Shown: positions 1-35,270 of the stretch, piece after piece
How the letters are laid out: each line of letters begins with the position of its first letter
Position numbering within the stretch: position 1 is the first letter of the stretch
Origin: Psammoneis japonica
Taxonomy: Eukaryota
NCBI GenBank assembly: GCA_008632985.1
Contig: QPGO01000385.1
Location: 1 to 35,270, forward strand
Direction of reading: 5' to 3'
DNA: 35,270 nucleotides
Program-made: the position numbers and the translations under genes
Notes under the pieces: model-generated
Seen by the model: the letters and a program-made list of their open reading frames with translations, nothing else
Told to the model about the DNA's origin: nothing
Database searches by the model: none

Positions 1-618
1 GAGCTCAAATTTTGGTTTGCTTTTCTTTGGGGACCAAAAATCGCAAAGGGTCTCAGACTGCGGAAGTCCACGGATCCGGACCATGTCCATGTCAATGCAG
101 CAGAGTTCATTGTCATCATGCTCAAGTTGGCAGCCATTGTCGTTCGCATGGAGAACATGACTCCAGAACAGGCGCATGAGTTCTTCCGGGACGGCATCGC
201 CCCACTGCATCTGGTCGTCAGAAGTTGCTCAGACAACATGGCATCAGTCAACCGGACAAACAAAGCCACTTCGAAGTTGCCACAAGGGCAACGATGCACA
301 TGGGTTTTTTGTGAATTACTGCGTCGTGCGCGTGCCAACCTAAATGGCGATCATGTCTTTGGTGACGAGAATTTTGTCGCACATGACATCTCACGACCTT
401 CTGTTTTTGCCCTGATCTCGAATCGTCACCATTCTGAACAGCTGTTTCAGAAGCATCCCTTTCTGAAGACCTGGGACCATTTCCAGCTGAGTCAAGAGCT
501 CTTGCAGCTCCTCTCCTCACAGCTGTCTACCAAGCACAGAACGGCACCCCAGATCCCAAGCGACTTGGGACAGCTCGTTCCTGCCGAATCCATTTCCTCT
601 GCTTTTGCAAGAGCATGA
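1..618 (+). pseudogene. C-terminal RNase H region of the YR-retrotransposon pol (degenerate)
   Basis: ORF 118-618 contains SDNMASVNRTNKATS and NFVAHDISR, resembling the DN...W..K and N..AD..SR motifs of DIRS/Ngaro RNase H. It overlaps the YR ORF. Confidence 0.65.
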
Positions 619-1694
619 AGTGGGATCTAGAAGATCCGGAAATGACTGTGGTTGGCAAGGACCTGAAACATTGCCAATTGGTGCCAGCTGTGCATGCGTC
701 ACATCCAGCAACCGGGGCCACCCTACACTGTGAAAACATTTCCACAGGTGCCATCAAGGAAAGCATCCACGACATCTCCACGTTCGTGTCTCCATTTGGT
801 TCCAACTGTCGGGACGTCCACAAGGACAACAGTGTGGACACCAAAATGGGATGGATCCTCAGGGGAGCATTTGATGAACTCCAACAGTGCGACAAGGTCC
901 CGGACCGACGCGAGTCGTGTGCATTGCTTGTGCAACAACATGCGACTTCAACAGCAGCAGACATGCGAGAAACCGACCCCGACGCAATCGAGGTGGTCCT
1001 CGCTGACTGGTTTGAGATCAGCCCAATGGCAGGCCTGCACAGCATTGAGTGGGCACAGTCCAATGACCACTCAGACCTGGAGAATCCCAGACTCAACATC
1101 TTCGAGGAGACATGCGCGTTCTGCCTCGATGATGTGCGCATCGAGACCAAGGACAAGCACCGATGCACTGGGGCTGATTGCCTCACCCCCAAGCAAGATG
1201 ACATCGAGAGCATGTTTGTTACGTTTCAAGCTCAGAAGAACCTGCAACATGGCGAGGAGTGCCAGTTCACCTTGAACCTCACGGGCACTCACAACTTGGT
1301 CAAGCCGATGCTTCGCGTGATCCAACGCTTCGTACGGGTCCACGGCAAAGATGACAAAACCTGCCCCCTGGCCCTCCATTTTGATCCCAAGGAGAACAAG
1401 TGCCGCCTTGTGACATCCAAGAAAATTGAAGCCCACATGCGCCGAATTGCAGCAGAGGTGTGCCACCTTGATCAGGCAAAGGATAAAAAGGCTGTCAGCA
1501 AATGGTCAGCACATTCCCTCCGTGTTGGAGCCTGCAACATCCTCCATGAGATGAATTTTAGTGCCGAGCAGATTAAGTGGCTGCTAAGATGGCGATCCGA
1601 CGCCTTTGTGGCGTGCCTCCGTAACTGCTTGGGTCTCTCTCAGGCCCATTGCCGAGCCCTCAATAAGGCAGCACCCATGCCGTTCTTTGACTAA
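615..1694 (+). pseudogene. Tyrosine recombinase of the YR retrotransposon; catalytic Tyr apparently mutated to Cys
   Basis: 359-aa ORF with HSLRVGA (H-x-x-R box) and LRWRSDAFVAC, where the C sits at the catalytic Y position. Confidence 0.85.
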
Positions 1695-1965
1695 TTTGTT
1701 TTCTTGCTGTTTGCACATGTCTGTTCCATTTTCGTCCTCTCTGTGTGACATCGTTCGCACACTGTCGTTTTTCTGTGTCAGACATTCAAAATTGAAATTT
1801 TAAAATTTCATCCTAACTTCAGATTCAAACACCACATTCGAGAGGAACATTTGTCTGTTCCTCATGTCAGAAGATGATCTTTTTTTTTTCTGGTTGGCTC
1901 TGCCTCCGATGACATGGGCGCTGTCGCAATGCTTGCAGCATTCCGTGTCGGCAGCATGGTCTGTG

Positions 1966-2215
1966 CACAGTGAAAAAGGGAACCAATTTCTTGGCACTGG
2001 CGATTCCAAGCCCAGTCCCATGTCCTCATTGCTTCACCTGCTGGTGACTGTTTTCATCGTGGCAAACACTGTGAGTCCACACACGGACATGAACATTGTG
2101 TGTGTGCCAGACAACATCCATCTGATTGCATCAATTGACAAGAGACGCTTCCACTGTGCCATGTCATTGGAGTGCAGACAGCCGAGGAGGAGGCAGGGAA
2201 TCTGTGGGATTCTTG
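1966..2215 (+). repeat. 250-bp direct repeat, copy 1 (putative Ngaro B1)
   Basis: CACAGTGAAAAAGGG...GGGATTCTTG recurs at 2454-2703. Confidence 0.85.
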
Positions 2216-2453
2216 TAGCCAAGACTCTAAGCCAAGCAAGGAGAGGACCTCCTTGACTGGACCGAGAGTCACCGCACGAATGTAGCAGCGAAATGGGTTG
2301 AAGGACGGACGACGGACGAGACGAGCGGAAACGAGGCCAGCCCAAGGGATCCCTCATTGTCTGGCAGGATGGGAGACACCATGGCACTGTCGAGGCATCT
2401 CCAAGGAGATGCCAACAATGAAAATTGAAAAACCCACCTCTCCCTCCCCTGCA

Positions 2454-2703
2454 CACAGTGAAAAAGGGAGCCAATTTCTTGGCACTGGTGATTCCAAGCC
2501 CAGCCCCACATCCCAATTGCTTCACCTGCTGGCGACTGTTTTCATCGTGGCAAACACCATGAGTCTGCCTGCGGATGTGAACATCACGTAAATGCTGGAC
2601 ATCATCCATGTGATTGCATCGATTGACAAGAGACGCTTCCACTGTGCCATGTCATCGGAGTGCAGACAGCCGAGGCGGAGGCAGGGAATCCGTGGGATTC
2701 TTG
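2454..2703 (+). repeat. 250-bp direct repeat, copy 2 (putative Ngaro B2, element 3' end)
   Basis: Colinear with 1966-2215; differences are mostly transitions. Confidence 0.85.
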
Positions 2704-2789
2704 AATCGATTGAGCGACAAAACTGACGTTCGGCAGCAACCGGCAAGCTCCCCGCAAAAGAACTCGGCACATGTCCGGTCACGCAGGCA

Positions 2790-4411
2790 GGAAGTTGGTT
2801 ACAAAAGTCCGAACTTTTACAAAAGTTCGAACTTTTTATTTCCACGTAGAAACAACACGGTGGCTACGTGGAGGCACCCTGATTGTCCGTTGTTCTTGCC
2901 ATTGTGGCAGCTGTGACTGCCAGATGTTCATTGCACAAAGGCTTTGTGTGTCACACTGTGTGTCAGTGTTTGTTTGACGTATTTTTTGACCCTGAGACAT
3001 GTCTTCTTGGTCGCATCTGGCATCAAACAGTTCCATTTCGTGACAGTCGAAATCATCACAAGTCGCGCGATCGAGTGAACCAAAACTCTCATGTAGAAGC
3101 AGCACTGAAAATGCGCAGAAAAAAGTTCGGACTTTTGTAACCCCCCCAAAAATCGCCCTTTTCAACCAATGATTTCTCAACCATTGTTCGATGAATGACC
3201 GCCGGAGTTGCTGCAAACAATTGCATCAGTGCATGAGGATTGAGGGCAAATGCTCTGGAATCTAGAGTTGGGAATTTTTTGGCCTAAAAAAATCGAAGAG
3301 AGAGCAGCATCACTCACCTGTTTGATGTTTGATGTGGCAAGTTTGTCCGGCGATGCATGGCGAGACATGAGCAAACAAGACAATGCATGGAGAAGTTGCG
3401 AGAGAAACCAGACTTAGAAATTGCTCGCCTGTTCTGGCTTTGCATCCCATGAGTTCCTACAAGGGAAACACAGAAACACAACGTCAACATGCCGTTCGCC
3501 AAAACTCGCTGACACAAACATGCCGATGCAATGATTCGCAGCTCACTCTGCACCAGCCTTGACGTGTCTGCCGGACCTGCATTTTATTTGCACTGTTGAC
3601 ATGATTCTTCAAGGCGTCAGAGCCACGGTCTGTCATCGTTTGAGTGGCTGGGGCGGACACCATGGTGTCGGGTGATGCGTTCTTGATTTTTTGTGTGATG
3701 ATGAGAAATGAATGAGAATCCAGGATTGGCGAACAACCAGGCCTGCGGGGAGCATTGACCACTTGTCTTTCTTTGTGGGTGTGGGTGTGTGCCGTTGCAT
3801 GCTGCATTGCCTGTGCGCACGCAGGGCCCTGCCGCTGGGGCCAGCATTGTGGCGGCTGAGTGGCGTGGTCACCGCGCCGCACCGGTGACGCGGATGACCA
3901 TTGTGTTTGATGTCTCATGCCATTTTTGGGGCTGTGGCGAGGTGCACGGACACTCTTTTTTTCCAATTCATTGCCACAATGGCGCATCGCACAAACTCAC
4001 TTGTTGTTTGACATGTCTTCCCCAATGGACTGTTTTGTGTGGAATTCATGACAAATTGTCTTTGTTTGTAACTGGGTGCATTTTTCAACATGCCATGCCA
4101 GCAATCCCAATTTTTCAGAACTTTCAAGCTCTCCCGAAAAACCGTGCCACGCACCTGTCGCAGGGAATTTGTCGATTTTTTAGGATGTCCCCACAACCTC
4201 TGATGTCCTCAATGACAATTCCAAGAATCCGAAGAATTCATCTGCACTAAACAACCCACACCCTTTCAAAATCCAAGGGACACACTTTCAAATTCAGACG
4301 GACAACCCGCCCGACTGCCCGACCCCCCGACTGCCGGACCAACACGAAAAAGTCTGCAATCACCAACCACTGAGTGGTCAATGAAAGTTCGAACTTTTGT
4401 CACCAACTTCC
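2790..4411. mobile_element. Non-autonomous DNA transposon (MITE-like) with 28-bp TIRs
   Basis: GGAAGTTGGTTACAAAAGTCCGAACTTT (2790-2817) is the inverted complement of 4384-4411 with 2 mismatches. CA flanks both ends. Extra copies of the TIR core occur at 2818-2835 and, inverted, at 3122-3142. No recognisable transposase. Confidence 0.7.
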
Positions 4412-5070
4412 CAGCTCCGAGTTTATGAAAAAAAAGAGAGAGGAAAAGGAGGAGGGGAGGAGAAAACGCCATGCGTTCAATTCGCGCGTACGATGGACAG
4501 ACGTTTTACGACATGATTCATGCTGCTGCGACAAAAACAAACCAACCATGATGCGGCAACAACCGATGTTTGATCTTGCCACCAAACCTTTTCCTGCCAA
4601 AAATGTCAATGCATGACATCCACATTTTGCTGTGACAAGTGTGTCAATTGCAAGAGACGTGAGATGAAACCCAAAAATGAACAACAAAAGCTCCTTCCTG
4701 CAGCTGTGCCGCTGCCCAGACTGCACATTTTCACAACTTGCACAGCAACAGCCAATGTTCTGTTTTTGCTGCCAAACCTTTCCTGCCATGATTGCTGATG
4801 ATCAGCATGCTGTGCTGTTTCTCTTTGGCAAGTGTGCCAGCGAAAAGAGAAGCACAGCAGGAAAAAACCCAAGCAAGCAGGGCAAATGCAAAGGCCCTTT
4901 GCACGGTTTTGCCACAAAACTCAGGTTCTCAGCTCTCACAGCGTGTGCACTTCAATTTAAGTTTGCACTTGACAGATTGAAGGCTGACTTTCAGCAATCA
5001 GGTGTCAGGCTCTGCTGTGTCACACTGTGCCTGTGAGCAGCAGCGCCAAGGTTGCTTGGCAACCCAGCAG

Positions 5071-5395
5071 CCAGCTCTCTGTGAAAAATGGTTGCAAAAG
5101 GAAAGGATCTGCCTGCTGCAACACAAGAGAAAAGCAATCAAGAGTGCATTTTCCTGTGGTTTTGTGTCAAAGGAAATGTGCTTGTTTGCATTGCTGTGCT
5201 GGCAAGACCAGCTGCGAGGCACAGCCCAGCTGGCCAGCCACCGCCAGCGCAGTGGGTGCTGGCCTCCTCTCATGATGTTGGCATTGGGCCACATCATGCA
5301 GCTGTGCCACTGCAGTCAAATGGCATTTCTGCCAGCTCTGCATGAAAAAATGATTGCAAAAGGAAAGGAGCCATCTGCAGCGCAAGAGACAAGCA
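5071..5395 (+). repeat. Degenerate ~65-bp direct repeat pair (5071-5136 and 5332-5395)
   Basis: CCAGCTCT..TGAAAAA..TTGCAAAAGGAAAGGA...CAAGAGA.AAGCA occurs twice. Confidence 0.55.
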
Positions 5396-6270
5396 GCTGC
5401 CAAGCTCCCCATGGTGGCGGGCTCTGCTTGGAGTGTTGCAGCAGCTGTGCTCTGTGCTGGCCATCCAACAGAGATGAGTGGACCACAATGTTGGCTGCAA
5501 GATGAAAGGACTGTGTTGGTCACAACTGGCACCAAACAAGTGCGGGAAATTTTCCTTTCATCCGAGGAAATTTGGGGGCTGCTGAGAGAGGAGCCCCCCA
5601 TGACCCAAAACCCTGCTCATGCTCACATCTTGATTTCCCCCTCATTGGCTTGTTAAATGAAGAAAACAAAGAGGCTTTCCTCTTTTGTTTTGTTGCACAA
5701 TGTGCGCCAGATTTGCCACACCAATTTGAGTTTTCTGGGCTTGCTTGGAGCAGATCACACTTGAAGAGACCATGGAAGCACATCTTTTTGTCCTTGAGAA
5801 AGTGCCTCCCAATGGTGTCTGCCTCACTCATTGAGTGCATTGCACAAAAAGATGTGTTTTGGCAGCCACAGGCTCTGTGCAAATCAACTTCTAGATGAAA
5901 GGTTCATGACGGTTGCAACCACGCATTGAATCACTGATTGTTTTTTCCTTTTCTTATTTTCTTGTGTTTCCTTGTCTAGGAAATTCAGCGCCAAATGAGG
6001 AATTCCCTGTGATCGAAAACCCACAACAATGCGGTGATTGGCACGTTGACAATGATTCCGTCTGTGGCGTCGCCATCAAATTTGTGCTGGAAAACCATGC
6101 AGGTTTCTGCTTGTCGCCATCAAAATGGAATTGTGTCATTGTCAAATTCCACACAAACCCTGGTGCATTTCCCACACAGTTCACAAAGAGCTGCCTGCAC
6201 AGCTGGACGATTGCCAAGAACTCCGGGGAACCAAATTCATGTAGAAGGAGCACCAGGGCCCCAGTGGAAA

Positions 6271-6549
6271 CAACAGAAATTGAAGGCAAATGGCAAGAAT
6301 TCAAACAACAACTCCTTGCTGCTGTCTAAACAGCAGATGAGTCTCCGCTCAGAGACCGTTGCAGGAGCCGAAAGACATGCAAGTCGGCACAATCGGGCTG
6401 CTGTTGTTGTTCTTGTGAGCCGTGTGGCTCGAAAGCAAACTGCATCACGCGCATGCGCGCGGAACTAAAGAGCACACAAAACTGTGCGCGGCAAACTAAA
6501 ATGGCGCGCGACATTTCGCGCGCACCTAAATCCCATTCAAATCCTGTCA
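6271..6549 (-). repeat. 3' LTR of copia element 1
   Basis: Colinear with 19921-20199; starts TGACAGG right after the PPT on the minus strand. Confidence 0.92.
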
Positions 6550-6555
6550 CTCCCC
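6550..6555 (-). other. Polypurine tract of copia element 1
   Basis: GGGGAG on the minus strand abuts the LTR TG. Confidence 0.8.
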
Positions 6556-6559
6556 AGTT

Positions 6560-7496
6560 TGCTTGAGGAGTCACAGAAACAGATTCAACTTCGGATGGAA
6601 TGAAGTTCCAAAACATGAGGGGACGGAGAAGGTCCCAGATTTGGGAGCAACCCCAATGCTTGCCAAGAATGTCAGCAGGGTTGCGGGAGCCTTCGATGAA
6701 GTGGAACTCAATGCAGCCAGAGGCAATCGCTTCACGTGCATGATGGAATGACAGAGCGGTGTGTCACTTGTGTAACTTGGAGTGCGGGATGGTGGCACTG
6801 TCCACAACCAACTTGTTGTCACCGAACATGTGACCAATGTCATGGATCGGGATGCCGAGGTGACGCAGAGTGATGCGCAGGTCGACAATCTGCTCGACAC
6901 AAGTCCTTGCGGCAACAAATTCAGACCCGCAGGTCGCAGTCTCCACGGTGGCTTGCTTCTTAGAGAACCAATCAGCCAGGAATTTGTTGAGGAAGTGGAG
7001 CATTCCCATGACAGAGCGTCCGGTGAGCATGCAATGACACAAGTTTGCATCGACGCAGTGGGTGGTGGTGACAAACTTGCCAAGGGGCGGTGGAGCGTCC
7101 TTCGGGATCATCTCCTCTGCTTCGCCGTACACGGAATGCATCCATTCACAGGCTGGTGCAGGGAGATCCAAACAGTCGGGCTCTTCCGTGCGAACGCGGA
7201 GAGCGCCGTGTCGCATCTTGGAGAGGCACCCACAGATGCGTTTGGCACGATCCAAGTGGCCTTGACGGGGCGCAGCTTGGAAGCTAGAGAGTGACATGAC
7301 GGCCGTGGCAATGTCAATTCGACCAAGAGACACTGCCCATTGGAGGGAACCAACAAGAGACTGGAACTGTTGAATGCCATCGGGCTCCAGCAGTTCGGAA
7401 GCATCCAGTTTGGGGTGGTCACCCTTTTCCAGAGGGGACAGGACGTTGGTGGCAGGTTTCTCCCCAAACAGTTGTGTGCAGCTGTCGATCATGCGC
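6560..7496 (-). pseudogene. Copia 1 pol, RT C-terminus and RNase H (degenerate)
   Basis: Motifs LEKGDHP, SLVGSLQW, GRIDIATAV, CVDANLCH, WFSKKQATVETATCGSEFVAA and MFGDN. Confidence 0.92.
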
Positions 7497-7635
7497 GGCT
7501 CACGCTGCCCATCTTGTTCCTTCTCCTGCGGCTCTCTAGTGCTGTCTAGAGATCTTCTGGTGATGGACTGGAATGGCTTTGCCAGCGGATGTGCAAGCCT
7601 CATTCCCAAAAAACCCAAGCTGGAACAGCAGGGCC
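7497..7635 (-). repeat. Ngaro repeat B2 (139 bp), element 3' end
   Basis: Near-identical to 7855-7993; the copia RT resumes immediately after it. Confidence 0.92.
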
Positions 7636-7654
7636 AGAGGGCAGGAGAGGTGGG

Positions 7655-7851
7655 AGCATTAAAAACTGTCTAGCAGCTTCTTGCTCTTTGTTGCTCTTCG
7701 GAAGAATGAGTGAAACAAGGGAGAGAAAAAGAGCAAAAACCGTCATTTGCTCGCCAAGCTCGCGCAAGCACGTTCAATTTTGAATTCAAATGGTTTGCAT
7801 GACCCAACGGTCAAAAAACGGGTCATTTGCCTCGTTGTGCTGCACAAGGTG
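7655..7851 (-). repeat. Ngaro repeat A2 (197 bp)
   Basis: Near-identical to 13678-13874; nearly abuts B1. Confidence 0.92.
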
Positions 7852-7854
7852 TTT

Positions 7855-7993
7855 GGCTCATGCCGCCCGTCTTGTTCCTTCTCCTGCGGCTCTCTAGTGC
7901 TGTCTAGAGATCTTCCAGTGATGGACTGGAATGGCTTTGCTAGCGGATGCGCAAGCCTCATTCCCAAAAAACCCAAGCTGGAATGGCAGGGCC
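7855..7993 (-). repeat. Ngaro repeat B1 (139 bp)
   Basis: Near-identical to 7497-7635. Confidence 0.92.
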
Positions 7994-8063
7994 TTCCAGT
8001 GCCACCCACAGTGCCATGCACTCTTGGGAGGGTGGGTGGGTTGAGGCTGGAGGGCTGTGGTGA

Positions 8064-9256
8064 TCAGGCGTCTTGAGGATTCTGAGGAACGTCAGCATTG
8101 GGGTGTAGGACGAAGTCGCCACCGGCGAGCATGTGGCAAGCGAAGTTGCGCATGACTGGTTCTGCTTGCAAATGCAGGTGTCGCAACATTTCGTCGGATC
8201 ACCAGCGGCCTAAGAGCCGAATGAGATCGGTGTCAATGCGGGCACAAAGGAGGGCCATTGCCCCAGTGGCACGAAGACACCAAGCGGCAATGTCTCGGGT
8301 GGTGAAGCCGAGATTAGCCGGACCGAGAGCAGTGATGGCATTGCAAAGCATGCCGGTGATGTCGGCCGGGGACACATGACGCCAGGTGTTGTTTTGAAAG
8401 TAAACACCAAGGGGTGTGTCAGGGAGTGCACCATGGGTGCGCAAGTGTTGGACACGGCAGATGAGGGTGTGAACCGGGCACAGGTGAGGGTGACCGGAAA
8501 GACCGAGCCCTAGAACTTCGCCTTGCACTCCATTTTTCTGCGTGGTAAATGTGAGAGCAGCGAAGGTTGCTGTGTCAAGGTGTGCAAGTGGAGCTTGCAT
8601 GGCAACAAGACAAGTGCCAGCGGACGCAAGGGCAGACATCGGCGAGACGAAAGGGGGTGGTGTCGGATGGTGTTGCGGTGTATTCGCCAGGCCGCAACAA
8701 AAAGAAAAAGGCGATTACAATCATGTCAGCAATGTTCTTGTGTGCCCGGGTCATTGCTGAGGGCTGCGGCGGTCATAATCCATTGCAGCACTGCAATTGG
8801 GACAGGTTTTACGCGGTCTGGGGGTGGATCCTGCTTCTTGTAAAACCGGACTTGCCGGGAAAGACGGAAATTCATTGTGCCTTGGGATGTGTGGCGCGGA
8901 TCCGGGGCCCCCATTGCAGCGAACGTTTGGCCAACCGAACGTACGGCATCTTCAGCGGTTCTTCCATGGACGGGATTGCCCATCGGCACGAGGACTCCTG
9001 TGCGGCAGCGGTGCAAGAAGACTTGGAGGAAGACAACGGGGTCATCAACGTCTTCGAGGAGTGGGTCGATGGCCAAAGATGAGCAGAACTCTCGCCATTT
9101 GTCCCAATGGGCATTGGCGGTGGAGGCTCGTGAAGAGGTGACGCCATGCTGGACGGCGTGTTGAGCAGCATTGAGATCACATATGAACTCAGCTCTGGTG
9201 GAGGCGTCCAGAGACGCCAGGAGAGTGTCTGCGGATGGCAAAAATTGAAATGGCAC
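8064..9256 (-). pseudogene. Tyrosine recombinase of the Ngaro element (frameshifted, with an internal stop)
   Basis: ORFs 8726-9256 and 8199-8639 plus the continuation FTTQKNG, LCPV, CLRATGAMALL, LLGRW*SDEMLRHLH. Inferred changes are CGA>TGA and catalytic Y>H. Confidence 0.9.
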
Positions 9257-11366
9257 AGGAATTCACGGTTGGACAAAGACTGCAGGCGGGAGGCATCGTC
9301 AGCGGCAGTGTTGAGGTGTCCAGGCAAGCAGTCATGCAACCCCAAGTGGCGATGGCAGTGTTGATGGTAGGACTGGTGTCGAAGCAACCGGGAGGCGGGT
9401 TTGACGGTGGTGGTGGCACCTTTGCGTTGCCAATGCATGGTGCCTGAATTGTCGGTGCGTGAAAGGTTAGCACATTCACGGATGTCAAAGCAGTCGGCGG
9501 CGCCGCAGGACTGGATGACACTGCCGGCAAGTTCTAGGTCTGTGTCGGTGATGGGACCTCGCGGGTTGGAGAAAGTGGAGAGTTGACTGCTGACACTTTT
9601 GGGGAAAGGCAGTCGCCACACTGCGGGACCCGCATCTCTCCATTGACAGTGTCGGCAATTGCTGAAATGAGAGTGGCTGCTCTGGGTGCTGTGGTGCTTC
9701 TTGGCATAAGGACGCCGCCTGTGCCATGACCTGCAGCATCATGACAACCGGTGAGTGTTGGTCTTGGTGGAACCAATTCTTGAATGCGAACGGGTCAGGT
9801 GTCTAGGGCAGATTCTAGATCCCGAAAGTCATCTAGTGCGCAGTGCGCAGTGGCGGAGATCCGGACGCGTGAGTCCGGTGTGGTGTGTCGGAGATTTTCT
9901 TGGAGTGCTGAGAAGAGACCCCGGGAACCAGGGATGGCAATGCTCAAAGAGCGCAGCTCTCCCAACAGCTTCTGATGATCAGAGACGGCAGCACGTTTGC
10001 GTGTGCGGAGGAAATCCTTGTGCAGCGTTGTACGAAGTCGGGCATGCCGACGGGGCGTGAGCCGGATGGTCATAGCGTGAGCATCTATGAGCCATCCCAG
10101 GACTTCTTTCTGCATGGACCATGTGGCATCACCCTGGCGGAGCTTCTTGACGGAGACGGGCTCCTTGCAGGTGGCTGGGTCGTGTCCATCGAGTGGGCGA
10201 AAGACGTCATCAAGAGCATGCAGCAGCACACGGTGGACGTTGCGCCGGGCTTGTTTGGATCCTTGCGCAGCGCCAAGGAAGTCATCTACATAGATGTCGA
10301 TGCATTGCAAGCGGCGGCGCCGACGCGGTCGAAGGTGTGGGTTGGGCGTGTCAGGAATGGGCACGGCCTGTGAAGCTGCGGCAACTTGTGGTGGTTGGTG
10401 CTTCAGCAGGGGGCCATCTAAGAGCGCTTCCAGCGGATGTGGCGGCGCTTGGACATTGCGCACCAAATCCAAATTGGTGACATCGGCGACAGTTTCCATT
10501 GATGTGCAGAACAATGGTGGGGAGTTGGCCCAGCCCACAGGCAAGCGTGTTGGAATTGCCACTGATGGTGGCTCACCCGGTTGGCTCGGGAACACTGCAC
10601 CAAGTGTAGGAGCCTGTTCTGGTGCAACTTGCATGTGGCAACAACCATCGGCCAGGTCTATCTTCACAAGATAGACAGTGCCTTTTTCAGGATTGGCAAG
10701 GAGGATGCGGCATAGAAAGCGGTCAAAGGCACGTCCGAATTGCACAGCTTCCATTGCAGCGTTGGGTTGTGTGGAAGTGTTCAGCCCATGGTGGGTGTAG
10801 TCCACGATGGGACGGGGACGTCGACCGTGTTGAGGCACAACGCCAATTGGACTTAGGCGAAGACCGGGGGCGTGCCGCACTTCCTTGTAGGGGACAACAA
10901 CCCAAAAACCTTTTTCGACCACATCAGCCATGTCCTGGTGCAAAAACTCGATGTGTTCGTAGGCGGATTTGTGTGGACCCCTGGAGACACTAGCATCTAG
11001 CTCAGCACACGTCCATGGTGCATCGGCGACGGTGATGGGGGCACCTCGGCACTTGCAGGTGCTCAGAAGTCGATGAGCTGGGTGTTGCTTGACTCAATGG
11101 AGTGGACCCCAATCGCCTCTGCCGCTGTGATGACGCAACAAGCAACTGAGGCCTTTGCAACGCAGTGACGCAGTGTCAATTCGCATGTGCTCACCCAATT
11201 TATCATTGAAGATTGTGGCAGCAACATCCTGTCCACGGGCAGTGGGGCGGGTGCGCTGCCTCTTGAAACTCTCCACAGTCGGGGGTTGTGGATGCGACAG
11301 CGACTCGGCCATCGCGGGTGAAGGCTCTCGGCTCCAAGTCCCCGAACTTGGGCCATTGCCGAAGAC
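9150..11366 (-). pseudogene. Ngaro RT and RNase H (degenerate)
   Basis: RT motifs SPIGVVPQ, RPIVDY, KIDLADG, LPVGWANSP and YVDDFLG; RH motifs HDAAGHG, DLELAG, TDNS..MHWQRKG and NTAADDASR. Confidence 0.92.
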
Positions 11367-13677
11367 CCACTCGGTCTTCCAATTCTCCTCACCCCAGGTG
11401 AGAAGGGTGGCCTGTTCATCTTCTGTGTGGTCATTGCGATGATCGTGGGACGAGCCACAGTTGGTGTTGCATTGCCCTTTGTAATGGCAGGGAAAGCAAC
11501 GAGGGCGACCTTGCGCATCTTTGGGGAGGTTGATGTTGTTTCTTGCGCATCGGTTTTTAACATCGCGTGACCTGACGTTGGGGCGGTCACGGAGCGTGGC
11601 AAAGCGGTTGTCGTAAGAAGGATTCCGGACTATGCTGTTGCTTCCTGCAGCTTGGCTGGTGGGGGCCATGTTGTTGGCAGGCTGGCGTTGAGATGCTGGG
11701 GCCGGTGCGGACCCCAGCACAGAACTGGGGTTGGCAGCTTGCATGCTAGCAGGCAAGTGCGGATGCCAGCAAACGATTCCTTTAGCCGCTTCAAACATAA
11801 TGTTGAAGGGTGTGAATGGTGACGGGTGGAGTGAGGCTTCTTGAGCCCTGAACCAATGGCGAACTTCAATCTGCGCACAGCGTTGAAAGTCCGCGGGAAG
11901 GGTTGGGTGCCAAGTGGCCTGTGCTGCCAATTCATTGGCACACCGGTCCATGTCTTGATGTTGACGGGTGAGCCACTGGACGACTGGATGGTTGGCCCCA
12001 AGTGAAGCAGAAAGCACCAGACGGTGTCCATCGTACAACTGTTGGGCGGCTTGCATTGTCGTTGCCACAAGCGCCTTGTCTGGAGCTTCCAGGATTTGAG
12101 TGTCCTGGAGGGACGGGGCCGCCGTGCCACCATGAATGTGCACATGCATGGCCCTGCGGCAGGCAATCTGTTCGGCGCTGTCTGGGGCAGTGATCCCAAA
12201 TTGGAAGGGGGTGATGCCTTGGGTAGGCTCGTCTTGATTGTGACCAGCAAATTCGAGCTGTGCGAGCTTGGTGACGAGACTGACGGTGACAGGTGCATCG
12301 AAATGGATGGCCATTGCCTGGCGTTGCTCATCAATTGCATTTTGGACAACTGCCAGGCGGCCTGTCTTTGGCGCTGCGGCAAGTGCGGCCCACACAGGTG
12401 GCAGTGCCGTCTCGTTGAGGACGTGGCACCAATTCACAAGCTTGGTGACACCGAAAGGTCCCCAAAATTCATTGGGTGCCTTGCCCCGGGCAGCCGCTTG
12501 CTGACGTGCTGTAGCATCAAGTCGAAGTTGGCGTTGCTCAGTGGTGAGCCCTTCAACAGCTTGCATGACCGGCTGGAAGTGCTGCGCAGTGGGTGACGCA
12601 TGGCCCAGTCTCCCAGGGATGTCACGCGACACCTTGGCATCAAAGAATTGAATGAGGGCTTCATTGGGGGGGCGTGTCATGACAGGCCAGGGTCGTGTCA
12701 CAACAGACACCATTTGGTTGTTGGCAATGGCACAGCAGGCAACGCGAAGTAAATCGAGCAGTGGTCGAATGGCAGCCACTTTGTCAGCTGCTGTGGCAGC
12801 GCCGTGCACCCGCTGATGGGCTTGTTTTGGGCGCAAGGGATGTGCCAACAAGAGAGGCACAAACTCAAATGGCACATGCATTGCGTTCCCAGTTCGCACG
12901 ACCTCCGAGTGTTGTGCATTCTCAGCCAGACACGGATGCAGGCCGTCCGCATTGTCAGTGATGTGCTCCAACAGGGCAGCATGAGTCGGCACCCTAGTCC
13001 CCTGCTGTGCTAGATTGAACGAGTCATCTCCAAATTCGACCAGAGTGAACTGTCCACGAGTTAGATCACCCACCATTGCACAAGTCTCACCGTCCCAAGG
13101 TTCAGCGGGCCCAACCACGGTCGTCAGATAAGTGGCAACGCGGTGGAGGACTTGAATCTGTCCTTCGTCCACTGCACCAGCCTCCCGACAGTGCATGATG
13201 ACTGCCATCGGCTGATCATGACTTGACGCAGCTGCAACTCGCCCATGTGGTGTTCCAGGGTTGCATCTGGAAGGTCCCTGAACCGGGACCGCAAAATCCA
13301 ACATCGAATCGTCGCATGCTCCCCGATGTGGGTCGTTGGTGGTGGCAAGGCAGAAATCACGACAAGTCGAAATGACCGGCGGCGCCGCCGGCACGGCTTG
13401 GGCACCCGGTGGTGGTGGCTGCATGAAGGCTCCTGCTGCTTGCGGTGCCAACGGAGGCACTGGAACTTGAGGCGGAGGCGGTGGCGGAGCGTTTGGGACC
13501 GCTGCGGCGGCTGCTGCCGCTCCTCCTTGCGGTGGAGCCAGATCGTTGGTATTTGGGGCGTTTTGGGCCCCTTGACCTGCATTTTGCTGCTGTTGCGCGT
13601 CCACAATGGACTCAACAAAGGTTCTTCCTGCAAACAATGGGGAGCCATGGCGGAGGCATCCTGCGCCGCCTCTAGAC
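11367..13677 (-). pseudogene. Ngaro ORF1 (gag-like) with Pro/Ala/Gln-rich N-terminus and a C-terminal Cys/His finger
   Basis: Long ORF (part of 11094-13790) ending with CFPCHYKGQCNTNCGSSHDH, positioned upstream of RT. The start codon is uncertain. Confidence 0.75.
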
Positions 13678-13874
13678 AGCATTAAAAACTGTCCGGCGGC
13701 TTCTTGCTCTTTGTTGCTCTTCGGAAGAATGAGTGAAACAAGCGAGAGAAAAAGAGCAAAAACCGTTGTTTGCTCGCCAAGCTCGCGCAAGCACGTTCAA
13801 TTTTGAATTCAAACGGTTTGTATGACCCAACGGTCAAAAAACGGGTCATTTGCCTCGTCGTGCTACACAAGGTG
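13678..13874 (-). repeat. Ngaro repeat A1 (197 bp)
   Basis: Near-identical to 7655-7851. Confidence 0.92.
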
Positions 13875-13876
13875 GG

Positions 13877-16800
13877 TTCGATGTACTTGCACGGAGACAG
13901 ACACAAGGTGCCGTCAGGATCCCGGGAGAAGTCGCAGCCCAGATGGAACTCAATCTGTCCCGCACCCTTGAGCTTGAACTTGCACTTTTCCGTGAGGGTG
14001 TCGACGAAAGATTGAGGATCCTTCATGGCAATGGCAAGGTCATCCACACAAACGGCAACACATTCGCAGTGGTCGCCGTTCCTGTGCATCCAAATGTCGG
14101 GTTCGGCGCGGCAGGGGAAGAAACCTTCAGCTCGCAGGCAGTCGGCGAAGCACTCATGCCAGCGGAGACCGGAGCTGCACAGTCCATACAGGGCCTTGTA
14201 GATGACAAGAATGTGGCCTTCAAGTTTGCCAAATTCGGGTCCAGCTACAATGCACAGCTTCTCCTTGGTGGTGGCTTCAAGGCAGGCATTGCCAATGTTG
14301 GTGGCCCATGTCTCCAACTCATTGAGTTCGGCCAGGAAAATCATCAGCCAAAGGCCAGGAAGGGAGACTGCTCCAGAGCAGACACCATTGATGGGTACGT
14401 CCGTGAGGTGTCCATCGGCCACAAGTCGTGCCTTGTGGTGGCCGTCGTGTTTCACGTTGTGCACTGGGTGCACTCAGATCTTCTTGTGTCCCGCAGGAGG
14501 AGTGGAAGACTCAGAGGGCCTGCAGTCATGAAAGACTTCGTAATCATCAAGTTGGTCCATCTCGAGATTGGTTGTGTCTCCCCATTTGCGGTTGCCGTTG
14601 CATTCGTCTGGGGACATGGCGTGTTTTTAGTTCCGGGGAACCTCGCATCCGCACTTGCAGCGAGGTGCAGTGCGGAAGGAGCGAAGCTTGGCTTGGTTGG
14701 CCATGTGAAACAGCTTCTTCTGGCACCTTGCGATGGTGCGGAACCGCTTCCAGCCATCAGTGTCAAGAAGTCCGTTCTCTCGTGCACAGATGGCGCAGGT
14801 GACAGGGTCGTCCTTGGCGATGATGGCAAGAGGCTCGGACGTGATCTCCCCACTTTCCCATTCAAGCATGATGTTGTAGCTTGAGCCCTTCCAGGTTGGG
14901 TCATGAGGCTTCAGAGGTCCTTCGTGTGACACAATGCATCAAAATTTCCAAACAGTGGTGTCTTCGTCTTCTTGCTCGATGTGATTCATGATGTCATTGC
15001 AGGCCAGGACTTCCTCGCATTCGTCGTTGTTGACAGAGCAGACAAACTCAGTGAGCTTGGGGTTGCCGTTCACTTTCCAGTTGTGATCTTCGATGGCCTT
15101 GATGATGCAAGCTCTGTGGCGTTGTCCATCCTCTTGTGGCTGCATGAGGAAGGTGCGTCCAATGATGTCTTTGGATCAAAAACTGGCATCTTGGGTGTCC
15201 TGATCTCCCCGTCAGGTGAATCGACGGGGTTGTCGTCATGGCAAGATTTGATGATGGGTTCAGGTGGCTCCCCATCAGGAGGATCAAGAAGCAGGTTTTG
15301 AACGGAAGGATCGGTGGCAGCGGATTGTACATTGGACCGGCAGAGGATCTTCTGAGTGTCGTCAGAAAGAATCTTAAAGGTCATCTGGTGGCCGACGTGC
15401 TCAGCAATGCCAACAAAGCGTCCACGCAACTCACGGGATTCGGACGGCCAATCGGAGTCATCGAGGTGGAAGCACACGGGTTCCCACCAGTGAAAGCGGA
15501 GCAATGGGCTGATGTCTGGGGTGGAGCCAGCAAGAGTCTCGAGGGGTGTGCGCCTGTGGAGACATGGGGACGCGGTGTGGTTGAGCATGAAGCAAACGCA
15601 CATGAGCGCCAGCAGCCATGTGTGGGCAGGCGAACCGAAACGGTCCATGATGGTGTTTGCCATGTGCTTCACGTTCTGGTGTCGGCATTCGGCAAAGTTT
15701 TGGTGTTGCTGGTGAGGCTCGCTTTGCCAGCTGGAGATGAAGAGGGCTCGTAGAATCCCGAGCACCTTGTTGCTGATCTCAACTTGAGCACGGTCGCTGA
15801 TGAGTTTGGATGGAGCACCACACTCACAGATCTGATCCTCGAGTGTGTTGACAAACTCTTTGTCGGTTTTGGTGCCGCAGACGTCAGTGACGGTAGACTC
15901 GGTGCCAACAAACAGTTGGGCACTGGTGCAACCAGAGTCGATGGCCGGGGTGTCGGCACAAATGGTGTCAGTGGCGACAGGCTCGTTGCGGCGGTGCACA
16001 TCAAGGGCAGGGTTGGGCGATTTGCAGGCCTTCTTAAGGTGTGCACCGGCGGGCATGCGGGCACATTGCGCGGTGCAGTCAAAAGCATGACGAACCGTGT
16101 CGGCAGGTTGGAAACCAAAGCAGGGCCAAAGAGACTCACAGGGGGGGTCCTTGGGCTGCACATTGCGCTCCGGAGGCAGAACGTCATCATCCTTGGGGTC
16201 AATTGCATGCAGATGACACTCGCAGAACACGTCTTCATTTGGAATGAGGTGGTCATCGAGGGCGGACGCGTGATCAGCAGACAAGGAGGCAGACATGATG
16301 GCCTTGTTGACAACGACACGACAACGGCAGTTGCCGCACTCCTCAAATGGGTTGGCAGTGGGATCGTCCTGTGGGTCAGAGATCGCGTCGTGCCACTGGT
16401 CGTCGTCAGCGACAGAGTGATCGAGGACGGAAGGGTCCCATGTGTCATCACCGGTGAGGATGACATGTGGCAGGGTGTCCCATTTGTCGTCAGTGCAGGG
16501 TCGCATGGCAACACAAGGCAGGCCACCCTTGATGTCAATTGGGATGACATGGCCATCAGTGGTGGCAATGCGCTGCAAGCCATTGGGCACCTTGACAGAG
16601 TGATCGTTGACATCATGTTTGTGCCATTCGAGCTGGCCACAGGAATGAATGGTCTTGCCTTTTCCCGTGCATGCGCACTGATGGAGGATGGCAATGACGG
16701 GACCACGCTGTGTCTCAATGACGGCACCAGCGGTGACAATGGGGATGTCCACCAATTGATGGTCGTCAATGCCCTGAACGTCGACTTGGCGAGAGGTGCG

Positions 16801-18375
16801 TGCAATGACGCGAATGTCGTCGCCAGCAATGCCGCCGTTGGATCCACGATCAACTAGAGCACCAGTGCGTGTGGAGCGATGAGCGGAGGCAGAGTGAATG
16901 ACATTGTGGTTGTTGACACGGCGGCAAGTGCAGCAGTCAAGTTCCATGTCATCTGGAGGAGCAGGTGAGGTGGAGGGAGCGGCGGATGGGCCCGGTCGAC
17001 CAGCGTTGGGGGCTTGGTTAGGAGACAACAGGCATTGCAGATCACCGGGTGGCAGTGGCTTGCGCTTGGTGAGATGTGCCAGAATGGGATTATCTGAAGT
17101 GGCACCCACATTTGGAGCGTGATCACCAGAGTCAGCAGGAGTCATGGCGGACAAGTTGACATCACCGTCACTCCCAAGTTGTTGGTCGTGAAGGTTGACC
17201 GCAACGGACTCATGGTGGTTGCCGGCTCGTGGGTTGCGGGGAGGCGGACGAGAATGCTCAAGGATGATTGCCTTAGAGGAATGGGGCAACAAATCCCAAA
17301 TCCGTTGGTGGTCGGGAGGGAGACGTTTCCATTGGTTGCCGGTGAGGCTGGGACCATGGGTGCAGGCAGCATTGGCCTGATGGACGTCAATGTTGCTGTC
17401 GATGTCATGGAACACATCATCGGATGGTTCCTTGGAGCAGACGTCGTGTGTGCATGTGGTGCGGCGGGGAGCTTGAGGTGTCGTCTTGGGTTGAAACGTG
17501 CTGTCGCATTGAGCCGTGGCGGAGAGGAGCAAGCCACAATGTTGATCGCATGTGAGGCTCTTGCCACTCTGCGTGCGATGTTGATCAGCTTGGTTCTTGA
17601 TGGCGCGGAGTTCCTTGACAGGATGTGCGGCATTCTCGAGCATGACATGCTTCTGTCCTTCAGAGAAGTGGTCACTGGCCGGGATGAGGGCCTTGCACTT
17701 GCGCAACTGATCCTGCCAATGAAGGATGAATCCGTGGGTCGGACCTTTCCAAGCACCATCGCCAAGGCGTGTGGTGGCAAGGTGCGTGAGCAAGGTGGAG
17801 GACTCGACAGATGCACGGGTGGAGGCGAGCGCATGCTTGGACAAGGTGCGGCAGATGGTCTGGGTGTCAGAAGACCCCACATTTTCGTGAATGAGAGCCT
17901 TGCCCTTGTCGGTGAGAAGGATGCGTTCGAAGATGGCGAACATGTGCTTTTGCTGTTCAGCAAAGAGCAGTTTGTCTGCGGGGCTGGTTGGTTTGTACGA
18001 CGAGTCTAGAACGCACTCGACGTCTTGGGCATGGGCTTGTGCCACAAGTGAGGTGTGCCAAGTGTGCCACTGCTTGTTGGATTTGAGAGCCGTGAAAGCA
18101 GTGGGGTCACGCTTGATGCCTCGCTTGAAGTCTTGCACTGGGTCGCGTGCCTTGGTCGGGTTGGTGACATGCGGAGGTGCAAGAGGTGAGCTGCCGATGG
18201 ACACAGAAGACATGTGGTCGGGGCTGAGGCGGCAGGCAAGGAACTCATCATGTGTGAACAACGAGGAGTCATTGGCAACATCAAGGCCTTTGTGTGCTTT
18301 GACAATGCACAGACCAACCAGGGCTGCTAACATGTTCTTGTGACCTTGGGGCAATGGGATCACATTGGTGCCGTC
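13877..18375 (-). pseudogene. Copia 1 gag-pol: gag, protease, integrase and RT (degenerate)
   Basis: FKRGIKRD (gag); LVDRGSNGG (protease); ATDT, SDRAQVE and QNFAE (integrase DDE); HKARLVADGH, KALYGL and CVDDL (RT). Confidence 0.93.
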
Positions 18376-18817
18376 TGCAACACACAGCTGCTGACAAGAG
18401 TCAATGTATCACGGCGACGTGTTACAGCCTTTAAATGTCACAAAGGGCATGACAAAAATGACCTTTTGTCTGCATGCATGCTGCATTGTGAATTCACAGC
18501 GGAGTGGTTCATCGCAACCATTGGGAGGCCAGGGGTTCGAAACCCTGAGTGGTGGTTGTCTGCAGCAACGTTGATCACTGTCGAACGCGTAAAACTCTGT
18601 GCAGTTCTGCATGTTCCTTCGCACGTACCCACACTGTTCTGCCAAAAACGTGCAGTGTCGTGCACGTTAGTAAAGAGCCGCATGGACGCGTGACACATGG
18701 GGAGGAGTGCAACACACAGCCACCAACAAGAGCCAATGCATCACGGCGACGTGTTGCAGCCTTTAAATGTCACAAAGGGCGTGACAAAAATGACCTTTTG
18801 TCTGCATGCATGCTGCA
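18376..18817 (+). mobile_element. TRIM (terminal-repeat retrotransposon in miniature), 442 bp
   Basis: 110-bp LTRs at 18376-18485 and 18708-18817 with TG...CA ends; PPT GGGGAGGAG at 18699-18707; 4-bp TSD CGTC at 18372-18375 and 18818-18821; non-coding interior. Confidence 0.9.
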
Positions 18818-18989
18818 CGTCATCACACTCAAGCGAGTCGATTTGGGAAGGTGTGAACGTGAACAGTTCTTGGCACTCATGGGTCAAAGGCAAACGAAGA
18901 GGGCTTCCAGCACCTTGGGCAAGTGCGGTTCCAACAATGTGCTTGAAACCATTGGTTTGTTGCTGATGAGCAAGAACCATGGTGGACAA
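18818..18989 (-). pseudogene. Copia 1 gag N-terminus, separated from the rest by the TRIM
   Basis: Removing 18376-18817 plus one TSD copy joins ...IDSLECDD-GTNVIPLPQGHK in frame. Confidence 0.75.
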
Positions 18990-19360
18990 GAAACGGTGTC
19001 AGGGCAAGCGATTCATGTCAGGACGTGGAGGCAGACTTGAAACTTGAGTGTGAATGGACTTGACTTGAAACAGACTTGACTTGAAATCTCGAACTGTCTT
19101 AAAATCAGAAGGCGCCGGGTTGTGCTGTCCTGTTCATTGTCAAGTGCTAAACTTCCTGTCCGGTCTGCAGAGTTGTGCCGGCACGTCCGAACCCGCAGCC
19201 AGCGGCGCTTTGGGTTGCTTGCGAGCGGAGCAGCGGGTTGCAAACCCCTGCAGGTGAGCTGACCAGAGGTGGAAAAGACTCTCGAGCCGTTCTCATTTTG
19301 TGTTGGCTGGATTTCCCGATCATGCTGGCCAGTTGACGCAGGCGTTGGGTGCTGTGGACG

Positions 19361-20780
19361 AATGAACAAACTTGGGAAAAACACCTTTGCCCCAACGCAG
19401 GCTGCAATCACCACTGCTTGCTCTCACAGTCATCCTCGTGGACCCAGCAGAACTGCAGAGCACCAGCAGTCTGGGGCAGATCAGGCACAATGGACTTGGT
19501 GTGCTTGTAGAGTGGCAGCAAAGCCGCAGTCCAAAGAGTGGGTTCAAGCTCTTGGCCGTGAAGACACATGTGTGTGTGTCTTCAGTGACAAAGATCTTTG
19601 AACATGTGGGGTTCTTGACCGTTAACCGTTGAATGGGCATGTCAAGGGATGAGGATCAAGGACAGACTTGGATGCAACCATTGAATGCATGTCTTCAGCG
19701 ACAAAAGGCAGCGCAATCAATCCAGACATCCAGCGGCAAGAGGAGACTTGACGGTGACGTTAAATTCCTGCCGATGCCTGGTGTTGAATGCGCGCAGACT
19801 TGCCAATGTACAAGTGGAGTGTGTGCGGAGGTCCACGCAGAATTGAAACAGCATTGTCGGTAAATCAACGATGATGATGGCGGTTGCTCAATGGGTTGAC
19901 AATGAGCAAGACTGTCAATCCAACAGAAATTGAAGGCAAATGGCAAGAATTCAAACAATGACTCCTTGCTGCTGTCCAAATGGCAGATGAGTCTCCGCTC
20001 AGAGACCATCACAGGAGCCGAAAGACGTGTGAGTCGGTGCAATCGGGCCACTGTCATTGTTCTTGTGAGCCATGTGGCTCGAAAGCAAACTGCGTCGCGT
20101 GCACACGCGTGGAACTAAAGAGCACACAAAACTGTGCGCGGCAAACTAAATTGGCGCGCGACATTTCGCGCGCACCTAAATCCTGTTCAAATCCTGTCAG
20201 GAAATGCCAAAAAAAGTCCAGAATTTCGTGATTTTTTGACAGGCTGGTCCTGATTCTACTACGGTGTGAAGGATTCTATGCAGTTTCTGGATGTTCCTGC
20301 CTTTTTTTGGCAGTTCTGCTGGGACCTGGAACTCCTTCCACCAGTGCGTGAATTTGGTTTTCCGGAGCCCCATTCTTTTGAGGGGCAGCACAGCACGCTG
20401 TCACATGGCACATGCGCGCACTTGCGACATGTCGCCAATGTGAACAATGGTTGGATGCACTGCATGGGCAGTTGCCCTTTTGTGCACATGTGACAGGTTG
20501 TGAGCAGCCATTCCCTTGCCTCTGTGGTGCAGCCCAGAGCCAAGTTGTGTGCAGATTTTGGCCACAGAAGGAGGAGAGGCGGTGGTGCTGGGTGGGCGGG
20601 CACATGATTTGTGGAAAAAGGTGATGGAATGATGTGGGCAAGGAGGGGGGCAGCAGAGCAAACACAGCTTGTTCTGCTGTTGAAAAAACAAAAGATTTGC
20701 ATTGTCAGACAGCTCCATGGTTGGCATGAATTGCAAGTTTTGTGGAAGGAAGTTTGAGTGTTGCGCAAGTTGCACTGTGT
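19361..20780 (+). repeat. 1.42-kb direct duplication, left copy
   Basis: Near-identical to 25364-26781; ends at the left boundary of the Penelope-like element. Confidence 0.93.
19921..20199 (-). repeat. 5' LTR of copia element 1
   Basis: 279 bp, colinear with 6271-6549, followed by the TSD GGAAA. Confidence 0.92.
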
Positions 20781-20888
20781 TTTCGGGGTTGTCTAACGCA
20801 CTAACAGCCTTTAGCGTAACAGCAATCTGTTGAGAGTTGCCTGACATACAAAGCTCGATGATGTGAGCTTTCGCTTTTGCTTCATCAG
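20779..20888 (-). repeat. Inverted partial pLTR (110 bp)
   Basis: Reverse complement of the pLTR 3' end (25254-25363). Confidence 0.9.
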
Positions 20889-21337
20889 GCTTACGCCCGT
20901 TTTGAGTTTTTTTGTTTTGTGTTTTGAGTTTGTTCACTTGCGTGCTCACTGCAGCAGAGCATGCTTCTACATCTGACAGCAGCAACATCAACTCGCTCTT
21001 TCTCCAACACCGTTGGAGTTTTTTGAGTTGATGATGCCTCGCTCATTCTCATGCGCGCTTCGCGTGCATTCGAGATCTATGATCCACACGATTGACTCAC
21101 CATGCGCACCGTGCACGGGTGGATCTTTCTGATGCGGCTTTTTCAATGCCTGTAACGTCAGCTGTGACGACAGCCGTAGAAAAATGCCGATTTCGAATTT
21201 TTTAGCTCGAAAAACAGCCGACAACACTGACAAAGCAAAAGCGAAAGCTCACATCATCGAGCTTTGTATGTCAGGCAACTCTCAATGGATTGCTGTTGCG
21301 CCAAAGGCTGCCAGCACATTAGACAACCCCGAAAACA
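20888..21337 (+). repeat. PLE 5' pseudo-LTR (450 bp)
   Basis: Colinear with 24915-25364. Confidence 0.9.
21217..21276 (+). ncRNA. Hammerhead ribozyme copy in the 5' pLTR, core mutated
   Basis: Same fold as 25244-25303, but the core reads CTGACAA instead of CTGANGA. Confidence 0.65.
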
Positions 21338-21357
21338 GTGTGTGTGGACTTCCAACA

Positions 21358-22821
21358 ATGACTGCAGCCAGCGCGTCCGCTCCGACAACCCCACCTGCTC
21401 GCAACAGACGAAACAACGCAGCCGCACGCACCGTGCGATTCGCCACCGCAGCAGCAGCGACAATGACGGCGCCTGCGGTGCCGTCAACGGCGCCTTCGGT
21501 GCCACAGATCTTGGCAGCTAACCAACGTAAGTTGGACAAACTAGCCCCTTGTCGCAAAGCGATTGAGACGCAGCTAACAGGATTCAAGGACATTGTCGAG
21601 TCACTAGCCACTCGTATGATCACTCAGTGCGGGCTTGTAAAGAGCAGAAAGCTGAGTCTATCGGCTTTCCCCGGCACTGATGACAATCCATGCATCCCCA
21701 AATGTTCCAGGCTCAATGTGAACCTCACACATGCGGACCGGCTCAACGATGATGCTGCTGCCCAAGAGCTCGTCCAGGAGATGAAAGACCTGGTTGCATG
21801 CTTCGAAAAGGATGCAGCCAAACTTGTGCACAAGATGGCCTCACGTGAACTTGAGGTTGTGAAAACAAACCGAGTACGAGAATTGGTCGAAGCTAGCCTT
21901 GTTCTCTTCCAATTCTACATTGACCATGTAAAAGAGTTCAAAGGCTCTACAGACCCAACAACGCGTCAACTCAGTGGAGTGCTGCTCATGCCCTGCTTGT
22001 GCGACGTGCTGCCATCGAGCTTCCTGAGAGACCACCTTGAGACTTCTCCCAAAGAAATCATCAAGGAAGTTGAACGCCAGCTTCAACATGAAGGACCCTT
22101 CAGTCCCGAAGACAGCACCCCTCCCTCAACTCAAGAGAGCACCGAAGACAGCACCCCTCCCTCAACTCAAGAGAGCACCGAAGACGTGCACACACAAGAG
22201 GATGCCACGCGCACTCAGGCCGCACTGGTGGCAAACTTGAGCCCCCTGCTCGAAAGTGAATGCGTGAACCACGAACTTTCAACAGGTGAGAAAGTCACAA
22301 AAGAAGAAGTGTTCAAGGAAATGAAGCAGTTCTATGAACAAGTCACCATGCAATTGCAACACGCCCTGGACAAAGAAGAACGATTGAAATCGGTCAACGC
22401 CAAGCTAGAGGCAAAGTGGAAACGCTGCAAGAAGGAACAAGCAGCTGACCTCGTCGCAACAGCTCTTGAAAACGAACCGACAGTTCAATCCCCCGCCCTC
22501 GACGAGTCAATCAACAAAAAGATTGACAAAAAAGTCGCAAGCCTCAAAAAGCTCCACAAGAAGGCAAACCGTCGGCAAAAAAACGACAAGGGCGGTCGGG
22601 AAGCCCCACCGGCACGAAAGAACGACGTAGCAAAAGACAACGAAACGCAAAAAGGAAAAGGAAAGCGGAAACGCCAACCCCAAGCCTCGAAGACGAATGG
22701 GAAACCATCCGCCAAGAGACAAAAGAACAAAGCCAAGAACCGCCACGGAAAAAGAAAAGGGAATCACGGAGGACAGCACAGAGGCGAGCAAAGAGGCAAG
22801 AGAAGCAACAGGCGAAACTAG
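21358..22821 (+). CDS. PLE ORF1: coiled-coil protein with a Lys/Arg-rich C-terminus
   Basis: Open frame 21184-22821; the first ATG after the pLTR is at 21358; helical charged segments and a basic tail. Confidence 0.7.
   Translation: MTAASASAPTTPPARNRRNNAAARTVRFATAAAATMTAPAVPSTAPSVPQILAANQRKLDKLAPCRKAIETQLTGFKDIVESLATRMITQCGLVKSRKLSLSAFPGTDDNPCIPKCSRLNVNLTHADRLNDDAAAQELVQEMKDLVACFEKDAAKLVHKMASRELEVVKTNRVRELVEASLVLFQFYIDHVKEFKGSTDPTTRQLSGVLLMPCLCDVLPSSFLRDHLETSPKEIIKEVERQLQHEGPFSPEDSTPPSTQESTEDSTPPSTQESTEDVHTQEDATRTQAALVANLSPLLESECVNHELSTGEKVTKEEVFKEMKQFYEQVTMQLQHALDKEERLKSVNAKLEAKWKRCKKEQAADLVATALENEPTVQSPALDESINKKIDKKVASLKKLHKKANRRQKNDKGGREAPPARKNDVAKDNETQKGKGKRKRQPQASKTNGKPSAKRQKNKAKNRHGKRKGNHGGQHRGEQRGKRSNRRN
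22106..22185 (+). repeat. 36-bp in-frame tandem repeat (2 copies plus a partial copy)
   Basis: CCGAAGACAGCACCCCTCCCTCAACTCAAGAGAGCA x2, encoding EDSTPPSTQEST. Confidence 0.9.
22578..22613 (+). promoter_or_regulatory. Putative -1 programmed ribosomal frameshift signal (ORF1 to RT)
   Basis: A-AAA-AAC in the ORF1 frame at 22578-22584, then a short spacer and a GC-rich hairpin (CGGT-c-GGG...CCC-c-ACCG). The -1 frame is open from 22527 into the RT. Confidence 0.65.
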
Positions 22822-24840
22822 AGGCGAAACTCCTCTACCAACGCACCGAGCTCCCCATCAAAATTGCCGAGAAACAATCGGACCGCTACTGCGTCAGAAT
22901 CCATGGATTCACACCAAATCCTGACGCCCCCCTGTGGGAAAACGTAGCAACGGCTATCGGCAAGATGAAAGCTACGGCACACTTCAACCGCCTGGACAAC
23001 ATGTCTTGCCATAACCTCTGTACAAAGCTGCAACCACCCCCGGGTACTGGATTACTGTTAGGACTTGGACACAAGTTTTGTATAGAATCAAGCACCCCGT
23101 TCCCACACAACCGCCGAGGCGTACAACGCTTCCGACGAACCATACGTCTACGGAACTTTATCGAGAACTCCGAACTCGTAAACGACGAAGACGGATACAA
23201 CCCACACCTATACGTCCCCTCTGATTTCGACCCTCCACCGATTGAAGACGGGACAATAGAACTTCGAATGATGGACTTTGCAAACAAGATAGACAGAGCC
23301 AGTCGAACAGCCAACCGCCAACGACCCCGCTTTAATTTGACGCCTCAGCAGCATCGAACCCTGTGAACATTGCAAAACGACAGACGATTCGTCGTGTGTC
23401 TTACGGACAAGAATCTTGGTCCAGCCATCATGGAGCGCGAAGTNNNNNNNNNNNNNNNNNNNNNNNNNNNNNNNNNNNNNNNNNNNNNNNNNNNNNNNNN
23501 NNNNNNNNNNNNNNNNNNNNNNNNNNNNNNNNNNNNNNNNNNNNNNNNNNNNNNNNNNNNNNNNNNNNNNNNNNNNNNNNNNNNNNNNNNNNNNNNNNNN
23601 NNNNNNNNNNNNNNNNNNNNNNNNNNNNNNNNNNNNNNNNNNNNNNNNNNNNNNNNNNNNNNNNNNNNNNNNNNNNNNNNNNNNNNNNNNNNNNNNNNNN
23701 NNNNNNNNNNNNNNNNNNNNNNNNNNNNNNNNNNNNNNNNNNNNNNNNNNNNNNNNNNNNNNNNNNNATCGCGAACGTACATCCGAGACTCTCACCAAGT
23801 CCTCGCCGACTTACGATCACTTGGAAAGCTGCCACCAGATGCTAAGCCATTCACAGTCGATGCAGTAGGAATGTATGCCAATGTCAACACCAACCATGCT
23901 CTGGAAACATTCCACCGGTGGTTCCTTGAGTACCCCGATGAGATGCCAAAAAACTTCCCAGTTGACTTCTTCCTCACCGCACTGGAAATCGTCATGACAA
24001 GAAATGTCATCCAGTTTGACGATACCTGCTGGCTCCAAATCGATGGTACAGCCATGGGAACCAGCACAGCCTGTATGTACGCCACCATGTACAAGGGCTC
24101 TCCACGAACGCCAAAGTACACTAACCCGATTCAACTTGAACCTGCCCTATTGTGGACGATTCATAGATGACGTACTCGGCGTATGGACAGGCGGTGAAGG
24201 TGAAACATGGGAGAAGTTCAAACATGAACTGAACAACTTCGGCACCTTGGAATGGGGGAAACCTCCGAGCTCAGTGACCAAGTTGTATTTCTGGATCTCG
24301 ACATCAAGATTGGAGCAAACCGGTGTGTTAAAACAAGAACGTACCAGAAGGCCATGAACCTGCACCTCCACATGCCCCCAAGCTCAGCACATCCACCTGG
24401 AGCACTGAGAAGCATTGTGCATGGAAACCTTTGGACGTATCGGGCACAAAATCCAAACAACAAGGATTGCCAAAAAACAGTGGCCCAGTTCTTCAACCGG
24501 CTGATAGCGCGAGGGCCACAACAGAGAGCACCTCAAGAACCTCTTTGTGGATGCAGCCGCCACTGTCCACCGGAAAAAGGCCCCACGCTCCAACATCGCT
24601 GACCCATCCAACACTCTTTTCTTTCACCAAGAGTGTCACCCACGCGGGATGGCTCGCACTGAAATAAGAAGAGCGTGTGAAAAAACCTGCGAAGGGCACA
24701 GCGGGTTCAACCGGTTAGCAGTGGCGCACTCAAGACCCAAAAATCTAAGAGACGCCCTCACACGAACACCACTAAAGGAACCCAACGGGCAGCGTGCTTC
24801 AGATGTTGTTAAAAAACTCTCTGATGCACCGGAGCTCTGA
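22584..24840 (+). pseudogene. PLE reverse transcriptase (one stop, several frameshifts, spans the assembly gap)
   Basis: Motifs TDKNLGP, DAVGMYANV, GTAMGT, RFIDDVLGVW, VFLDL, YQKAMNLHLHMPPSSAHP and SRPKNLRD; it ends without an endonuclease domain. Confidence 0.9.
23444..23767. other. Assembly gap
   Basis: Run of N. Confidence 1.
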
Positions 24841-24914
24841 TTCGGCGACTCCGTCGCGACGAGTCACCTCCGGTAAAAAACTCAAACGGGCTGCCTGCCG
24901 CGCCACGGCGCTAT

Positions 24915-25364
24915 GGCTTACGCCCGTTTTGAGTTTTTTTGTTTTGTGTTTTGAGTTTATTCACTTGCGTACTTGCCACAGTAGAGCATGCTTCTATGTC
25001 TGACAGCAGCAACATCAACTCGCTCTTTCTCCAACACCGTTGGAGTTTTTTGAGTTGATGATGCCTCACTCATTCTCATGCGCGCTTCACGCGCATTCGA
25101 GATCTATGATCCACACGATTAACTCACCATGCGCACCGCGCACGGGTGGATCTTTCTGATGCGGCTTTTTCAACGCCTGTAACGTCAGCTGCGACGACAG
25201 CCGTAGAAAAATGCCGATTTCGAATTTTTTAGCTCGAAAAACAGCCGACAACACTGATGAAGCGAAAGCGAAAGCTCACATCATCGAGCTTTGTATGTCA
25301 GGCAACTCTCAACAGATTGCTGTTGCGCCAAAGGCTGTCAGTACATTAGACAACCCCGAAAACA
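24915..25364 (+). repeat. PLE 3' pseudo-LTR (450 bp)
   Basis: Colinear with 20888-21337. Confidence 0.9.
25244..25303 (+). ncRNA. Type I hammerhead ribozyme in the 3' pLTR
   Basis: Stem I GCC-GACA-ACA / TGT-a-TGTC-a-GGC; core CTGATGA; short stem II GC-GAAA-GC; GAAA; stem III GCTC/GAGC; cleavage triplet CUU. Confidence 0.8.
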
Positions 25365-26781
25365 ATGAACAAACTCGGGAAAAACACCTTTGCCCCAACG
25401 CAGGCTGCAATCACCGCTGCTTGCTCTCACAGTCATCCTCGTGGACCCAGCAGAACTGCAGAGCACCAGCAGTCCGGGGCAGATCAGGCACAATGGACTT
25501 GGTGTGCTTGTAGAGTGGCAGCAAAGCCGCAGTCCAAAGAGTGGGTTCAAGCTCTTGGCCGTGAAGACACATGTGTGTGTGTCTTCAGTGACAAAGATCT
25601 TTGAACATGTGGGGTTCTTGACCGTTGACCGTTGAATGGGCATGTCAAGGGATGAGGATCAAGGACAGACTTGGATGCAACCATTGAATGCATGTCTTCA
25701 GCGACAAAAGGCAGCGCAATCAATCCAGACATCCAGCGGCAAGAGGAGACTTGACAGTGACATTAAATTCCTGCCGATGCCTGGTGTTGAATGCACGCAG
25801 ACTTGCCAATGTACAAGTGGAGTGTGTGCGGAGGTCCACGCAGAATTGAAACAGCATTGTCGGTAAATCAACGACGATGATGGCGGTTGCTCAATGGGTT
25901 GACAATGAGCAAGACTGTCAATCCAACAGAAATTGAAGGCAAATGGCAAGAATTCAAACAATGACTCCTTGCTGCTGTCCAAATGGCAGATGAGTCTCCG
26001 CTCAGAGACCATCACAGGAGCCGAAAGACGTGTGAGTCGGTGCAATCGGGCCACTGTCATTGTTCTTGTGAGCCGTGTGGCTCGAAAGCAAACTGCGTCG
26101 CGTGCACACGCGTGGAACTAAAGAGCACACAAAACTGTGCGCGGCAAACTAAATTGGCGCGCGACATTTCGCGCGCACCTAAATCCTGTTCAAATCCTGT
26201 CAGGAAATGCCAAAAAAGTCCGGAATTTCGTGATTTTTTGACAGGCTGGTCCTGATTCTACTACGGTGTGAAGGATTCTGTGCAGTTTCTGGATGTTCCT
26301 GCCTTTTTTGGCAGTTCTGCTGGGACCTGGAACTCCTTCCACCAGTGCGTGAATTTGGTTTTCCGGAGCCCCATTCTTTTGAGGGGCAGCACAGCACGCT
26401 GTCACATGGCACATGCGTGCACTTGCGACATGTCGCCAATGTGAACAATGGTTGGATGCACTGCATGGGCAGTTGCCCTTTTGTGCACATGTGACAGGTT
26501 GTGAGCAGCCATTCCCTTGCCTCTGTGGTGCAGCCCAGAGCCAAGTTGTGTGCAGATTTTGGCCACAGAAGGAGGAGAGGCGGTGGTGCTGGGTGGGCGG
26601 GCACATGATTTGTGGAAAAAGGTGATGGAATGATGTGGGCAAGGAGGGGGGCAGCAGAGCAAACACAGCTTGTTCTGCTGTTGAAAAAACAAAAGATTTG
26701 CATTGTCAGACAGCTCCATGGTTGGCATGAATTGCAAGTTTTGTGGAAGGAAGTTTGAGTGTTGCGCAAGTTGCACTGTGT
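25364..26781 (+). repeat. 1.42-kb direct duplication, right copy (includes an extra copia LTR at 25924-26202)
   Basis: Near-identical to 19361-20780; starts at the right boundary of the Penelope-like element. Confidence 0.93.
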
Positions 26782-26823
26782 CAAAAGGTGAAGTCAAGTC
26801 ACAAAGATGATTCTTGTGCTGAA

Positions 26824-27069
26824 TGACAGAAATTGAAGATGACTGGGGTGGAAGAAAACAATGACTCCTTGTTGCTGTCTAAACAGCAGATGAGCCTCCA
26901 TGCAGAGGCTGTTGCAGAAGCCAAAAGACTGGTGTCATGATGTTGATGCTGCTGTTGTTGTTTTTGTGAGCCAAGTGGCTTGAAAGCAAAACACATTGCA
27001 CACTGCATGCGGAACTGAGAGCACACACAATCATGTGTGACAAACCAAAATCTTGTTCAAATCCTGTTG
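26824..27069 (-). repeat. 3' LTR of copia element 2
   Basis: Shares ACAGAAATTGAAG, GACTCCTTG.TGCTGTCTAAACAGCAGATGAG and TTCAAATCCTGT with the element 1 LTRs. Confidence 0.8.
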
Positions 27070-27618
27070 CTCCCCAGTTTGCTCGAGGGGTCAACAGCAA
27101 CAGATTTGAGGTCAGACTGGTTGAAAGCCTTGGGATCAAAGTTCCAAAACATTGGAGGACAAAGGAGATTCCAGACCTGGAAGCAGCTCCAGTGCTTGCT
27201 GAGGATGTCAGCTGGGTTGCGGGAACCTTCGATGAAATGAAACTCAAGGAAACTGGAGGCAATCACCTCACGCACACACAGTGGAACAAGAGGGCAGTGT
27301 GTTGCTTGTGCAACTTGGAGTGCGGGATGGCAGCATTGTCCACAACTGACTTGTTGTCCCCAAACATGCAACACATTTCATGAGTGGGGATGCCAAGGTG
27401 ATGCGCAGATCAATGATCTGCTCAATGCATGTCCTTGTGGCAACAAACTCAGATCCATGCATGGCAGTCTCAACTGTTGCTTGTTTTTTGGAGAACCAAT
27501 CAGCCGAAACTCATTGAGAAAACAAAGGATGCTGGTGACAGAGTGTCTGGTGAGCATGCAATGGAACAAGTTTGCATCGATGCAGTGTGTCATGGTGATG
27601 AACTTGAAAGTGGCTCAG

Positions 27619-30198
27619 CCTTGGCATGTCATCAGCTGCAATTGGGCACCGGGACTGGCTTCCTCAGGGACGTCCACACCAGCCACCCTCACAGTGAGTC
27701 CCTCTGGTTTGCATCAGTCTGATCTTTTCTCCAATGTGTTGGTGGATGCATCACCATGTCCCAGGATTGATGGAGTGTTGCCTCTGCAACGTGACAATGA
27801 CCAGTTCCTCATGGACGTCGTTTTGGAGTCGTTGCAATTTTCCTCCCAGGAAACAAGGTGGATCAACTGTTGTCATCTGTGCCTCAAGGTGCTCACAATT
27901 TCTGACATTGCTTTGGCAGATGGCCGCCATCTGGATGAGTCTAAAGTCTGCAGTGATCCTGCACATCTCAGCAGTGTCGGCACTCTTGACAATGTTGAAC
28001 AGACTGAACCTTGTCACAAGGCATGGGCTCCCTGGTTTCGGCTTTGCGAAATGTTGTGCAAAGATGGGTCTACAAGTTTATGAGCTCCTTTGGGTGACTG
28101 GTCAGTTCCTCCTTCCCAGATGTGCATGCAAGCTTCTGCCCATTGGTCTCCAGAAGAATTGCATTTGTGTGTGAGATCTCCTTCTGGATTTGACGTTTTT
28201 CTCATCCAAGACACAGTCGCCACATCACTGCATCAGACAGAAACTGTTCCTGCTCCATCAGAATCATCCTTTCCAGTGGAGACAGACTCTGTGGACGATG
28301 GACGTTGGAAATGTGTTCCTCACAGATCGTGTTTGACAGTTGACGCACCACCTCCGTCACCAGAGTTTTTCAGTGACCTTCTGCAAGCACTGTCTCCCTG
28401 GGAGTCCGTCTTTTTCAAGGACACAGAATTCCATGTCTCCCTTTTTGAATTGGTGGATTGCATTGTAACAAATTGACTGACATCAGGCAGTGATGGGTCC
28501 GTGATTCTTCAGGATGCTGCATTTGGGTGGACTGTTGCATTCAATGGACAACCATTGATCGACTGTGCCGGTCCAGTGTTTGGCAGGAATCCATCTTTGT
28601 GCCATGCGGAAGTGTCATGTGGATTTCTCTCCCTGACAAGATTTGTTTTCCGGTTGCTCGAGTGTTGCAAAATGTCATCTTATGAGGGAGTTGATGATTG
28701 GTGCGACAACAAGGCTCTCATTCATGTCATTTCCCGCCCAACTGACAGCCGTCCTTCCATTGATCCTTCACCCCACATGCACCCTGACCCAGACTTTCAC
28801 CTTTGGAAGCATGGTGCTAATGTCTTGTTGTCTGATTGGGACATTGTGAACGAAATCTGTCAGACTTTCATGGATGTCAAAAGTCTTCTAAACACATCCT
28901 CCTCTGGTCAAGCTCCCGCTCTTGAGTGGCCACTCTTGAGTGGGTAAAAGGACATCAAGATCGTCATCATCCGGTTGAAATCCTTCCTCTCAACGCTCAA
29001 ATTAACATGCGTGCTGACAAGCTGGCTGGCCACTTCCAAGGTCATTGTGAGTTTGACATGGCCACAACACTCCCACTCCCTCACTGCCAGTCTCATCTCC
29101 ATCTTCGCAATGGGACCATCACCGCAGGTCTTAAATCTACAGTCTGCCATGCAGCTGGCTGCGGCTCCCGCCCTTCTTGCATGTGTTCGAGAGTGCAATG
29201 ACTGGGATGAATCCACCACAGACAAGATGGGCTGGAAGGTGCATGCCACATTGGTGCAATGACATTCCAAGAAACACGTGTCTGCCGTTAAGTTGATCCA
29301 TGAACTGCTGCCAACAAACAAGATTGCTCACTGATGCAATCCAGTCCGGCCACATCATTGTCTCTCTTGTGACTGTCCAATGGAGGACAGGGATCACATC
29401 CTTTGGTGTCTGGCCAATGAAGCATGGAGACACAAATTCTTGCAGGGTTTACAAAAATGCTGCGACAAGTTTGATGCAATGCCTCCTCTCCGGGATCTTC
29501 TTTTGTCCTCAACAGAAGCATGGTCAACAGTGAGATTGCATGCAATGATGATGTTCCCCAATTGTCACATCCTCTTTGGTGCTCCTGGTCAGACATCAGA
29601 TGGAGACAAGTGTTCAATGGCTGGCATTCTACCCAGTGGAATGTGTTTCAGGAGATGCACCTTCATGACATTGGACTGTTGGACAAATGCAGAAAAAAGA
29701 ACCGCCTGCCTCCCAATTGGGCGGCACAGATTAGGACTCACATTTGGAAATCCTGGTGGGCTGTGGGAGGAGCACAATAAAAAGGTCCACGGTCATGATG
29801 CAGACACCAGGCAGTCAACCTTGAGAAGACAGGCAGAGGCCAAGCTCACGGCTGTGTGTGACAAAAGACAAGAGTGCCTGGCAAAAGACAGAGACACGCT
29901 GATGGATTTGGCAGAGGATCACCGATCCCACTCCACTTTGCGGACAATGAACTGGATTGCAATGGTTGAACCACGGCTGAGAGACAGCCTCAAGAAAGCA
30001 AAGCGCTCTGTGCTTTGTGGCACTCACTCTGTGGCTGGTTATTTTGGCGGGGTGTCACCTTCTGGTGACACCCACTCTGGCCAATCTGTGCAGGCTCCTG
30101 CCACACCAAAAGGTGCACTGGGAGTGTGGGTCAGCCGGCACCAGCCTGGCTGGCAAAGGAGTGACAGCACTTTAAAAACAGATCTGTTTTTTTTTTTT
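27619..30198 (+). mobile_element. 5'-truncated non-LTR retrotransposon (LINE) with RNase H and a CCHC finger
   Basis: 11-bp TSD AAGTGGCTCAG at 27608-27618 and 30199-30209; motifs SDGS, CDNKAL, WVKGHQD, NMRADKLA and CLSCDCPMEDRDHILWC; ends in T12. Confidence 0.85.
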
Positions 30199-31993
30199 AA
30201 GTGGCTCAGGCGCATCTTGCGGAAGCAGCTCTTCCACCTCCCCATGCACAGATTGGGCCCAGTCACACACCGGCTTGGGAAGGTCCGAATGGCTGGGATC
30301 CTCGGTGTGCACTTGGAGGGCACCATGACACATCTTGGAGAGCAATCTGCAGATGCATTTGGCATGGTCTGGGTGACCTTGACGGGTCACTGCATGGGAG
30401 CCAGACAGGGACATGACAGCCGTGGCAATGTCAATGCAACCAAAGGATGCAGCCCATTTTGCAGGGAGCCAATCAAGGACTGGAATTGGTGGATGCCATC
30501 CGGTCTGAGCAATTCAGAGGTGTTGAGCTCAGGGTGGTCTCCCTTGTTAAGGGGTGAAAGCACATCAGTGCGGGGCTTCTCCCCAAAGAGGCACGCGCAG
30601 TTGTCAACCATGCGCTCAATGCACTTGCGAGGAGCAAGGCACAGGGTGCCATCTGGATCACCGGTGAAGTCGCAACCAAGATGGAACTTTAATGGTCCAG
30701 TGCCCTTGAGCTTGAACTTGCATTTCTCCATGAGAGTGTCTGCGCAAGACTGGGGGTCCTTCATGGCAAAGGCCAGGTCATCCACATGCACTGCCGCACA
30801 TTTGCAGTGGTCGCCATTCCCACGCAGCCAGATGTCAGGTTTGGCTTTGAACAGGAAGAAACCTTCGGCACGCAAGCAATTGGCAAAGCATTCATGCCAC
30901 CTGAGGCCAGAGCTGTGGAGTCCATGCAAGGCCTTGTGGATGACAAGGATGTGTCCTTCCAGCCAGCCAAATTCGGGGCCTGCTGCAATGTGCAGAGTCT
31001 CCTTGGTTGCAGCTTTGAGACAGTCATTCCCAATGTCAGTGGTGCAAGTCTCCAGTTCATTGAGTTTGGCTGGGAAGATCATCATTCGCAGGCTGCAGAG
31101 AGACACTGCTCTGGAACAGACACTGTCGATGGGTGCATCTGTGAGGAGGTGTCCATTGGCAACAAGTCCTGCTTTGTGCCATCCATCGTGTTTGACATTG
31201 TAGATGAGATGCACCCCAATCTTCTTGTGTCCTGATGGTGGAGCGCTGGAGTCCTTGCAATGTCCACAGTGGTGGAAGACCTCACACTCATCAAGCTGAG
31301 TCATCTCAATGTCCGTTGCGTCTCCCCACTTGCGGTTGCTGTTGCACTCATCAAGGGTGGCCAAGGCATGCTTGCAGTCACAGGGCACTTCATGCCCGCA
31401 CTTGCATCTTGGCGCAGTGCAAAAGGAGCACAACTTGGCTTTGTTGGCCATGCAGAACAGCTTCTTCTGGTGCAGAGCTGTGGTCTGGGAGCATTTCCAG
31501 CCATCTGTCTTGAGAAAAACCATGTTTGCATGCATGGATGGTGCAGATGATGGGATTGTCCTTGGCAATGATGGCAAGGGGTTCAGACATGATCTCCCCA
31601 TTCTCCCATTCAAGCATGATGTTGCAGCTTGAGCCTTTCCAAGAGGGACCATGGGGTTACAATGGTTCTTCATGCAAGATGATGCGTTGGAACTTCCAGA
31701 GGGTAGAATCCTCATCTTCTTGCTTGATGTGGTGCATGATGTCATTGCAGGTGAGGACTTCCTTGCATTCGTCATTGTTGACAGAGCAAATGAACTTGAC
31801 CAGTTCCGGGTTGTCTCCAATTTTCCAGTCATGGTCTTCAATGGCTTTGACAATGCAGGCTCTGTGGCATTGTCGGTCCTCTTGTGGCTTCATGAGGAAG
31901 GTGCATCTGATGATGTCCTTGGGGTCAAAGACCAGCATTTTGGGCATCCTGATTGCCTCCCCATCTGGTGAATCTGGTGAATCCTTGGAGTCG

Positions 31994-32228
31994 TGTCACC
32001 AAAGATGCATCAAAGTAGCTTGTGTCAGAAAGAGCAAGAGCTCAAGGTTGCAATGGAATGGCAGAAGTCATTGTCAAAAGTTCTCCATGGAGAAATTATG
32101 AGAGAAAACTGAGGAGAGATCTCAACCATCAGATTTGTGAGAAGAGAAGAGATTTGAATCTCAATGAAACAAGCAACACATGGAAATGTCTGAAATGATG
32201 TTGACAAAATGACTTTGACATTTTGACT
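31994..32228 (-). repeat. Putative 3' LTR of copia element 3
   Basis: Lies between the PPT and the copia 2 breakpoint, with plus-strand ends TGTCA...TGACT. The partner LTR is not in the window. Confidence 0.6.
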
Positions 32229-35200
32229 CTCCCTCTCAACTGCAGAGCTGCCAGCCAGACAGACTCTTCTGACCGGATTCAAACAGAGCTTGGACCAACC
32301 CCTTTGTGAACTGATCTGCAAGCTGAGAGTTGGTTCCTGCAGGCTCAACAACAATCTCGAGTGCTTCAACTTTAGTGCGGAACCAATGACAGGGATTTCC
32401 AATGTGTTTGGCACGTGGAGACATCTTCACCATTTTTGCAAACTTGAGACATGCTTGGTTATCCTTGCAGACAATGGAGGAAGGAATTGCGCCATCTTTC
32501 ACATCAGAAAAGGCTTCAGACTTGGTGGCAGTGGGAGCAGAAACATTCTTGCACCCGAGTGCATGACACTGAATTTTTTTCTAAATTTCTCGGATCGGAA
32601 TCAAATCACGCATGCCAGCCGACAGTGTCAGATGTTCTGCTTCCACAGCAGAGAGAGCAATCTGCATCTGCAGCTTGGAGACCCACAAAACAGGACAGTC
32701 GCAATGCAAAATGATGCATCCTGTGCAAGACTTGACACTCACGGTGTCTTGGAAGTTTTCATCACCATGGAGTCCAGCAAAATTGGCATCCACAAAACAA
32801 TCAACTTGTTGGTTATCTCCAGGGCATAGATGGAGGCCCTTGTCCTTGGCACCTTGAAGACAATGAAGAATGTGCTTCACTGCAACAGCATGAGAGTGTT
32901 TGGGAGCACAGGAGAAGCAAGCGGCTTGATGGGTGGCGCACGTGACATCGGGACGGGAGTTTGCCGACAACTGCATGAGCATCCCAACAACAGATCGGCA
33001 ATCCCATGGTTTGGCAAAATCGGCTCCCTCTGAATCAGCATGGCACAGAGAAGCAGTGCATGGTGTGGGAGAAGGACGACAATCTTCCATTCCAGCGGCC
33101 TTGAGGACCTTGTCGGTCAGACCTGGTTGAGCCAGCAGGAACTCCTTGGGTCCAGTCTTGTGAATCTTGACACCAAGGAAGTCACCAACTTCTCCTTCAT
33201 TACAAAGCTCGAAAATGCGATGTTGTTCTTCCTTTTGAATTCCCAGAGCAGTGGTCTTGCGTTCCAGAAGGTTTCCATTGGCACCGGTGAGGACAGCACA
33301 ATCGATGCACACGACATAAATCACACCATCCTTGAAAAACAGACATGGGTCTACCGCTGACTGAACCCACCCTCATTCAAGCAGTCCTTTGCGGAGCTTT
33401 TTGCAGAAGCATTTCGGGGCTTGTTTCAACCCACAGAGCATCTTGAGTAGCTTGAGAATGATGTCAGCACCTGAAGCAGGGCCAAAGCACTTGGGAGGTT
33501 CAACACAAATGTCTTTCACAACATCAGCTTGTGCAAACGCATTTGTGCAGTCGACTTGACGAGTTGTCCACCCTTCTTGCAATGCAGTGCTCAACAATGG
33601 ACGAACAGTCAACCACTGGACCACTGGAGCACAAGTCTTGAAGCAGTTGACTCCCTCTTGCTGCAAATCACCACGACAACAAAATCAAGCCTTGAATTTC
33701 AGCGGAGCACCGTCGGGTGAGCGTTTCAACTTAAATGCCCACATTGACTTCAACACATTCACAGAGGAATCGCGCTTGACAAATTTCCAAGTTTCATGAT
33801 GAACAAGTGCGGCCACTTTGGTCTTCATGGCCTCAACGCATTGCTTGGCAAACTCACCCGTGAGAGCTTCTCGCACATTTGGCGTGTCATCATTTTTCTT
33901 GGCCTTGGCAGTGTAGACACGAGGGTCTTGAATGCCCAATTGTCCACTGTCATAGCAGGTCTAGATCTCAGCAAGACAAGTGAGCTGGGGATGGTGTCCT
34001 CCAGCATCCAATGGCTCAACTGAGGCTAAATGGACTTCATCGGCAAAACAAGTTGTGGTTCGCCTGCCTTTGTTTGATCTTTGTGAGCGACACACGTTCT
34101 GCTTAGTTGTGGGTGGGACTGGGACATCTGGAGCTGGGACTGAGATGTCCAATGACTCCGTGCCAGGTTGATGTGGCGAGTGCACAGGAGGCATTGAATG
34201 ACCAACTGCTGACTCGCTCGTTGATGGATTGGGGTTTTGCGGTGGCTGCGATGGTGGTTCCTGGGGTGGCACCAATGGCAAGTTGTCAGAATTCAATGGC
34301 ATTGAAGCATTGGGATGTGCAGATGGTGGTGGTTCAATGACCGGAGTGATGGGCTGCAAAGATTTCATTGCGGCAGGCTGCTGATGATGTGCACTCCTGA
34401 CAAAATGCTCACGTTCTTCATGTCACCATTTCTGCTTGAGTTCTGCAGGAGTGAGCCAATCGTCTTGAAGAAACAATTGCATGTTGCTCAAATCCAGTGG
34501 CATCTGAATGACATTTTCCAAACAGAGCTCTTCCCAGTGTTGGTTGAGGGAACCGTGGTAAAGAGATCGTCGAATGCCACATGACACTGAGGAGCAATGG
34601 ACCCGGCATTCAGGTTCAGGACCAGCAGAACCTCACTGGCGTGAACCAAACTGAGACCAAGAAAAACACCACACCATGATCTTGGTTGCCAACGCGGCAA
34701 TTTCTGACCTTGCTGCAACTTGGGATCCAGGATGTAGACAGGACAGCCCCAAGCATGCAAATCAAGCAAACGGTGGCATGGGATGGTGGATCCAGTAAAA
34801 ATGTCGGCAGGACAAAGCCCATTTGATCCCGGAGTGTTGTTGTAGATGTGGGTGGCACAGTTGACTGCCACAGGCCATGGGGAGCTGTCGATGCCACCGC
34901 GCCAATGGATGGAGGCATGGAGGATCATGGCTTGTGCCACATTTGATGTGGAACACATGGGCCACTCAGCAATGCTGTTCTGGTGATGGGCGTTTGTTCC
35001 ACAATGGTGGACACATTGCTGAGATTCACGGATGTGGGCAAAAAACTTGTTTGCCTTGAAAGCACCATTGTCTGTGAGGTGCTCCTGCATGATGACGCCA
35101 TGACTGAGAGCCATCTGCTCACAACCTTGTTTTGCCTGTGTCATCTCAACTGCAGAGAAACCAACTTGATGCTCAACGTGCATGAACCCAGAAGCATGAT

Positions 35201-35270
35201 CAATGAAAATGCAGCCGGCAACATGCTGCTGAGAGGAGGGTTTGCCGCAGGAATTGCAGGTGCAACCCCC
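31994..35270 (-). mobile_element. Copia element 3 (different lineage), 3' portion: IN, RT, RH and 3' LTR; continues beyond the window
   Basis: IN motifs TDNGAF, AHHQNSIAE and WGCPVYILD; RT motifs WAFKLKR, APVVQW and CGLKQAP; RH motifs FVDANFAG, WVSKLQ and QLADQFTKGL; PPT GAGAGGGAG at 32229-32237. Confidence 0.9.

What the first reader, a model, noticed from the sequence alone, without database searches (positions are those of the whole stretch)
600..34000. Surviving TpA sites appear concentrated in CTAG/TTAA/CTAA contexts
Seen by eye, not counted: residual TA in heavily decayed parts often sits in TCTAG (near 626, 3261, 5891, 7545, 7669, 9802, 9814, 9832, 13671, 18006, 33960), TTAA or CTAAA, while TAC/TAT and GTA/ATA are largely gone. 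Inference: the preferred target is TAY (RTA on the other strand). Established: TadA-family deaminases act on UAC-type contexts, which makes this a usable clue to the enzyme.
Basis: partly seen in the sequence, partly recalled or inferred. Interest (0 to 1): 0.75.

Follow-up and report, generated by a model that had tools for sequence, protein, structure and literature searches.

The report
Fingerprint of a diatom TA mutator
In the dead transposons of this diatom-like genome most TA steps have been rewritten to TG or CA, and the survivors show that the unknown mutator prefers an A followed by T or C, spares TTTAAA/TCTAGA-like sites and seems to follow the helical wrap of DNA on nucleosomes, but the pattern does not single out a TadA-type enzyme.

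Summary
Largely confirmed and refined. The window is all decayed retroelements (TA o/e 0.16). All 11 cited TCTAG sites exist. CTAG/TTAA/CTAA-TTAG hold 112 of 300 TA against 17% in genic DNA; flat survival is rejected (p 2e-19). 'TAC/GTA largely gone' is wrong in raw counts (119 of 300). A tree-based fit on 47 copies of four families gives the motif directly: 3' pyrimidine 2.65x (2.20-3.17), T about equal to C, -2 A 1.6x, -3 T and +2 A about 0.5x; no strand bias, CA barely hit, no same-strand clusters. These rates reproduce the window's survival ranking (Spearman 1.0). The TadA inference is weak: bacterial YTACG is not favoured (0.66x), and fungal Tad2/3 prefers UAR. New here: survivors lie half a turn out of phase with AA/TT at about 10.1 bp (z -6.9; absent in genic DNA), pointing to action on, or repair failure in, nucleosomal duplex DNA. 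Closest: TpA hypermutation in Bigelowiella. The scan noted the process and TAY bias before on other DNA of this genome.

The parts
438..1694 (+). Decayed tyrosine-recombinase-like ORF (0.2% Tyr); cited TCTAG at 626
   Evidence: Pfam Phage_integrase E 0.16, below cut-off; HSLR..G motif seen in translation; family label is inference
6571..7669 (-). Copia RT/RNase H-like remnant with cited TCTAG sites 7545 and 7669
   Evidence: 70% match to 30199-30458 (D9); no Pfam hit; label inferred from the match
7855..13680 (-). DIRS/YR-type retroelement (family 'YR', 9 copies analysed); cited TCTAG 9802, 9814, 9832, 13671
   Evidence: RVT_1 E 0.019, below cut-off; YVDD motif; copies at 89-93%; CTAG near 9815 is TA in 7 of 7 other copies
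13685..18800 (-). Copia element (family 'copiaA', 26 copies analysed); window copy has 4.7 TA/kb, other copies up to 29.4; cited TCTAG 18006
   Evidence: RVT_2 E 1e-17; copies; TA/kb; 5 of 7 conserved Tyr read Cys
19361..20887 (.). First copy of a 1.4-kb duplication, 99.0% identical to 25364-26790; of 14 differences, 12 are TA/TG/CA/CG transitions and 2 are one-base gaps
20888..25367 (+). Young Penelope-like element with 453-bp terminal direct repeats (94.7%); least decayed part of the window (family 'PLE', 5 copies: 0.3% apart at cold columns, 8.1% at YR columns)
   Evidence: the Penelope label rests on RT motifs as recalled, no Pfam hit
23444..23767 (.). Run of 324 N (assembly gap or withheld stretch)
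25364..26790 (.). Second copy of the 1.4-kb duplication
30199..31889 (-). Older Copia RT remnant; 12 of 14 conserved Tyr read Cys or His, none Tyr
   Evidence: RVT_2 E 4e-17
32230..35270 (-). Second Copia family ('copiaB', 7 copies analysed); cited TCTAG 33960
   Evidence: SH3_retrovirus E 7e-6; copies; this TA reads TG in 6 of 6 other copies

Best explanation
A repeat-targeted mutator converts TpA to TpG or CpA in inserted DNA, one strand at a time, on both strands alike (shown). Its rate depends on context. It needs T at -1 almost absolutely, is 2.65x faster with a pyrimidine 3' of the A, 1.6x faster with A at -2, and about half as fast with T at -3 or A at +2; the last two are mirror images and equal in size (shown). 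Survivors therefore pile up in YYTARR sites such as TTTAAA and TCTAGA (shown). Survivors also sit half a turn out of phase with AA/TT and in phase with GC at about 10.1 bp (shown in survivor counts, weakly in rates). I infer that TA steps with the minor groove against the histones, and the major groove with adenine N6 facing out, are lost faster. Most likely chemistry (inferred): an enzyme deaminates the A to hypoxanthine in duplex, nucleosome-wrapped, silenced DNA, and replication fixes it as G because the lesion is not excised in time. The motif is then the product of enzyme preference, DNA shape and repair, and does not by itself name the enzyme family.
For: Direction: conserved Tyr read Cys 15, His 2, Tyr 2, other 2 of 21 columns against 120 homologues. 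In columns where at least 2 copies read TA, 3210 of 3385 changed cells are TG or CA and only 3 are CG. Context: four-state tree fit on 3550 column pairs (377 with TA) in 47 copies, robust intervals, same pattern in each family. Predicted rates rank the 10 NTAN classes exactly as window survival does (Spearman 1.0, Pearson 0.995) and nearly so in 188 kb of non-redundant TA-poor DNA (0.98). DNA-level and distributive: sense/antisense 0.96 (0.86-1.07); same-strand concordance at null in 22 of 24 bins with |z|<2, exceptions z 2.4 and 2.1 in the 26-site family. Strict -1 T: private AA>AG, CA>CG, GA>GG 1.4-1.7 per 1000 against TA>TG 78 per 1000 in the youngest family. Phase: 79 of 107 segments negative, z -6.7; genic TA z +0.9; context-matched genic control z +1.5; present in YTAR and non-YTAR survivors, in CG-poor and CG-rich segments, in six of seven distance bins to 150 bp, and in roughly the segments not used for discovery (z -3.1). 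A/T-rich at 'In', G/C-rich at 'Out' settings: PMC10498010 (passage). Major-groove deamination higher at minor-in: PMC12887450 (passages). Glycosylase slower on histone-occluded deoxyinosine: PMC13277549 (passages). No AAG/MPG match in G000.
Against: No enzyme identified. The deaminase searches gave what looks like an ordinary set, and the closest TadA is conserved across pennate diatoms. Sequence cannot tell A>G from T>C on the other strand. Phase effect in per-site rates is weak: z +1.3 at p=10 and -2.8 at p=11 on the first score; z +2.1 to +2.5 at p=9.8-10.15 on a second score chosen afterwards. It is absent in intermediate-TA windows (z -0.6), a control core gave a small same-sign signal (AT, z -2.8, one seventh of the amplitude), the 89-109 bp bin is blank, and bulk AA/TT shows no 10-bp autocorrelation. 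No nucleosome map was seen. The fit stopped on a time limit (NLL moved 0.13 on restart), and intervals hold branch parameters fixed. EndoV is present. The AAG blank is one exon-level search.
Confidence: 0.55

Rival explanations
1. Sub-case of the best explanation and the first reader's version: the deaminase is a TadA/ADAT2-3-family protein redirected to DNA, perhaps by a cofactor as with fungal Ame1.
For: Strict T at -1 matches tRNA A34 deaminases (100% U at -1, PMC11156358 passage). 3' Y matches ABE7.10 YAY. The genome has a TadA-like gene (C38) and an ADAT2-like gene (C26; label partly recalled). Mettrop et al. propose ADAT2 for Bigelowiella.
Against: TAT about equal to TAC, YTACG 0.66x, -2 A rather than Y against bacterial YUACGAA. 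Fungal Tad2/3 prefers R at +1. ABE7.10 tolerates 5' C. No same-strand clusters of the kind an ssDNA enzyme would leave. The TadA gene has a hydrophobic N-terminal extension, possibly organelle targeting (inference), and is ordinary in diatoms.
Confidence: 0.28
2. An error-prone polymerase or repair synthesis recruited to silenced repeats inserts dG opposite template T when the neighbour is A; the context reflects the polymerase.
For: Explains transitions at TpA on both strands without a base lesion. Low-fidelity Y-family polymerases misinsert G opposite T (recalled, no call).
Against: AA>AG is at background, unlike the WA motif of Pol eta (recalled). Patch synthesis should give same-strand clusters, not seen. 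A nucleosome phase is not expected from synthesis on histone-free DNA (inference).
Confidence: 0.13
3. A modified base is written at TpA in repeats (N6-methyl-A through the major groove, or a modified T) and then deaminated or misread.
For: A major-groove writer fits faster loss at minor-in settings. TA and CG loss co-vary across copies (rho 0.58, p 0.002 in copiaA).
Against: No MT-A70 match in G000, but the control rang nowhere, so this is uninformative. CG loss shows the opposite phase (z -2.7 to -3.1), so it is not the same writer.
Confidence: 0.15
4. UV thymine-adenine photoproducts left unrepaired in heterochromatin and bypassed as G.
For: TA-PPs are TpA-specific and peak at inward rotational settings with 10.2-bp period (PMC10013872, passages), the phase seen here.
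Against: TA-PPs prefer TAW threefold and a 5' pyrimidine and give A>T. Here TAC is fast, TAA slowest, 5' A fastest, and TT/AA are 106 of 3385 changed cells.
Confidence: 0.07
5. RNA editing (ADAR- or TadA-type) of element transcripts before reverse transcription.
For: Two A_deamin-domain genes in the genome; ADAR favours 5' U.
Against: No sense-strand bias (0.96). The two terminal repeats of one element and a DNA duplication differ at TA steps in both directions. ADAR slightly favours G at +1, which is slow here.
Confidence: 0.03
6. The context bias is an artefact of ancestral composition, newly formed TA, selection or duplicated survivors.
For: Genic TA is itself non-flat across contexts (chi2 164). 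Some cited TCTAG sites are duplicates within the window.
Against: The genic bias runs the other way. The bias holds after removing duplicates. 156 of 179 survivors are shared with other copies. Per-site rates show it directly, also in the star-like youngest family. Selection on Tyr codons would slow TAY loss, not speed it (inference).
Confidence: 0.03

Closest known systems
TpA hypermutation of integrated NCLDV and virophage DNA in Bigelowiella natans (Mettrop et al., bioRxiv 10.64898/2026.01.13.699255; read parts 1-3 of 5, abstract to conclusion, plus a term search)
   Same: TpA>TpG/CpA on both strands, confined to foreign or mobile DNA; TA-poor, CA/TG-rich windows; adenine deaminase proposed, not shown.
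   Different: Unrelated lineage. Here about half of the sampled 1-kb windows are TA-poor (83 of 150 with o/e below 0.25) and the targets are retroelements. The main text has no 'context', 'trinucleotide', 'flank' or 'diatom', so no flanking motif or nucleosome phase is given there. Its supplementary tables, which I could not see, list the mutations and may bear on this.
Adenine base editor ABE7.10 (evolved TadA; PMC10188366, passages)
   Same: A>G in DNA; favours YAY, disfavours AAA.
   Different: Accepts 5' C (here CA>CG is 0.7% of TA>TG); works on an R-loop strand (recalled), whereas here there is no same-strand clustering and the outer flanks act symmetrically.
Bacterial TadA tRNA/mRNA editing (PMC12255301, passages)
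   Same: U/T at -1; C at +1 accepted.
   Different: Needs YUACGAA in an RNA stem-loop and loses activity with +1 U; here TAT is as fast as TAC, YTACG is not favoured, and the target is DNA.
Fungal Tad2-Tad3-Ame1 mRNA editing (PMC11156358, passages)
   Same: Strong U at -1; an ADAT redirected to new substrates.
   Different: Favours A or G at +1, the slow contexts here; acts on RNA.
Repeat-induced point mutation (RIP) of ascomycetes (search listings; mechanism recalled)
   Same: Repeat-directed, dinucleotide-specific transitions on both strands that wreck transposon ORFs.
   Different: C>T at CpA, creating TpA; here TpA is destroyed by the opposite transition.
UV thymine-adenine photoproduct (PMC10013872, passages)
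   Same: TpA-specific; elevated at minor-in settings with about 10.2-bp period.
   Different: TAW and 5' Y preference with A>T outcome; here TAY, 5' A and A>G.

Membership tests
Bigelowiella-type TpA hypermutation | A:T>G:C transitions restricted to TpA | tested here: met
   TA>TG 78 per 1000 against 1.4-1.7 for AA, CA, GA; 3210 of 3385 changed cells TG/CA
Bigelowiella-type TpA hypermutation | Both strands (TG and CA products) | tested here: met
   sense/antisense 0.96, 0.86-1.07
Bigelowiella-type TpA hypermutation | Confined to foreign or mobile DNA, host genes spared | tested here: met
   1-kb windows split into 83 TA-poor, 17 intermediate, 50 TA-normal; nine of ten deaminase-gene loci have TA o/e 0.45-0.60; content of the TA-poor random windows was not annotated
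Bigelowiella-type TpA hypermutation | Active now, in a subset of lines, about 1000x background | not testable with these tools
   Needs mutation-accumulation lines; copies differ widely in exposure (0.05-1.18 on terminal branches of copiaA)
Bigelowiella-type TpA hypermutation | Same flanking-base preference and same enzyme | not testable with these tools
   Not given in the preprint's main text; supplements not visible
Bacterial TadA | (Y)UACG(AA) motif; +1 C required | tested here: not met
   +1 T/C 1.07; TACG 0.76x and YTACG 0.66x beyond the additive model; -2 A favoured
Bacterial TadA | RNA substrate (one strand) | tested here: not met
   No strand bias
Bacterial TadA | Target in a hairpin loop | not tested
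   No folding analysis was run
ABE7.10-like DNA deaminase | 3' pyrimidine favoured, AAA disfavoured | tested here: met
   +1 Y/R 2.65; +1 A slowest
ABE7.10-like DNA deaminase | 5' C accepted as well as 5' T | tested here: not met
   CA>CG 0.7% of TA>TG and at the level of AA and GA
ABE7.10-like DNA deaminase | Acts on exposed single strand (same-strand clusters) | tested here: inconclusive
   No excess concordance in 22 of 24 bins; many small rounds could hide clusters
Fungal Tad2/3-Ame1 editing | U at -1 | tested here: met
Fungal Tad2/3-Ame1 editing | A or G at +1 | tested here: not met
   +1 A 0.57, G 0.66 against C 1.57, T 1.69
ADAR editing of retroelement RNA | Sense-strand A>G with slight G preference at +1 | tested here: not met
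Fungal RIP | C>T at CpA raising TpA | tested here: not met
   CA>TA 1-4 per 1000; TA o/e 0.16
UV TA photoproduct mutagenesis | A>T outcome and TAW preference | tested here: not met
UV TA photoproduct mutagenesis | Excess at minor-in settings, about 10.2 bp | tested here: met
   Inferred from AA/TT and GC phase only; no nucleosome map

The most novel reading that the evidence does not exclude
Diatoms carry a natural, repeat-targeted adenine deaminase for double-stranded, nucleosome-bound DNA. It reads T-A-Y, works from the major groove at minor-in positions and leaves no same-strand clusters: an A:T-side counterpart of RIP that is not a TadA/ADAR with a known motif, and it may be shared with Bigelowiella.
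Probability: 0.3. Interest if true: 0.92.

Novelty: new variant of a known kind. Interest (0 to 1): 0.68.

Why it matters
No natural enzyme that writes A-to-G into genomic DNA as a defence has been identified; the one direct report I found names only a candidate. A four-position motif with intervals, strict -1 T, no strand bias and a helical phase gives a concrete signature against which candidate proteins, knock-outs and the Bigelowiella mutation list can be scored, and it already fails the known natural TadA, ADAT and ADAR motifs. If the phase holds, the mutator or the repair gap works on wrapped duplex DNA, which matters for genome defence and for editors that need no single-stranded bubble. 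It also means transposon ages and protein annotations in such genomes are distorted (Tyr to Cys/His).

Tried and rejected
(1) My first reading of survival as a single 3' series T>C>G>A was dropped. Outcomes at ATAC sites were 161 TG to 78 CA, and the fit showed T about equal to C and G about equal to A at +1, with the extra TAT/ATA loss due to -2 A. (2) The singleton count suggested CA>CG activity (45 events); this was an artefact of majority flanks and vanished when flanks had to be identical. (3) tallies are non-independent across related copies and conditioned on a survivor; used only as a lead. (4) Likelihood ratios (109-505 per position) are inflated; robust errors are about twice the model errors. 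(5) Amphipathic-helix periodicity (10.8 bp) as source of the phase: genic and context-matched controls are null and the peak is at 10.0-10.2. (6) Tandem repeats as source: no recurrent 14-mers, 79 of 107 segments contribute. (7) TA-TA spacing shows no clear period. (8) Enzyme hunt: PF00383 10 matches (dCMP-deaminase-like on two contigs, TadA-like, ADAT2-like, a deaminase fused to a 2OG-Fe oxygenase, RibD-like, two others; labels partly from recalled motifs), PF14437 5, PF02137 4 (two genes), PF02245 0, PF04493 2 (one gene), PF05063 0 with a silent control. No expanded or chromatin-fused candidate was seen, but no clear ADAT3 came up either, so the search misses diverged members. (9) None of 120 Copia homologues had under 1.5% Tyr, so they gave no sign of the process elsewhere; intact ORFs are selected for in that set. 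(10) Paper searches for a diatom report and for a rotational imprint of such a mutator found none beyond the Bigelowiella preprint; the library lacks most subscription papers. PMC13674456 and PMC4139847 passages gave nothing used. (11) A further 600 kb of random genome for the phase test could not be obtained, so it rests on 188 kb. Rows left out: copiaA 29 given, 28 passed coverage, 26 kept; copiaB 9, 8, 7; YR 11, 11, 9; PLE 5 of 5. Column pairs with variable flanks were skipped (499 in the three-state run).


Full report
Setting. The window is contig C386 of G000 (91.4 Mb, 597 contigs). Named relatives of one of its genes are pennate diatoms, so I call it diatom-like. The window consists of decayed retroelements: Copia RT hits at 13685-14473 and 30390-31889, a DIRS/YR-type element, a young Penelope-like element and remnants (the last two labels rest on weak hits and recalled motifs). 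TA is at 0.16 of expectation, CG at 0.65, CA and TG at 1.57. In 15 other 10-kb stretches, 83 of 150 1-kb windows had TA o/e below 0.25 and 50 had 0.5 or more; the latter served as the genic baseline.

Observation. All 11 cited TCTAG sites are there. Of 300 TA in 600-34000, 112 are CTAG, TTAA or CTAA/TTAG (37% against 17% in the baseline); flat survival is rejected at p 2e-19, and at p 4e-20 for 196 TA after removing the young element and internal duplicates. Relative survival in the decayed part runs TTAA 0.52, CTAA 0.37, CTAG 0.29, GTAA 0.21, CTAC 0.16, ATAA 0.13, GTAC 0.10, ATAG 0.06, ATAC 0.03, ATAT 0.01, and the order is nearly the same elsewhere in the genome. TAT/ATA are largely gone, but TAC/GTA classes are still 119 of 300. 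Of 179 window TA inside aligned elements, 156 are TA in another copy, so these are survivors and not new sites.

Direction and specificity. Against 120 RT homologues, 21 conserved Tyr columns read Cys 15, His 2, Tyr 2, Met 1, Phe 1 in the two window RTs. In columns where at least two copies read TA, 3210 of 3385 changed cells are TG or CA. In the youngest family, copies differ at 0.3% of cold columns and 8.1% of YR columns. Private TA>TG changes there are 18 of 230 against 4 of 2545 (AA), 4 of 2300 (CA) and 3 of 2195 (GA); CG>TG is 37 of 1880.

Direct context rates. Survival alone cannot say which strand's A is hit, since TA is palindromic; the product (TG or CA) can. I fitted a four-state model (TA, TG, CA, CG) on trees built from non-YR columns of four families: 26, 7, 9 and 5 copies, 3550 column pairs, 377 with TA. 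Relative rate by base 3' of the changed A: A 0.57, C 1.57, G 0.66, T 1.69. At -2: A 1.43, C 1.04, G 0.83, T 0.81. At -3: A 1.45, T 0.60. At +2: A 0.65, C 1.31. With site-robust errors: +1 Y/R 2.65 (2.20-3.17), T/C 1.07 (0.89-1.30), G/A 1.15 (0.91-1.46), -2 A 1.61 (1.31-1.98), -3 T 0.50 (0.41-0.61), +2 A 0.57 (0.47-0.69). The inner effect is strand-specific (2.24x its mirror); the outer pair is symmetric (0.88, 0.71-1.09). Sense/antisense is 0.96, CA>CG is 0.7% of TA>TG, and same-strand concordance is at null in 22 of 24 bins. Each family alone gives the same shape. Caveats: the fit ended on a time limit, intervals hold branch values fixed, and gene conversion between copies is not modelled.

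Is it TadA? Bacterial TadA edits YUACGAA and +1 C>T abolished hokB editing (PMC12255301, passages); here YTACG is 0.66x (0.45-0.97) and TACG 0.76x (0.56-1.03) of the additive expectation. Fungal Tad2/3 favours A or G at +1, and ADAR slightly favours G (PMC11156358, passages). ABE7.10 favours YAY (PMC10188366, passages) but includes 5' C. TadA-family enzymes thus span opposite 3' preferences, so TAY cannot name the family. The genome's deaminases look ordinary: dCMP-deaminase-like, TadA-like, ADAT2-like, a deaminase-2OG-oxygenase fusion, RibD-like, two A_deamin genes. EndoV is present, AAG/MPG gave no match, MT-A70 gave none with a silent control. These exon-level searches miss diverged members.

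A helical phase. AA/TT frequency around survivors oscillated at about 10 bp. In 188 kb of non-redundant TA-poor DNA (802 TA) the signal is anti-phase: amplitude -0.012, z -6.9 at 10.0-10.2 bp, AA and TT each negative, GC/GG/CC/CG positive (z +4.9); genic TA z +0.9. 79 of 107 segments are negative. It holds for YTAR and other survivors, CG-poor and CG-rich segments, six of seven distance bins to 150 bp and roughly the segments not used for discovery (z -3.1); a context-matched genic control is null. The window alone gives z -2.3. Against: per-site rates give z +1.3 at p=10 and -2.8 at p=11 on the first score, and +2.1 to +2.5 on a second score (all four families positive; CG loss opposite, z about -3); intermediate windows are null, a control core gives a small same-sign signal, and bulk AA/TT has no 10-bp autocorrelation. 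A/T-rich DNA takes the inward and G/C-rich DNA the outward setting (PMC10498010, passage), so survivors are inferred to be minor-out and lost TAs minor-in. There the major groove faces solvent and favours deamination (PMC12887450, passages), glycosylases work worse on occluded deoxyinosine (PMC13277549, passages), oxidative mutations peak at inward positions (PMC11666792, passages), and TA photoproducts peak (PMC10013872, passages). The last fail on outcome and context.

Mechanism. Shown: TpA-only transitions, after insertion, on both strands, with a strand-specific 3' Y preference and symmetric outer protection. Probable: a rotational imprint. Inferred: enzymatic deamination of A in wrapped duplex DNA with incomplete repair (0.55, of which a TadA/ADAT-fold enzyme about half). 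Rivals: modified base 0.15, error-prone synthesis 0.13, TA photoproduct 0.07, RNA editing 0.03, artefact 0.03.

Novelty. The process matches the Bigelowiella preprint, whose main text gives no flanking context and does not mention diatoms; its supplements were not visible. Five searches found no diatom report. Earlier notes of this scan describe the process and the TAY bias on other pieces of this genome; two look-ups for a nucleosome phase found nothing. Verdict: real feature, new variant of a barely known kind, enzyme not identified; interest 0.68.

Noticed in passing
L115:1315-1773 (G000:C151): A weak PF00383 match in DNA with TA o/e 0.34 resembles the deaminase part of L110 with His where L110 has Tyr: possibly a gene copy hit by the same process.
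   Followed up: no
L110:313-1785 (G000:C79): CDA-fold deaminase fused to a DIOX_N/2OG-Fe(II) oxygenase domain; weak APOBEC-like and Bd3614 profile scores below cut-off.
   Followed up: partly
L124 (G000:C40) and L125/L126 (G000:C79): Two separate A_deamin (ADAT1/ADAR-domain) genes; no RNA-binding domain seen in the frames read.
   Followed up: partly
G000 whole-genome search: No match to AAG/MPG (PF02245), a glycosylase that removes hypoxanthine from DNA; EndoV present at C147.
   Followed up: partly
L061-L075: CG o/e in TA-poor windows ranges from 0.02 to 0.9, so CG loss is a separate, slower clock; in the families it runs at about 6-24% of the TA exposure and shows the opposite 10-bp phase.
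   Followed up: partly
window 19361-26790: The Penelope-like element sits between two 99% identical 1.4-kb copies and is preceded by an inverted 116-bp piece of its own terminus (20773-20888).
   Followed up: no
window 27600-30150: Decayed ORF pieces with a Cys-rich HxLxC-like motif, possibly a non-LTR element inserted in a Copia remnant; no Pfam support.
   Followed up: no
copiaA copies L128-L152: Copies of similar age differ sevenfold in TA density (4.0-29.4 per kb), and survival concordance falls with distance, suggesting locus-dependent, patchy exposure.
   Followed up: partly
L106/L107 (G000:C41 and C317): Identical dCMP-deaminase-like ORF on two contigs: possible uncollapsed haplotypes in the assembly.
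   Followed up: no

Follow-up and report, generated by a model that had tools for sequence, protein, structure and literature searches.

RIP, as known from Neurospora and other Pezizomycotina, requires duplicated DNA, a RID-type enzyme and a premeiotic stage. Among the 231 de novo mutations found in two integrated viral regions of the alga Bigelowiella natans, 230 were A>G or T>C; those that were GC-biased all fell at TpA, and their rate was about 1000-fold that of the genome (Mettrop et al., bioRxiv 10.64898/2026.01.13.699255). The accessible part of this preprint leaves the enzyme unnamed and infers deamination, and cites a preference of ADARs for U or A as the 5' neighbour (10.64898/2026.01.13.699255). 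Methylation of diatom transposons has been demonstrated (accessible part of PMC9998398).

The window analysed here, the whole stretch of 35,270 nt, very probably records a real hypermutation of TpA to TpG or CpA after integration; the fuller statement, which adds targeting of repeats and adenine-deaminase chemistry, is moderately favoured. Such mutation of DNA has been reported once before, in the unrelated alga, and the earlier note on this window, which knew of no characterised pathway, is outdated by that 2026 measurement of TpA-only A:T>G:C hypermutation (bioRxiv 10.64898/2026.01.13.699255). As that note had remarked, TpA is strikingly rare: the observed/expected ratio (o/e) is 0.16 (309 TpA against 1985 expected), with CA at 1.58, TG at 1.56 and CG at 0.65, and the deficits of TA (-1676) and CG (-859) balance the surpluses of CA (+1190) and TG (+1229). 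Most elements of the window have a TA o/e of 0.05-0.24, against 0.49-1.02 (median 0.69) in a comparison set of 80 related metagenome copia loci. The ratio is 0.00-0.35 in 34 of 36 one-kb bins, the outliers being 23001-24000 (0.91), which contains an N gap at 23444-23767, and 24001-25000 (0.49). At the 200-bp scale, normal TA is confined to about 23001-23200 and 24001-24200; these patches adjoin the N gap and may come from an assembly chimera.

All of the window is repeat DNA, made up of nested, dead, multi-copy retroelements, with three Ty1/copia copies, two retroelements of DIRS-order-like repeat architecture, a TRIM and a separate ORF at 615-1682; no host gene was found within the 35,270 nt, and positions 1-19300 are multi-copy throughout in read-derived contigs of run X1. 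Ty1/copia element A (6271-20199, minus strand) was traced by tblastn with five unmutated homologues (polyprotein at 18375-13853 and 7495-6605; RVT_2 at 13685-14473). Its 279-bp LTRs (3' LTR at 6271-6549, 5' LTR at 19921-20199, both on the minus strand) are 90.3% identical and are flanked by an exact target duplication of 5 bp, GGAAA (6266-6270 and 20200-20204); its coding part has a sense-strand TA o/e of 0.10, and it carries two nested insertions. One is a retroelement at 7495-13876 (minus strand), whose empty site is seen in an X1 contig that joins 7494 to 13877, and whose split direct repeats (r197 at 13678-13874 and 7655-7851; r139 at 7855-7993 and 7497-7635) resemble those of tyrosine-recombinase elements of the DIRS order. 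It codes for an RT-RNase H-type polyprotein and the 900-aa ORF P0002, has a TA o/e of 0.21 and is matched over 8797-11291 by homologues of 55-62% identity, with a weak RVT_1 match (E 0.019). The other is a TRIM-like miniature LTR element (18373-18819, plus strand) with 110-bp LTRs (18376-18485 and 18708-18817), TG..CA ends and CGTC on either flank, which X1 contigs skip by passing from 18372 to 18820.

Ty1/copia element B (26826-31990, minus strand; tblastn matches at 31986-30193 and 27605-27135, RVT_2 at 30390-31889) is 5'-truncated and interrupted by a 2.6-kb insertion at 27606-30192, with o/e values of 0.05 for TA and 0.28 for CG. Fragments of a third copia element, C (33376-35270, minus strand; RVT_2 at 33376-33684, SH3_retrovirus at 34491-35270; TA o/e 0.09), run past the window end. 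Mutation is lightest in a DIRS-like retroelement at 20778-25366 (plus strand; TA o/e 0.39), which contains the N gap and has 111-bp terminal inverted repeats (20778-20888 against 25364-25254 and against 21337-21227) and an internal 453-bp direct repeat (20888-21340 against 24915-25367); an RT-like motif is readable at about 24.0 kb, where no Pfam match was found. The window also contains a 99% identical direct repeat of 1420 bp (plus strand; left copy 19361-20780, right copy 25364-26781). The ORF at 615-1682 (plus strand) belongs to a 360-aa protein family with 69 homologues and, judged from its sequence, possibly encodes a tyrosine recombinase, the Phage_integrase match (E 0.16) lying below the cut-off.

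The polarity of the change was read from 110 codons, in three unrelated element families, at which unmutated homologues have Tyr. In the window these codons read Cys at 57 sites, His at 25 and Tyr at 13, so the polarised substitutions run from TA to TG or CA. At the 92 copia sites (Tyr in at least three of five homologues) there are 51 Cys, 20 His, 7 Tyr, 7 Phe and 7 other residues, and where at least 70% of 25 homologues share Tyr, the 22 alignment columns concerned yield 14 Cys, 6 His, 2 Phe and no Tyr, with residues other than Tyr retained in 64-100% of columns of the same alignment. The 13 conserved Tyr sites of the nested element at 7495-13876 read 6 Tyr, 4 Cys and 3 His, and all five conserved Tyr of the ORF at 615-1682 are lost (H, S, H, C and C). 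Consistently, Tyr makes up 3.0-4.8% and Cys 0.4-1.9% of residues in homologues, against 0.2% Tyr, 4.0% Cys and 5.8% His in P0001 of the window. The motifs in which Tyr had been said to read as Cys or His are all present on the minus strand, namely CVDD (14039-14050), HVDD (30777-30788), CVDANLCH (7034-7057) and CGSEF (6917-6931), together with HGSEF (27445-27459) and a single intact YVDD (10281-10292). The catalytic Tyr had also been described as lost in two recombinases: Cys does stand at a conserved Tyr close to the C-terminus (codon at position 1614) in the ORF with the weak Phage_integrase match, but a second recombinase was not located.

The timing of the change is given by four terminal-repeat pairs (725 aligned bp), of which those of copia A and the TRIM are confirmed by target duplications. 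Among their 54 mismatched bases, 51 lie at TA- or CG-derived steps: 14 CA/TG doublets, one CG/TA doublet, 6 TA singles and 15 CG singles, besides 3 other differences. The copia A LTRs differ by 9 CA/TG doublets, one TA/CA single, 7 CG singles and one transversion, and the TRIM LTRs by 2 CA/TG doublets, 2 TA singles (TA against CA at 18407/18739; TA against TG at 18424/18756), one CG single and one other transition, in agreement with the TA/CA, TA/TG and CA/TG differences first noticed in these pairs. The doublets could in principle derive from CG, but the rate of CG single hits predicts only about 0.9 of the 14. In the four pairs, the share of TA sites mutated in each copy is estimated at 0.73; with a background of 0.27% per site, the ratio of the rates is about 475. 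Mutation thus followed integration, as the earlier note held, and it struck the verified LTR pairs independently, on both DNA strands and without strand-coordinated tracts. The loss accumulates with age: of its Tyr sites, host copia A retains TA at 7 of 61, and the younger nested element at 6 of 13 (Fisher p 0.008). In the youngest pair, the 1420-bp repeat, CG changes exceed TA changes (10 and 2 of 12 differences); both copies are already TA-poor (11 and 9 TA), so the TA loss is older than this duplication, and the pair is uninformative on timing.

These pairs also bear on editing before integration, by which retroelement RNA or cDNA would have been deaminated by an ADAR-like or APOBEC-like activity and then integrated. 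Every identified element is a retroelement, TG is commoner than CA on the sense strand of all 7 oriented segments, and Tyr>Cys outnumbers Tyr>His in copia by 51:20, as editing of sense RNA predicts. However, the LTRs of one insertion start identical from one template, yet in the verified pairs the same sites were hit independently in the two copies, on opposite strands; the Cys:His bias also drops to 20:13 where both strands share the flank type, and such editing is very unlikely.

The activity is specific to TpA and spares ApA and GpA. In repeat pairs, A/G differences were found at 7 of 307 sites with 5' T, 23 of 425 with C, 0 of 421 with A and 1 of 320 with G; the lack of change at ApA again speaks against editing by ADARs, with their U/A preference. 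Flanking bases tentatively appear to matter as well, RTAY being favoured over YTAR. Relative to the 80 loci, surviving TA is enriched 2.2-2.7-fold in CTAG, CTAA and TTAA and depleted in ATAT (0.04-fold) and ATAC (0.26-fold); the same preference at Tyr codons has a Fisher p of 0.066, and a trinucleotide comparison is noisy and partly contrary, with no gain of ACA and a large gain of CCA.

Methylated CpG decays in the same DNA, in parallel with TpA loss and separably from it, as had been proposed. CG o/e is 0.28-0.78 in mutated elements and 0.96 in the least mutated, DIRS-like element, conserved Arg (CGN) codons read Cys, His or Gln, and copia A and B differ 2.6-fold in CpG loss (CG o/e 0.73 and 0.28) at equal TA loss. 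This coexistence would suit error-prone repair, in which a Pol-eta-like polymerase fills frequent repair patches in methylated DNA and mutates A within WA motifs. Pol-eta-type WA mutation is phase II of antibody hypermutation, and A>G at TA with a sense-strand bias of about 2:1 resembles its signature. Repair of this kind is nevertheless most improbable: the lack of AA>AG (0 of 421, against 7 of 307 residual TR sites and 14 doublets) is strongly opposed to it, TA loss is equal despite the gap in CpG loss, and the saturation lies far above polymerase error rates.

In the reading that we prefer, a process acting on chromosomal DNA after integration left hardly any TpA unconverted; TpG or CpA arose instead, by A:T>G:C transitions at the TpA step on either strand, at several hundred times the speed of mutation at ordinary sites. 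A hit on a single strand abolishes the TpA and protects the site from a second, so that the end state is TG or CA and almost never CG. Most likely, the changes are due to an adenine deaminase acting on 5'-TA-3' in DNA; its product, inosine, is read as G. As TpA is palindromic, A deamination and T>C chemistry leave identical footprints, and the Tyr-codon, repeat-pair and neighbour counts fit equally a targeted process that modifies the T of TpA, by oxidation or otherwise, so that it mispairs with G; a TET/JBP-type dioxygenase yielding 5-hydroxymethyl- or 5-formyl-uracil would be one example. Enzymes that modify thymine are known from other protist lineages, as is hydroxymethyluracil with a TpA bias. 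Modification of T is a minor possibility, however, as near-saturation (about 73-97% of TA sites) would require a strongly mutagenic intermediate, and the sole published study of this signature prefers, in its accessible part and likewise by inference, adenosine deamination (10.64898/2026.01.13.699255).

The process probably served genome defence, with silent repeat chromatin as its target, and would be the same as that in the B. natans mutation-accumulation lines. Because the window consists of repeats only, it offers no comparison of transposons with spared genes, and nothing in it contradicts an untargeted, genome-wide TpA bias under which selection retains TA in genes and transposons show the neutral outcome. 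Such a bias is unlikely, because about 475 times the background at every TA would impose a very heavy load on genes; normal-TA patches occur inside one element, the younger nested element keeps its 6 of 13 Tyr, and the B. natans process is limited to particular regions and some lines, as described in the accessible part of the preprint (10.64898/2026.01.13.699255).

The deviations could also be an artefact, if TpA steps in repeat chromatin carried a modified base that is misread, each strand yielding CA or TG, while TA persisted in the actual DNA. This would mimic the random CA/TG outcome per site, and the scaffold has an N gap and the library type of X1 is unrecorded. On the disagreement of reads with the assembly, raised earlier as a concern, contigs assembled from X1 reads reproduce the sequence: 2321 of 11341 X1 contigs are at least 99% alike to the window, and among the eight pieces listed, three match it with 0 differences at a depth of 27-30. 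X1 is possibly the assembly's own source sample and is then not independent support. Loss also tracks nesting order and flank context, and the signature is heritable in Illumina-sequenced lines of B. natans, according to the accessible part of the preprint (10.64898/2026.01.13.699255), making an artefact extremely improbable.

Among known systems, the methylated-CpG decay of diatom transposons is present here too (the 15 CG singles in repeat pairs), but it is unable to remove TpA, and its extent (CG o/e 0.28 to 0.96) is independent of TA loss. ADAR/APOBEC editing likewise makes deaminase-style, context-specific transitions on selfish nucleic acids, whereas the substrate here is integrated chromosomal DNA, in which LTR pairs diverged after insertion, and only A preceded by T is affected. 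To our knowledge, ADARs are not known outside animals. RIP shares with the window a transition-only, dinucleotide-specific hypermutation that riddles repeats after entry and kills transposon coding, but it turns CpA into TpA (C:G>T:A), making DNA AT-richer and creating stops (accessible part of PMC2621366); the window has taken the opposite course, from TpA to CpA or TpG (A:T>G:C), becoming GC-richer and losing TAA and TAG stops. The giant-virus and virophage DNA of B. natans resembles the window in having A:T>G:C changes only, at TpA only, with both TpG and CpA products, a rate two to three orders of magnitude above background, long-term low TpA with high CpA and TpG, and enrichment of transposon-type Pfam domains among TpA-poor genes (accessible part of 10.64898/2026.01.13.699255). 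There, however, the process was seen live in mutation-accumulation lines of a rhizarian and its restriction to foreign DNA was shown, with the two viral insertions keeping much TpA (Rho 0.45), whereas here it is read from the sequence of a diatom-like stramenopile, in repeat DNA only, whose retrotransposons are near saturation and show CpG decay as well.

The low TpA content of the window is confirmed. In its 35270 bases (52% G+C, with a single N gap at 23444–23767), the observed/expected ratio (o/e) is 0.16 for TpA, 1.58 for CpA, 1.56 for TpG and 0.65 for CpG, and the remaining dinucleotides range from 0.90 to 1.20 (e.g., AA, 1.20; GA, 1.05). TA occurs 309 times versus 1985 expected, a deficit of 1676; together with a CG deficit of 859 this amounts to 2535, and CA and TG are in excess by 1190 and 1229, or 2419 in total. 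TA o/e is 0.00–0.35 in 34 of the 36 one-kb bins, the exceptional bins being 23001–24000 (0.91) and 24001–25000 (0.49); at a 200-bp scale, normal TA is confined to about 23001–23200 and about 24001–24200. As a baseline, public metagenomes supplied 80 related copia loci, whose median TA o/e is 0.69 (range, 0.49–1.02); this set is skewed to unmutated copies because the search patterns included Tyr. These relatives were also considered as cases of the same process and were set aside: none falls below 0.49, which is no evidence of absence given that the Tyr-bearing patterns selected against mutated copies. The erasure of TAA and TAG leaves each of the six frames with long open stretches, 49 ORFs reaching 150 aa or more and 166 stop-to-stop frames reaching 90 aa or more; the majority of the long open frames have no Pfam match, and gene finders would over-call such DNA.

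No host gene was found in the window by Pfam analysis of these 166 stop-to-stop frames; the matches passing or approaching cut-offs in these frames are three RVT_2 and one SH3_retrovirus, which are copia domains only. Weak matches below cut-off (Abhydrolase_3, GTP-eEF1A_C, MCM_N and others) were treated as chance, in frames opened by TAA/TAG loss. The Ty1/copia criteria applied were RVT_2, an integrase upstream of the reverse transcriptase (RT) and LTRs with a 5-bp target duplication, the LTRs and duplication being seen for copia A. The RVT_2 matches of elements A, B and C have E = 1e-17 to 2e-14, and a collinear match to 1845-aa copia polyproteins was obtained. Homologue mapping, self-comparison and end inspection delimit copia A (6271–20199, minus strand), whose LTRs measure 279 bp each and which is flanked by the 5-bp target duplication GGAAA, perfect on both sides. 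The second element, copia B (31990 to 26826, minus strand), is truncated and is interrupted at 27606–30192 by a 2.6-kb insertion, in which no recognisable domain was found and TA (0.02–0.13) and CG (0.28–0.42) are both strongly depleted. The third element, copia C, consists of fragments running off the right end of the window. The copia integrase is nearest to Bacillariophyta-labelled clusters in a language-model look-alike search with few labelled members, which gives weak support to a diatom-like origin.

Two further elements have a DIRS-order-like arrangement, the order being defined by split direct or inverted terminal repeats, an RT, a tyrosine recombinase and the lack of a target duplication. 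The nested element (7495–13876, 6.4 kb), located inside copia A, has split direct repeats, and the DIRS-like element (20778–25366) has 111-bp inverted ends. The repeat architecture of both agrees with this order, the RVT_1 match is weak (E = 0.019), and a recombinase domain was found in neither of them; a weak Phage_integrase hint (E = 0.16) lies in a separate ORF, 615–1682, which encodes a member of a 360-aa protein family. The nested element includes P0002, a 900-codon open frame (11097–13796, minus strand) with Ala/Pro/Gln-rich stretches and no Pfam match, which may encode its gag-like protein or may be open merely through stop-codon loss. Normal-TA patches at 22850–23250 and 24000–24200 lie within the otherwise depleted DIRS-like element, flanking the N gap on either side, and may be stretches that truly escaped mutation or the product of mutated and unmutated copies joined in a chimera. 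This element is exactly bracketed by a direct repeat of 1420 bp (19361–20780 and 25364–26781; 99% identical) that includes the 5' LTR of copia A together with the target duplication of that element and 580 bp of flanking sequence. The repeat could have arisen as a target duplication at integration, by segmental duplication or, close to the N gap, as an artefact of scaffolding. The two copies have 12 differences, 10 at CG and 2 at TA, and the pair was dropped as a clock of TA loss because both copies were depleted prior to duplication.

The TRIM (18373–18819, 447 bp), also inside copia A, has 110-bp LTRs, TG..CA ends and CGTC on either flank. Contigs built from the reads of the sequencing run X1 pass directly from 7494 to 13877 and from 18372 to 18820, which are the empty sites, indicating that the nested element and the TRIM are true insertions into a member of the copia family. 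Summed X1 contig depth is 187–135809 across all 30 depth bins of 1–19300, compared with about 27–30 for exact-match contigs; thus all the DNA checked in this region is multi-copy, and the copia A family is very abundant. In this family (5797–7728 and 13525–19300), summed depth reaches 20000–135809 versus about 27–30 for exact matches, which suggests hundreds to thousands of diverged copies.

The direction of change is given by conserved Tyr codons. Tyr is encoded by TAY, Cys by TGY and His by CAY. In 25 full-length homologues (48–60% identical), Tyr accounts for 3.2–4.3% and Cys for 0.6–1.3% of residues, compared with 0.2% Tyr, 4.0% Cys and 5.8% His in P0001, the 1112-codon copia frame of the window. 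At the 22 columns with Tyr in at least 70% of homologues, no Tyr is left in the window, which reads Cys at 14 of them, His at 6 and Phe at 2, and each of the non-Tyr residue types in the same alignment is kept at 64–100% of its columns. Across all copia segments, 92 codons aligned by tblastn with Tyr in at least three of five homologues are now 51 Cys, 20 His, 7 Tyr, 7 Phe and 7 other residues, a tally in which a few sites are double-counted where segments overlap in different frames. The nested element has 6 Tyr, 4 Cys and 3 His at 13 conserved Tyr sites, and ORF 615–1682 has no Tyr at five; pooled over the three families, Cys (TG) or His (CA) stands at 82 of 110 conserved Tyr sites. The change is therefore from TA to TG or CA, not the reverse. 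The motif examples of the earlier note, which had read such Tyr losses from the sequence alone, were all located (CVDD, 14039–14050; HVDD, 30777–30788; CVDANLCH, 7034–7057; CGSEF, 6917–6931), and HGSEF at 27445–27459 extends the list. Conserved Arg residues (CGN) have become Cys, His or Gln, indicating that CpG decay is also present. Fungal RIP, which converts C:G to T:A mainly at CpA and enriches TpA, is contradicted in direction: TpA is 6-fold depleted, CpA and TpG are enriched, and the polarity is TA to TG/CA.

The timing of the change can be read from repeat pairs, as the LTRs of one insertion are identical at the start. The 279-bp LTR pair of copia A differs by nine CA/TG doublets, one TA/CA single, seven CG singles and one transversion. 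Pooling this pair with the TRIM LTRs and with both pairs of split repeats in the nested element gives 725 aligned bp, in which the 54 mismatched bases comprise 14 CA/TG doublets, one CG/TA doublet, 6 TA singles, 15 CG singles and 3 others, so that TA- or CG-derived steps account for 51 of 54. A CA/TG doublet is one ancestral site struck in both copies on opposite strands. Only about 0.9 such doublets are expected from CG, given the CG single-hit rate, and the doublets thus descend from TA. By a simple likelihood on the pooled pairs, 0.73 of TA sites are mutated per copy, corresponding to 1.3 hits per site; a hand calculation from the counts of the copia A pair by itself gives an estimate above the pooled value. 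Background change outside TA/CG/TG/CA is 0.27%, and the TA rate is about 475 times that of the non-TA, non-CG sites of the same repeats. CpG change in the repeat pairs is about 0.2 per copy.

An age gradient is also seen. The nested element is younger than copia A because it sits inside it, and it retains TA at 6 of 13 Tyr codons versus 7 of 61 in its host (Fisher p = 0.008), with a TA o/e of 0.21 versus 0.10. The repeat-pair differences and this gradient together indicate that the process acts on integrated chromosomal DNA. ADAR-type editing of RNA or cDNA before integration, carried into the genome by reverse transcription, is argued against as the main cause: it predicts identical LTRs in each copy, and in copia A as well as in the TRIM, both with target-duplication support, the two LTRs differ by independent hits. 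The claim of a two-strand TA to TG/CA process after integration is accordingly supported by Tyr-codon polarity and the LTR pairs, and the LTR differences quoted for it are reproduced in the repeat pairs.

The process is restricted to TpA, as judged from repeat-pair neighbours and dinucleotide ratios. A/G differences between repeat copies occur at 7 of 307 remaining sites after T (doublets apart) and 23 of 425 after C, the latter being the CpG class, compared with 0 of 421 after A and 1 of 320 after G. The absence of differences after A excludes the U/A preference of ADAR-like enzymes. It also excludes a Pol-eta-type WA polymerase signature, which needs A to be mutated after A as well. No Arg was found at the conserved Tyr sites among copia codons. 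The sole CG/TA doublet, with TA in one repeat copy and CG in the other (7671–7672 versus 13694–13695), is possibly a double hit on both strands that made a new CpG. The rarity of double hits fits a rule in which a hit on one strand removes the TpA of the partner strand, which is thereby shielded from a second hit.

Individual sites look independent of one another in strand choice, as copia A shows 18 Cys/His runs versus 19 expected; strand-coordinated tracts were considered, and these runs give no sign of processive one-strand action at a spacing of about 100 bp. Flanking bases seem to matter. Compared with the 80 baseline loci, CTAG, CTAA/TTAG and TTAA are 2.2–2.7-fold enriched among surviving TA sites, ATAT is at 0.04-fold and ATAC/GTAT at 0.26-fold, a pattern suggesting that RTAY sites are the preferred substrate and YTAR sites the least favoured. 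Tyr has changed to Cys more often than to His (51:20; p = 0.0003), in a ratio of 31:7 after a pyrimidine and 20:13 after a purine (Fisher p = 0.066), and sense-strand TG o/e exceeds CA o/e in seven of seven oriented segments (baseline medians, 1.19 and 1.15, respectively). This sense-strand excess may reflect either a 3'-pyrimidine preference or a non-template-strand bias. Relative to 49 baseline loci, the gain of TGY is far larger than that of TGR, as a 3'-pyrimidine rule predicts, and opposite-strand products depart from the rule (ACA, +0.2 per kb; CCA, +13.5 per kb). The trinucleotide comparison proved too noisy to tell whether the preference is set by the base 3' of the A or by that 5' of the T, the baseline elements being only about 60% identical in protein. 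CG o/e and TA o/e are 0.73 and 0.10 in copia A, 0.28 and 0.05 in copia B, and 0.96 and 0.39 in the DIRS-like element. CpG depletion is thus 2.6-fold apart between copia A and copia B at similar TA loss, so TA erasure does not seem to be coupled to methylation history.

A sequencing or assembly artefact such as base-calling error is hard to reconcile with several of these results. X1 contigs cover all 30 bins of 1–19300, with 2321 of 11341 pieces at least 99% alike, and three of the eight listed pieces, at a depth of 27–30, match without any difference; as X1 is possibly the source sample of the assembly, this agreement is one of reads with assembly rather than of independent methods. TA loss follows nesting order and flank context, to which base-calling error is ill-suited. 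Also, the same signature appears as heritable mutations in Illumina-sequenced lines of Bigelowiella natans (bioRxiv 10.64898/2026.01.13.699255).

The TA loss in the window would be explained by adenine-deaminase chemistry, and the process might be targeted to transposons, although the window consists of repeats only. Diatoms are stramenopiles and chlorarachniophytes are rhizarians, both of the SAR supergroup. We tentatively propose, while regarding it as rather unlikely, that the two groups share an ancient common defence in which an adenine deaminase acting naturally on DNA, and only at TpA, would be brought to silent repeat chromatin and would destroy the coding capacity of transposons and integrated viruses there, with neither stop codons nor AT-rich isochores arising from it. 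Such a deaminase would in effect be a natural adenine base editor. If real, the process would join fungal RIP as a second kind of genome defence by which eukaryotes hypermutate DNA, opposite to it in chemistry and present in two distant SAR lineages, including the diatoms, which are ecologically dominant. The annotation of repeat-rich algal genomes would be affected, as mutated elements keep open frames, lose Tyr and escape Pfam models, and so would the reading of substitution rates and GC content. The process would also point to an enzyme that acts on a set dinucleotide of double-stranded chromosomal DNA and turns A:T into G:C, which is of direct interest for base editing. The window adds a polarised footprint, resolved site by site, for three element families that are unrelated, a rate estimated on repeat pairs with target-duplication support, and a flank preference and an immunity rule, both of which any candidate enzyme would have to reproduce.

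Among known systems, fungal RIP, a premeiotic process that is set off by sequence duplication and depends on a RID-type methyltransferase, is a functional analogue whose chemistry is opposite to that in the window. Diatom transposons are CpG-methylated, and RID-related DNMT4 genes, described as of unknown function, are widespread in diatoms (PMC9998398); these genes are a lead only. The signature of the window is of the same kind as that described once, in 2026, in B. natans; this preprint is the only prior description, in diatoms or elsewhere, among the full texts searched, all outside subscription journals. In that study, 15 B. natans mutation-accumulation lines yielded 302 nuclear point mutations, 231 of which lie within two integrated viral regions; 230 of these 231 are A>G or T>C, all at TpA (Mettrop et al., bioRxiv 10.64898/2026.01.13.699255). 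The rate there is about 6e-7, about 1000-fold over the rest of the genome and in some lines only; TpA-poor, CpA+TpG-rich windows cluster and are enriched in transposon domains, and the authors propose, by inference only, an ADAT2-like adenosine deaminase (bioRxiv 10.64898/2026.01.13.699255). The near-exclusive A>G/T>C change is shared by the window, for which the figure of about 475 times has another reference, namely the non-TA, non-CG sites of the same repeats. Unlike the B. natans lines, the window displays a long-term end state, in another lineage of the supergroup, and in retrotransposons rather than viral insertions.

Follow-up and report, generated by a model that had tools for sequence, protein, structure and literature searches.

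The locus and its duplicated flank

The window, that is the whole 35,270-nt stretch of DNA analysed here, covers positions 1 to 35,270 of the forward strand of Psammoneis japonica contig QPGO01000385.1 (assembly GCA_008632985.1). It contains a 4.6-kb insert between two copia-like LTR elements, with a direct repeat adjoining the insert at each end (Table 1). The upstream element, copia#1, has LTRs (6271-6549 and 19921-20199) that are 90% identical and a 5-bp TSD, GGAAA, at 6266-6270 and 20200-20204. Nested within it is a 6.4-kb insertion (7497-13877). The element also shows a weak integrase-like match, and self-BLAST showed its RT stretch at 13878-15222 to be homologous to 30616-31974 of copia#2, where RVT_2 is found. 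In copia#2, RVT_2 was recognized in 30387-31889 and SH3_retrovirus in 34488-35270. The large copia ORFs gave no match in Pfam, NCBIfam and PDB sequence searches.

Table 1. Features of the locus (window positions).
Feature	Positions	Strand	Remarks
copia#1, host copia-like LTR element	6271-20199	-	self-BLAST, LTR alignment, TSD
Copy A	19361-20780	+	copia#1 5' UTR 19361-19920, 5' LTR 19921-20199, copia TSD and low-copy flank 20200-20780
Inverted copy of the last 111 nt of the PLE	20778-20888	-	94.6% to 25254-25364; 90.1% to 21227-21337
5' pseudo-LTR	20888-21337	+	450 nt; 5'-truncated upstream tandem copy; 94.9% to 24915-25364
ORF1	21133-22818	+	562 aa, open; basic C-terminus; 36-nt tandem repeat at 22106-22185
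RT ORF	22527-24837	+	DKN motif and RT motifs; N run inside
N run	23444-23767		324 nt = 108 codons, in frame, within RT by alignment
3' pseudo-LTR	24915-25364	+	ends ...CCCCGAAAAC(A), joined to the first base of copy B
Hammerhead-like ribozyme motif	25247-25298	+	custom descriptor: stem I, CTGATGA, bulged A, stem II, GAAA, stem III, TT
Copy B	25364-26781	+	runs on into original downstream DNA at 26782
copia#2, second copia-like element	26856-35270	-	downstream; extends beyond window edge

The two flanking copies form a direct repeat of 1420 nt with 99.0% identity (E = 0), as seen by both a repeat finder and self-BLAST. Global alignment revealed 12 substitutions over 1418 aligned positions, a divergence of 0.85%. 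All 12 are transitions, 10 of them CpG-type, and the only indels are two single-base differences in an A run (20209) and a T run (20302). This confirms the repeat given in the preliminary description, with its few transitions and two homopolymer indels. When CG is taken as ancestral, copy A has eight private derived changes and copy B has four. Three public runs of one sample, available as k-mer contigs, were compared over 21400-27300, and one run contig combines A-type with B-type states. The private changes in both copies, together with this mixed contig, indicate that the A/B differences represent real lineages and not consensus noise. The run contigs carry both variant sets, but at a longest piece of 402 nt (X1) they are too short to connect A with B on one molecule or to distinguish paralogues from alleles. 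Word depth in copy A is low over the flank and very high over the copia part, in a stretch that has no single-copy baseline.

Copy B preserves the LTR|GGAAA|flank junction of copia#1. Based on this junction, and on a difference of 10% between the copia#1 LTRs as opposed to 0.85% between A and B, copy B stems from the copia#1 locus and from no other copia. An origin of copy B as a piece of another copia was ruled out by its retention of this locus's TSD and flank. The duplicated DNA is therefore pre-existing copia 5' UTR, LTR and flank, as had been proposed. The similarity breaks off precisely where the insert starts and finishes, and the overlap there is 0-3 nt, which bears out the earlier claim that the copies abut both ends. 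By analogy, the flank structure fits a "large TSD" or insertion-coupled tandem duplication as in L1.

Build and coding capacity of the insert

The insert is a PLE with the canonical build. From left to right it has an inverted 3'-terminal piece of 111 nt, followed by the body with a 450-nt pseudo-LTR on either side. This partial tandem, with an inverted 5'-truncated copy beside the upstream pseudo-LTR, is shared with canonical endonuclease-bearing Penelope, and two direct and one inverted terminal repeat are described in PMC8557442 and PMC3846280. The preliminary identification as a Penelope-like element was upheld by this build, by an RT with the DKN motif and by the element's relatives.

The left junction joins copy A, which ends in ...CACTGTGT, to the reverse complement of the PLE 3' end, with 2-3 nt shared. 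At the right junction the PLE ends in ...CCCCGAAAAC(A) and copy B begins AATGAAC, with 0-1 nt shared. Both outer junctions are thus the exact PLE 3' terminus, pointing outward, and this terminus is the same base as the pseudo-LTR/body boundary 21337|21338. An exact 3' terminus at both outer junctions fits priming from two target 3'-OH ends on PLE RNA. The internal repeats are more diverged than the flanks. The 5' and 3' pseudo-LTRs differ by 5.1%, with transitions accounting for all 23 differences. The inverted piece differs by 5.4% from the 3' pseudo-LTR and by 9.9% from the 5' pseudo-LTR, and groups with the former by four shared derived states versus one.

ORF1 matched no family in Pfam, and NCBIfam and PDB sequence searches were also blank. 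In translation the RT ORF contains TDKNLGPAIMERE and, past the N run, the motifs GTAMGT and FIDD. It is of the PLE type, which has a conserved N-terminal DKN motif, RT motifs 1-7 and a thumb. It contains one in-frame stop (23364-23366) and three frame changes at G runs (24095, 24254 and 24513). The RT gave no match in local Pfam, NCBIfam or PDB sequence searches; it is 44% identical to the full-length relative P0001 and belongs to a family of 797 proteins at E<=1e-3. The nearest named Atlas clusters (DUF8422, HTH_animal and RVT_1), mostly from rotifers, provide a lead. Homology to RT ends only about 75 nt short of the 3' pseudo-LTR. Of the 48 ORF pieces with 50 aa or more (20700-25450, six frames), none matched an endonuclease family at E<=1, an EN domain was absent from all five relatives scanned, and full-length relatives stop after RT. 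The element is thus, as had been claimed, endonuclease-less, with neither GIY-YIG nor another endonuclease, and in this respect it resembles EN-deficient PLEs (Athena/Coprina), which likewise combine a DKN RT ORF lacking GIY-YIG with an upstream ORF1. Coprina has been reported from a diatom, according to PMC13159263. With ORF1 open and the RT interrupted by one stop and three G-run frame changes, the PLE copy is apparently young and nearly intact, which fits a divergence of 0.4% per copy. An old PLE with a young duplication was rejected, since the ORFs are nearly intact.

With the N run included, the DKN-to-RDS spacing is 127 aa, the modal spacing of the family. A run of 108 in-frame codons resembles an exact-length replacement and not an unsized gap. 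The preliminary description had named a mis-join of two halves at this gap as the scenario that would overturn it, and that scenario is weakened by the exact expected length, frame and spacing. None of the run contigs spans the N run of the window copy. A relative's contig crosses the same region with 256 versus 338 letters and represents a separate, deleted copy. A classic false duplication at the gap was excluded, as the Ns are bordered by two RT halves that do not overlap.

A hammerhead-like motif is predicted in the 3' pseudo-LTR, as in other PLEs, with putative cleavage at 25291|25292, 73 nt 5' of the PLE 3' terminus. The corresponding core in the 5' pseudo-LTR is degenerate (CTGACAA). 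The custom descriptor replaced a stricter first version that the window motif had also escaped. Relatives were represented by 80 metagenome loci, all <=10 kb, and the motif (descriptor position 25254 in the window) was found on the sense strand of 47 of the 80, on the antisense strand of none, and in 0.05 of 80 after shuffling. Descriptor-free pairs among 39 distinct sequences, counted segment by segment, were present in 35 at stem I position 4, in all 39 at stem III position 3 and in 35 at stem III position 4, with four to six pair types at each, which points to covariation. RNAalifold gave no structure on a MAFFT alignment whose 3' half was misaligned. Rfam searches with the stretches 18500-27500 and 24900-25400, and with 20 of the relatives' 80 loci, returned no family, and L073 and L026 yielded no hammerhead; the window motif likewise scores in no Rfam hammerhead model. 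Like the motifs of fungal and protist PLEs described in PMC4209133, it is type-I hammerhead-like, its helix III being large and a bulged base lying 5' of helix II.

Two of the 80 relatives (L073 and L026) carry (CCCTAA)n, the reverse-complement telomeric repeat, 57-61 nt past the ribozyme site, and in this they are like EN-deficient PLEs. The window terminus lies 73 nt past that site, so the copy B junction corresponds to the point where relatives adjoin the chromosome end. Unlike EN-deficient PLEs, the window copy is interstitial, between two copia elements, and its 3' end is ...CCCCGAAAAC and not telomeric repeats. No TTAGGG-type repeat was found in the window with up to one mismatch allowed. 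A survey of the relatives for long flank duplications yielded no usable flanks: about 20 of their 37 loci of at least 4.5 kb showed only end overlaps of about 60-635 nt, mostly 123-191 nt, which represent collapsed tandem units.

Origin of the duplication

We propose a single round of retrotransposition that linked two 3'-OH ends with an overlap of 1.42 kb, and a PLE that is, by its shared features, of the Athena/Coprina kind. We put the chances of this reading at about even. The insertion of an endonuclease-less PLE between the two copia elements and the duplication of the 1.42-kb target would have been one event. Two target ends, each with 0-3 nt of microhomology, would have primed reverse transcription at the RNA's 3' end: on the bottom strand the 3'-OH at the segment's left end, and on the top strand the 3'-OH at its right end. 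As the PLE makes no nick itself, the free 3' ends, with their 1.42-kb overlap, would have been present beforehand. Such ends may have come from sister-chromatid breaks at different positions, from replication intermediates or from nicks that lay far apart on opposite strands. Bottom-strand cDNA may have comprised one full unit and then a jump onto a second RNA for 450 nt, yielding the 5' pseudo-LTR. Top-strand cDNA would have reached 111 nt before the two cDNAs were joined, and fill-in or replication would have left the target segment on either side of the PLE. Such an insertion would be the interstitial counterpart of PLE attachment to chromosome ends. The widely staggered ends of one break, as first suggested, thus become one possible geometry, and sister-chromatid or replication-intermediate ends, for which L1 offers a precedent, fit equally well.

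Several observations must be weighed against this single-event reading. EN-less PLEs are described in PMC8557442 as generally restricted to chromosome ends, and together with the lack of telomeric repeats in the window this counts against it. The PLE repeats are also far more diverged than A and B, so that a single event needs template RNAs of mixed source or element-specific hypermutation. Such heterogeneity is needed in any case, because the largest difference lies within what every model treats as one event, between the inverted piece and its neighbouring 5' pseudo-LTR. The divergence of the repeats is nevertheless what two steps would account for: PLE insertions at 19360|19361 and 20780|20781 on homologues, followed by unequal crossover that gave U-A-PLE-A-D and a reciprocal U-PLE-D product, since lost. 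The pseudo-LTRs would then differ by 5.1% like unrelated family copies (0-3.5% among contigs placed at 95% or more), while A and B differ by 0.85%. This scenario requires two young insertions in the same orientation within 1.42 kb in one individual. Moreover, a single insertion here includes both the inverted piece and the 5' pseudo-LTR next to it, and their 9.9% difference argues that repeat divergence is no marker of separate events, and the inverted piece sides with the 3' pseudo-LTR, again by four shared derived states to one. We regard these two steps as quite improbable.

An assembly chimera is the alternative to which we give some weight, although we consider it unlikely. Haplotypes or read populations would differ in structure, the assembler would have switched within the 4.6-kb PLE, and A and B would be alleles. 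A divergence of 0.85% with homopolymer indels does resemble allelic variation or long-read/454 consensus error, the N run sits within the PLE, and PMC8557442 notes that tandem and inverted PLE structures upset assemblies. The run contigs with both variant sets, in which paralogues and alleles are not distinguished, are also compatible with it. However, with both junction types present, each haplotype in a chimera would have to carry its own, independently acquired PLE insertion, in the same orientation as the other and 1.42 kb away from it, and the N run matches expectation exactly in both length and frame. Events at the DNA level could also be envisaged, in which a FoSTeS/MMBIR-type template switch or break repair duplicated A with a genomic PLE as filler and no local retrotransposition took place. 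Junction microhomology of 0-3 nt agrees with this, and an old genomic copy as filler would account for the diverged internal repeats. Yet both filler ends match the PLE 3' terminus to the base, as expected of RNA-end priming and not of arbitrary switches, and the coding regions are nearly intact; the probability of a DNA-level origin thus appears very small.

Known systems and implications

The preliminary description regarded a kilobase TSD as abnormal. For PLEs this holds, as a limited literature search found no report of one, but among retroelements L1 sets a precedent. The flanking repeat of 1,418-1,420 bp differs from the TSD of endonuclease-bearing Penelope, which is about 8-10 bp or none (PMC3846280), and the window element differs from Penelope also in its lack of GIY-YIG. 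L1 is associated with 1-10 kb tandem duplications ("large TSDs") and with L1-bridged sister-chromatid duplications. As in these L1 cases, a retroelement lies here exactly at the junction of a direct tandem target duplication, and the inverted 5' piece is reminiscent of L1 twin priming. In contrast, L1 nicks the first strand itself and its cases are somatic or experimental, whereas the window element has no endonuclease, its insert shows 3'-terminus junctions at both ends, and the event is germline and was followed by a divergence of 0.85%. R9 of rotifers, a site-specific and endonuclease-encoding retroelement, has a TSD of about 126 bp. This rDNA-specific element is likewise known for an "exceptionally long TSD", although one an order of magnitude shorter than the window duplication.

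EN-less PLEs are the closest retroelement relatives of telomerase, and the locus bears on how they move to sites other than chromosome ends. With the present locus as the single case of a kilobase duplication at a PLE, we suggest tentatively, at slightly less than an even chance, that EN-less PLEs can integrate inside chromosomes by their telomere-capping act, with RNA primed at free 3' ends and the capped ends joined. The flanks would then reflect how the pre-existing lesion was arranged, for example as sister-chromatid breaks or replication intermediates, with a kilobase duplication as the outcome at this locus and deletions at others. If end-bridging is true, the interstitial copies of the family should vary broadly in TSD or deletion length and show no fixed short TSD. 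Both the EN-independent mode of retrotransposition and its contribution to segmental duplication could in that case be measured directly in a natural germline.

Should the locus be an assembly chimera, it would serve as a warning about regions that contain PLEs. If the structure is real, it represents a natural, fixed case in which an EN-less PLE joined two pre-existing DNA ends and produced a 1.4-kb segmental duplication, an outcome for which the documented cases have so far been L1 insertions in tumours and cell models.

Duplicated DNA on both sides of the insert

Our analyses have shown that the Penelope-like element (PLE) lies between two direct copies of one segment, copy A (19361-20780) and copy B (25364-26781), which are 1420 and 1418 nt long and 99.0% identical. 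This was demonstrated by repeat finding and self-BLAST (E = 0). Global alignment gave 12 substitutions over 1418 aligned positions (0.85%), every one a transition (12/12) and 10/12 of CpG type, plus two single-base indels, one in an A run (20209) and one in a T run (20302). The repeat reported in the preliminary description, with its transitions and two homopolymer indels, is thereby borne out, and its assignment of the segment to copia 5′ UTR, LTR and flank agrees with the LTR pair and target site duplication (TSD) of the host copia-like element, copia#1. The likeness stops precisely at the insert; the outer and inner neighbours of A and B are unrelated on both sides.

Features of the host copia-like element and the PLE insert
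Feature	Position	Strand	Details
copia#1 LTR pair	6271-6549 and 19921-20199	-	279 bp, 90% identical
copia#1 TSD, GGAAA	6266-6270 and 20200-20204		5 bp, flanks copia#1
PLE insert, whole	20778 to 25364	+	
Inverted copy of the PLE's last 111 nt	20778-20888	-	
5′ pseudo-LTR	20888-21337	+	450-nt direct repeat
3′ pseudo-LTR	24915-25364	+	second copy of the 450-nt repeat
N run	23444-23767		324 nt, only N run of the window
Hammerhead-like motif	25247-25298		in 3′ pseudo-LTR, downstream of the reverse transcriptase (RT); custom descriptor

Copy A holds the 5′ end of minus-strand copia#1 together with flank: the copia 5′ UTR accounts for 560 nt, the 5′ LTR and the TSD follow, and the flank measures 581 nt. 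The LTR-GGAAA-flank junction is retained in B. Since the two LTRs of copia#1 are 10% divergent and A and B only 0.85%, B is a copy or allele of the same locus; an origin from another copia was ruled out on the same figures. In k-mer contigs of public sequencing runs, summed word depth is 10^4-10^5 over the copia part, which is extremely repeated, and about 50-230 over the flank, which is low-copy. A 326-nt run contig over the flank combines A-type and B-type states, so both variant sets are present in reads. With CG taken as ancestral, A has 8 private changes and B 4, which makes them two lineages that evolve separately.

Copia#1 also contains a nested 6.4-kb insertion (7497-13877); a pair of 197-nt direct repeats (7655-7851 and 13678-13874, 95%) bounds it. 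The region is GC-rich (57%) with a strong GC skew, and its minus-strand ORFs, 900 and 432 aa long, lack a confident Pfam match (only RVT_1, E = 0.019). At the gag-protease-integrase position of copia#1, a 1112-aa minus-strand open frame (15070-18408) gave no Pfam or NCBIfam match and only a weak integrase-like match to copia#2, the second copia-like element (E = 0.047).

Junctions and 3′ end of the element

The insert consists, in order, of the inverted 111 nt, a 450-nt repeat, the body and the second 450-nt repeat. This layout is the typical one for PLEs in the sections consulted of earlier work, where a partial tandem yields pseudo-LTRs and an inverted 5′-truncated copy lies beside the upstream one (PMC8557442; PMC3846280). 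At the right junction the PLE ends in ...CCCCGAAAAC(A) and B starts with AATGAAC; at the left, A ends in ...CACTGTGT and the insert starts with (TG)TTTTCGGGG, the reverse complement of the PLE terminus. The boundary between 5′ pseudo-LTR and body (21337/21338) falls on the same terminal base as both outer junctions, which indicates that the three joins share one defined RNA 3′ end. Judged from these junctions, both target strands would have been primed on the PLE RNA 3′ end with 0-3 nt of microhomology. Given their geometry, the top-strand 3′ end must have lain 1.42 kb further right than the bottom-strand one, indicating that the two overlapped.

At both breakpoints (19359-19361; 20780 / 26782) the broken strand would have had a C next after the priming 3′ end, on the left the bottom-strand C of a CpG and on the right C26782 (chance expectation, 1 in 16). 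Nicks from repair of deaminated cytosines would fit, the positions being ambiguous through microhomology.

The hammerhead-like motif reads stem I, CTGATGA, one bulged A, a short stem II, GAAA, a 4-bp stem III and TT; in the 5′ pseudo-LTR its core has decayed to CTGACAA. Among 80 metagenome loci of PLE relatives, the descriptor matched 47 on the RT strand, none on the other strand and 0.05/80 after shuffling. The family motif is type-I-like (CTGANGA, bulged A, short stem II, GAAA, stem III of 3-7 bp, TT). Once identical sequences were dropped (39/48 kept), stem positions left free by the descriptor were paired in 35/39, 39/39 and 35/39, with several pair types, a sign of covariation, and core position 7 was variable (C 17, T 15, A 7), in line with expectation for a hammerhead. 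The Rfam 15 models gave no match to the motif. Its build is that reported, in the portion consulted, for fungal and protist endonuclease-deficient PLEs by Cervera and de la Peña: type I, helix III being large and a base bulging out 5′ of helix II (PMC4209133). The putative ribozyme motif supports the PLE family assignment.

Of the 80 relatives, two (L073, 3264-3382; L026, 4605-4670) pass into reverse-complement telomeric repeats, (CCCTAA)n, 57-61 nt past the predicted cleavage site. The PLE terminus lies 73 nt past it, so the B junction is placed where relatives meet the chromosome end; the window itself contains no telomeric repeat. Among the 37 metagenome contigs of 4.5 kb or more with this RT, about 20 (including L009, L012, L023, L033, L038, L042, L047, L050, L059 and L066) share ~60-635 nt between start and end, mostly 123-191 nt; they resemble head-to-tail tandem units (or circles) of about 4.5-6 kb that have been collapsed.

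Coding content and divergence

ORF1 is an open frame of 562 aa in which no Pfam family was found; a perfect 36-nt tandem repeat (22106-22185, 2.2 copies) encodes a repeated STPPSTQESTED peptide. The RT ORF carries the DKN and RT motifs, and P0001, a full-length 660-aa relative alignable before and after the N run, terminates after the RT. None of the 48 ORF pieces of 50 aa or more (six frames, 20700-25450) matched an endonuclease family, nor did any of 5 relatives scanned. The RT family comprises 797 proteins at E<=1e-3, from which 29 near-full-length proteins were picked across the identity range for alignment; metagenome contigs gave 544 confirmed stretches, 80 of them kept. The closest named Atlas clusters (DUF8422, HTH_animal, RVT_1), mostly rotifer, are a lead only.

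Counted as 108 codons, the Ns preserve the reading frame, and the aligned residues that flank the run are 111 residues apart in window and P0001 alike. The DKN-to-RDS spacing, Ns included, is 127 aa, against 127 in 11 (the mode) and 126 in 9 of the 29 relatives (range 125-139). Since an unsized scaffold gap would rarely match both frame and spacing, we infer that the run is probably an exact-length replacement of known sequence. The RT frame changes relative to run contigs (24095, 24254 and 24513) are all homopolymer-length differences (3/3), like both A/B indels, and look like what may be consensus error of a homopolymer-prone technology. If so, the RT could be intact save one stop at 23364-23366.

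The pseudo-LTRs are 5.1% apart (transitions, 23/23), and for the inverted piece the difference is 5.4% against the PLE 3′ end and 9.9% against the adjoining 5′ pseudo-LTR. Substitutions in all repeat pairs are transitions only, mostly in CpG or CpA/TpG context, and run contigs frequently show TG/CA alternatives at the same dinucleotide between family copies, as expected for methylated repeats. The pattern amounts to a strong cytosine-deamination (methylation-type) signature.

Origin of the duplication

We consider the most likely explanation, at about an even chance, to be a single endonuclease-independent retrotransposition event in which PLE cDNAs bridged two overlapping 3′ ends and the segment was kept on both sides. 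Two pre-existing 3′ ends, which may have arisen on sister chromatids, in replication intermediates or at distant opposite-strand nicks, would each prime a PLE cDNA, and joining of the cDNAs would leave the 1.42-kb segment on either side. Of the proposal in the preliminary description, a giant TSD of an endonuclease-less element, the abutting repeat and the lack of an endonuclease match hold up; priming at widely staggered ends of a break is one possible geometry among those named. The internal repeats are far more diverged than A and B, which argues against a naive single-template model. Great age of the element was rejected as the cause, given its nearly intact ORFs (one stop, ORF1 open) and the fact that the most diverged pieces, the inverted piece and adjoining 5′ pseudo-LTR, come from a single event whichever model is taken; this points to pieces copied from different source RNAs.

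A chimera of haplotypes or of the assembly is a less probable account, and would still require two independent insertions 1.42 kb apart. Two PLE insertions followed by unequal crossover seem improbable. We regard as quite improbable a DNA-level template switch with an existing PLE as filler, against which stands the exact coincidence of the insert ends with the PLE terminus.

In the parts of the literature consulted, PLE TSDs are 8-10 bp or absent (PMC3846280), and endonuclease-less PLEs are generally confined to chromosome ends (PMC8557442). Within the limited collection searched, no kilobase flank duplication was found for a PLE. Such duplication is already known for L1 as a phenomenon; what would be new at this one, unvalidated assembly locus is its occurrence with a PLE.
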